Part shown: positions 1 through 64,000 of the stretch, one piece after another
Layout: each line of letters starts with the position of its first letter
Numbering within the stretch: the stretch's first letter is position 1
From: Psilocybe cubensis
Lineage: Eukaryota
DNA: 64,000 bases
NCBI GenBank assembly: GCA_017499595.2
Contig: CM039009.1
Span: 992,001 to 1,056,000, forward strand
Reading direction: 5' to 3'
The notes under the pieces: model-generated
Seen by the model: the letters and a program-made list of their open reading frames with translations, nothing else
Databases searched by the model: none
What the model was told of the DNA's origin: nothing
Program-made: the position numbers and the translations under genes

Positions 1-69
1 GCGCTTTGGTTCTCTGCATTATACCGCCATCTCACACAGTGCCCAAACACCGGCACCAAAAAATAACCC

Positions 70-1338
70 ATGTCTCTCCTTGTCCTGTCTGCGACTGATG
101 TGGACGAAATAGCAGCAACTTTCACACTTGACGAGCTGCAATACCTTATGGCTCAGGTATTTGCCCGACTTTCCAGCTCTTCTGCCGGACTCCAAGGTTT
201 AGATTCTGGGATATCTATGCCTCCTAGGATCAGTCTCCAAACCGATAGCCATACCACCCTGTTTATGCCAGCTCACATTGGCCCCCTACCTTTCGCTGAA
301 AAGGCATCCGGCTCATCCGGCTCCAGTGGTGACCAGTTGGTGAAAACTGCGATCAAAGTTGTTTCTGTGCCTACCAAAGACAGCTCTAAAGGCCTTCCTA
401 GTACTACCCTGATGTTAGACGAAAATACGGGTTCTGTGAAGGCTGTAATAAATTCTCGCAAGTTGACTGCTCTACGGAATGCTGCTAGTAGGTCTATGGT
501 TCAATTCTGAAGCACTGTTGGTATTAACTTAGACCACGATGAACCATCGATAGGCTCACTCCTGTCTACTAACTTAGCAGGACCCGCTGAGCCTCGATCT
601 ATTGTTGTATTCGGCGCGGGACAACAGATAGATGCACACCTAGATCTCCACCTTCGATATTTTGCAAGTATCACCACATGTACTATCATCAATCGTACAC
701 TCAACGATCGCGCCATCTCTCTACGGGTTAAGATGGCGTCTCGGTTTCCTCACCTTCAAATAAACTTGATCTCCTCGACATCTCATACTGATGATTCGAC
801 CCAGAACAGGAATCTCCTGGAACACGCTGTGAAGTCTGCGGATATTATTATATGTGCTACTTCATCCACAGACCCCTTGTTCCCTTCGTCATGGGTCAAG
901 AATGGGTGCCATATCATTCTTATTGGAAGCTACAAGCCCACCATGAGAGAGATTGACAAAGCTCTTGTTCTCAGGTCGATCCCGTCCCAAATCCGTGACA
1001 AATACATTTCCAAACCCTTTCCAATTTTACTCGTCGACTCCAGAGAGGCCTGTTCTCACGAAGCAGGAGAACTTATTGACGCACAAGTCACTCCCTCTCA
1101 GATGACAGAAATCGGAGACATTATCCCGAAAAACTCAAATAATACTCTATCACGCGATTCTTACCTCGATCTGCAACCAAGGTCTAGTGACATTGAAGAT
1201 GGATATGAGGGACCTGTGTCTATTTTCAAGTCGGTTGGCATTGGATTACAAGACGTAGTTATCGCTAGCGCCATTTTTGAAAAGACTCACAGGTTGGGAA
1301 GGAAATTTGGAACCCTTGTGCAAAATTACGACATTTAA
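70..1338 (+). CDS. Ornithine cyclodeaminase / mu-crystallin family NAD(P)-binding protein (2 exons; intron 488-553)
   Basis: Motifs TTLFMP, AIKVVSVP, LTALRNAAS/SLL, Rossmann VVFGAGQQ, ADIIICATSS, HIILIGSY, EAGELI and IFKSVGIGLQDV. GTAGGT..TAG intron joins ORF 70-487 in frame to the 733-1338 ORF. Confidence 0.9.
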
Positions 1339-1496
1339 ACGATTTACAACGAAGGTCTTGTCATATAACCAAAGAACTAAATAAATGTACAGGCTCTCCT
1401 CAGTGCTACTTGTTTTCTGCGACGATGTTACACATGATGTCCGCTTTTCTGCTCAAAGTGTGGGGTATAAACATTTCCAAAAAATGTTGGTGATAT

Positions 1497-2598
1497 CTAT
1501 TGCGCGACAAGCTTGTCCAACCATTCCACCAACTCCTCCGCCCAATCTTCTCCTACACCAGTGCTCAGCGCCCAGTTTAGACTGATATGATTGTGTCCTT
1601 TGGCAACAATCTTCTTCACATCCTCGCCAGTTTTATCTTTGACCTCCTTGTGGAAAGAAACGCCAGCATCAAGTAGCCAGTCGGGTTCATTCTCCCCTTC
1701 CACCATCAAAATTTTAGGCAATGTCTCCGCAAAGCTCTTCGACAACTTTCGATAAAAGAGCATCGGGGCATTCGCATGAACGAGTTCTATAGTCCCGCCA
1801 TAATAATGGATGTGGATCGGAGCAGTAGGCCAGTCCACGGTCATCATCGATAAATCATATGGCGGTGACTCCAAGATAGTCGCCACAATTCTCTTTCTGA
1901 GCTCGTCGTCCTCCGCCAGGACATTCGTATCCCACACCATGGTCGCGACATGCGCCGCCCCCGCAGAATGACCCATGAGCGCGATCTTCTCGAGATCAGG
2001 GGATGGCGAGCCGGGCGAGACTAAGCATTCGTCGGCATGTGCGACCACCCAACGAACAGCGTCGCGCACATCCTCGGCGGGGGCGGGATACGTGATGTGT
2101 GGCACGAGCCGGTAGTCCGGGACGACAACGATGTAGCCGCGTCGAGCATAGAATGCCCCGACGCACGCGTAAACGAGCCCGAACGTTTTTGGGGAGATAC
2201 TGCGCTCGCCCGTGTTGAAACCCCCTCCGTAGATGAAAAACAGTATAGGCGTTTTCTTGCGAGAGCCCTGCTCGAGAGGGTAGTATACGTCTAGCTGGAA
2301 GTCATATTCTGAATGTGCTCCTGACAAAGCCCCTATACGACGGGAGCAGATAAGAAATGTAAGCGTACCTGGTGCCTATCGGTGTTTCCATACTTGAACG
2401 ATTTCGTAGGAATTTCCTGAATAAACGTTTTCTTCTTCTTCAACAACGGCGCGAAAGCAGCCACGGCTGTCAAGAAATGCATATCATTATGTTAACTCTG
2501 TCGGCTGATGTAACAGGATCTATCAAGACAAATAGCCACCTACTGGGGTCAATAACCTTGGCGATTTCTTTATCTTGGAACTGAGCGATGATATCCAT
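1497..2598 (-). CDS. Alpha/beta hydrolase (esterase/lipase, HSL-like/BD-FAE type), 3 exons
   Basis: Spliced start MDIIAQFQ..KSFKYGNTDRHQ/LDVYYP; oxyanion motif FIYGGGF; PDYRLVP; nucleophile GHSAG; C-terminal GHNHIS. Confidence 0.88.
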
Positions 2599-3109
2599 TG
2601 CAGATTTGTTGTGGTTGTAGAAAGAGTCCGCGAGCGGTGAGAGAAAAGATGGTTGATCGAAGGGTGGGACGTTGAGGTCGCTTTTTAGTCAGCCAACCAG
2701 GTGGTTGTCATCTACCGTGGACACTGATTGAATCCTTTACATCTCACATGCATTTAATATTCGTAAAGCGTGTAAATGTATATGGGATTGAAAGCAAGTA
2801 GCAGTATGTATATATCACAGAAGGGCAAGCAACAAAAATCCAGCAGCTATAGTACAACACCTATAAAACGAGAGAGCTAGTATATATAATGGATGGTGGG
2901 TGATCGGGTGGTGTGATGCAGGTCAACGAAAACAAAGTACGCAAACGGGAAAATATGGAGCAGGGAGGGATGCGCGTGAGTATATGAATGTGGGTGGGTA
3001 CATATAGTTATGAAGAAGTAAGATGATGAGGCACAAAGGGGTATCCACCATGAATAACTATGAACCACCCAGCGAAACCAAGGTAGTCTATGTACGAAGG
3101 GAATGCAAA

Positions 3110-5903
3110 TTAGGCAGACTTGCTAAGATACTCTTCGCAAGCAGGAGGTACGGAGTATCCCTAAAACGAGAAGATAAGCAAAATTAGAGACAAATACATA
3201 GAGTCATTACTTACGTTAGTCCTGGATCCTCCTCCCCAAGGAGTGCGGTCGCGGACAATGGCATCGGGTCCTAAGCCACGAGAAGCAAATCCGGCCCAAA
3301 GTTCACAGAAGTTCTCACCGCCAGTGAGGATCTGGTCGGCTTGGATGATAGCATCACGGGCCTCGAAGAATGAGGGCCTGCAAGTCTGTAGCTTCATACC
3401 GTTGATAACAAGCCTAATAAAACGTATTAGCATGATTCTCAAAATCAGCGGTGATGGTTAAACGTACTGGACAATTAAAGAATTGCCGTGCTTGGGAACA
3501 AGTGCCCCCTTCTTATCTGCACGGTAGAAGTCGCCGAGAGGAACAGTACCATCGTCAGAAGGTGAGGGAGGGTAGAGTTCCTCGGTGAACCCATGCTTCT
3601 CAATGAGTTTCTGCGAAACAACCCAAAGAATTTCCGCCCAAACTTCACCAATAGCATGCACACCCCAGTATCCAGGCTTATCGAGAGTCTTATAGGTAGA
3701 AGGGTTTATTGATTCATCCTATCATGAATGAAGATAAGGAAAGTTAGAATAGAACACAAAAGTGGCTGTGCCTTGCTTACCAAGGAGTAGGGGTAGTTCC
3801 TGATACCGTTGGCACGGTTAGCGGCCCACGAACCCATAGCATAGTCGGAATAGAGTTTCTTGCTGCGGATGATGGTGGCAAGGAAATCGCCCCAACCTTC
3901 ACCCATACCACCGCTCTCACCCCAGCCGAGACATCCAGAGTTGGCCGGTCCACCGGTCAGACGTGTGCTCAAACCATGACTCAATTCATGAATGACAATT
4001 CCAGCTTCAAGGTCGCCATCTCTGTAAGGAATAGCCGTGTTCCAGAGGTACATGCGCATGCGGCCATTTTGCCCATCGGGAGGAGTCATGAAGTTGGCGT
4101 TGTTAAATCCTGAGCCATCTTGAGCATTGGCAATGACAGCATCATTCTGTGCACCACCACGACCAAAGTTGTACTGTTGGAAGTTCCCGGAGACCTCGTC
4201 AAAACCATATCTGTGGAATTGAGTTGAATTTGAGATGAGTTTTATACTTGCAGCATTGACACTAACCGGTAGTAGAGATCATGAACCATGTTGGTGGTAT
4301 AGAACAACTGGGAAATAGTGTGGTTGATGTACTTCTGAGCTTCGTCCATTGCATCAGGTTTCTCGGTTTCCTGAGGATCGTATTCGAAGTCGAACTTCTT
4401 TGATTTGCCTGCCTCTGGGCGGTAGTTGTCGATGTAGGAATTCTGTCCTTGCCAATTCTCTTGCGCGAAGACCTTTGGCAAAAATGATCAACAGACCATT
4501 TGGTCAGGTTATGCCATAAAGACTTACGTTATTTCCCCAAGTGGTGGTGGTATTCCTATAGAAATCCTTAGTTGGCAACCTCGCACCTCGGAAACTTGGG
4601 TCGTTGGCGTAAGGAATGGAATGCCAGCCAACAGGGGAAGCCAGAGAATCAAAGTTCTCCGTCTCAGGTGTCCTCTCGCCACATTCAGGATCATTGACAC
4701 CCCATTTCAAAACATTGTATACACCGGGAACAACGCCTGGCTGAGGCTTGGGAGTCGGAGCATCGGACGCCCAGTCGACCACGGAGATGATTTGATGAGG
4801 AGCAGTAGCAGAGACGGCTGTCTCGTACCAGTTGTCCTGCATTTCAACTTCGAACTAAATGGTTGTTAGTTTGCTTCCTCAACGAGTACAAGATAAAACA
4901 CACCTTCCACACAAGGTGAAGCTCAGTACCGTCACGGGCTTCGTTGGGCACTTGAACATACGCCAGCTTGGCCTTCACAGGATTGACAGAGTCAGGAACA
5001 TTATCAGCGGTGAACTCGATGGCGTGTTGGCCAGCCGAAGGAGCAAAGTGACTGATAGGCGTAACAAGCATCGAGTCCTTGTGGTGGTCAAAGCGATTGA
5101 TGATGTCAGCAGCCACTTTGGAGTTGGGAGTGGCGGTGGCCATAAACTTGAGCAAAGCTGGGCGGAAGTCTGCAATATCGTCGGTGTTGGTGAACTCGGG
5201 AAGCCCGAACATTCCGCAATTACTTTCATGGATATGTTGCAGAACAGAAATAGCTTCCGTGTCGGCAGACACAGGGCTCTGCCCCATGATAACCTGTTCT
5301 GAATCTACGACATTGGTGCGCAGAAGAGTGTGGTACGACTGGAACAATTGTTCACAGGCTTCCTGCCTTGGCTCACGGAGAGCGCTTACGGCGGGGTTGC
5401 TGAATGGAGCAGGAATATCCCCTTTGAAGAACTAAACAAAACCATTTAACGCATATACAAAAGGATATGAAGAGTATACACACTGAATCTCCGTAGGACA
5501 AAATTTGCCCGTCCTTAATGTTGATGTTCATGTCTCCGTCGGTGACCTCAAGACCGTTGACGAACTGCTTCACATAGACATGGGTGACGCCAGTGTTCTT
5601 GTCGGTGTATGAATCCTCTCGAATCACATGGCTACCATGACTTGGAGTAAGGTAGTCCCGCAAGAACATGCGCGCAACCTGCATAGGTGGGGTTGAGGAG
5701 AAGTAGTTGCCAGGACCATTGACATTGATATCATGGGGGTTAGTCTTGAATACAGCATGGGGGTGCTCTGGCCCAAAACCAAGGGACTTGCGACGAAGAC
5801 CTGCTCGACCTTCGTCGAGAGGTGATGACTCTGCTAGTCTGTGACCATATATATGGCCCGTCAGACTCGCTACGACGAGCGATGCTGTCAGAAAGCAGCG
5901 CAT
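3110..5903 (-). CDS. Secreted fungalysin (peptidase M36) zinc metalloprotease, multi-exon
   Basis: Signal peptide; FTP propeptide ([23 protein letters not shown]); [34 protein letters not shown] = HELSH; third ligand in [36 protein letters not shown]; stop at 3110-3112. Confidence 0.95.
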
Positions 5904-7099
5904 GTTAAAGAAAGTTTGAAGATGTGGGGAAGTAAGGGGTAAGAGACTGGTTAAAGACTATATCCCCTAGGTGGTCTGGTGTATAAAGAGAGGGAAGGGA
6001 GACGAAAGAGATACGGGGATGGTTGTGGTTTAAGAACAAGCCCCGCCGATAAGCGTCCCCATGCTGACTCCGGAGTCCAGTGGGGGCCCGGAGTATTTGT
6101 CTTTGTTTGGCCCGTGGCTGCGGGGTAGAATGACTCAAATCCTCTCTTTGGTCGTTGCCATCACATGCACCGCATTCGGGAGTAAGTTTAGATTCCGTCT
6201 AGGAGTCTCAATGACAAACCGCGTGCATATCCGTCTTTCTAAATTGTCTGCCTTGGTACTTGCTCTACGGACAATTATATACAACTTACCGACGATAGGC
6301 TCACTCGGCAACACTGCCGTACTGGACGGAATCCTTATAAGTACCAAACAATATTCAACAACATGCCACTGCCAGCTCATCGACAACCGGGATTTACGCA
6401 AGACCCCCAAAGAACGGATTAATTCACAACCATCAGCCCCACGCCGCAAAAGTGGCGCCATTGCTAAACTTGGCACACCCACAGGTATCAAAAATGGATT
6501 TAGATAAGCGCCCATTCCCAACGACATCAAGAATTGCTTAAAAACACCTTGTAGGTTAACCCCAGATATGAAATACAGTCCTCTTTATGTAGCGTGAAAG
6601 ACCATCATGGAATTGATTATGTGTAAATCTGGAGTCCGAGTCATAGCTCCGCCCCTCATTCCTTGCCTGCGAGTGATGCCTTAGGTTACATGCGTTTCCC
6701 GCGTGTTCATGATTCGGAGTATGGACTCCAAATGTGGCTTGGGAATCACTTAACTATTTGTGCCCCCTCGTGGTAAGTAGGATTTACGAACCACTTACCC
6801 CGCGTCCGTCACAAAAGCACAGCATTCACATTATGACGTTTCAACTATCAATCATGATAGTATTATGCGGCAAATTACTAAATGACTATCCTGCACTGAC
6901 TATTTTTGTGAGCCACATGAATATTACCAGTAAAGTGTCATATTGAATATCAGTTCGTGTGAATAGAGTATTTGGTTCACTTTACCGCCCCAGAGGGAAG
7001 ATCCCTTCGCTAAATCATCAACACCACTTCCAAAATTGGTTGTGAAATTTACAGATTTTAATATCATGATTGGTCAATGTGTCTTTTTTTCTATTTAAT

Positions 7100-9050
7100 A
7101 TCAATCAGTGTCCATAATCCACTAGGGTATCTGAGTAGCCTCTCGTACATACCCAAATGGGTGAGGATCATCCAGAGAATAATATTCGAATGGAATAGCT
7201 GCTTTTGCCGTTGTTATATTTATCATCGAATACACACTTCGTAGATATCTAAAAAAGTCTTTTGTCAACAAACTCCCAGAAGCGCTAGAGAAAAACCACT
7301 GGGACTTACTTTTCGTCTAAAAAGGGGTCGGCCTAAACGTAGTATTGCGCGGCTACGCGAAACATCCAATCCATTTGGCCTATTAAAATTGCGATCTCTC
7401 TCTGTATTCAAAGCTGGCAAAGCGGCTCACGTTTCTTCGACTCTTCGTCGCACATGGTGATGTATGCAAACACACCGTTCAACAGCGTTGCCGAGGAAAA
7501 TAAATAACCTTACTTTTTTAAAAAAAACTAACTGTATCTTTTTTGAAGTTCATGAACATATTCGGTATAAGTGGTATTTGATGCCTGAGGTGATGCTCGT
7601 CATACTTGCCACTATCTTCACCGCGGACTCCTCGGCAGCATGCAGCAGATTTGACCTCTTTGATAAATAGCATTGACCTACATGGTAAGAACATCAAAAA
7701 ATGATCAATGAAGACAGGTGGTGAAAGTAAAAATGTGAGTTGTAAGAGTGAAGCGAGGGAAAGAGAGATGGATGCCAATCCTTCTGTATAATCACCACTG
7801 ATTTAAATTGCTACATGGAAGTCATAATTAAACAAAATTAGTATCACTTCGGTTTGTCATCGAAGACATATTTTTAGCCATCAGCATGGTCGGATCTGGT
7901 GAAAGGGAAAATGGAATAACTGCAATAGCGACATCCATCAAGCGCCTTCTATCGTACGAATTTATACCATTACTAGTAAGTATCAGATAGAAACCTACTT
8001 TGAGTGGCACGCCGCTTTGAGGTCAGTCTTGGCACAGGGGACCACTGATCCTAATTGGGAGAACAAGGATTATGATAAGAGATCATGCACAAACCCCGTA
8101 AACTCGGAGAAGTAGTCTATAAGAAAGAAGGTAACAGATGGATAATAAACCTGAAAGAAATGTCTATTCAAAGGACCCAGTCATGACTTCCCTGTTGTCA
8201 ACCATACCCCTCGGATAGACCTGCTCGCATAATGGACTGGGCAGATACGACGTAGCGCGTGGACCTTTGACCCTCTTACTATCCATGCCCGCGCCATGCT
8301 TTGCCAGCAATTTGTTAAGTTCTACGACCGATTCGTTGTAGATATCTTGCGCTACATCGCATAGCCTATATAAAAGAACATTCAACAATTCCGCCGGACA
8401 AAGGGAAACGGATCAGCCAATGAAGCGAAAGCAGACATACCATTTATTCCTGGGATTCTGTGCAAGTATAAACCTCTGAAGGCAAAAAAACCTATCGACT
8501 TGGCTCTTCGAAGCAATCAAATAGTCCCACATCTCAGCGTCGTTTTGTGGAGGCGTAATCATTCCACAACGCATTTCAAACTGGATCAACTCCAATTCAC
8601 GAAAGAGTTCCCTGCCGTAATTGGCTTCCGGCAATGTGGACGTCATCGATCGTGAAAGAGATAAGGTGTACCGCTGGTATTAGGTTTTCGGGTTGATGCA
8701 GTCGGTGAACTTGAAAGATTGAGTGAAAAGCCCCGTTTAATCCGTCGCGGGGTCCACGTTTTATACATTCAGCTATGTTCCCCGGTGAAAGGGCCGCACC
8801 CTCAATGAGGATTCCCCGAGCACCTGAGCACATTTTTCCACGCCTAGATTATGCCGTTTGGAGCAAAAATAGAAACGGCCTGTTATTTGCTGATCGATGC
8901 TTAGCCATGGCCAACCCCGTTAATTGACCCCAATCCGCATAATATGCAGGGCCAAGATAAAAGTAAATTTTGCTTAATGAAGAAACTACCTTAACCACCA
9001 AAAAAGCTGTGTCGATCCCTTTGAGAGTGGCGATTGTGAATCATAAAGGG
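7100..9050 (-). pseudogene. Decayed or hypothetical multi-exon gene
   Basis: Several collinear minus-strand ORF pieces (8164-8388, 8413-8646, 8597-8833) with splice-like sites but in-frame stops and frame changes. No family recognised; boundaries approximate. Confidence 0.3.
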
Positions 9051-9957
9051 CTTACTGGAGTCAGATCAATGTGAAAAAGTAGGACAACGAAAGATCAACA
9101 AAGGCCCGTCTGTAATCAAGTGCAATGATGTGAATGGATGGGTCCGGTGAGCGCTTAACTACTAATCACACGAATCTAAGAGTTATATTGCTTTCAATTA
9201 TTTCCTACTACAGGTTAAAGCTAATTAATACCAATGTGTAAGCTCCCTAATTTGAGGGTGGTTTATAGTATAGAGCCCAATATGAGGATTAAGCATCGAT
9301 TATTAGTACTACAATACCGCCAGTAGTATACTAGAAAGTGGACGAGATATGATGAGCTTTCTCGAGGCCCGCATCTGAGCAATGTTCTCGCAGGGAGCTT
9401 TTGGAATCCTCGTGGATTTAATTGTAGACAAGGTAAGGTCAGCTGTTCAAGATAGGACCTGAGAAGCTTGAGCTGATGATCGAGTAAGGTCAAATGTATC
9501 AAATTATGATTGTAGTTCGCGTTCATGTCGCCGAACGTGAGGATCTTTGTCGTCTTCAGACCACTATACGAGTATTAAGTGAGAGTATAAATTGATAATT
9601 TTTTTTGGACAGCACATGCCCTTCAGAGGTATATGTTGACGTTCAAGTCACTCATACCTCATTATCTGTAGTTTGCGTGTTGTATCCTAATTGTGTCTCT
9701 TGCAGCTGTTGTGACGCCGGTCAATGCGTGCCGGGTGTCCATGGCCGTAAAGGCGCTTAGCGAAGCGCGGGAAAGATTCACCACTTCAAGCGCCTTTGCT
9801 TACTAATCGTCCATCAAAGATCTTGGCCTTGGTAACTGTAATATGTTTTTTTCTCGACTCGACCATCAACGACGTACTGTCAGAATCAGACAGTGGTCAT
9901 CGCTCCAGCAATCCTTCTCTTCATCAGGATACCCACTCTCCTTTTCATCTCCATGAT

Positions 9958-10977
9958 ATGTGCTCGCGGATTTTCTCAATAATCGCCCTTCTTTACGCCT
10001 TCTGTGTGATCAGTTTGGTTAATGCGCACCCCGGTAGCCATCATGGTTCATTCCTCCAGAAACATAACGGCCACAACCAACTTCACAATCGTCTAATTAG
10101 CAGGAACAATGTTACCGAATCTAGTATTGCTCCACAAGTCGAAAATCGAAGGCGAATCCGAAATTCATGTGTCAGGAAACCACAGGACACCATAAGCAGC
10201 ACGTCTATCACTAGCAGTCATGTCTTAAGCACGCAGACACCCAAACCATCAAGTACAAATGTCGCCGCGACAAAGACAGCCAAGCTTGCTGCCGCTGGAA
10301 TTCAAGCCAGTGCTGCACCCACCGCGGTCCGAACTTCCCCTGCGGACCCATACCTCCTAGAACTCTCCAAACCCTATAACAACGCGAACAATCCGCTCTT
10401 TAACAAAGTTTATGTCGGACAGATGACATACTAGTGAGTTCCTTGCTTCATTGTTTTTCCTGTTTTATTACATTGCTCATTTTTTGCAGCGCTCAGGGCC
10501 TTGGGGCTTGTGGCGACACCTACGATGATTCTTCCTTCACAGCCGCAGTCTCCAAACTATTGTATGATGCTTGGCCGGGGGCCACGGCCAGTAGAAATCG
10601 GTACGATCATCAAACTTTGTGTGTAAAAATAGAATAATATCTGATCTCCTACTGCGATGTACAGCAATCCCATTTGTGGCCCCTATGTTGGAGGACGCAA
10701 AATCATCAACGATCTTGGTCTGTTTGTCACAGCCGTTCCGGGCTCGGAATTCATCAACATCGGGGGCGACGGCTTCCCCAACTGTGATCCTCAATCCCAA
10801 TGCCATGTACCTCTCACAGCAACCGTCAAGCACGGCAACAAATCTATCCAGGTGAAGATTGTCGACCGCTGTGAGGCCTGTGCGGAGGGTGATATTGATT
10901 TAACACCCACCGCATTTGCTGCTCTAGCCGATATGTCCTTAGGGAGGACGTCGGTAGAGTGGTCTTTCAACAAATAA
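9958..10977 (+). CDS. Secreted RlpA-like double-psi beta-barrel (expansin/loosenin-like) protein with Ser/Thr-rich linker
   Basis: Signal peptide MCSRIFSIIALLYAF; GQMTYY/AQGLGACG; TAAVS; NPICG; VKIVDRCEACAEGDIDLTPTAFAALAD..GRTSVEW. Introns about 10434-10489 and 10601-10664. Confidence 0.9.
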
Positions 10978-11328
10978 TCGTGGATTACGCTGGTTCGCTA
11001 AATTTTTTGTATTATTTACTTCTTAGGAACTGCTCAAGTGGAAGGTCAGAGACCTACAAGCACTAACTATGTAATGCGTAGCACTGCTTTGCTATATATC
11101 TATTGTGATAAATTGTTGATCTTTGGGGCCGACGCACTTTTGAATTCTCGCATGATCAAAATGATCAATCACTTGTTCCCAACAAATGAAAACTGAACTG
11201 TCTTGGTAATTCAAGACTTGGAAGGCACCTTGCCAACTAATTTCAGTGCAGGTGAGAATTCGTTATCGCTGCTCTTGAAATAGATACACACCAGTGCAAG
11301 CGCTTATAAAGTGGGCAAATAGCATTTG

Positions 11329-13224
11329 TTAAACCAGTAATAGAAAAACTGGAATAATCAAGGATCCCGCCAACACCGCTAAAACCGACTGCAGCTTCAA
11401 GGAAGATGCAGCGGATGTATTGCCATGTCCGACTGCCAAAACCTGTTTTCTATAAACTTTGAGCGAGTTAATGCTCCAAGTTGCATTCTGCAGCAAATTT
11501 ATCAAGGTTAATATCAATCCTATTGGCTCTCACTCACCTCAAAATTTGCAGGGTCCATTATACGATCTGCACAGGTGCCGGGGCAGCCACTCGTAGCATA
11601 AGAATTTCCAGCCCATACGCCTAAAATGGATGTTCGCTTAAACTTGGGATAATGATTCAATATTGTAAACGAAACAAACCACAAAATGTGATATCTATAA
11701 AGTTAATTGGGGAGGTCAGTTTGTTACAAGCTTGTGTATTGGGTGCATGAATTCCATGCTTACCAAAAACAATTGAATGATTGGCGAAGTATTTTGGAAT
11801 ATCACACATAGTGTTCCTGAGCATCGCAGATGGCACTCCCCACAGGGAAGGATTCGGCGTCCCTGCAGTTATGTCGGCAGGGATCGCAGCACGGAAAAAA
11901 GACCCTTAAACAAGGATTCAAGTTATGAGGACACAGGAATTGTCCATTCATACTCACAAACTGAAATATCATTTTCATCCCATTTCATGGCCAGGACGCC
12001 TCCTCCTTGAGATTCAAAAAATGGGCCATAGGAGGCTCTACTCCATTCCACCACATCGCATCCAATATTCACAGTTTCATTGGCCACACAGTCGGTATTC
12101 TGAATGTCGCCGATTAGTTAACAGTCGTTTAAACCAGAAAGAAATAAGTACCCCAACTTGACCTGTGAAGGTTGCGTTGGTATCAAAAATACAACCTTGA
12201 ATTTGGTCAATATAATGGTTTTAATGAGCGGTTGAAGCGTTATATACCTGCGTCAGTGTGCCATGTTATCTGGTTATGTTCGTTATCGTGTACACCCTCC
12301 AGGATATCAATTTCGCCCACCTACATCGAACTTGATTATCCGTTCATGCTTTCTACAAATGAAGAAACTCACATGGGGCCAAGGGTTTCCAAAAGTCCAG
12401 AAAGCGGGCCAAATAGCTTTTCTACTATAAGACACCAACGACCGACAATGATGAAAACAACGTACCACAACCCCAAGGAGCTCTATTAAGGTCCAAAATA
12501 AACAGGCCAGTGGTATATATCTTTTGACTTGTGATTCTGATACTGATAGTTCCAAAGTAAATCAGCGAGTCGAACGAAACTAAACGATTTATGTTGGGGT
12601 TCGTTGTACCTTGCACGACTAGCATTAAATGGCAGAACCGAAGTGTCATCTGCTTTCATAAAAACCGTCCCATTATCTGCCACCCAGAATAATCCCATCT
12701 CTTGAGCGGTGGACTTATTGACATAGCTTTCGACAATTTTCTCGTTAGAATTTTCAGTATTACAGTAGAAGCTGATTGAACTAACTTTACTTGGCCGCTG
12801 ATTATAGCAAAGTAATTAATCATAAGTATATGCTAATTTGACATAGTTCAGTGGTTTATTTCTCACTGTGTTGGATCGTCGACGTCAAAGAAATCCCATT
12901 CACTAGAGCGAAATATGTTAACGTCGACCAATACATAAAACTGGTAATGGATGCTTACTCAAAAAATGTCTGCCCTGCATACGTATCCTGTGGCAGCCAA
13001 ATAAACGGAGTGCCATCAGGGTTGGTAAGGGTGCCAGAATCACTGTCATCCCTCTTTTGTGAGTTGAGAGAACGGCCCCATTTTGTCGGCCAGAGGCTCT
13101 CGTACGATTGATGAAGACTCTTCGCTAGCCTTGAAGAGACTCCGGCTTGATCTGGGAGGGCGGATATCAAAGTGACGATGATTAAGATTACAAGCAGACA
13201 AGATAGTGGATCTCTAGGTGTCAT
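11329..13224 (-). CDS. Glycoside hydrolase family 16 (endo-1,3(4)-beta-glucanase/Lam16A-like), probably GPI-anchored or membrane-tethered
   Basis: Signal peptide; YAGQTFF; DPTHGQVNY; SIRITSQKIYTTGLFILDL; WPAFW; catalytic GEIDILEG (about 12295-12320); FENATWSINSLKVY; hydrophobic C-terminus. Many short introns and about 12-nt microexons. Confidence 0.93.
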
Positions 13225-14589
13225 AACGATGTCGTCAGATGTTGTCGTGGAGAGAATCGAATTTAAGGGTGGCCGTGTGCCCTGGCAGTACAGTTCTGGT
13301 CTTTAAGGTTCACTGAGAGCCCTGAAATGCAGTGGAAGCTGGTGTTATATGTACAGAGAATCAGATTGTGGGGTTGGTCTTCAGCAAGAAAGCATGGTAT
13401 ACATGTGTTGAAAGTAAACTAACAAGTGTAACTTTCATTATGAGCGGGCAACCGACACCGGAAGTCCTCCGAGGAGCCCATCAGGCTCCGTCACGTATTG
13501 AAATTAAATTTAGAACATCCAGAATCATGTCAGTTCACACGGTGAGCTGCGGAAAAGTCCCGCATCCGAACGATTGCTAAAGACGAAAAGAGGCACAGCG
13601 CTGGGGCAAGTTGCTAGTCACGATACTGTCAATAATATTCTCCAGTCGAATTTCAAGAAAGTTGGTGTTAATACCGATGAGGTGCTTGTGTTAATGTCCG
13701 ACGGTATGTTCTGCGGCTACAAACAGAAATCATTTTGCTTGCATCGTGGCCCAGCGCTCTGAACCTCGAGGCTTGGATATTAATTGCTCTACTTACCTTG
13801 ATGTTCCTTCCGTCTTATGGGCTAATTTTATTTACGCTAAAAATAGGGTAATTACTTATATGAAATTGCAAATTTTCATATCTTGAGACTGTTTTAGCAG
13901 GCGATTGTCATGGTCTGCTTTGTTCAATTTCAATCATGAGCTTCAGTGCTTCCTCTGAGTTCTAACCACGTTTTATACCCAGGGAATTAGCAATTGTGGT
14001 ATCGGCCTTTCAGTAATAACGCATACGTCACTTCCACCAGGCTTCTCCCACAAACGATCCGAGGCGTTTGTTAACGCTGGATCCAATTATTCTGCATCCT
14101 AGAGACTGGAGACCAAAAAAGTATGAAATGTCAATGAGCAGACTCTTTTAGAACCCAAAAATGTGGAAGAGCTCTTCAGGGTCTTCAAAAGAAATTATTC
14201 CTATGGCATGAACATGATCTTTCGGACGGCGGTAGTGCTGATATAATGGGCGCCTAATCTCAGGATGTGACTGTGTATCGAAGCGAAATCAATATTGCCT
14301 TACATACCCTTACATGTTATCAGGTTCTCATAGTGAGATATAATCTCAAATGACACTCGTGGGGGTTTCAGTAAGGATCCAGGGTGTGATAGCCACTTAT
14401 AGGTGTGTGGTAAGTATGGCAATGTAAGTAAATAGCAATGAAGAAACGATTGATCAATATGTGTACATATAATTGCTGCATCTGCAATTTTTTTTGTTGG
14501 AACCCTTGTATTGTATAGTACAAATGATGAATAGATAGCAAAGCAGTCCATGCACGTAGAGTAATGTAGAGTACTGAGGGTCAGGATGT

Positions 14590-16252
14590 CTATGTGTGTC
14601 GTGTGTGTCGTCTAATTACCCAAGAGTCTCCTGGAGGCATGTCTAAGGCTTGGTTAACGATACAGGAGTGCCGTCGAGCGATTATTGTATCGGTGGGTGT
14701 GACTTGCTCTCTTAGGTCCAGAATTCTGTGAAAGATGCGTCATCGTCAGTAAAAATCAAATCACACGGATCGGGAGGATGGAACTAACAGCCTGCATGCC
14801 TATATCACAAGCGTCAGGTTAAGAAATACCCTGATGACTAAATATAAACATACCACGACATTTGAAACGATAAGAATCACAGGTAGTCCTATGCCGGTGT
14901 GATAACTTGGTGGACTATCGGGTGTATAATAAGATTGCGTCCCCTATTTCACATAAGAATGCCATGTCCTACCGAAAATATGTAATAGCAGTCGCTATGT
15001 TGATGACCGTTACAAATGCAAAGGCGGTAAGACCTGTAATGCATTAGCCATCGTCATCGAGCAATAAATGCAGGAAGAATGATACCTTGGCTAACGAAGT
15101 AGCGGGCTAGCGACACATCTCGTTCCCATTTTGATTTTACGCAGTGCTAACAAATCCAAATAGTTGGGTCCCGGGATTAGAGCTTTGCAAAAGGTATGAA
15201 GAATATGCTCTTACCACCACTACGACAACCAGAGAAAGCAGGTCCATGAGAATAGCGGCTAACTGTTGTCATTTTCAACTTCAAGACACAGTGGCATGAA
15301 AACCTGAGGCATACCATCGAGTACTACAGGGAGATGCGGTCAGATGAAATGTCACTACCTAAGAATACAACAAAATTGCAGGCTTACACCGATGCGAAGG
15401 CCCATGAATCCAGCACCGTAGTTAGGGAAACACCCAGTTCCATTCAGAACCACATATAAAAGAGGGGGAGGAATCTCAACCCTGGTGCAGAACACCCATA
15501 TGTCGATACCGACCAAGGAAATATACGCTGTTCCTAGCAGAACTAAGACTCGTCTATCCCTCCCTGTAAACGCATATGCACGCATCAGCATCACTGCTGC
15601 ACAACCCCGCCGTCAATCCAGGAAGTTAGCAAGACAACCCCGAACCGAATAAGATGACAGAGACCCACCTTGTGAGAAGCATTGCTGTCATCCGCGAAGA
15701 AAAGGAACAGCATGATATGGTGATAAGCGACGTGAAACCAATGATAAGAGAGCTAGGTATTTGTGCTCACTCACACATGGAGCTAGAATTGCGTGAACAG
15801 CATGCGCAACATGATCGCACGTCTGCGCACTGTGGTCCCCGACGTACGCCCACATTATAACGATCCACAGTGCGAGGGGATAGTACCGGCAGAGCAAGTA
15901 GAGTAACTTCAGGCTCGCCCATGGCGCTCTATGTATCTGTTTGTGGAAGTACCGAAAAGATGTAGACGTCAGACGACAAGCCCGGTGCCCGATGCAATCA
16001 AGGAAGCGTACCAATCTGACTTCCTGCCGAATGCTTTAGTCACACAACCACAGAGCGCAGGCAAAGACACCAATTAGTAGTTGATTTTAACATTATAGTT
16101 TATCTCGTCTGAGCAGACACGTACTTTGCTATCCATTCGTATATCTGCAAGCAGAACATGGCCACAATTGCATAGCGTCCCTCCAGAATGCTCCATTTTG
16201 CAGAATATAGCTCCTCCAAGCCGTATTTTGAGAAATCCACCACCTGCGACAT
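14590..16252 (-). CDS. DUF6533-type multi-pass membrane protein (paralogue A)
   Basis: YAIVAMFCLQIYEWIA..QEVRLIHRAPWASLKLLYLLCRYYPL; MRAYAFTGR; C-terminal ACRL/ILDLREQVTPT; multiple TM segments; canonical splice sites. Confidence 0.82.
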
Positions 16253-17509
16253 CCTTATTGAACGCGGCTTCAATTGCCAGGACACAGAAGATGAATCAAG
16301 ATCAAGGATTGAGAAGCGACGCGTCTGGCAGCAGCTGAACGTTCACCACACCATCGAGGAAACCGTAGAGGAGATAGCGGAGAATGAACGTAGGAAAGAG
16401 GGGGAGATAAAGCTCAAGGGCTAACGAGCGAACAAGATGAGGTGGAGGAGAAAAGGAAAACCTTAACGCTGACACTTCGTGAAGGTGTATCATTCAAGAG
16501 TGCCTCTGAATCATAAGCTGCCAAACAATATGCCAAGGTGTGTTGCCTGCCGTTTGTATTACTATTACTAGTATTGGGTCAAATTAAAAAAAAATGGTCA
16601 CAGAACAGAATATCTCCATGGAACACTTACGCCACACCAGATGTCAGAGTCCGGCCGGGTACTCTGTTGACTATGCCGGGACAAGATAAATTATCATCGA
16701 GGCTTTGATAACTCTCTCGTTACAGTCGAAGGTAAACGTTGAAGCTTGAAGTTCAACAAGTTGGTGGAGTGGGTCTATTGCATGCACTAATTTCTAAGAG
16801 CAGAAGATTGAAGACCTGAGGCCTGAGGCTTTTGCCAATAGCCGTACGCGTAAATGCCTGAAACTTGTCATATGTGATGAATTTCATAGTACGTACGATG
16901 GGAAAATAACAAGCTTATAAAATTCGCAAATTGGTGGGGCCCGTGGACGGGCGGTCTAGACCTCTTTCAACATGTCAAGCTGTAGTAGATGTTTAATTGA
17001 TAAACCGCGATATCACCTAAAATAATGATATATTGCCCGAATTCCGTCAAGGGAACTCGAGGGCAGGGATCACACATATCAATTAAACCTGATGGAATGG
17101 TCAATATCATCCACTCGGTTGAGCTATAGCGTACTTGTGGCAGGGCGTCGTTGGAATGCGAGGCTCGGATAAAGGAAACCAAAAACAGAAGAGCGTTCCA
17201 GGAAAAACAGGAAAGAGAGATATCACAGGATCCTTACTCTCTATGAAACGTTTGTCCAGGAGAGATGCATTGAACGACAGGGAAAGAAAGGGTCTACACT
17301 GCCTTTTGTGAAGCAAATCGTCATCGATGATGTTAGTCGGCGACTGACATTAGCATTTAGGCGGCAGTGGGTACTATATTATACATGACAAGGATGAAAA
17401 TAGGCGTTTCTAGAAACACAACAGTTCAAGATACATACGCCAATCAGGTGTAAAACATACAACACGGGTAATCAAAACCAAAAAGTTCCTTCAAGGATCA
17501 AGGTACTTC

Positions 17510-19063
17510 TTAGCTCTTTGCCACAGCGTAGGACCAACCCCGACGGGCTGAAGATGGTCCCTCCTGGCGTCGATAGTGTGACCCGTTGTGATAGTCTGGC
17601 GTTGCAGAGATGGGACCAGGTGCTATGCTATCGTGGCGGGAAGAATCCTGAGACGCAGCAACAGACATTTCTGGAGGTGAAGGAATAAGCATGCCAGATT
17701 CCGGTCTTTCAAAAGAAAACAGGTCAATTGAAATTCAAATTGATAACAAAGATGTAGGCATCAAGGTACACACCCAAGCATTCGTCGTAATAATAGGTCC
17801 AACGCTCCTTCCTTCTCCTCCTTCTCCCTTTTCAAGATATTTTTGGCTTCACGGAGTTGTTCGACCAATTTTTCGTGCTCCTCCATGGCAAACCGCTGTT
17901 TGGCTTTCATACAAAGGTACATTGCTTTGGCAGGCGTCCGGCCTAATACAAGACCCGTTGATTCGTCGAAGTGCTCCTGAAGATGTGGCGGTAGGATGTC
18001 TTCGGAAGACGATGAGTCCTCGTCTTCTTCCTCGCCACCTTCGGGTGAGGGAGCATATTGTGAATTGAGCTGAGATGGACGCGGCTGACGGCGCTGACGG
18101 CCATTGACGCCTAATCTACCCCGTGATTTAAGGTATTCTTGAGTCAGTTCATTACCGGCGTCATCGATGGCCTCTGATGGGGTACGAGGTTCAACCTGTA
18201 AAAGAACTTCAGCACTAGACCCCAGGAAACAGAATAAACAAACGCAACTGGTGTTGAAGTACCGTGAGTGTGCTCATCATCTGGACCCCGTTTCCTCTTG
18301 CGAGAACCTCCTCTTCCTGGTGCAGGGGGTGATATATTGTGTTGTAAGCGCATGTGTTTGGCAAGGGCATCTGAACGCGTGAATGACTTGTCACATTCTA
18401 CATTTGGCGGGAGTTAGACGTCCGAGATTCACAGCAGAGGCGTGTACCATACCAGGTAATTCGCATATGAATGGTTTTTCGCCAGTATGCGAACGTATAT
18501 GTGATATCAGTGCGAAACGAGATGTTTGTGGCAACCCCTTGCGCACACATGACGTCCACTCGCATGTATAATTGGATTTGTGCACACCAATATGCTCTAA
18601 GTTTCAACATCATCAGATTGCACAGAAGATTGAAAAATAATGCGAGATTTAGAAAGAAAAAGAAAGCAAGTTCGCGGGAGAAAGAGATGACCATGTATTG
18701 ATACCATTTCGGTCAAGAAGATATGTGCGCCAAATCTTTCGACAACTCACTTTCGTGTATATGCGTAATCAACGTTGGCAAGTGTACAAAAACCACCCCG
18801 CAATCATCCCACAGACACGTAACGCTGTCCTCTGTGTCCACAGCCATTTCAACATCGTTGGCGTGCGCTCGCTGCGACGGAGACCCAGGACGCGACGCCG
18901 ATGGCCCTAGTGAGTCTTCGTCGTGCACTTCGCTGTACTTCGGTTGGTCTTCTGTTTCCGACGAATCCGAAGTTGAAATGGAAGGCGATGGGCGGCTCGC
19001 AAGGGCGGGCGGCGGGTCGGGATGTGGCTGCGCATTCTTGACCCGTCGTTGACCCTTGGGCAT
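17510..19063 (-). CDS. iec1: GLI-like C2H2 zinc-finger protein, probable INO80 complex subunit Iec1 homologue
   Basis: Three fingers: CLWDDC..HIHEEH, CEWTSC..HIRSH-TGEKPF, CELPECDKSFTRSDALAKHMRLQH. Downstream coiled coil MKAKQRFAMEEHEKLVEQL..KEGALDLLL. The C2H2 call is strong; orthology is inferred from architecture. Confidence 0.75.
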
Positions 19064-20949
19064 GGTACAAGAGGTACAATAAGTTAGAGATAAAAGGGCG
19101 AGAGTTTAGGAAAGAAGTCGAGCAGTGTGAAAAGGCTAGCGTCACCAAGGAAGAGGCCTGCCATTCAAAGTGTTCCAATTGCGGACTCTCCGACAAATCA
19201 TGCCTGCTGTTGTGGCACAGTTCTATATTTGGTTTTGTTGCTCATTCACCCTGGTTTTCCCACCCAAGTCGCCCCGTCGTCCGTCGCGACTTTTTTCAGT
19301 CCGGCCACCACAGAGCACTGCGCCTTCGTCTCCGGTGACAATGGATGCTCAATCTTTGACTTGGAATAAAGTCGACGATTTGCACGGTTTATCCCATCGC
19401 TCTTGGTGTCACCCAATTGGTTTCTTCTGAAAGCAAGCAATTTTCTTTCTTCCGTCTATCAGAAGCTTCTCTGGAGTCTAGGACTGTGGGGTCGAGATGG
19501 ATATATCGCACATACCATCCAGGCCTGTGCAAGTCGGCCTCGAAGACGTGTACAATGGCCATCAACCTAGTGAAAGAACAACAAAGGTCCGTTCATCATA
19601 TGACTAATGTCTGCGCGTTCTTTGAGCGTGTAGTCTCTTTAGCGTCTCTCCGTCGTCCAACTTGAATGCAGCGCATATATCCACTCCAGTACTTCTTTTC
19701 TCTGGTGATTACACAAATCACCCTGATAAACTAGGTATATATAATAATGGATTGTGATCAGCGGCATCATTTCAAGGAAAAGACCTTGGCCTGCTACCCC
19801 AAGTCTCTTGGATTATTTGATATCTGGCGTTGCAGCAGCTGGTGTTATGTACTCCTTCCAATTTCACAAACACTCAGACAGACAACCCGACAAGCGCATG
19901 ATAAGTTTATGTGAGTGTGAGCTATGGTAAACCTAATGTTTATAGGTCATGATACCTTTTCAAATTCGGGCCTGCATCCGTGGCTAAGGTGAACTGGACC
20001 GCGTCACTACATCACGGCCAACGGACTTGTGGACCTTCTTTCTCATCATTCGCTTAGACTGGGGTAATAATTGCGCCCTCAGGGCATTGTAGCGTAGACC
20101 AGCATACATTCAACTTGGTATGTCTTTGGGTTCCAGTCATCAAGGAGACCTCAGACTACCATTTCGGTAGGTGCAATACATCCTCTCTGTTCAGCGTAGG
20201 TGTGTCATTTTTAACAAGCTCTAGTCACATCGTTGAATGATATCTGACGACTTTACATCCGACAAATAGACAAGTTCTTAAGCGTTGCACTCTCGAATCA
20301 AACCAGCAACCAAACCAACGGCTGGGCTGATGTTCAGGTCGTTTTTGTACTCTTAAGTTTACAACAGGTGTCAAGAACCTAATTTGCGGGCCTGGAAGGT
20401 GAATCAAATCACCTGTGCAGACCACCTGCAATCATTCCATGGAATCCAGTAACGGCGAACTCGTGGCCTAATTACTCCTAATTGGCCCAAATGATAGGCG
20501 TGCTCTATCGGGGAATGGTAACATGATCGAAAGATGCAATTGTGGACAGACGATATGTTGATAACGCTTGCCGAGTACGTCATCTCGTAAGGCGAGAGGG
20601 TCCGAACTTGTGTATAGAGTGGCGCATATTATCTCGCTGCACTAGCTCCCTCGAAGCAGACAAAGCCGTGAAACATCGGGCCGTGTCTCACTGTCTATGT
20701 ATACGAACTGAAGAACAGGAAACTACTGAAGGATGGGGAACAGCCAACATGTTGTGGGTTCATTGAATATCATTATCAACGTTCGCACCTTAGAAACTGA
20801 CGGATTTCTACAAGGAGACCATCGGAAAATTAAGCCATACGCATTTGTTTCTTTCGGTGGGGAACATTAACTGAACCTCACTCTCGCTGTCAAGCTTAAT
20901 TCGTTTCATCTCGTAAGTGCTTACAACTCTAAAATATTTCTGGAAAATA

Positions 20950-23600
20950 GGGACGGAGGAGCTTGTCTTTGCATTTGCTCCATGATGGGAGTCTCGGATG
21001 CGAAGGGAACGTTACCATAAACACAAAACTGCTGACCTGGACCTTAGAATTCTGCGTCGGGACGCGGTTCCTTTTGGATGTTTCTGCTCACCTGTATGGA
21101 AACACCTCTCACTGCCAATCTTATGCACGTCCAAAGTTGAGAGTGCGAAATTTCTCCATGCCAACTACAACACTGACTACACGAATAATTCTGAAGTTGA
21201 ATTTGAATGTATCTTTACTACCGAGATGCTCATTGCTTTTATTCAGCATCTTGAGAAAAGATATTCGCGTGGACAAGCCTACTTGTCAAAAAATACAGAT
21301 ACGACATGCAGGACGCATTCAAATTCGTACGGGTGGTGCTACCGGTTGTAACTGGTAAGTGCTCTCGCTAATCAAATTATCAAACGGTCGTGATAAATAT
21401 CTCACCAGTAACAATCATTACATAGTTATGGATATTGCGAATTCATAACACCATCCTTCTGAAGTCTGCCAGCAAAGACGGAGAGATGAATATCATCGTC
21501 TGTCGTTCAACGGCTGCTTTTTGGGAAGCCGCAAGTAATGCTCTTATTCAATTTACGGCAGAATACTACCAGCAGCAAAGTCCGCTCTGAGGTTTCGAGA
21601 GAGTTTTGGCTTTCAAAGTGCAGTGCTTGGGGCTGTAATTGCATCCCTTGTCGGACAAAAACCACACTTTCGAAGTCGGATTTTCATGGTGGCAATCGAG
21701 CCTCTCGAGGAACGGAGGCATGCATGCAAATTATACCGTAACACGGCGAAGGATCGACCCACTGAGATATGGTACTGTCAAAATCTTGTTTGACATTGAA
21801 TTTGACGCTGCTCAATGCTAATCTTTGTGTAGTAATAAACTCGGTGATTGTGTGGACATGATGCTGCAGGATCGACACAATCTATCCAAAATATCTCGAC
21901 CCAGTAAGTTCCTATACCCATTGCTCCATGAGAAAGAAGGGCTGGCTGTGCATGTGGGAGAAATCCAGCGGCCTTTCTTTGTCAAAATACAGACTAGAAT
22001 CTTGCCAGCAATTAGAACCGTCTACGAATGGGGCACCTCAAAATTCCCATTTCCGTATGACGCCCCCCTCTCCTCCACTAAGTATATAATAACATGCACA
22101 CAATACTGTAACAATCCGGAGCTGATTCAACGTGGCGAAAGAAGTTGCAGGGAGAAGTAGTTTCTCAATAGCCAATTCACTTGGAACGCAGATCCGGGAC
22201 GAGCTGGGAGGACTTGCACAGAACCGATTGCGACCGTATGGGCTGATTTGGGCTTGGTTCAAAGCCCAGCCCAGCAACATTGACTTGGGTAACATCCGTG
22301 CAGCGAACCGGTTCTTCCAGGTGGTCGACCGGTCCACGAACCTTGCAGCGGATCAATTTACCCCTTGCCGCCATACGGCACTGTATTTGTCCGATATTTG
22401 GCTCTGTTGTATGCGGATAGAGTTGTTCCTCGGGGAGTGGGGATTGACCCCGAGGCCCGTGCGCCTCTGTGCAGCACCCTCATATGTACACGACATCGCA
22501 TCGGATGCCATTCCTCCGTGCTCCAATAGACACAACGGTCAGCCACAGAAAACCATCTCCGAGTTATCTAGAACGGGTTCCATTCTCTGTCCAACTCGTG
22601 TTCCTTGGAAAGGGTTTGCGGCTTCTGCCTGTCAGCCTCTTGTGCGGTTCCGGGATAACACTATGGAAGAAATGCGACTCTCGCGGAAAGACAGCGCCTT
22701 TGCATGTCTTCGGAGGGACGGTTCTGGACGGTTGTCTTTGTCATTATTTCAATGTGCAAAGGGCCAAGAACATCCGCGCTACGTCGGGAAATAATGCTCG
22801 CTGATGCTCATTTAGCAACTTTGGGAATCCGCGGCAAGACCTGCATGTCCTGGTTAAAGCCAGAACCTTGTCGGCCACCCTCGTAGGCCACTTTCTGAAG
22901 ACTGGAGTCTGGGTGCTCATAACTCTACATGTGATCTGGTCACCCTTTCCTTGGCACGTTCCTGAGTCTGGAGACTTACATACAGCACAGAGTCAGACAG
23001 AGTGCTGCTAACAGCAAACAGGAATGCGTAAACTTTGGTGCATTGATTGACCGTCTTCGTGAAACGACGGGTAAGAGGGCCATGATGGTTGACATCTTCT
23101 TTATGGAGGCAGACTACGCACTCGATCTGAAAGGCGACAAATCATCCCAGCTTAGTTCCTCTACGTCTGCGGAATACAATTTTGCGCGTGAAACTGTCTT
23201 TAATTCCATTCTCAAGGAACATTGGGGTTGATGAGTATTGACGCTGATAAATGCCGACGCTGATTGGATGCGCATGTTGGACTGTTAATTGTTTAGCCTT
23301 CCCAAGCGTTAGCCAGATTTGCTTCCGCAGAACGGTTTACTAGACATTTTGGACTCGTTCCGGAATGGGATGACTGGTTTGAAAGCGGAACCAAGCTCAC
23401 ATTCCCTGGCTCAACCACTTCCGTAAGTTTCCGCAATGTAATGTGCCTTGCCATATTTAATATCTGGTATAGTTTCAGGTAAGTTTGATAAAGTCTATTG
23501 AAAAGCTGAAGACTATTCTTGACTTGGCTGGCTGGCGCCCAGGTCCCTTGGTCAGGAAACCTTAACTGTATATCCTTGCCTATCAGGGCCTATACAGTAG
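20950..23600 (+). pseudogene. Decayed or hypothetical multi-exon gene
   Basis: Collinear plus-strand ORF fragments (20998-21351, 21825-22160, 22132-22794, 23043-23231) with splice-like signals, an in-frame TGA just upstream of 20998 and frame changes. Family not recognised; boundaries approximate. Confidence 0.3.
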
Positions 23601-26600
23601 CCTCTCAATTAATCCAGAATCCATACTGCTGACTACTTCTGATGGGCCATGATCGCTCATCTATTATCCGATTATTAGAGGTTGATCTATTGAAGGACAG
23701 CAATTGTCTTTTCATCCCATCAGCCATTTCGAGGGTCGTGTCTTTGATTTAAATTACGTTCTCCCCTCATTGCATGCGACATTGAGTCCGATCCGAGTCC
23801 ACGTTGGGCTTTTTATATCGGCGAATTTCAATGTCGGACCTTGTACTCTCAAATTCGCTGTAATAAGTTTCGAGAAGGGCCGCCAAAATTCTTTTTATAG
23901 CGCTGTACTCGTGATCACTTTGAGCAGTTCTCGATAATGCAGATAAAGGTAGACATCTACCAGATTCAAGAACATTTAAATGTTGTCCCAGGACTCAACT
24001 CTCCCAAGCACGACGACAGTATGACGCAACTCAGCTATCTATATTCTCAATACTCCCAAGCAAGTATTTTGATGACATTTCGATAAAGTGTTATCAGGGA
24101 CGCTTTCTGATTTTATCTTTCAGCAGATATACATATTTTTCTATGAATCCTGAAATTTTGTTACAAGGAAAGACCATCTCACTACATTAAATAGCCTATA
24201 ACACAACATAGTCAATACCAAATGATGGCCGCACCAACACCTCTCTTACCTGGCACGCCCCCTTCTTTGACTTCTCTTTCTCAGCTCGCTGTGATTCAAT
24301 GTACCGTAAAAGATAAAATTTTCTCACCTCATCAATATCTTAGAAATAACTCTGACATAGCGATGTAAATCGTCGGTATCTAAACCATCGCCGTGTGTCC
24401 ATATACGTGCTGTCAATATCTTGCAGGTTGAACATAGGTCTTGGGCGTCGAATCCACTGTGTGTACACCCTCTGTAGCGCTGGGATCTACCGATAGATAC
24501 GGAGAAATGGTCATTCTCTCTCCCTCCTTTTGGCAGCTCTTGAGCAGCCGTCTCCCACCCTGAACCCCGTTCTATGCATTGGATGTGAGATGTGCAGGAG
24601 GCCATCCCCACGCACATCCACAAAAGCGATAGATTTAAACTCCCCCTCCGAATAATTTCCTGACGAGCCATTGATTTGGAATGTGTTTCCACGTCTGAGT
24701 TGGGCTAGTACACTCATGAATGAATTTCTCCTTCTTTGCACGTATTGGGGAGTCGACGTGATAAAGTAGGCATAGCCAAAATGATGGTACCATGGTTCTA
24801 AAGGTTCCTGAGAGCCATATACAGAAAGCAATGTCTTTTCGTAAAAGAAACATGGTCATGCTAGTGGAAGCTTTGGCACGAGGGCTGGTTAGATTTATAC
24901 GTCATCGTCTAGTATGTGGTTCTAATCGTTTTGATTTATTCTTAGGTCTTTCAAATGACCCAGGGTCCCAAGCCAGCTCGGTTTGATATTCCCATGGACC
25001 TTGCTGGTGACCTTCAGAAATCAAAGAAGAAGAGGGCCCGAGGTGTTATCGCGCTCAGTGCCGCTCTATATGGACAAATATATCAGAAACACTCAAATTG
25101 AGAAGTAATACGTGGGTATAGTCCCCAACAGAAGCAAACTCGAGCGATGCTCTCGCTCAGGAAATCCCAAGGGGAGGAAGAAGAGTGCTGGACGTGATTC
25201 CTGAGGGACATGGGAGAAAGCCTGGATGATTGATTGATACAGCTTGGCTCTAAATTAATCCCATGGGTTATCAATAGGCGGCACGAGGTCCATTGAATCC
25301 TCAAGCATCGTCCATGGTGGCTTACAGATGCCTAGCCATTTAGGAGTCCAGAACTGAAATCATGTAACGATAGGAATGAGATCAGCAACTGACCAGATGG
25401 CAAAATAATCAAATTGATATTTAAATTAAGCGCTCGTGGATTGCTGGATAATCAAGGGAAGACAATGATTGTGCAACGAAGTAAATATTTCGTTTCGATA
25501 GGCGTTGTATATTAGATAAACACAATAAGTTTATTTGTGATGAAGCTGTGAGGCAGAGACCAGTTGAACGACTTGCATATACACTGATCATGCAGTGTAC
25601 AAAACATTCGAACCGGCAGGAATCCACCGCAACTTTAAAAACACTCAACACGAACTTTACTGTCGAGATCGACAGTTTTCATTCCCCAACAAAGAACACG
25701 AGGAAGCAAGACAGATCAAAAATCATGCTTGCACCCTCCTACGAGCCTCCTCGTAAAAATATACAAGTTTAGAGTCAGTGAAAGCAAAAATAAAGTCGGC
25801 GAATCGGATGTCGGATGTTTGAAGCTCACTCACATACCTTGATGGGGCATCTTCTTTCCACATTTGAACACTGAACAGCATACATGCTCTACCTGATTGA
25901 AGACAGCTGAAAACACTCATGAGAATAGAAAGCACGCCACCATGACCACAATATCGCATCAGATACTTCAGATGTATTGTTCAATCTAAACGTGGCTTTT
26001 AACCAGAATTTCATTGTATTATTTCTATCCATGGGACTTCCCTTGTGCCATAGTAATAATTCTAAGAAATCGAGACTTGTATGTTGTTGTCTGTAGGTTA
26101 AACATATCTTGTCATACTTCCGGTTTTTCCTCCTCACAGGTTCTTACAAACGGTGCAAATAGACTTAATGCTACTAGAGGTCCAATTATGAAAAACGATA
26201 GAAAGCAATTCTAAGTACATATAATGATGATCATTAACACTCTCGGAAGTCTCGGCGTCAGTTTTAGCCGGGCGCTTGTTGGCACAATTTCAAACGCTGG
26301 ATGCACAGTTTTGGACTGAAAGATTGATAGATACTAACGGCCGTGATCTGATAACTCTGACCGCCGGCAATAAACAGAATAGAGCATGTGCACCGGTATG
26401 TTCTCAAGATATGTTTATCCGAAATTGTTCTACCCAATGCTGTATCCTCTAGGTAATTTAGGAAGAATTTGGTTCACATTCTCTTCACGCTTGTGATGAG
26501 AACCGACATATTAACCTCGATGGGAACGGTTTCAACTGACAATGAACTTGGCGTTACAGGTAGCAGTGAATACGGGTGCACTTGGTGTTATAACAGCCTT

Positions 26601-29600
26601 ACTATCCTTCTTCAGAATCTGACTGTGAACAGTTATCACATCAAACGACTTTGCCTATCCTGAGAAAGTATATCCCCAATCACAAGCCCCATCTCGAGAG
26701 GATTATTCAGGTCTCCGACTCGGTCGCGGCACGAGTTGAAATGCTTTCCACCGTCTCCAGTCTACCCCATTGCCATACATATTATTGCATACGGAAGCGC
26801 TCCCGGCTCCCGAGGTTCAAGGTCCAGGTGAACGACACCCGAAAACCGAGAGCAAAGAATATGACTCCGCAAGCAAGCTCGGCTCCAGGTTTTTTCAAGT
26901 CTGAAGCCTGACGGCAGTGAGAACCAATGCATGCCGTCTTTCGCCCTTCTCAGACATCATTCGCACGGCAGGGACGCACACTCACGCCTAAAAATCACTA
27001 ACGCCACGCAGATCCCACAGAGACGCCGTCGCCAGGCATGCCAAGTCGCATACGCCTTCTAGCCTAGCATAGCCGCAACGCGTCTGAAATTGCATTTCCT
27101 TTAAGCGGATCGTCAATAGACAGCGAGGGCTCGCCGAACGCGGGTTTAGTATCAACTCCAATTGACAAAACCAACAGAACCATGCATGAGGCTGGCGTAC
27201 CATGGAACCGGGTTATTAACAACATGTTGTAGGTGCGGCAAGGCCAGTGCTAGTTTTTCTAGTGACAACTCTGACAGTTAGATATCATTCAGTCTGTGTT
27301 TCGCCTCACCTTGAAAGCGTTATTTGCACTTGAACGGCAGGAAAGTATCAATAGCCTCTGGCGACCGGGGCATTGCCAGACCAGCCTTCACAAATAGGAT
27401 GGGAATAGAATACGGAATAGCTTTTGGTTAGGCACAGGGTAAACACTTCAACGAGCTCCTCGCGGCTCACCTTGGACGGAGGAGCCTCATGGATCATGTA
27501 CAAACAGACCAGCAGCAGCAGCAGCAACCTGGCTGACCTTGCATGACATTCCAAGAAGCGGGTGTGGGCAGTGCTGCCCACGCGTTGCGCATCCGCATCC
27601 CGCCGTAACACAGAACCTTGGACAGCGCAGATGCCCGCGTCCGCGTCCCTCGACCAAGGAGATCGGACCATGGCGGCGTCAAGTCCGTCAGTCATTTAGA
27701 TCTGTGCGCGTTAAATGTGTCCCTGATGCTGATGCAGGGATGTACTGATAATGCATACCATGAATCAGTATCAGAATCATACGACTGCCGACTGCACACC
27801 GCACACACACACACACTTCTCTCAAAATAAGTACCACTGCTCATCGTGATCACTGTATCCACTGGAACGAAGTCGAAACAAGGCGAATTAACGTCCAGAA
27901 CACGAACACTGACAGGACAGACCTGTTCCGTTTTTTATAGATTGCGGCAGATGCGTCCTATCTTTAACACACGAGAAAGAGTGAGATCGCATAGTAAGCC
28001 CGGCAGGTGGAATGAGTAAGATCGAGCTCGAGTCCGAGTCTGTTATAGAGCTTTTTAGTCAGCCCGCGATGCGAGATTTGCGATTTGCGATTTCGAATTG
28101 AAAGCGAGCAAGCAAACCAAACCGCTTGTCATTCTATGTATAGCGGGGGTTGGTGGTGCTTCAGTAATGCTAATAGTAGGTGGTGGACCTACCGATTTTA
28201 ATAATAATCTGCGCGGGAGCCTGAAGTCCAGCACTCAAGTAAAGAGTACCCAAGCTCACACTGATACTCCACGCCTGCTGCGGCCGCACGCTGTCTCTCG
28301 CCCAAGTAGTGGTTAACAGTCGCAGACTCATCGTCGACTGCTGGTTTTCAATATCATAGCCCCTAACTGTCTAGCAATCCAGCCAAAAGCACCGTACCAA
28401 CTTCATTTCACCATGCAAAACGAGCAAATGTACAAAAAACATTGTATATTCGACTTTAGTAAGTAAGTAATAGTACTGAAAACTAAGATTTATTGTATAC
28501 GTATTGTATAATTCATCATCATCATCATCATGCATCATCAGAGAAAAGTGAAGAGAAAAATAGTAGATGGTAGTACTGTAACCATAGCGGACAAAGGTAA
28601 CAAACAAACAAACAAGAAGCAATCGATGATAGTATGAGATGGAGAGAGAGAGATGAGATGGTACAGAAAGCGAGTAGCCGAAGAGAAGAGAGAAGAGAGA
28701 GGAAAAAGGGAAAAGGGAAAAGAAAACTCGGGGGTCGGTAGTGGTAGTGGTAGGTAGTAAAAGTATAACAAGTTGAGCCAATTCAGACAAACAGATAAGC
28801 AAGATAAAAGGGGAAGAGGACAAGGAAGAGCCAGAGGAAAGAGTAAAGAGGAAAAAAGGAGAAGGAGGAGAGAGGAGAGAAGAAGAGGAAGAGAAGCATT
28901 ATCTATCTAATCAAAATAAGTAACGCACAACAAGCAATTACAATTGGTGAGCAGGATGTTGTCGAATCATAAAGTACCACAAAAAAGCAGAAGAATAATA
29001 AAGTGGATAATGTAAAGGTTGATATGTTGTCGTCAATTTTGTGACAGTGCATGGATATGTGCGAGGATGGGTTGGCTTTAAAACTGCAGCCATCCTTGCG
29101 ATTTTTTGGGGTGGGCTTTCACGCGAAAAGCGTGGTAGACTTTGATTTTTGATTTTTGGCCAGAGCGCGCGTGTGTGTGTGTGATCACCCTTGCCGTTGG
29201 CCACCGGCCCTTCGTTCCTTGCCTTCGCCGTCCTCTAATCTAATAAAGGTATTCGTACCGCTCGCGCGAGTCCAAAGTCTTGATATCGACATGCACAGCA
29301 TTCGACGGTGGCGTTAAACGTGTATACAATGGTTAAATTTTCAGATCTCGGCGAGCGTTTTCATTTTCCGTGATTCGGTTTTGTGTTTTTGGACGAGCGA
29401 GGAGCGATAAGGCAGGCGGTGCAGTTGCATGAAGTGTGCGGGGGTCGAAGAGGCGTGTGAGTATGTGTGACGAGCGCGATTGGCCTATGGTTTGTTATGT
29501 GGATGGAGTTGGGTTACCGCAGCTACAACCGTTCGGTTCAGTTTCGTTACGAAACCCAAACACGGTGGTTGTAGTCGGAGGATGTGTGTGTATGTGGTGC

Positions 29601-30658
29601 AAGCATGACGGTTGTTTGGGGCGTGGTGCGGAGTGGAGCGCAATACACCGTACGATGCGATGCGGCATCGTTGTAACACAACAACGACAACAAGGAGAAT
29701 GAGGATGAGAGCGGGGGGTGGCAGGGATGAAGAAGAGTGTAGATGGGAAATAGGGGAAAGAAAAAAAGAGGAAACATAAGCAGAAAGAAAGAAAAACATG
29801 GCAGAAAGGGGAAGCAGGAAGAAGGGGGGCATAAGCACGAAAACCAAACAAAGATCTATAAAGTATAAGTATACCAAAATACTATACGGAGTTTGAGTTT
29901 GCTAATACAGCCTTCGATCTATATTGGAGAGAAGGAAAAGGAGGAGGAGGAGGGAAAAAATATAGAGATGGCATAGTGATGATAAGACAAACAAAGAGAA
30001 AAAAAACAACATAGAGCCGAAACAGAGAGATAAACACGAAAAGGAACACAGAAAAGAGGCAAGACAAAAAAAACCGAAACAACAAAGAAAAAAAAAAAAC
30101 ACAAGAGCGGTGTATCGACCTCGTCAAAAAAGCAAGGCCGGATCTAATTTTTTTTGCAGTGGACAATGAGATGGCAAATGGTGTCGAGTGAGGATGAGGA
30201 TGATGCGCCGACGATCAACATCGGACGGACTGTCTAACAAATGCCGGTGATAACGATGACGATGACGATGATGGATGGAAAAAAAAATCTAAACATGGCC
30301 CATTCCGCTACCTGGCGAGTAACGTCGGAAGGTCGTGGGTGGTGGTGGTGGTGGTGCTAGTTGGCAAGACGAAAGACGAAATGATGGGTAATGCTAGACA
30401 TGGTGATGGTCGGGCGAGAATGAGGGCGAACTGTACAACAACAACAACAATAAACGCTGTCGTCACAACCCAACCGCCGTTCTAATTTTTTTTTTGTTTG
30501 CCTATAAATATAAAGTAGAGAAGCTATACATCAGCGCCCGCTGCAAGCCAAACCCAAAACAAAAACAAGAACGTTGGGTCTTAAGAGAGAGCAGCTCAAC
30601 TCACCTGCCATTCAACACCTCCATGCCCCAAGTCAAACACCTCTACACACTCTACACC

Positions 30659-33600
30659 TCACCGTCCCATACCCTGATGCCCATGCCCATACGTATAATA
30701 CTCCATCCCACCTGCACCCGCATTAGAGCCAGCACCACCACCTAGCTGATAATACTGCTGCTGCTGGCCATCTCCTGCACTCTGGTTCGCACTTCCATTC
30801 ACAGGCGAAGAGCCGCCACTCGAATTGGCGTTGGCATTAGCGTTGGCGTCCTCAGCAGAAGGCGAAGACGGAGACGATGCACCACCAGTCGCCACAGACG
30901 TGGCACCAGCACCAGCACCGGAGGAGGAGGAGGCAGAGGCAGAGGCGGAGCTAAGCCCCAACCCAAGACTCAAACTGTTCATCGCAAACGTATCCCTCCC
31001 TTGTCCCTGTCCCTGTGCCTGCGCATCACCCCGAGGCGACGAAGACCCCGCGCGGCGCAACGGCGACATCGCCATCGCCTCCGTCCCAGTCCCAGTCCCC
31101 GACATACCCATAGGCATACCCATACCCATGCCCATTGGCATAGACATACCCATACCCATAGGCGTAGATAGAGGAAGAGGAAGAGGAGCGGGGCCCATGT
31201 CCATGTCGAGCTCCATTTCCATGTCTTGTACCTGCTGTTGCTGGGCTTGTTGTTGCTGTTGCTGAGCCTGTTGTTGGGCTTGTTGCTGTTGCTGGGCTTG
31301 CTGCTGTTGCTGCTGATGGGCCTGCGCCTGAGCTTGCGCATACTGCCGCTGGTACTGCTGCGCATAATGCGTATACGCCGCATACTGCTGCTGCTGCTGT
31401 TGTTGTTGTTGTTGCTGCTGGGTAGGAGACGCCTGAGCCTGCTGATGCGGAGACCCAGCACCCGACCCGGAGCCAGAGCCAGCTGCGCTGCCCCCGCTCG
31501 AGTGCCGCGAGTGTCCAGGCGACGCTGTCGTCGAGTTCGCCGTCGTATTGGCAGCGGAAGAAGAGTTGGCACTAGCATTGGCAGAAGCCGCAGACGCGTT
31601 CGCGGCGCTCGAGCCAGTGGTGGGTACCACGAACGGCTGCGCATGCACCGTCGGCGCTGTCGTCGGCGTAATCGCCGTCGTCTTCAACTGCCCTTGTCCT
31701 TGTCCTTGTCCTTGCTGCTGCTGCTGTTGCTGCTGCTGTTGCGTGGAAGTACTATTCGACGCATTCCCCGACCCCGCATTCACATTCGAACTAGAATACA
31801 TCCCCAAACCCAACCCAAGCCCGAGCCCAAGACCCACATGCCCATGCCCATGGCCAAACGCCGTAGAGGTAGTAGCACCCGACGCAGGCTGCACAGGCTG
31901 CGGCGTGCCCACGCGGCTGCTCGCAACACTCACACTCCCCGCCCTGCTCACCGGCACACTCGCGCTTCCACCCGCAGCAGCAGCACGCATCATCGCTGCG
32001 CTGATCCCGCTCATGCCCCCTACACCACCCGCACCCCCCCCTCCGAGCGCCGCACCGCTCGAGTTCGTTCTAACCACGCCCCCGTGCGCACTCTGCCCGT
32101 GCCCGTGCCCATGCAGGTGCTGATGCTGATGCTGATTCCCATGCCCATGCCCATGGCCCCTCTTCCCCACTCCCAAACACTCATGCTGTCCACTCGCCAG
32201 CAACGCAAGTCCAACCGCACCATGATCCCCACTATGCTGATAATGATACCTCAACCCGTTCATATTCTTATACCGCCGCTGACACTCGCCTACACCGCAC
32301 GCGAACGGGCGCAGGCGGCGCTCGGCCTCGCGCTCGACCTCGCGCAGCTCAGCGTCGGGGATCGCGGAGAGATCGGAGTATGTGAGCGAGAGAATGGATG
32401 TGGGCGAGAGCGGGGTGGTGGGTGTAGAGGGTGTAGTGGCGGATGAGGATGCGATGGGGACCGGTGCTGTTCCCGTCGCTGTCGCTGTAGTCGATGAGGA
32501 CGAGGACGTAGACGCAACAGGCGCACTGCCCAACGACGCACTGCGCGTCAACCCACTCTGCTGCTGCTGCTGCTGCCCCTGCTGCTGTGGCTGCCCACCA
32601 ACAGTAACACCCTGCCCCTCGCGCTCCCTCCTCTTCCTCTCCAACAAATCCTTCACATGCTCCAAATCCTTCGGCGGCGCAAAATTACAGCTCCCATGCG
32701 TCATATGATACTTGAGCCCGTTCGCCTGCTTATAGCTCTTATTACAATTCGGCTTCGGGCATCTGAATGGTTTGCTCAGGAGCAACGACGGGCCGGACGC
32801 CGCGCGCGCAGACGACGGCGTCGTCGCACCGCCGTTCGCGGCGGAGGCGGACGGGTTCGCAGAGGACGGCGAGGGCACGGCGGACGCGGGTGTAGACGCG
32901 GACGCACCGCCCAGCGCGGTGTTCAGCGTCAGCCCGAGCCCAAGCCCAGAGGACGCAGCGGCGGCAGAGCGCGCGGCCGTCGGCGTCGGCGGGGCAGTCG
33001 CACTTGCACCGGCACCGAGACCAGCCGCGTGCTGCTGGTGTTGTTGATGCTTCGCCGCATTTTGCTGGTGTTTGCGCTGGTGGTGCTGTGGGTGCGCGTG
33101 TTGCTCTGACGGGCTGGTGCCGCTTTCGCCCGGCACGCTCGTCGTGCTCGCGAAGAGCAGCGCGGGGGGAACACATCCTGTGCCCTCGCCAACGCCCATA
33201 CCCATCCCCGCGCCCATCCTCGCATCCCACGTACCACCCGCACCGCCATCCGCACCACCCGCGCCCGCACCCCCATACCCGCTCGGGGGACTCACAACCA
33301 CACTCGCCTCATCCACTGTCGCACCATTAAACTGCGCGCCCGGCAAACAGCTCGAATAATCCGACGCGAAGCGCGCGTACGGGTTGAACGCCTCTTCCGG
33401 ATGCGCGAGGTACGTGTTATGCGCGCCTGCGCCGTGCGTGCTCGGTGCGCGCAGGAACGCGTTAGCGTGAGCGAGGTTCAGGTTGAGGTTTGGACGGTGC
33501 TGCGTCTGCGATTGATTCTGAGTCTGCTGTTGTTGTGTTTGCTGTTGCTGCTGGCTCTGGTGCGTAGGCGAATTGTGCCGGGTCGAGGACGAACCGCCTT

Positions 33601-34778
33601 CATATGAAGGGGACGACGGCGCGGTGATATACGGCGACGCATTTCCTCCATTTCCACTTGCAAACTGCTGCTGCAACCCCCCAGGCAACCCGCCTGCTGC
33701 GAAAGGATGCGGCGACGGGTACGCGGAGAGCGGCGTCGATATAGGCGTGTCCGGGGGCGTCGTCGCACATGACGACGGGGACGAGCGGGAGGAAAGGGAC
33801 GACGCGGATGTAGGCGGCGGAGGAGGAGGAGCATCGAGCTCGATGTCGAGGTCCATGTCATCCGGCTCAAAGGAGGCGTGCGCATAATGACTCTGCGGCT
33901 GGTGCATCTGCTGTTGCTGGAACTGTTGTTGCTGTTGTTGTTGCTGCTGGAATTGTTGCTGTTGCTGCTGTTGTTGGTGCTGTTGGACGGGGGAGGAGTC
34001 GTGCACAGTGGGGTTGAATGGGATTTGGATGTGCGCGTGGGGCTGCGCGGAGGTTGGGTCGAGCACGACGATGTGCACGTCCTCAAAGTGCTCCAGCAGC
34101 GCGTGCAGGTCCGTCAGATGCTGCCCGCAGCAAGTGTAGTTTCGGCACTAATACAAGTGGCATATATTAGTCAGACACTCAAAGTGGAGGAGATGGAGGA
34201 GGAGGAAAAAAGCAACGCACCAGCTCGCCCTCGCGCTCAAACACATTCAGCGCGTTCATAATGCTATCGCTCTCTGGCGTCTTGCCGCTTCTAAAATTAT
34301 TCAAACTATTCCCATCCCGTCAACAAAAAAACTTTGCAAAAAAGACACCAAAATAAAAAAACCCAAACACTTACTCGATACTGCTCAACAACTGGGCCGT
34401 GGGCGATCCAACGGGGAACCTATTCCCACTCGACCAGGAGCCAACACCACCGGCACCGTTTCCCGCTCCAAGACTACCGAATGCCATGCCACTCCCGCCA
34501 AGACTGCCAACGCCCATGCCCATACCGAAGGAGCCCGCGCGCCAGGAGATGGGGGAGCCAAGGAAGTGGCGGGTGAAGGAGGCGGGGTTGAAGGTGCCCG
34601 AGTCGGAGCCCGCGCCGTCGTCCTGCATCATCGCGTAGTCGTGCAGGCCGCTGCTGCTACTGCTTCCGCCTGCCTGCGTTGGCGGGTGGTTGCTCTGCTG
34701 GGTGTATTGCGAAGAGTGGTGGTGGTGGTGGTGTGGGTGCTGCTGTGGCAGCGCGATAGGCTGTGAGTGCGCTATCAT
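30659..34778 (-). CDS. SFP1: Sfp1-like split C2H2 zinc-finger transcription factor with very large low-complexity expansions (exons about 34778-34375, 34290-34222, 34147-30659)
   Basis: N-terminal FLGSPISWR; EREGEL/CRNYTCCGQHLTDLHALLEHFEDVH; split fingers KPFRCPKPNCNKSYKQANGLKYHMTHGSC and RPFACGVGECQRRYKNMNGLRYHYQHS. Confidence 0.9.
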
Positions 34779-36823
34779 GTTTAAGTTGTGTTGGTGGGTG
34801 TTGGAAGTGTGTAGAGTAGATGGATATAGTGTACTGGGGTCGGTTGTGGGGTTGTGTGGTTGTCAAGTACAAATGTATGCGTTGCCTGACCGACTCGAAA
34901 TCGAAGTCGAATAATGCAATCCAATCCCCAAGGGAGAGAAAAAAAAGAGGCAAGATGGGGTCTAGACAGAGGAAGAGTCGTATATGTATGGACAATTAGA
35001 TAGAGCAAAAAAGCGAAAAAGCAAGGCAAAGTGGAGGAGGGAGAAGGAGTAAAGAGTCGAAGTAGATGTATGTAAGAGGAGAGAAGGGATCAGATTGGCG
35101 TGTGCATCAAGATGCGAGGCCCAAGGGGTCTCTCTTCTTATCCGCCTCCTGCGACTTCTGCCACCCCTTCCGAAATAACCAAACCCAGTCAACTCACTCC
35201 GACCCAAGCCTACGGCCGTCCTCCCGATCCCAAGCGAGGCACCGCCACTATCTTGAACCGGTCTGGTTCACTTCTCACTCTCGGACTCGGAGGTCCATAG
35301 ACCCCCGGGACTCCCTCCCCCGGTCTGTCTGAGTAAGACGCCAGAGGCCACGCCCACCGACGCTATACCCCGACGCGAACACGCACATCGGGTCTTGCGC
35401 CAACCGTGCGGCGTGCGGCGTGCGCGGTGGATGGATATGACTGCGCCGCGACATCGTTCTTGCAAGCTAAACATCTTCCTCCCGCTCCAGCTTAATTCTT
35501 CAACCACTTTCCCCCGGGTGTGCCGGCGCCTTTGTGTTCACCTTTTCCTTCTCCTTCAATCTGCATTCAGCTTCGCCTTCATCCTGGATTCAACTTCGAC
35601 TTCGTTCCTCGTCGCATCCGCTGGCTGTCGGGCAGGGGATTCATAATAACCGTATACATATTCATACCCATTCCCCGAACTTGTGTGTGTAGTATCTTAA
35701 AGTTCTTTCCGAGCAGCTGTTAATTTCGATTATGTCGGCGTATTCAAACTTGCATTTCCTTTCCTTTCCCGATTTTCATTGCATCTCATTTCCCACCCTC
35801 CTCGAGTCTCGACACATCTTCCACCTCCCCGTCCGACTCCGAATGCAACTCCAACTCGGTGCGCACCGCACGGACGCGACATTCAACACTGCGCTTTCCC
35901 ATTCATTCTCTTCTCTTCTATTCCATTCTATTTCATTTCATCTCATCTAATATAAAGCACCCAAACAAAACCTAATGGTATGGTATGTTATGTTATGTTA
36001 TATCAAAGTTAATGTATTAGAATGCATCGTGCAGTGGATATAGTGGATACCGTTACCGTCGCGACTCCATATCCATACCCTCCATAACCATATCTTCCAT
36101 ATCGTATCCACGACTATACCATTCCCATTCCCATCGACGCCGCTCGAATCGAATCCACGGACGATATTATTAACCTGCCCAGTGCGTACGTGCGTCTCTC
36201 TTAAATCACATAGCAGTCTTTCGCATTTCTTGGCATTTATGATTTAAACCTACAAGTTGCAGCTTACAACTTAATCATATTATAATCCATCCAACTCCTT
36301 CCTTCTCGTAATTGATACATCGCACATTATGTAGAGTCGTAGACAGCATCACAACCTCGGAAATCATTTACTACATCCATTACATATACACCAATTACCT
36401 CAACCACAAATTCACAAATCACAATCAACATCCTAACAAAATAAGCGTTCCCATCCCCCTCCCTTTCCCCATTTCCTTCCTCTTCCATCAGCCCTTCCAT
36501 CAGCCCTACCCTGCTAGGCCCTGTTCTGCCCCAAGGGGCCAAGCGTCTAAACTATACCTAAATGCTTATAGTAGTCTTCATTCAACACGAGACGCCTATC
36601 GAAATACTATTAAAAATACATTAAATTTATAGTATATACATAATCGATGCTCCGATCCCTTGTTCTCGGATTCGTGGGTTTGTGGCTGTTCATGATCAAG
36701 TGCGTGGGGTGTAGCTGTATTCGCGGGGTTGTGTGATTGTACATTTGAACATTTGAAAATATGAAGTAATGAGCGGTTGAGCAGTTGAGAGGATATGAAG
36801 TTGAACATACGCCATGTGGTGAT

Positions 36824-37726
36824 AGGACCCCCGGTAATGAGGGAGGAGCCCAGATCCCTATCCGGACAAATTTTGGGCAATTTTGAGCATAAGGCAAGGT
36901 ACCATCCGGACAAAAAAGCGACAAAACATGTCAAAAGGTAGGGTACAAAAAATTGTTCTGGTCCAGACAAATTTCAAGATTTTGGAGGTATGCTAGAGCT
37001 GTTGTCCAGACAAATTTGGTCGAATGATTGTCAGCCTTGTGGTGTAGTAGTTGGTGGTGCCAGTGAATTTTTAGTGACCTCTCTTAATTATGATGCCCGT
37101 TTGAATCCTAGTGTGGTTGATTTTTGAGTTCGTTTTTTTACATTTTGTGGCTAGTATTTCATATTCTTGTAACGTAGGATCAATGCGGTGTTGTTCTAAT
37201 CCCATCGATTCAATTTCTTTCTACTATCAAGTCAAGCGCATTCGTGCCACTAGAGCCAGCCCCAACTTCGATTGAATTGTCGCCCGCAGATTTTGGACAC
37301 TTCAAATCATTGCGAGAGGGACTCGGGTCAATTGTTAGGGTTCTCGAGTCTCGAGAAATACAACAAGCGTTCGCCAGCTGTATGATACTTTCATCTTTAC
37401 GAAAATGTATTATATGTTACGTTACAGTACATTTCTTTTATTTAAATTGTATACATATGTTGTCAATGCGATTTAAGCCTCCTAGAGGGGCAAAAAAGTA
37501 AGCCGGGGGGCGAAAAATTAGGCCAGGAGACGAAAAAGCAGGCCAGGGGACGCCATCCGGACAAAAATTGACCAGAAATAGGCAGGGTACCAAAAATTTT
37601 GGTTGTCCGGACCAAAACCGAAATTTTTTTCGAGGCCAGGTGCAATCCGGACAAAAATTCACAAAATCTGTCCGGACAAATTCTCGGTCTTGGGATCAAG
37701 CCTTTTCTGTCATTACCGGGGGTCCT
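36824..37726. mobile_element. Non-autonomous TIR DNA transposon (MITE-like, 903 bp, 8-bp TSD)
   Basis: Perfect 17-bp TIR AGGACCCCCGGTAATGA (36824-36840) / TCATTACCGGGGGTCCT (37710-37726); direct repeat GTGGTGAT at 36816-36823 and 37727-37734; eight TCC(G/A)GAC(A/C)AA subterminal motifs; no transposase ORF. Confidence 0.93.
37031..37125 (+). other. Degenerate tRNA-like / Pol III promoter-like sequence inside the MITE
   Basis: A-box-like TGGTGTAGTAGTTGG, B-box-like GTTTGAATCC (37099-37108), ends TCAGCC/GGTTGA can pair, followed by TTTTT. T-stem and anticodon arm do not fold properly. Confidence 0.35.
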
Positions 37727-40377
37727 GTGGTGATGTTCACATCCTTTCTCGAATCTCAGGCTCGAGGTCCGAGGAGGTCCACATCACAAGTCAAGTCAGG
37801 GTCTGATACTTACGAACTTATGAACTTGGAACTTGCGAACTCGTAAATCGGGTTGTGGGGAAAGACGAAGGAAAACATATAGTACACCTTTAATTGCTCT
37901 AAGTATCAAACGCAGATGTAAATTCAAATGTAAATGTAAACGAAAAGATAACGATTGGCGCTTCCGAGTCTCAATTATAATTTACACAAGTACTAGTTGA
38001 ACATCGGCCCATGAAGGCGCAGATGTAGATGCAGATCATGATGCAGGCGCAGGTGCAGGGTAGCCTCCCAAGCTCGCAAAGGCAGCCAAGACTCCACCGT
38101 CCACTGTCCAACGCCAGCGCCTGTGCCTCGCCTCGTGGTGGTTCAAACGAAAAAGGAAATAAAAAAATGAGAGGCTACTGTGAAGAAAAGAATAAACCCA
38201 TTGTCTTCCATCAACCTTTGCCGTAGCCGAACCTGAACCTGAGCGCTGAGCCCAGCCACAAGCCATGTCGTCTCTCCATCATCAATTCGTTAGATCTCGA
38301 CGTCAACGTTGACTTGGCTCGAGCCCTCGAGCCTCGTACGGTTTAATCGACTTGTCCGGAACAGAAACGCCTTTGTTGTTGTTACACTCTTTCTCGTCTA
38401 ATTTTTTTAAAAAAATTGAAGACATTGTCTTCCCGCTTATCTGTCTACACGTACCATTGTCTTCAACGTTCACGGACTTTAAACTAGCTTACTACACAAT
38501 ACAATGCTCAGTGCACAATGAACAGTGCACAGTGCACACACACGTCGCATCGCACGATGCCAGTGCGTACCGTTGAATCGGATATCCGACCGCCATTCAC
38601 CAGAAGTCAGTCGCCTGTAGCCACACCGGATCCAGCGATAGCGATAGCAAGCATGCTAACAACCAACGAACTGGAAACTGGAAACTGGAAACCGGAACTG
38701 GAACTGAACCTCTGGCAACTTTGAACTCCTCTCCATCTTGCGACTTGAACGCGCCTATTAGAATTAGAATTAGTATTAGAATTAGTAACCCGGCATAACA
38801 AACCAACCTCTCACAATCACAATCAGAATCAGAATCGACCATTAACCACTATGCATTGTGCATTAACCATTGTGTGTTCCATTCATTATCCATCGACCAT
38901 CGACCATTGACCGGTAACCGGTGACCATTGACCATTGAAGACTTACAAGGCTTACAAGACTTTTCAAGTCAAAGTCCCCTCGCTTAAACCAATACCCCGC
39001 ACACCTGACTCTGACTCTGACCCTGATCATTTGTCAGCGTGTGTCATATCGTATAACGGTCCGAGAACCGACTTCCGTCTGCCGAGTGCCGATGGTGCCG
39101 AATGCGTGTGCTGAGAGAGCAGAGAGCTGTGTTCCGTGTGCCGTGTGCCGAGTCTCACACCCCCAATCACCGCTCACGTGCCTACCCGCCGAGGTGGGTC
39201 GAGGTGGCTGTGAGGACGAGGAATGGATGAAGGAAAGCAAGACGCGGGTTGGACTGAAGCTTGAGCTTGAGCTTGAACCTTTAAACTTTGAATATTTGAA
39301 TGGCTGAAGACGCGCGAGGTTGAGTTGTGAAGGTAGAGGAAAGTTGAATCTTGGATGGATGGATGGTTTGGGTTGGAGAGGCAAGCTTTGAATTGGGTGA
39401 GCGCGTGGATGGAATGTTGGGGTGGAGATACTGTAACGCGATGACGGCCGGTAATACGATCAGATGAGGTACGTGATACACGCACCTAATCCTTTCTTTC
39501 GTTAATCTTACCTCCAACTTCAAGTATTCAGTGCAGTGCTCGCAAAGACAGATTAGATTATAGATAGCGGATTCAGAATTTCAGATCCTGCAATGCGCAT
39601 ATCATCGTCATGCTGTACCAGCACCAGTACCACCTTGCGCCTTGGCTCGCTCTATCCTCCTCCTCCTTCGCCTTACACTCTCCACAAACGCTCTAATCCA
39701 GTCGACAGGACAATCGCTAAGAATAGGCAAACACACGCCTATCAAATCATCCCGCGTTCCGTTTTTTTTTTCCTTCATCAAAGTAATTTTGGAATTTTAC
39801 GAGTCGGGACGGGGGTCGTGTGAGGCATTTCGTGATATCTGACACTATAGTGATAGTGATATCAGTCGGTGTACGTACGTGAGGTGAAGTGGAAGTTTAT
39901 TCGCGTTCGCCGTTCGGCCGAGCGGACAAAGACAAGGAACGGCAAGGCAAGGCAAAGGGAGAGGGAGGAAAGAAGTCTCTCACTCCGCATCGTGCGCTTC
40001 GCCTCGTTTTTTTGGTTTTTGTGTTTGTTTCTCCACTGCCGGCGATTGGTACTGCGACTGCGATTGCGACTGCGATTGCAAGGAAGACTTGGACGCGGAG
40101 TGTGCTTTAGTCTTCTGCATCTCGTAGCTGTGAGTTGAATTGTCAAAGTCTTGTGCCCAGCTGAATAGAAAGATAGATACTCCAGAAGTTGTGCTTCTCT
40201 CCTTGCAGTCCTAGGCTTGTCCTCTCTCTCTCTTTCTCGGAGTGAAGAAACATCTTCAAGTTAGCGCTCACCTGATTCAAAGGAATCCATCGCGCTCCCT
40301 CCTCAACCCAGTTATCTTATCTCCATACCCACCCACCCACCCCCGCACTCACCCACTCAGACCAACGCACCAAACCA

Positions 40378-43300
40378 ATGTCGTCCTCTTCATCTTCGAA
40401 ACCCCATACTCGACCTCCAGCTCCGTTGACGAACGAGGGGAGACGCCTCCGAGCGGTGTACCCAGCCGCGCATACGCCCGAGTACGCGAGCTTTGATTTT
40501 GCGCATGCGCATGCGAATGCGAATGTAAACGCAAACGCAAATGCGGGCGCGGAATCTGTAGCCCCTATGCCTATGCCTGCTGCTGTGCCGTTGATCCCTC
40601 CAGCCGCGTCCACCTCCACCTCCACCTCAATTTCTACATCGACCTCTACTTCGATCGCTCCTGCATCGGGATTACGCTCGTCGGACTCGTCGTTCGAGTC
40701 GCCTGTCTCGGCGTCGACTTCATCGTCGTATACGGCTGTCGATTCTGAGCATGACCATGACCATGACCATGCACCCGCGCATACATTTGTACACGCGCAT
40801 CACTATGACCACGACCGCGAGCATGACCACGAGCACGACCGCGAGCACGAGCACCCACTAGCGTACCCGCCCAAATCCGTCCGCTTTTCGCATACATCTT
40901 CGGATGAGTATGATGGATATAACTACGATGATGGGTACGATGAAGGGGAGGACGAGGAGGGGGAGGAACACCCGCTCAAACCCTCTTCTTCTTCTTCTTC
41001 ACACCACTGGCAGCAGACGCGGGGTCGGGAAAACGCATCTTCACACCCTCCTCGTCGCTGGAGTCCTCCCAATTCCAATTCCAATTCCAACTTTTTCGCG
41101 CGTATACTCTCAGTATCAACAGCAACAGCAAAATCAATTACTACCCGTGTACGAACCTGGCCCCCAATCAACCGCACATCCACAATCAACCGCGCAATAA
41201 ACCGCACATCAAAAATAATCCACGAAAACACAGGCCTGCTCCTCGTGACGGGCGCACAGGTGTTCCTTTCACTTATGAATGTCGCGGTGAAGACGCTGAA
41301 TAGTGTGGATCCGCCTGTGCCGGCGCTTGAGGTGGGTTTTTTCTTTGGTTTTTTTTTGGTGTGGTTTGGTGGGTTTTGGTTTTGGGTTGGAGTTTGGGTT
41401 TTTTGGGTTGGGGTTTTTTGGTGTGGGTTTTTTTGGTGTGGTTTTTTAGATTTGATTCTTGCTGGGTTTGGGTTTGGGTTTTTTGCTGGGTTTGGTTGAG
41501 CTCAGAGCAGAGGGAGGTTGGATACCGTTTACATTTGCCTTCGCGCGTCAGGTTTTGTTTTTTCTTATTTTTTCTTCCTTTTGTGGTGGCTTGATTGACG
41601 CCCGTCTTAATTCCTGTTTCCTGATCGCTGATTGCCAATTACTGATTGACACTCCATGATACACTTTACACTTTACACTTTACACTACAGCTCGTAGCCG
41701 TACGAATGGTGCGTACCGTCTTCCTTCATCTTATAGACTTTTTTCAAGTTAATTAATTTTAATTGATGGGCTGATGGATTAAAACTTTGTGTTTCTCTTC
41801 TCTGTACGAGCAGATTATAACGTATATGTGTTGTATGGGATATATGTGCGTGTTTTTTTATCTTTCTTTTTTATTTTTATTTTTATTTTTTCTTTTTTGT
41901 GGGGGGTATATGCGGCTTTGCAAGTTGCAGTGCAATGCGCAGCGCAGCGTACACACTCACATGCCCATGCCCACATACCAATACCAATATCAATACTATT
42001 TCTATTACTAAAACACCTCTCGCCCTCGATGCAATTGCACTGTAACAGGCTCGCGACGGGCGTACCGGATCCGTTTTTAGGTCCTAAAGGTGTACGGTTG
42101 TTGCTCGTTACGCGGGGCGCGGTTGGGTAAGTCTCAGAGTCTCCATCTCGATTTCGGTTTTGCTTTCCTCTCTTCTGTCCTTGAAATATCATTATACTCA
42201 CATTCACATTCACGCTCACGCTCAAAAATAAAAACGATGCTCAAAAATAAAAACGACACTCAAATTAAAACGACACTCTCAATAAAAAACGACACTCACA
42301 AAAAAACAACGCTCACAAAAAACAACGCTCACAAAAAACAACGCTCACAAAAAAACGACGCTCCCAACAACAACGCTCACAAAAAAACGACGCTCACAAA
42401 AAACACAACGCTCACAAAAAAAAAACATAAAGCTTCTTCGGCCTCTTCGGCGTATACTACTCCCTGCAATACCTCTCTCTGTCCGACGCGACGGTGCTCA
42501 CGTTTCTCGCGCCCATGTGCACTGCGATCGCGGGTGCGGTGTTGTTGGGCGAGACGTTTACGAGGGGGGAGGGGGTTGCTGGGTGTGAGTGTTTTTTTCT
42601 TTTGTTTTTTGTTCTATTTTCTTGTTGGGATTTTGGTGTTTTGGTGATTTGGCTTTTGGCTTTTAATTTTAATTTTTGGTGTTTTCCTTTTCTTTTTCGT
42701 ATTGCTGTGTCGACGTCTTTGCTGGCTTTACTTTGGTTTGATGAAATGAAATGGAATTGACCTTTGATTTCTTGATTTTGATTTTTTTTTTGTGATTGTA
42801 GTGATTAGCTTGTTGGGTGTGGTGCTTATTGCGCGTCCGGCTGCTATATTCGGTGAGCATCACCAGGACCAGGACCAGGATTCGACAGGATCAGGATCAG
42901 GAGCGGGAGCGGGCACAGTCACGTCGAAGCAGCGGTTGATTGCTGTCGGGTGCGTATTTCAACTGTTTTTCTGTGGATTAACTATTACCTATTAACTAAA
43001 AACTTTGTTTGTCTGTTTGTTTGTTGTTGTACAGTGTGGCGCTTATTGGGGTGTTGGGAGCTACGGGCGCTTGTGAGTTTCTTTTTCTTTTTCTCTCTTT
43101 TTCTCTCTTTTTCTTTTTTTATGCTTTCTTCAAGTTTTGTCACTCATATTTCTCATTTCTCTCCTTCTCTGACTTGAAATTGAAACATCGTCTCTGACCT
43201 AACCTCGAAACCTCACCCTCACCCTCACTCGAATTTAAATTTGAATCGACTTGACTCGACTTGGAAATAACCACGATACCACGGACTGGACATGGACCTG

Positions 43301-44681
43301 CATACTACAAACTCTGACTCTGGCCACGGACATCTACACAACACGGACACGGACACATACACCTACACAACACAACACCTACACCTACACCTACACCTAC
43401 ACCTACACCTACACCTACATCTACACCTACACAACACAACACGGACACGACACCGACACCGAAACCGAAACCGACATGAACATGAACACACGAACACACG
43501 AAAAACAGACACGACGATCCGCGCAATTGGCAAACGCGCCCATCCGTTACATTCCATGACGTTCTTCTCGGCGCTGTGTGTGGTTATTTCTGGGACTGCG
43601 TGAGTCGTTTTGTTTTTTTCTTGTTTCTTTGGTTTCTTCTTCTTCTTCTTCGGTTTCTTTCGTGCTTTTGTATTTTTTCGTTGAGGCTTTTGGCTTTCCT
43701 CATCCACACTCATCATCATCATCATCTTCTTCTCCTTCTCGTGTTTCTCGTGTTATATTTGCTATTTCTATTTCTATTAACCCACTTTCCAAAGTCAACA
43801 CTCAACACTCAACCATTCCAATTTCCACGCGATGATCATACAACATTACACATTACACATTTTACTTAATACTAATCTATCAATCGACAGGATGATAGTG
43901 AACGAAACGCCCGTCGTAATTCCTACAAAGCTGGAGTGGGTGTTGTTGTTGGTGATGATTGGGATATTCGGGTTTGTAGCTCAGGTTCGTGTTCTTTGTC
44001 TTAAGAAAATAATAAACATATTAAAAGAAAAATAAAAAAAACAACTATAGACCCTCCTAACAATGGGCCTCCAGCGCGAAACGGCAGGCAGAGGTGCGAT
44101 GGCGGTGTACACTCAGATTGTATTCGCATCTATCCTTGAAAGGATATTCTTTGCTGGGGAACATAGTGGTGATAGTAGTGGCGAAAGGGCGATGTCGGTG
44201 CTTGGGACGGGGATGATATGTGGTGCGGGGGGGTGGGTTGTTGTGAGTATTGTGTTTCTTTTTTTTGTTTCTTTGTTTCCTTTGTTTCTTTGTTTCCTTT
44301 GTTTCCTTTGTTTCTTTGTGCTTTTATTGGTTTTATGGGTGTTAATTTTTTTTCTTGTGGGGGTAGATTATGAAGCAGAGGGAGAAGAAGAAAGTTGGGT
44401 CTGCTGCTGGGCCTGGGCCTGGGCCTGGGGCGGGTGGGTCTGGGTCTGGGGCTGTTGTTGGGGAAAGTGAGAGGGATGAGGGGTATGAGCTTGAGCTTGA
44501 GGAGGGGTTGTTGGGCGCTGTGGATCGAGGTGTTGGTAGGGAAAGGGAAAGAGAAAGGGATGCGGATGCGGATGCGGATGAGGTGGATAATGAGGATGAG
44601 GATGAGGATGAGGATGAGGATGAGGATGAGGATGAAAAAGGTGGTTTTAGGAAGGAGGGGGAGGGGGAGGGGCGGGTGTAG
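40378..44681 (+). CDS. EamA / drug-metabolite transporter (DMT) family membrane protein, about 12 exons, expanded introns
   Basis: Spliced peptides NTGLLLVTGAQVFLSLMNVAVK / LVAVRM / PFLGPKGVRLLLVTRGAVG/FFGLFGVYYSLQYLSLSDATVLTFLAP..LLGE / ISLLGVVLIARP / YTTIRAIGKRAHPLHS / IGIFGFVAQ/TLLTMGLQRETAGRG..YTQIVFA. Confidence 0.92.
42225..42430 (+). repeat. Intronic minisatellite, unit approximately A(5-7)CAACGCTCAC, about 10 degenerate copies
   Basis: Directly visible in EamA intron 42127-42432, running up to the AAAG acceptor. Confidence 0.9.
43360..43432 (+). repeat. (ACACCT)n hexamer microsatellite in EamA intron
   Basis: Direct reading of the sequence. Confidence 0.9.
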
Positions 44682-45143
44682 ATGTGAAGTTGAATGCTCG
44701 TATACATATTGGATTGGATTGGATGTTGGATGTTGGATATTGGATATTGGATATTGGAGGGATGCGTTTTGTTGTTGTGTTTGTTGTCGCTGGTGTGTTT
44801 GTATATGTGTGTGTATGTGTTAGATATCGGATATAGGATATAGGATATGTGCTTTGCTTTGCTTTGCTTTGCGTTGGTTTGGTTTTGGTTTTGGTTTAGG
44901 TTTTTTTTTGAAGGTGAAGGTAGTGCAATAACTCTAGCACCCATGTCCCCTGTCCCTGTCCCTCGTTTACGGAAACGGGAGTTCTCACCATAGCACCATC
45001 CACCATCCACCATCCACCATATACCATACGCCATACGCCATAGCACCGTATACAGAAGAATCATCGATCATCGATCATCAATCATCGATCATCTCCTCAT
45101 CTCCTGGCTTTGAAATGAAATTCTTGAGCCTATCTATTGATAA

Positions 45144-45313
45144 TTGGAATTTTGGAACATTGGAACATTGGAACATTGGAATTTTGGAATTTTGGAACAT
45201 TGGAACATTGGAACATTGGAATTTTGGAACATTGGAATTTTGGAATTTTGGAATTTTGGAACTTGGAACTTGGAATTTTGGAATTTTGGAATTTTGGAAC
45301 TTGGAACTTGGAA
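45144..45313. repeat. 8-bp tandem array TTGGAACA/TTGGAATT (about 20 copies, some 7-bp TTGGAAC variants)
   Basis: Direct reading; intergenic between EamA and ATG22. Confidence 0.95.
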
Positions 45314-46952
45314 AGATTCAAGATTCAAGATTCGTGCATACATTGACATGGCTCGACCCCAACTCTCACTCTCAAATCCTCCCCTCCGAGTCCTTTGCAA
45401 AATCGCAATGGACGATGTTGGATGGATGGTTGTGCTCGTGCCACTTGTGCTTGTGCTGTGATGGCTTGGAGACGTTATCCATGGTCCATGTTCCTCAATT
45501 CGTTTCCTTTTGAATTGCCAGTTTCCGACAGTTGTCGTTCACCGTGACCCAGGATGGTAGTAATGGCAATGGTAATGGTAATGTCACCCCGGCTGTTAAA
45601 AATCACCTAGAGCTTTTGTTGGAAGGGTGGAAGGGAAGGAACTTGAAGACTTGTGTATTGTGTGCTTTGGATCTTGGATCTTGGATCTTGGATCTGATAG
45701 ATGAGGATGAGGATGAGGATGAGGATGAGGATGAGGATGAGGATGAGGATGAGATTGAAAGCAGATAGATGTCCGAAGGTGTCCATACTAACTACTAACT
45801 ACTAACTGCATGGGAGGGTAAAGGATATCGATAAAAGGTAACCGGTAAAGAATAACGAACTCCCCTCTACCCCCCTCCCTTCAGGCTTCCATGCAGGCGA
45901 ACTTGAAAGTGGCTTGAGTGACTTAGTATGTGCTTTACCTGACCTTGATATTGGCTTCCATTGGCACCTGTACACCGCACAGCACTCACTACTGGCACTT
46001 GACTTTTTTGCTCGACATGTAGTCTTGCCGTCGCTGTGCTTGCCGTGGACGTAGACGCGGAGAAACAAAGACAAAGACACACGGAGAGGGGAAGAAATGA
46101 CGGTTTACACTCTCACTGGCAGGTTCTACGGCATAACCGTCTATTATGATTCATGGATTCATGATTCGGACTCGTGGGGGTTTTTTGTTTATATATATAT
46201 ATATATATATTGATGATGGAGAAAGGGGGTTTTAGTTTAATGGTTAAACATGCCTCTCCGCCGCAGAGATTCAGAGTGTCAAGAAGCAGCACTACCGTAC
46301 CGTACTTGCCTCAGTTGCGGCGTACATTTACTAATAGATGCACTTGGGCTGAGTGAAATTCAAGTTGAGTTGACTAGGTTGAGGTTGATGTTGATGTTGA
46401 TGTTGATGTTGATGTTCTCAGACTTCAAGTTACCGATGTCTCTACTGCCATGGCAGAGTCCGACTCGGACTCAAAAACCTGGATGATAAATAACTATAAA
46501 AATAATAATATACAAAAAGGTTCCCTTTATCCTGAGCCAGTGAGATATAGCTGGCAGAATTTCTGCACGATATCATCAGAGTACTCTACCTTCAAAGACT
46601 GTAAGGGACTCGGAGTTGAGAGCCCCATCGGACTCGGAGCCTGAAAGACTCCTGAGACGCGTAACGCGTTGGTAGCTAGGCACGTGATGGGTACGGGGTG
46701 CTATCTTTGGAAATGGAAGTCACGCAGACTCTGACTTGACTCTGCTTGTGGCTTGTGCTTCTGCTTCTGCTGCTGTCAGATTGACGACGTCGACGCTTCT
46801 AACAATCCAACCCACCGACGAATCGACCGTCCCACCGACTGACGACGAAATCTGACGTTGACACCGCACGGCTCATCATATGGAGCAGTGATACTTTACT
46901 TTACCTTACCTCTCTATCAAATTATCTCTCTGCAAGTTGACAATAGAGAAAT

Positions 46953-49900
46953 ATGGTTTCTGAATCATATACCCGTCTCAGCGACGTGGATGAAAGCACA
47001 AGCGCAAGCGCGGACGGGGTACATGCGTACCCGCGCGGATACAGTGTTGCGCGGTATAAGAGGAAGCTTAGAGGGTGGTTGTGTTATGCATTTGCTAGGT
47101 GCGCTTTACTGAATAATGAATAATGAATATTACTAACGAACAACTCACTCACAACTCACTCACAACAAAAACAAAACAACAAAACAACACAACCCCAGCG
47201 AAGTGTTCGTCATCGTCTCCCTCACCCTCTTCCTCCCTATATGCCTCGAGCAGTTCGCGCGCGACAATGGGTTTTTGCTCCCTGACAAGACCGTGCCGTG
47301 TTCGTCTATCGGTGTCTCTCCTTCTCCTATATCCCAAAACGGTACCGCGCTTGTCAATGTGGACGAGAACGCGCGGTGTGTAGTGAAAATTGGGTGGATG
47401 TGGATCGACACTGCGAGTTTTAGGTGCGTGTATTTCTTCCCTGCATGGGGGGGAGTTGCTGAAGTATGTGTTGTGGTGGGTGTAGTTTGTACGTGTACTC
47501 GATATCAGTTGCGCTCCAGGCGCTCACTGTCATCTCTATGGGCGGTATCGCGGACCACCGTACGTCCCTCTCTCTCTCTCTCTTGCTCTTCCACTCACTA
47601 ACTCGCCTTCCCTCCTTCCCTCCCTCTCCACCCACTCACCCACTCACCCCCTGCCCGCCTGCCCGCCTGCCCGCCCACCACAGCCCCCCACCGCCTGCGC
47701 CTCCTCCTAACCTTCGCCCTCCTCGGCGCCCTCTCCGCCACCCTCTTCCTCCTCCTCCCCTCCTCCTCCCCGATATGGCCCCTCGCCGCCCCGCTGGCGA
47801 TGGCCGCGAACGTGGGCTTCGGCGCGTCGACTGTTGCGATGAATGCGTATATACCTTCGTTGGCAAGGGAGGCGCCGGAGGTGGTGAGGGTGCGTGAGGA
47901 GGTGAGGCGGGAGGCTGCGCGTGCGGCTGCCGAGGGTGCTGGGGGAGCGGAAGATGATGGAGAAGATGCGGATCCTGATTTGAGTTTGAGTGTGGACTCC
48001 AACCCACGCGCACCACTCCTCTCCCCTTCCCCCTCCTCCCCCTCGACCCCCTCCTCAACCACCCCCCTCCAAAAACACTACACATCCCTCCTCTCCCGCA
48101 CAACCTCGCGCATATCCTCACACGGCATTGCAATAGGGTACGCAGCGGGCATTGCGCTGTTGCTTGTTGCGCTTGTGCCGGTGACCCTGATGAGTGGGAG
48201 TGCGGGGGGGAAGACGCTGGCGCTGAGGGTGGCGGTTGGGATGAGTGGGATTTGGTGGGGTGTTGGGACGGTGGTTGCGGGGGGGCTTTTGGGGGGTGGG
48301 GAGGTTGTGCAGCGTGTGCAGGTGCGGGGTGTTGGTGTGGAAAATGGGGAGGAGGAAGAGGTGGGAGATGGGGATGGAGATGGAGATGGAGATGAACACC
48401 TGAGAAGCAACACCAGCAACTTGAAAGCGGAGGAGGAAGACAAGAAGAACTGGAGCATACCCCGCGAAATCGCGGCCTCGTGGATCCGGCTTGCGGACAT
48501 GCTCCGCTGGAGCGAGATGAAGAAGTTGAGGAATACGTTTCGCTTTTTGGCGGCGTGGTTTTTGCTTTCGGATGGTATGTCTTTTTGTGTCTTTTGTTTT
48601 TGGGTTTTTTGGGGTGGTTGCTGATGTTCTCTTTTTTTTTTTTTTTCTGCTTTACTCTCCTCCTCTGCTGCTCCCTCAACCCACCAAAACCCAACAAAAA
48701 AAGCATTCACAACACTAACATCAACCGCCCTCCTATTCGCCAAAACCTCCCTGCACCTCCCCTCCGCATCTCTAATCCTGATCGGAATCCTAACGCCCCT
48801 CTCAGGGATCCTCGGCGCGCTGATTTGGCCCGTGGTGCAGAGGTCGAGGGGGTGGAGTAATTTGCGGGTTGTGTGTGTGCTTGTGGGTGCGGTGGGCGGG
48901 GTGTGTTTGTATGGGTGTTTGGGGCTTTTTGTTGGGGGTGGTGCGGGGGGTGGGGTGGGTGGGGGAGAGGGTGGGGCAGGGGGAGGGTGGAGGTTTGGAA
49001 GTTTGACGACGCAGTGGGAGATGTTTGTCCTTGCTATTTATTTCGGTGCGTTGTTTTCTTGATTTTTTTTTTTTTTTTGCTTTCTTTCTTTCTTTCTCTT
49101 TTGCTTTTTTTCGCTTTTTTCGGCTTTTTTGCACCTAGTTTGTGTTTGTCTGCCCCGCCTTTGGGTATGGGTATGTGTATGTGAAGACGCGTCGCGTCGC
49201 ACGGTCGCGTCGTAGTGGTTCTATTTTTATCCATACCCCCTATTTCACCCCTATTTCACCCCTATTTCACATCTTTGCTTTCTGCTTTCTGAATTGACCC
49301 GCAAATTGCAATCGCTAATCATCATTCTCTATACATAAACTCCCACCACCCGCCCACCAATCACCACTACGCACTACGCACTACCCACACCCACACACAC
49401 ACAAAACCCACACACACACAAAACCCACACACACACACACGCCTAACATATATATATATATATATGTACACAACAGGCTCAGTCTACGGCGCATTCCAAG
49501 GCTACGCGCGCGCGCTCTACGCGGAGCTGCTCCCGCCTGGTGAAGAGGCGCGCTGGTACGGGTTGTTTTCTATTACCGATAAAGTACGTCTTTTCGTTTT
49601 CGTCATTTTTTTTTAAAGAGAATAAAAATGTTTGCTTACGCGTTGATTCTCTTCTCATTCGCGTATCGCATCGCATTTCTTCCTCTCTTCCTCTCTTCCT
49701 CTCTTCCTCTCTTCCTCTCTTCCTCTCTTCCTCTCTTCCTCTCTTCCTCCCACACCACCCACCCACCCAACCCCCCACCCAAAACCCCAAAAACAGTCCT
49801 CCTCATTCATAGGCCCCCTCCTCGTCGGCCTCATCGCAGACATGACCGGCAACATCCGCTATGCGTTTCTCTTTTTGGGAGGGATGGTGCTTTTGGCGAT

Positions 49901-50039
49901 GCCGGTGCTTGCGGGGGTGGATGTTGAGTGGGGGGGGAGGGAGGCGAGGGGGTATGTGGAGGGGAGGGGGGTAGGAGAGAGTGTGGAGGGGGGAGGGGGG
50001 AGGGGAGAGGTTTTAGATGGGGGTTTTAGAAGGAATTAG
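46953..50039 (+). CDS. ATG22: Autophagy-related protein 22-like MFS vacuolar amino-acid efflux transporter (7 exons)
   Basis: MVSESYTRL..LRGWLCYAFAS/EVFVIVSLTLFLPICLEQFARDNG; RCVVKIGWMWIDTASFSLYVYSISVALQALTVISMGGIADH; ANVGFGASTVAMNAYIPSL; SRISSHGIAIGYAAG; FRFLAAWFLLSD/AFTT; YARALYAELLPPGEEARWYGLFSITDK/SSSFIGP; TGNIRYAFLFL. Confidence 0.95.
49676..49748 (+). repeat. (CTTCCTCT)n 8-bp microsatellite in last ATG22 intron
   Basis: About 9 copies read directly. Confidence 0.9.
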
Positions 50040-52799
50040 AGAGAGGGTTGAGGGGTAGGAGGGAGGGATGATTTTGTTTATTGTGTATTGTTTTTGGTTT
50101 TGCTTTGCTTTGATTGGAATTTGTTTTCGCTTTCGATATTCGCTCTTCGGGTTCAATTTCGGTTTTGGACCTCGATGATCGAACATTGATGAGCTTTGAG
50201 CTTTGAGCATTGAGTATAGAGCATTCTCTTGTCGAGAGAGAGAGAGAGAAAATGTGTGTGTGTGCCGTTAAATGAAGGAAAAGGAAATGGGAAAGTAATA
50301 GAGGTTGAGTTGGATTTTTACAGTTATACCATAGGAACAGATTACACTTACGTGAAAACGTGAAACGTGAAACTGAACCATGAGTTTCGCGTTATCGGGA
50401 TCATCTCAACCCAGAAACCAGAAACTCGTAGTTCGTAGTTCGTAGTTCGTAGTTCGTAGTTCGAGAAGTTACATCTCTGAAGCAGTTTACAAACCCAAGC
50501 CCAAGCTCAAGTGCAAGTGCAAACCACGAGTCCATCCACCAACTTACTTAGTACTTAGCACTCACTACCAACGACCAAAAACCAACGACCAAAAAACCGA
50601 CGACCAAAAACCAACGTCCCGACGAAACGGACAACGACCAACCCGACAATTCAATTTAAGTTGACAACATCCAACAGCCTACAAGTTAAACCAGTATAGC
50701 AGTATAGCAGTATCAGTATAGCAGTGTACCGGATGGGCTGATGGTTGATGTTTATAACATTGAAGACCGGGTGGGTGGGTGTAACGGGGTTGGGGTAGTT
50801 GGTTAGGCTTGGTTGGTTGGTTGGTGATACGGTATGGCATGGTAGGACAGATTTTCAGTGGTGAGAGTTGGGATGTTCGGTGTTGATATTGTTGCCTAGA
50901 CTCGATTCAACTCGACTCGACTCGACTTGGTACCTAGTACTATACGCGCCGCCGCGGCGTCACATCTGAATTCCGCTAGCTTAGCTTTTTCAAGTGTCAG
51001 TGTTTCATTGACAATGACAACGCGCGCGAAAATGAGACGAAAAAAAGAAAGAAAAAAAGTCGAAATTTGGAAAGTGGATGTTAAATGAGGAAAAAAAGAA
51101 AGAAATCGGAAAAAAGAGAAGAAAGAGAAAAAAGAGAAAATATTTAATCACACCCAAGCGCGAAATTCGAATATACTACTTAGAAATCGCAAATCCCCGC
51201 CCGCCCGCCCGCCCTTTTGATCATCCACTACGACATGCGACGACATGCGACGCACGAACATCGCATCGATGTTCGGTGTGGAGTTATACCAGTAGATAAT
51301 AAGCACACTCCAGCACATTGAGTCTGGGTATGGGCAGATATCCGGAGCCAGCGCTGCAGCCTGCAGCACCCTCCGAATCCATCTATCACGGATAATCGAT
51401 AGATAACACACTGCTCTCTTGCCTCTGAATCCGAGAGCTCGAGAGCTACCACACCAAAACCAACTCCAAACTCCCATAACCCAACGACCAACCAACCCAT
51501 TCGAAGAAGTACAATATTCAACAGCAAACAGCCGACAAACACGGCGAGCAGTGTATCGCTGGTCGCTGGGTTTTGGGGTTTGATTGGGCGGAAGGCCGGT
51601 GTGCTGGTGGTGGATGATTTTCTATGGGCTGGTGGTGGATGTTTTCTATGGGTTGGTTGGTTGGTGGTAGGTGTTTAGTGGTGTTCAAGAGGTTGGTTTT
51701 AGGGGCTGCGAGTGAGTCGCGACATTCGCTTGGTATTCGTGGTTGGATGAAGAGGTGTCTGCTCATGATCAGTGTTCGAATGTAGATCATCCCATGACGC
51801 ATAAAATAAAAGAAGCGAAATGAAATCGATACTAAAAAATGGAAAAAAAAGAAAAGGAAAGAAAGAAAAAACCAACAAAAAAGGGAGAATACTCAATTAG
51901 AATTTAGATACGAGCGCGAATCTCAAATCCCCGCGCGAACGTGTAGTGCATGTACGACGCAACGGCAGCTGCTGCGTCAGGGGCTAGAGTCCAGAGACAA
52001 GTATGAACCAGAAAGTGTCATGGTCGGTGTCGATGCCCGTGTCGGGGAACTCGATCCATTTACTCGGTCTTGTACTTGTCCGGAACATTGCGGCAGTTGA
52101 CCTCGTAGTGCATCAGTAACACTAACAGTTCAACGCGTATCTGTAGACTATATCCGCTGATTCTGCTAGCGGCATGCGGTATTTTGGGGCTAGCAGAAAC
52201 GAGCGCTTGGGCAAGCGCTAGTACGATTGTTGTTATCATGATAGATTGTTGCGCTGAGGGTTAGCGTTTAGAGTTGAGTGGATAGTGGTAAATTCGGGGA
52301 GGTCGGGATGTTGGCCATGGCCAGGGTCGCCAGGTGAGGCAATTGCGTGAGGTGAATGGGATTACGCGCGTTTGGAGGTGCCGGGACATGGTGGAATGGG
52401 ATGAGATGGGATGGTTGTACAGCGCGATCGTGGTGTCCTCGAGAGAGCAAGCTTGGGCGTTTGCCGCGTTATTGGAATGCGACTTGAATTTGGTTATAGC
52501 TTTCGCAAGTGCGGTTGCTCCATCTGCTCGAGGAGGGGTATGGGCGCTTCTTCTACGGATATCCACTTGCGACGAGGTATGTCACCGTGTCAGGGCTTCA
52601 TCGCCTGTTATATTAAGTACTTAGTGTCTTGACAGAAGGTGCTTGGCAGCGTTGATGGTATCGATATGGTACTTGGGTATCGCACACAGCTAATCTGCTC
52701 AGCTGGAGGATTAGTTCCCTAGCTTTTAAAAAGATCAAATGATATTCCATACCCAGCCTGCATAACATCAGAAGGAACCAAGATTTCCGGTGTAACCTG

Positions 52800-53700
52800 G
52801 GTATATGCGTAAACTAGGCCACGGTGATTTGAGTCACAATGTCTTTCGAGGGCAGAAAGACTCCAATTGTCGCTTCACGGTCACCAAAGAGTGACTCTGC
52901 ACGAATGTCAAATTTAGCGTAAAGAGTGACCTGCGGTCATCGAGACCGTCGCTCTGTATTGTGCGGGTCGCACTAGAATAGCCGGATAAGCATCGTCTTG
53001 GAATCCAAAAGATATCGTCTAGAGCGCTGTTTCGAGGGAACGGGTACGGCACAAAGGAATGGGAATCGCGGTGAACTCGCTGGGGCTGGGTTTGAACTCA
53101 TCGTGACTCCGATTGGGAGCGCGCCCGCGTTTGGATTTTTTTTCTTTTGAAAAGCCTCTGTTGCAACCATCACTTGAATAACTGTCTTATCGCTTCTCAT
53201 GAACGACTTTCGTCGATTTTACCTCCGTACCAAGCTGTGATACAGAAGAAACCCGTCCGACTTACTCGGTATCCCGCGCCTATTTGAATTCAATGCAATC
53301 TACAGAAGGTATTTCGGTTTTGATCATGGTTTTTGTGTGTGAATTGTGCTTTTTTTGATTGAAAAAGTTCAAGCAGGGAAGACGGGATGCCAAGTTCAAA
53401 TCCTTAAGTTTCGAGGGTGACTTCTTCATGAAGCCGAATTTCGCAGGAGATCCTGTGTTCATCGAGGCCATAATTCTGTTATTCAATTGCACAAAGCCGA
53501 ACAGATATCGATCCGTCAAAACTCTAAAATCATCGTCAGGAGGGCAGTCTATTTTCGTGTAAAAGGTACGAGGGGAATGTTTTGGTATGTAGGTGTTCCT
53601 GCGTAACTTAACCGAACCCTTTACCGGTCGGTACAGTTTTCTCGTCGTTCACGGGCTTGCGAAGCATACCTGCGCGCATGGTCGAGGCCTCTCCGAGACG
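52800..53700 (-). pseudogene. Possible decayed hypothetical gene
   Basis: Overlapping minus-strand ORF fragments (52834-53052, 52973-53200, 53280-53519) with protein-like composition. No family recognised. Confidence 0.2.
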
Positions 53701-54539
53701 GTAGACGAATATTCCGTGTTTTCGCCAGTCTACTGGGTTTAAATTTCAACTCTGTCGACTTTTGTGACGCCGGGTCCCCGACTGGGGCGCGCCTTTCCCC
53801 CGAACCTATATCGTCACTGGTACCTAAACACGTAAGTTTGATGGTCCGGTGGGCACTCCCACCAACTCAGCTGCTGTCCTCAGAATTCACTCGCACTTAA
53901 ATAAAGTTTGATCTCTCCTGTAATCCTGTAAATTCGATCATATCTTTAACCGAACCGAAGAGCACTAGCACCCTCAGTCGACATCGAAAATCCCCCTAGA
54001 AAACTCTACAGAACCGAGGTTTTTGACGTGTCCGGGCAGCAGGATACGTCGCTATACAGTCGGAGACCTGCAGTATGTGGAACCAGTCTGTAATCCACAC
54101 CCCTCCGACCTTTCTCTAGCAAGAACCCTACTGACAGTGACGTATGACATAGGTTGACATGGTGTTGGTCGACCACTTATCCCTGCACAGATGAAATGGA
54201 CAGAAATATGACACTGGTTGCTTTCCGGAACACCCACAAACCAACGGCCATCACAAGATGTACATCGAAATAAATTATAATTTGCGGGTCCCTCAATTCT
54301 TAAGCGTATGTACATAAGTCACTAGTTGCGTTCTCGTTATGCTGAAGGATTACGTTTACGGTTTCTGTTTCATTTAACTGTGTACACGACACTGGCTAGA
54401 TAGTGTTTATAATACGGGCGACAAGGGCGCTGTTAGGTTGCTGCATTTATTCCCTCCAAACCAACTGGTCGCTTTCGTTCCGCATGCTCTAGACTAGAGT
54501 TTCCCTGTCCCCTCTTTTTATGCAGGTTTTTGGAGGCTG

Positions 54540-56239
54540 ATGTCGTCTGGTGTTCATCAAGCCCAATTACAATATCAACGGTACGCGGTATGTTCATTTA
54601 ACGTTGATTACCGAAGACTTAACAAACCTCTCTAGCCTCCAATATGCCATCATGGGTCAGTTTCCCAAATTATCGATCCAACTGGAACAGTGCTTACACC
54701 GACGGCTCGCACCATCGTCTCCTATTATCCAGCAACCTGTAACTATTTTTAACCTTTTATTCACTTGGCTTCGGAAATGACCAACATTCAATTCAGACTT
54801 TCTCAACGTTTACGATTTTTCTTTATTGTGAGTCCGTTCTCTATTTAAAAACTTTAATTTTGTATCTCATTTTCACCACTCGCCGTATAGGATGGACAAA
54901 GAATACCGTTATGTAAGTATATGATACTCTCGCGTATAGGAACTATCTATCAAACACGGGCGCGGGCGTTTAGATTTATCGGTCCAAATGGACTATACTG
55001 AAGGTTTTATACCTTCTCTGTCGTTTCTGCCCCATGTTGGCCTGGCCGCCAGCTTTATGGAGTTTCAGTGTCCACATGAAACCAACGAATTGCATGCTCA
55101 TATGGGTGTATCAACAGCTTTTCGCAGTTTTACTGGTGAGTGAATATATATACCTCTTTCCTTTGTCAGTATATTAAAGTGCTTCCGGGACTGTTCATAC
55201 AGCAATTCGCTCCGCACTGCGTGGTCGTTTTGCGGGCTTGGTCTTTCGCCGGCAAGACCAAGACAGCGTTGGTGATTCTGATGCTTCTTTTATCAGTGTG
55301 CTTGGGGGTAGAGATATGGGCATGTGCGGTCAACATAGGTAACCTGTCTGCCTATGCCGCGCCGAATCACATTCAGCCCAAACTTGGCTGTATGATGAAT
55401 CGGAAATTGCCCAAAGTGCCTTTTGTGGTTAGTGAATTGCGTTTATCTTTCAGTTGATCTAACCCAAGATCATTCAAATTACAGGGAAGTGTCGTAAGTT
55501 GCTCAGCGTAAGGAGCTCAAGTCTCAAATAGTTTGCTAACATTCCTCTGACACTCGAACAGGTGGCGTCCATGGTCCTTGATGCGATGGCGCTATTAATT
55601 ATTGGTGTTGTAAGTTTCTCACTGTTTCCTTCTCTTGTTGATAGTCTATCCCTGATTATTATTGCCCTTGATAGTATTGCTTTCGTACAAGAAGCGTCTA
55701 TGGCCAGCTCGGAAGGTTATTCCTTCGTCAATGTATGTAATTTTTGCGTATTTAATGTAAAAATTCGATTGGCTTGTTTTGCTTACCGTATCAATTGGAC
55801 AGGTCTTTGTTTTTACCTTTTCATGCTAGGCACTTCTTTGATTGAATTGATGATGCTTTATCGGTGCGTTATAATTAGTTGTCAGCGTTTGAAGTTGACT
55901 TACATGAAATCAGACCACTCGGCGCGCTTGGTGGAATATCCTATGCCGGAATGGTAATGATTCCCAATCTTGTGGTGAGTCCGAGTCATAGCTGTCTTGT
56001 TAAAGACATGTTTATGATAGACACGATGCTGGTTTACAGGCTTGTAGATTGTGAGTTCCCATCGATGTCTTTTCTCTGTGCCTTGATGACATATTTTTAG
56101 TATCATACAACTGCGCGAGCATGTTACACCCACGGAGAGCAAGCAGCGCCGTATGATTTCAAAGCAAATACGGCGAGCAATACCTCTCAGCACCTTCAGT
56201 CCGAGTCACGACGCCCCTTCTTCGCAGGAAGAATGTTGA
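54540..56239 (+). CDS. DUF6533-type multi-pass membrane protein (paralogue B)
   Basis: MSSGVHQAQLQYQR/LQYAIM/AT/YFLNVYDFSLL/MDKEYRY/IYRSKWTILKVLYLLCRFCP; VVVLRAWSFAG; ACRL/IIQLREHVTPT; stop at 56237-56239. Confidence 0.82.
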
Positions 56240-56799
56240 TTCCGAGTCTTGAAGCAACCGACTGCCATTCTCCACCAGCTTGTATGTTCAACACAATTGT
56301 TTCGAACGAACGATATTTGAATGGGTGTGTTTTCTCTTTGCTAGTTTATACATGGTACCTTCTACTGATGATGTCTTTCAGGACCAACGAAACATCCTTT
56401 TCAAATGACAAATTGGTATATCTCATGACTCTCGCTGCCAGGGTCATTCGGCGGGTCTCTTCGACCCCGCTGTGTATCATCTCTTGCCATGAAGACCTCT
56501 AACCTCTTCTGCCAGACAAAGAGAGACGGAAATTTATTTTCACTTGCGCTAAGGCATCACCACTACTGCTTATAGCGGCCTTTGAGTAGTTCAATCAAGT
56601 GCTTAAACCTTCCGAGTACATTTTTGTACATTTATCTTCATTTTACGACCTTTTCAGTCGCTTTGTTCCATACAAACACAACTTTCTTTAACATTTTCTC
56701 ATATACATTTGGTAGTAATTCATTAAGGGCAGGATAGGTTAGGATTCAGCCGTTTGACATTAAAAATTAAAATGAAGATTGCGTTGGACGACATCACTG

Positions 56800-58600
56800 G
56801 GTACCACAAGCTCTGAGCAAAGCACAACACATTTGTCTACGGTTAAGTACTGTAAGAGAATTCTTGTGATTGCGAGTGAGAACGAGTACCACTTGCGAGG
56901 GGAGGTTCTGGAGGGAAGCTTTTGTCGGCGCACGATAATAGGTCTTTCCTGACCATTCTCGTCCACAAGAATGAAGTCCACAAAACGACCACTGATACCC
57001 CCACGTTATGCCGAATGTAACGCTCAGTGATTCTATGCCGCGAATCATCCAACGGTTGCAAGATGGGCTGGGAGGCTAGTCCTCACTTGGTAGATGCTGG
57101 CATCAAAGGAGATTTCAGTGTATAATGAATCTGCGTGACTACGATGGGCGTCTATTCATAAGCGCCACTTGCAACACAACTTGAGAGACTGAATCTTTTT
57201 TGCACGACAGCACGACAATACGACAATAATTAAATAACCTATAATAAAGATAATACACAGATGGATTGAGGACATCGAGCACCTGGGCTTATTCCGGTGT
57301 CTTCTTTTCCTACTCGACTTTCGCGACCCTTCCCTGAATGTCAGAGGTCCTCTGTGTTTCTTTGAACCCTTCTTCATGGGTGCTTCGGCCTCGTTTTCTT
57401 TTCCTGACAGTTCCTCCCCATATACTTGCCTTTTGAGACCACTGATACTTGGCCCGGCAACCGGTGTCGCCTCGTCTGAATGGAGTATGTTGCTTACCCT
57501 ATTGCTGGGGACTATGATCCTGTACGTCGGTGCAATAGTGGATAGTTGCTCTGGAACAGGGTCTGAATGAAAATGAATTAATTGTTGGCGTTTGAAAATC
57601 AAAACAACTTTTACTCACCTTGATCAGCCCCATTGACTTCAATCGATCCAATATCTGTAGTGTCATAGTAAATATTAGAAGTAATTATTACAACGAAAGT
57701 ACATACCATCATCCTTTCCTTTCCTCTTGTCAACCGTTCCCTGTATTCTCAATGGCACGTCGGGAGTTGAGTCGAGTGCTGCTGAAGGCTCGTTCCGATG
57801 GGCTTTACGTGCCCACTTTGATGTTTTTAGGTCCGCCTTCTTAAAGGAGAACTTCTCTGCCACATCTGATACATTATCTAGTGGCGCAGAAGCACCAAAT
57901 TGGCTAAAAGAGGAAGTATTTAGTTACTTGAACTTTGTGGACATTCTATTCCAAATAATGACATACCTCTGCAGCAAGTTGACCCTGGTCGACAGTTTTT
58001 CCCTCAACCATTGTGTCAATCAATGGATCCAAGAGTTAAGAGTGCAGAAGACTTACAATACGCTTAATGGATTGACTGGTGAATTGAAATTAGTGGGAAA
58101 CGCTTCGAAAGTTTCCGTCACTATCTTGGAGACAACCAAAGCACTGTCGTGCCCCGTCGCCGCTTCGTTTTTTTCATGATCGTTAATGTAGTTAGTACAA
58201 AGTTTTGCTAAGTCTATCACTTTGTTCAGGATGAGAAGACGGTCTCGCGTTTGGGCACCTCCTGTGAGCCGAGGTTGAGGTTGATTATCATTATCGAATA
58301 TATTTGAAAAGATCGCAACGAATCGGCTCACCAAAGTATTTAAACAGTTCAAACCAAAGCTCAAATCCCGTTACCGACATGCGCTGGAACGTCATTGACA
58401 TAAGTAATTCGGCTGAAAGGGATGGGACACGCGACAGAACGGAGAGCTGTTTCGGAGCAGTGGTTTGACATGAAAGCAAATAGCCACGAAAGACTATGCT
58501 CGAAACGAAGCTGATATCAAATACAGAGGAGGGAATCGATGGCAGACTACACTGGAAAGCCGGCTTTATAAAAGTATTAATGCAAAACAAAGGATACCCT
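56800..58600 (-). CDS. Hypothetical multi-exon protein (possibly degenerate), basic C-terminal part
   Basis: Collinear ORFs 58053-58364, 57675-57863 and 57156-57602 separated by GTATGT/GTGAGT..AG introns; basic KKGSKKHR..RKRRHR stretch. No domain recognised; ends uncertain. Confidence 0.4.
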
Positions 58601-59105
58601 TACATCTTTGTTTGGTGTTATGCTCTAAGGAGAATACTTTTGTTTCGAGTTCGTACGGTGTCATTATATCGCTCATTTCAAATTTCTGTGTGCCTCATTT
58701 ATACAGGTCGGTTGAAAGCGCTCCTTGTTTTACTGTTATTCAAATTGGCACCTTTCAGTGTCATTATTCATACTTTGAGTAACCCTTAGTGATAGGTGAT
58801 AGTATACTAGGTCTCAATATTCAATTTCTGCGCTTTTTAGCCATCAATCTCCCTTTGATAAAGCTCATTACTTTGTGCTTCAGAGTCGGGTCCGATTTAC
58901 CATTTGTTGAGACCTCAACGAGCCATTGTTACAACAAAGCGAAGGAGTCACAAATTTAAAGTCCAACGATCGAGGCTGTGCTAGACTATTTGCTTTTATT
59001 ATGTTTGGATGGAAATGGGATACTCAATGCTTGGCCAACTCCCGGTCACAGTGAATCAGTTTGAGCGACCCATAGACTCATCCTACAATCAAACAGGTTT
59101 TGGCC

Positions 59106-60541
59106 ATGACGACTCCATATTCAGGATATACCCCATCTACTGCTAGTCAACCATCTTATCCAGCCAATTCAGGACAAACCACACCCGTACAAACCACATC
59201 TACACCTTCACATTTCACTTCCGTTCTTTCCAATGTTCAGTACGACTCCCAAAGTCAACCGGGCACTCCTACGCCAGCTGGACGTGGGCGGCCTCGAGGT
59301 TCCGCGACGGGAGCGAAGAGAGGACGAAAGCCGAAAAATCCAGTTCCCGAAGCATCATCGCCACGGCCATTCATTACAAACTCTTTCGTTGCTAATCCAT
59401 CACCGGCCATAGCTTCAGGCTCAGCAAGCTCGTCAACTTCGGGTCCTAATCCACAATATCCACGGGTACATTGGGCTATTCCGCCACCTGGTGCAGGAGG
59501 GGTCGAAAACGCGGAAAGCTCTGTGGATGGTGCATCTGGGAGTGCGGTCACTGGAAGCAATACCAATGGAGAGGCAGGACCATCGAACGCATCAGCAGAC
59601 CAGCCTGCTTCTGCATCTGGTCAGAATGGGACTTCATTACCCATTATAACCGGAGTAATTGATCCTGCATTGACTGGTGCTACGGGGGTTGTGCCTAGTG
59701 GCAGTCAACGAGGGACACCGGCACCCGAAGGATCTGCCGGACTTTCCTTTTATCCGTCAAGGGGGACCCCCCAGCCCCAATCAAATACTGCTCGGGGTGG
59801 AACAGTCGGTGTAGACGATGAAGCTGAAGGGGACGATGAGCTACTTCCTGCCATGGCTGACGATGATTACTCGGCACAGTTGTCGTGGCAGAGTCAATCG
59901 AAAGATAATCTGAAGTGTGCCACATTCTTGCGTCCATTTGAACTTTTGTGTTAATCGCATTACTTATCTAGAGTCTTGATGGACAATCTGAGTCCAGCAC
60001 AGTATGATCGATTCGAAGCATATAGACGGCATGCTTTGCCCAAACAGGCTGTTCGGAAGGCAAGTTCAATCTATCGAACTAGAAAAGCAGATATTCTGAC
60101 GCCTGATTTTGATAGGTGATACAACAAACACTCGGTCAACAGGTATCACAACCCGTCGCTCAGATTATAGCTGGTTTTTCGAAGGTCTTTGTTGGTGAGA
60201 TTGTTGAAAAAGGTCAGTTTTCTCCTTTCCGATCAGTGGCTTTTTTCCTTCGAAAAAATTTCCCGTATCCAAGCTTTTGAGTTTTCTCCAAGGTCTTGTT
60301 GTATCATCAGATGCCCTTGGTGTTCTACAATATCCAATCATCCGCGATTGTCTCTGATGCTTACATACTCGATTTTTCTGTCTCCCTCCATTTTGTAGCT
60401 CGCGCAGTCCAGACTAGACGCGGCGACACCGGACCTCTATCTCCTGACCACCTGCGTGAAGCATACAGGGCATATCAAGAAGAAACGGGACACGTAGGCG
60501 CAGCACGGCCTATTCGAGCGAAAAAACTTTTCGTACGATGA
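59106..60541 (+). CDS. TAF11: Transcription initiation factor TFIID subunit 11 (TAFII28 histone fold), 4 exons
   Basis: LK/VLMDNLSPAQYDRFEAYRRHALPKQAVRK/VIQQTLGQQVSQPVAQIIAGFSKVFVGEIVEK/ARAVQ..GPLSPDHLREAYR; long disordered N-terminus. Confidence 0.95.
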
Positions 60542-62089
60542 CGGACCTTCGTACGTCCGGGCCTCAACCTTTGCTGTATTGCCTCCTGCTCTTTCCCGCT
60601 CTACCAGAAGTCTGCCTTTGTGGTCGCTGGCAGATTCATTTTCTGATTTTCTTCTATCAACATTCCGCCTATGTCCCGCGATAGCGTGTTACTTCTGGAT
60701 TAGATCTATGATTCTTGATCCTTCTTTGCATTGCATACGGACTTCTATGTTCACCGCTGTACTCGTATGTTCTTTTGGGATAGCTTTCGGGCACACATGC
60801 TATGGTTGGTATGGCAGCGTTATGCTGCATGCACATTGCAGCGTAGTGCTGTAATATCATAACCTAACCCACCAACAAATTATCCTACCCCTTTCCCCAA
60901 TCCTATCCCATCCAATCCATTGTCCGCTGTAAACTTCCACCTTCGACACTCGAGTATATCTGACTATAGCATAAGGACCTATAAGGGAATATGCCAATGG
61001 AATCGGTTATTTCTAAACGCCATCAAGCCCACAAAACACAACAATTCTTTTTATAGAACATCTAAATAACGAGGGATACGAGTAGCTCAAGACTTTCGAT
61101 GACTTTACTACCTCGTTGTTCGTTCACGGTTAACTCTTGCGAAAGGGTGGGTCTCCTCTTTAGATCTCGCTGTCTTACGAAAAAAGGTGGGGAAATGACT
61201 GTCGAATGGAGTCGTATAAACGGCCATTCTTTACCATAAGTGATTTAGGTGTAAGTAGCACTATGAAGTGGTGTAGTTCATGACGCTTCGTCGTTATAAT
61301 AAGCTCCGACGTGACCGTGGATCAGATTCTGGGATCTTCTGAAACGTAACCAAATCCTTGGTTGACCTTTTTTCTCAGTGAGTCTCATGGGTAATTAAAA
61401 GTAAAGTACGTGCGTCATCAAGTCATTGTCGACTCGGCATAGGATGACTCAGAACAGGGATAGGAACTAGTTTGAGGAATCAGGACATACTCAATCGATC
61501 CAAAATCTCATGCTACTGCAGTCGTTTACGATGATGCTGTTTTCCAAATGTTTTCAGTGTTTTCTCTCCGTCCAAAAATAGCCAGCCTAAATATTCAGCG
61601 TGGCCGCTGCTGGTGCTTTGAACCTTTGGGCCGCCTTAGACTGCTTTGGATTGACTCAACAACAGGCTAAGGCAAGCCCCATGTGCCAAGCCTTCCAACA
61701 CAAGCCCTTTTCCTCCATATTGCCTCCATCAATTGCACGTTTCTACAATGAATACTCTCCTAAGAGTGTTATGCTTAGTCTCCACTGTTAACAGAATCTC
61801 ACTCTTGTATTCAGGTCTTTCTCACGGGACGACCAATGTTCCGCCCAAAAGGTACCATTTCATTCGCCACCGACCCTGTGACATCACCTTCCCTGATGAG
61901 GACTCCAGAAGTGTTTATTGGACTCTTGTTCGGGTGATTTTATGCTTGCAATAAGGGTAGGGGTTGTCATGGTCGTATCTGGGATCCGGTTATCCGAGCA
62001 CAGAATGTGGTTTGACCCTGTTTATATATATAATGTACATCTGAGACACATGCATGATTTTTCGCCTTGTGATCCCTTTTCCTACTCTT

Positions 62090-64000
62090 ATGCCTTTTCT
62101 TTCAGAATTCCGATATGTGGATGGATTTTGGTTGGCTTTACCCTCGTTTTTCCAACAAAGATCTCAGAGGCTACACACTCATGCATCGCATTCGACATAC
62201 GTATTTGCAGGGGTTCTTGTCTGGATGGGTCTCGTCCGAGCGCTGAGGTGGAGGCGGTATAATGCCATCCACCGAAAGTACCTGCGGAAATGGAATAACG
62301 GTAAGGGGACAATCACGCCAGAAGAGGCGCAGGAAATCACTTCGGTTGGTGCTGCCTACGATATGCCTCTTTTGCTCAACTATGCGCTGGCTTTTGCACT
62401 GTTCAAGACATACGCAATCGTAAGATTTTGGTACTAGTCCCTCATCGACGCGAAGACTCATTTTACACCCATCCATCAATGTTGATCAGCCGTCGATCTC
62501 TACTTTATTGAACAAGACTAAACAGCTTAGCTCGACGGAGAATATCTCGAAGCGATACGCGGATGTACGTCATTCAAGTTTTCTTCTCGCTTTGGGCGCT
62601 GACTGACAGCTGGTTCTCGGAACTCACTTATCTTATCAGACCGAACTTCTCATCGGTACGTCCAACGGAGTTTAGTGAGAATGACCTCATTTTGACGATC
62701 CAGTGCTTCAGCAACTTATTTCTTCTGCCCGATATCTGGATATGTTAATCCTTCGATGTATGGCGACGATCCTAAGTCCTCCTCCATGGATGATCCACGG
62801 GCAATGATTGCACTCGCACGCACTAACTATCTTCATTCAAAATACCAAATTGTATGTCGTCATTCTCACTATTTCTATCTGGATCGAGGTGTATACTCAT
62901 CATACGTAGTCAAATAACGATTTCTTATACACTCTTTGTTTGTTCGCACTGGAGCCCAACGTGGGTGTCACTGTTTTTTTATCTCTAACACGAGAGCCTA
63001 GACTAATGAAGCTTCAAATCAGACTTGGGCAGGCCGTTGGGGCTGGCGGGCATTATCTCCTCTCGAGAGACACGCCTATTATGTTTTCTGGGCTGAAATT
63101 GGGAGAAGAATGGATATCAAGGATATTCCAGATAGTTTTGAAAGCCTTTCTGCATGGTCAAAGGCGAGTCGGGCGCTTGGCTATCTTTTTCTGGCTAGTA
63201 ATAATAATTATCGTTCTACTATCTAGGAGTACGAAAGGGTTCACATGGTTCCAGCGCAATCTAACCATGACTTGGCTGGTTTTACGCTTGAAGAGCTGCT
63301 TTCGGCTGTACCTGAGTTTGGTGGACTTAAATCCTTTGCGAGACGATTGGCGATTTGTGCCATGGATGATATTGTGAGGGAAGCGATGATGTAAGTTCAA
63401 TTATTTTTACAAAATGTTCCCAATTATTTTCCGCTCGCCTGTGCCGACATTTTACATTGTATTCAGGTATCCGAAGCAGCCATGGCTGCTTCGGACAGTT
63501 GTATGGTGGTCCCTGTACTCTGTTGGCGTGTTCCAGCGGTGGTTCTTACTCCCTCGAGGTTTTCCATCTACCCCTGTAAATGTCACTCAAAACTTCAAAA
63601 CAGGTGGAGGTTGTCCTCGTCTGCATCCCAATAAGTACGCCTGCATTGCTGACCCATTTGTTTTGTATATGTCTGAACATATTTATTGTAATCAGGTGGG
63701 CTGCACGACCGTGGTACAGGCCTGAGCCTACAACTTCATTTGGATACTTCACGGAGAAGTTACTAGTGAAATTAGGATGGTACTCTGAGATGCCAAGCAG
63801 CATGTACGTCGCTTTTACTTATGTTTCGCATCTGTAAGCGCAACAAACCTTACCAATCTATTCTATGAAAAAGGTTGAAGAGCACAGGATATAGGCTGGA
63901 AGAGATGGTGAGCGCTTAGTGTTTTGACTGGTAATTCTTTCGTAGTAAACGGTAATTTTGTTTGACAGGGTCCGCAAGCCTTTGAAAATGGTGACTTCTT
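62090..64000 (+). CDS. ER-bound oxygenase MpaB'/rubber-oxygenase (DUF2236)-like protein, runs off the window
   Basis: N-terminal TM then LVRALRWRRY; ITPEEAQEI; LAFALFKTYAI/PSISTLL..TKQL; KRYAD/TELLI; ALARTNYLHSKY/I/SNNDFLYTLCLF; WGWRALSPLE..FWAEIGRRMDIKDIP; EYER.HMVPAQSN. Confidence 0.88.

Follow-up and report, generated by a model that had tools for sequence, protein, structure and literature searches.

The 64,000-nucleotide stretch of Psilocybe cubensis DNA that was analysed (contig CM039009.1, positions 992,001 to 1,056,000; hereafter the window) contains a bounded island of simple repeats and strongly G- or C-skewed blocks. What had been taken for an oscillation is an aperiodic mosaic that lies over a native, conserved three-gene Agaricales block (an SFP1-like transcription factor, an EamA-family transporter and ATG22), and the skew pattern is phase-locked to exon/intron identity. 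The best reading, put forward tentatively, is that introns and protein loops were expanded by slippage and filtered against AG, and that the exons carry an extreme, splicing-linked sorting of G and C. All feature coordinates are specified in Table 1.

Skewed stretches were defined as runs of at least 40 nt with a smoothed |skew| above 0.6. Forty-one of the 45 strongly skewed stretches of the window were located within 28,685-52,300 and two in each flank; windows of 100 nt with |GC skew| above 0.6 numbered 66/480 in 28-52 kb against 3/799 elsewhere. Against the 41 island stretches, resampling from a first-order Markov model gave 1.4±1.2, and shuffling gave 7.1±1.9 with 500-nt chunks and 17.1±3.1 with 200-nt chunks. 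The variance of G-C in 100-nt windows was 413 in the island against 88±4.6 in shuffled sequence (4.7-fold), and 75 against 53 and 73 against 45 in the flanks (1.4-1.6-fold). Block structure beyond shuffled controls was therefore borne out, and was confined to the island; the feature begins near 27.8-28.7 kb and not at 30.5 kb, where the preliminary description had placed its start. The island also held 71 of the 72 tandem-repeat rows of the window (TRF), repeated 6-mers at 2.98 times the local shuffle (z 38; flanks 1.3 times), 26 G4 motifs (10.6 per 10 kb, against 2 in 39.4 kb of flanks) and 92 inverted pairs (24 in an equally long flank). Between genes, the GC of the island (0.42-0.52) was equal to that of the flanks, and GC3, calculated from third-position counts, was 56-68% in island genes against 36-60% in flank ORFs.

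The claimed periodicity was not recovered: G-C was coherent over about 130 nt, with an autocorrelation that was positive to about 120 nt, crossed zero at 140 nt and had a faint negative lobe with no second peak, and the island spectrum was red with no peak at 150-200 nt. The order of the blocks was no more alternating than chance (18/40 switches against 19.5±3.0). The proposed opposition of A/C to G/T blocks held mainly at third positions and within genes; across the whole island the coupling of G-C with T-A was weak (r 0.13-0.18), and purine-type (GA) blocks were found in two of the four intergenic parts (r -0.13 and -0.16).

For the SFP1-like gene, start codon and small introns were placed by reading the sequence against orthologues. 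It has a long 3' exon (ORF 30,659-34,147), preceded by two short introns of about 72 and 82 nt; its coding sequence is 62-65% GC with abundant Q, GH, GL and GM repeats, and its relatives were 73-76% identical over residues 470-690, two of them being named 'transcription factor SFP1' in the source. The EamA gene was modelled with 11 exons and 703 aa (430 aa in the Psilocybe cyanescens orthologue P0145), with predicted introns of 66-436 nt, all GT..AG, and an open frame. The ATG22 model has 7 exons and a predicted product of 675 aa, likewise with an open frame and GT..AG introns; modelled introns 1-6 measure 100, 62, 124, 129, 431 and 213 nt (28-76 nt in relatives), and strongly skewed blocks take up 36% of the gene. 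The three genes are also close neighbours in other Agaricomycetes, as judged from locus-tag numbering (CVT25_011536/011537, CCMSSC00406_0003007/3008, HGRIS_010824/826 and H2248_001988/992). Neither mating-type genes nor transposon domains were found among 287 scanned ORFs, where the only clear matches were DPBB, C2H2 and EamA, and a search for known RNA families found none. A mobile-element or duplication origin was rejected, as no long repeats link the borders. RIP (C-to-T decay, raised TpA/ApT and low (CpA+TpG)/(ApC+GpT)) was also rejected: the two indices were 0.62-0.83 and 1.04-1.32 throughout the window.

Table 1. Coordinates of the island, its genes and the skewed blocks of ATG22 (positions in the window)
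Feature	Position	Strand	Evidence or composition
Island (simple repeats and G- or C-skewed blocks)	27801-52400	.	Borders approximate
SFP1-like C2H2 transcription factor gene	30659-34778	-	ORF, translation, orthologues
EamA-family transporter gene	40378-44681	+	Pfam EamA match; tblastn with P. cyanescens orthologue P0145
EamA exons 1-6	40378-41331, 41691-41708, 41814-41845, 42049-42126, 42433-42584, 42802-42949	+	
EamA exons 7-11	43035-43072, 43509-43599, 43891-43984, 44051-44242, 44367-44681	+	
ATG22 (vacuolar effluxer) gene	46953-50039	+	Pfam PF11700 on four ORF pieces; tblastn with P0002
ATG22 exons	46953-47098, 47199-47423, 47486-47559, 47684-48574, 48704-49045, 49477-49583, 49797-50039	+	
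C block, intron 3 and start of exon 4	47560-47800	+	C 0.58, G 0.12, GC skew -0.67
G block within exon 4	47840-47995	+	G 0.47, C 0.14, skew +0.54
C block within exon 4	48000-48120	+	C 0.59, G 0.05, skew -0.84
G block in exon 4	48150-48400	+	G 0.52, C 0.11, skew +0.66
C/A block, 3' half of intron 4 and start of exon 5	48660-48810	+	C 0.44, A 0.28, G 0.09, skew -0.65
G/T block, end of exon 5	48840-49020	+	G 0.57, T 0.27, C 0.06, skew +0.81
C block, 3' end of intron 6 and start of exon 7	49730-49860	+	C 0.51, G 0.09, skew -0.70
G block, end of exon 7 and start of 3' flank	49870-50070	+	G 0.57, C 0.04, skew +0.87

All eight ATG22 blocks of the preliminary description had the sign given for them (C blocks -0.65 to -0.84, G blocks +0.54 to +0.87), and they strictly alternate in sign within one transcription unit. 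The first C block uses codons ending in C for a conserved transmembrane segment, and the G block at 48150-48400 encodes conserved transmembrane segments and a Gly/Asp/Glu loop with codons that end in G or T. Codons are sorted even in the conserved transmembrane segments of ATG22, whose alignment to P. cyanescens is gap-free. Synonymous codons follow the block, as had been proposed: the third-position keto block variance was far above synonymous shuffles (z 24 for ATG22, 13 for the SFP1-like gene and 7.2 for EamA exon 1), whereas six flank ORFs, taken as ORFs without gene models, were null (z -1.2 to 1.6). Fourfold sites of ATG22 were occupied by C 61, A 18, T 8 and G 7 in C blocks, and by G 92, T 38, A 20 and C 9 in G blocks. 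Exon runs of G and C were about 40-180 nt long and included the fourfold sites of conserved transmembrane segments. The skew of positions 1+2 was correlated with that of position 3 in ATG22 (r 0.73) and EamA (r 0.56), against -0.11 to 0.37 in flank ORFs. The tests by which the preliminary description had proposed to refute itself failed to do so, and the finding therefore stands.

The blocks had been said to override exon and intron identity; the reverse was seen. GC skew was lower in the 5' half, so that sequence passes from C-rich to G-rich, in 13/13 exons of at least 90 nt; this gradient was found at third positions in 12/13 exons and at fourfold sites in 11/13. Keto skew was higher in the 5' half of 12 of the 13 long introns, which pass from T/G-rich to A/C-rich, G-poor sequence, and the aggregate profile agreed. 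The switches that had been noticed inside exons (C to G) and inside introns (T to A/C) were thus correctly observed. The accompanying claim, that the pattern is independent of the direction of transcription, is uninformative, because a C-then-G unit is identical when read on either strand.

Modelled introns contained 30 AG dinucleotides where 98 were expected, a depletion of about threefold, with 93 GA; CT, the complement of AG, was not depleted (284 against 301 expected), and no depletion of AG was found in intergenic DNA. AG-free runs of 83-372 nt preceded the 3' splice site in the 11 of 16 introns with P ≤ 0.018 against shuffles; these runs are partly due to the block order itself, so that cause and effect are inseparable from one sequence. 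By motif matching only, 15-191 nt separated the last CTNAY-like motif from the 3' splice site; five introns had no such motif. Repeated 6-mers exceeded the local shuffle 3.7 times in introns, 4.4 times in the SFP1-like gene and 6.3 times in EamA exon 1; ATG22 exons had no excess (1.19 times, z 0.9). Two further candidates were rejected: third positions did not copy the next base to extend runs (z 0.66 beyond block composition), and cryptic introns were not avoided inside exons (GTRNGT-to-YAG pairs 16 against 13.1±9.0, and 3 against 6.3±6.1).

Sixty-four environmental relatives of ATG22 were obtained from an alignment-based metagenome scan, a single-exon query having found none. The third-position C-to-G gradient was present in exon 4 of 49/58 loci, exon 5 of 15/16 and exon 7 of 18/20, counts that are not fully independent because some metagenome loci duplicate one another; in exon 2 the gradient was not seen among these relatives. 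Block strength rose with GC3 (Spearman 0.42). Two relatives (L002 and L009) had strong sorting, milder than in the island and not tracking relatedness. The long intron of L002 is not AG-free (AG 21, GA 24), and L002 therefore does not share the intron filter.

According to the best reading, expansion of the slippage type would have enlarged introns, adjoining non-coding DNA and permissive protein loops by adding simple repeats, each array being one-sided in composition. Only AG-free material would survive in introns, T/G-rich after the 5' splice site and A/C-rich and G-poor before the 3' splice site, if purifying selection against premature 3' splice signals removes AG; such a filter would restrict intron blocks to the alphabets G/T and A/C, to the exclusion of A/G. 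That the repeats arose by slippage and that AG was selected against is what we infer from the arrays and from the depletion. For the exons, third positions would follow the skew that amino acids impose on positions 1 and 2, and the sorting may be an extreme form of the weak C-to-G gradient of most ATG22 orthologues. Its physical effect is that local RNA folding is about 20% weaker: over 40-80 nt, folding was weaker than in synonymous shuffles in ATG22 (z +6.5 and +9.8) and EamA (z +4.0 and +5.3), against z of about 0 in flank ORFs. Selection at the transcript level could thereby keep GC-rich pre-mRNA locally open and the surroundings of splice sites distinct. As the cause of exon sorting, such selection has no more than a slight lead over strand-specific mutation bias.

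Several observations count against this explanation. Skewed blocks are present also in DNA without a gene model, where they are mostly tandem repeats; long exons (ATG22 exon 4, the SFP1-like ORF and EamA exon 1) have internal blocks far from splice sites; the 5'-to-3' gradient is absent from EamA exon 1 in the third-position and fourfold analysis; and exons, as noted above, do not avoid cryptic introns. The SFP1-like gene fits less well, with third positions that follow positions 1+2 weakly (r 0.21) and a much weaker third-position G-versus-C signal than ATG22 (z 5.1 and 18.7, each relative to synonymous shuffles). Genes 22 kb away have no sorting signal, so selection on silent sites would need to be both strong and restricted to these genes. 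That repeats and sorting share a single bounded region is as compatible with a regional mutational regime as with selection.

A strand-asymmetric substitution process is a possible source of the signal. Its most explicit form, a self-reinforcing one to which we give perhaps a one-in-five standing or slightly better, would act where the G-rich strand is exposed as single-stranded DNA in an R-loop or G-quadruplex and loses C and A, so that it becomes G/T; a mirror process on the opposite strand would yield C/A blocks, and weak skews due to amino acids and splice sites would be amplified to two-state domains. Such a process would presumably work through lesion-bypass chemistry. Fourfold composition is mirror-symmetric, in line with this process (G.58, T.24, A.13, C.06 in G blocks, and C.65, A.19, T.09, G.07 in C blocks), position 3 follows positions 1+2 in ATG22, and coherence extends over about 130 nt in a gene whose exons are devoid of motif repeats. 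The density of G4 motifs in the island, its regional bounds with accompanying repeat instability, and the sporadic recurrence in L002 and L009 point the same way. However, C blocks in plus-strand genes would require antisense transcription or replication-linked exposure, sign flips within one transcription unit are unlike known R-loop domains of GC skew, and the depletion of intron AG on the coding strand is left unexplained. The wider proposition, that self-amplifying strand-specific mutation is switched on regionally, recurs sporadically in other mushroom lineages (L002 and L009) and nearly saturates silent sites, is unlikely.

Pure replication slippage ('cryptic simplicity'), by which sequence adjacent to repeats would drift towards their motif without RNA selection, is improbable. 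The concentration of tandem repeats and of the 6-mer excess in the island would be accounted for, and blocks do extend across the borders at which intron repeats meet exons. Such slippage does not explain ATG22, where exons have no 6-mer excess, third positions do not copy the next base, gap-free conserved transmembrane segments still have sorted codons and the sorting at silent sites of exon 4 comes near to a case without any simple repeat for several hundred bases around; nor does it explain why the depletion in introns hits AG and not CT.

More doubtful still is an asymmetry centred on recombination hotspots, in which recurrent breaks in introns and intergenic DNA would be resected to expose opposite strands on their two sides, so that each break site would have G/T to its left and A/C to its right. 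G/T-to-A/C switches do occur in introns and between genes, as the geometry predicts, and GC3 is raised in the island genes. Against it, island intergenic GC equals that of the flanks, which implies that there was no regional GC-biased conversion, and blocks of 40-180 nt are far shorter than resection tracts, which are known to be far longer than this.

The preliminary description had proposed serial fold-back hairpins, and selection for these or for GT/AC duplexes that bridge introns is very unlikely. In ATG22 introns 4 and 5 the pairing of the arms did exceed that of whole-intron shuffles (z -4.8 and -3.1), the complementarity between arms 48591-48615 and 48679-48703 is 80%, and inverted pairs are enriched in the island. 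No such pairing was found in 11 of the 13 long introns (mean z -0.45 against whole-intron and +0.69 against within-arm shuffles), nine island segments had minimum free energies no better than local-composition shuffles (z -2.95 to +2.4), ATG22 introns 1 and 3 are nearly unfolded (MFE 0.0 and -1.8), and local folding of coding sequence is reduced, not raised. Damage or repair that is strand-polar and phased by nucleosomes, also proposed earlier, merits as little credence: the C-then-G unit has the two-fold symmetry expected of a nucleosome-centred process, but the 150-200 nt period is absent from both autocorrelation and spectrum, ATG22 exon 4 has cycles of about 310-430 nt and the blocks follow one another in random order. 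That the DNA is foreign or an artefact, whether through horizontal transfer, a chimeric assembly or faulty sequencing, is hardly credible despite the sharp change of sequence texture at both borders, given that gene order is shared with other Agaricomycetes, reading frames are intact and introns canonical in the gene models, 93-98% of sampled words are present in several assemblies, the protein clusters nearest to a flank gene are likewise basidiomycete and the borders are without long repeats.

The silent sites of conserved membrane-protein genes are near-saturated with C/A in one stretch and with G/T in the next. The contrast with untouched genes 22 kb away is a natural experiment on the forces that shape silent sites and intron content, and sets RNA-level selection against a local mutation regime. 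If mutation is responsible, this is a region-limited mutational regime for which a keyword search of open-access text found no description; if selection is responsible, it is an unusually strong splicing- or structure-linked constraint on codons in a fungus. Material that can decide the matter exists: the stretch is present in several sequenced strains, and two environmental relatives carry a milder form.

The island resembles several known systems in part. Cryptic simplicity, reportedly described by Tautz, Trick and Dover in 1986 for simple sequence generated by slippage, is matched by the scrambled short-motif repeats of non-coding DNA and tolerant coding loops; unlike it, the sorted silent sites of ATG22 exons are not motif repeats. 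The same keyword search of open-access text found no description of comparable G/C sorting in fungi. R-loop domains of GC skew at promoters (Ginno et al., 2012, as cited in PMC10030826) share a strong excess of G over C on one strand together with G4 motifs. Such a domain would keep one sign of skew along a transcription unit, oriented with transcription; in the island the skew flips sign repeatedly within a single unit, with no link to the gene start. The structured (AC)m-(GT)n introns of zebrafish (Lin et al., 2016; PMC4691745), a class marked by splicing independent of U2AF2, likewise have GT-type and AC-type sequence at opposite ends; in this fungus the repeats are mostly not dimers, and a bridging duplex was predicted in 2/13 long introns, the number that beat whole-intron shuffles.

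Closer to the introns are AG-dinucleotide exclusion zones (Gooding et al., 2006; PMC1431707), a class in which the branch point would lie at the upstream edge of the zone, and the selection that acts on spurious 3' splice signals (PMC10946897). The likeness lies in extended AG-free sequence ahead of the 3' splice site and in depletion of AG but not of its complement; the island zones differ in that they span nearly whole introns, up to 372 nt, and are built of simple repeats. Splicing-coupled strand asymmetries (Touchon et al., 2004; Zhang et al., 2008) are summarized in PMC10030826 as opposite skews of exons and introns, with human and mouse trends that do not hold in yeast and with no other fungal coverage in the passage concerned. 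Like the asymmetries described there, the skew of the island is tied to splice sites at a fixed phase, has opposite trends in exons and introns and reads with the transcript strand, as the depletion of AG and not CT indicates. Unlike them, it is near-saturating in amplitude (G or C down to 1-9% over up to 179 nt), reaches fourfold sites at least 100 nt into exons, adds internal blocks in long exons and is confined to one 24.6-kb block.

Strand skew was concentrated in an island at about 27.8-52.4 kb of the window, made up of G- or C-skewed blocks and simple repeats; the rest was treated as flanks. Stretches of 40 nt or longer with a smoothed |GC skew| above 0.6 numbered 45: 41 lay within 28,685-52,300 (1.4 ± 1.2 in first-order Markov resamples, 17.1 ± 3.1 in 200-nt chunk shuffles) and two in each flank. 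In 100-nt windows, the G-C variance of the island was 413 (shuffled: 88 ± 4.6), and that of the flanks exceeded their own shuffles only 1.4- to 1.6-fold. The island also held 71/72 Tandem Repeats Finder rows and 26 G-quadruplex motifs, versus 2 in the 39.4 kb of flanks. The block region of the preliminary description is thus real, with an onset near 27.8-28.7 kb, about 2 kb to the left of the proposed 30.5 kb; the signs that it gave for eight ATG22 blocks all held (GC skew -0.65 to -0.84 or +0.54 to +0.87).

P. cyanescens orthologues served as tblastn queries for gene models of ATG22 (7 exons, 675 aa) and the EamA transporter (11 exons, 703 aa), with splice sites read from the sequence. Both frames were open and the 16 predicted introns were all GT..AG. 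The best named relatives of these proteins and of the SFP1-like protein belong to Psilocybe cyanescens, Cyclocybe aegerita, Gymnopilus, Hebeloma and Panaeolus; judged by its sequence, the window comes from the nuclear genome of an Agaricales mushroom. The three genes also lie near each other, by locus-tag numbering, in P. cyanescens, Pleurotus cornucopiae, Hohenbuehelia grisea and a Termitomyces species, so the block is native and old rather than foreign. Sequencing runs labelled as the same organism fell into classes by their share of sampled words at 40,301-50,300 (0.93-0.98, 0.61 and 0.29-0.35), which may represent divergent haplotypes or populations.

Features recognised in the window, in order of position
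Feature	Position	Strand	Basis or description
M36 fungalysin with FTP propeptide, alpha/beta hydrolase (BD-FAE), OCD/mu-crystallin-like gene	0-6 kb		Pfam
DPBB gene	~10.6-11.0 kb		Pfam
C2H2 zinc-finger gene	~17.7-19.2 kb		Pfam
SFP1-like gene	30,659-34,778	minus	Two short introns
Non-autonomous transposon-like element (MITE type)	36,816-37,745		~900 nt; terminal inverted repeats; internal 'CCGGACAAA' repeats; no Pfam match
Arms of the MITE-type element	36,824-36,872 and 37,678-37,726		73% complementary; outermost bases match closely by eye
EamA transporter	40,378-44,681	plus	Pfam, near 42.4 kb
EamA first coding exon	40,378-41,331	plus	(HD)n, (AN)n, (ST)n and (NS)n low-complexity runs
Minisatellite in EamA intron 4	42,226-42,424		17-nt A/C-rich unit, ~11 copies
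EamA last coding exon	44,367-44,681	plus	(DE)n tail
Minisatellite between EamA and ATG22	45,144-45,313		8-nt TTGGAATT-type unit, ~20 copies
ATG22	46,953-50,039	plus	Pfam, 47.1-50.0 kb

The flanks at 6,600-27,800 and 52,400-64,000 were gene-poor for Agaricales: only the DPBB and C2H2 genes could be identified in a set of 164 ORFs (70 aa or longer), the Pfam scan of 52-64 kb returned no recognisable domain, and neither transposon domains nor a signature of repeat-induced point mutation (RIP) were found, with almost no simple repeats. The cluster at 0-6,000, of ordinary composition throughout, likely consists of accessory genes; the nearest protein clusters of its hydrolase are basidiomycete.

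The island contains two layers: simple sequence, and G/C sorting without a repeat basis. For the first layer, repeated 6-mers exceeded the local shuffle 2.98-fold in the island (flanks: 1.3-fold); by gene part, the excess was 3.7-fold for the introns of ATG22, 4.4-fold for the ORF of the SFP1-like gene and 6.3-fold for exon 1 of EamA. The predicted ATG22 introns measured 100, 62, 124, 129, 431 and 213 nt, whereas in 11 environmental ATG22 relatives 21 of the 22 gaps separating exon matches were 28-76 nt; EamA has 703 aa here versus 430 aa in the P. cyanescens orthologue. Low-complexity runs make up much of its first and last coding exons.

The second layer was found in the ATG22 exons, where repeated 6-mers were not in excess (ratio 1.19, z 0.9) and third positions were sorted nonetheless. 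When synonymous codons were shuffled among equal amino acids, the third-position keto/amino (G+T vs A+C) variance, summed in 15-codon windows, was 84.7 for ATG22 versus 17.6 ± 2.8 (z 24, 0/1000 shuffles); z was 13 for the SFP1-like ORF, 7.2 for EamA exon 1 and -1.2 to 1.6 for six flank ORFs. The proposal that codon choice follows the blocks was therefore borne out at synonymous sites. Fourfold sites of ATG22 carried C 61, A 18, T 8 and G 7 in C blocks, and G 92, T 38, A 20 and C 9 in G blocks, and twofold codons obeyed the same rule. Third-position skew followed that of positions 1+2 in ATG22 (correlation 0.73) and EamA (0.56), versus 0.21 in SFP1-like and -0.11 to 0.37 in flank ORFs. Copying of the adjacent base by third positions was rejected, as it did not exceed block composition (z 0.66). 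Because the conserved transmembrane segments align gap-free to P. cyanescens, the sorting of ATG22 arose by silent-site substitution and not by insertion.

The skew was described as overriding exon and intron identity, but it is phase-locked to gene structure. In each of the 13 exons that reach 90 nt, GC skew was lower in the 5' than in the 3' half (third positions 12/13, fourfold sites 11/13), and keto skew was higher in the 5' half of 12/13 introns of at least 90 nt. On average, exons start leaning to C and end with G 0.38 and C 0.15, the 5' half of introns contains T 0.53-0.61 and the 3' half G 0.08-0.13, C 0.31-0.38 and A 0.24-0.36, so that blocks straddle splice sites. The minus-strand SFP1-like gene, cited as evidence that the pattern ignores transcription direction, is uninformative because the C-then-G unit reads alike on either strand.

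AG depletion in introns was strand-specific: they contained 30 AG versus 98 expected from base frequencies, with 93 GA, while the complement CT was not depleted (284 versus 301 expected) and intergenic DNA had no AG depletion. AG-free runs upstream of the 3' splice site reached 372 nt and exceeded shuffles in 11/16 predicted introns. The G/T-only and A/C-only alphabets are AG-free and the A/G alphabet is not, which fits the block types: keto/amino inside the three genes (r +0.15 to +0.34), as first described, but purine-type in two of four intergenic parts (r -0.13 and -0.16). Selection against spurious 3' splice signals (PMC10946897) and AG exclusion zones (PMC1431707) have been reported. We infer that slippage, together with an AG filter, would have produced the intron and non-coding part.

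ATG22 relatives were collected by an alignment-based scan of metagenome contigs (80 loci, some of them duplicates, so that counts are not fully independent). Their G-C variance ratio was about 1.8 at the median and 7.3 at most, versus 21.1 for the window ATG22, and at most 0.118 of their sequence lay in strong blocks (window: 0.363). In the exon-4 homologue (64 loci), the synonymous-shuffle z had a median of 0.8 (7.6 in locus L009, 7.4 in L002, 13.4 in the window) and rose with GC3 (Spearman 0.42); positions 1+2 and position 3 correlated positively in 51/64 loci (median 0.22, window 0.75). A weak third-position C-to-G gradient was common in exon 4 (49/58 loci), exon 5 (15/16) and exon 7 (18/20), but not in exon 2 (7/12). 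Strong G/C sorting occurs sporadically among these relatives, since L001 does not show it although L001 and L002 are both 0.71 identical to the window over conserved segments. Locus L009 (1-1,979), second only to the window in silent-site sorting, matches ATG22 residues 16-605 with a single 37-nt gap and may be a spliced transcript instead of genomic DNA.

G/C sorting weakens short-range folding: the mean MFE of ATG22 in 80-nt windows was -16.5 kcal/mol versus -20.75 ± 0.44 for synonymous shuffles (z +9.8), with z of +5.3 for EamA and of +0.8 and -0.5 for two flank ORFs. For the exons, selection at the transcript level, which would keep a GC-rich pre-mRNA locally open and the surroundings of splice sites distinct, is slightly favoured because the pattern is phase-locked to gene structure, occurs weakly in most orthologues, is linked to GC3 and has this folding effect. 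The main rival is strand-specific mutation that reinforces itself. It would give a better account of the internal blocks in long exons and of the joint occurrence of repeats and sorting in a single bounded region, but leaves the AG asymmetry unexplained.

Serial fold-back hairpins, also proposed at first, were not supported: nine island segments folded no better than shuffles that preserve the base content of 25-nt bins (z -2.95 to +2.4) and hardly outdid global shuffles, only 2 of 13 long introns had 5' and 3' arms that paired above whole-intron shuffles, and the excess of inverted repeats (92 vs 24 in a flank of equal size) is due to composition. The suggested oscillation was not recovered either: G/C and keto/amino autocorrelation stayed positive up to about 120 nt, fell to zero at 140 nt and was faintly negative at 200-280 nt, without a second peak. 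A nucleosome-phased process is unsupported, since the skew spectrum had no 150-200 nt peak and G/C block order was random (18 switches/40 versus 19.5 ± 3.0). No RIP signature was found in the window, and no long repeats mark the island borders.

A keyword search of the literature returned no account of near-saturating, region-limited silent-site G/C sorting in fungi. Splice-linked strand asymmetry has been described in human and mouse (PMC10030826), and AC/GT structured introns in zebrafish (PMC4691745).
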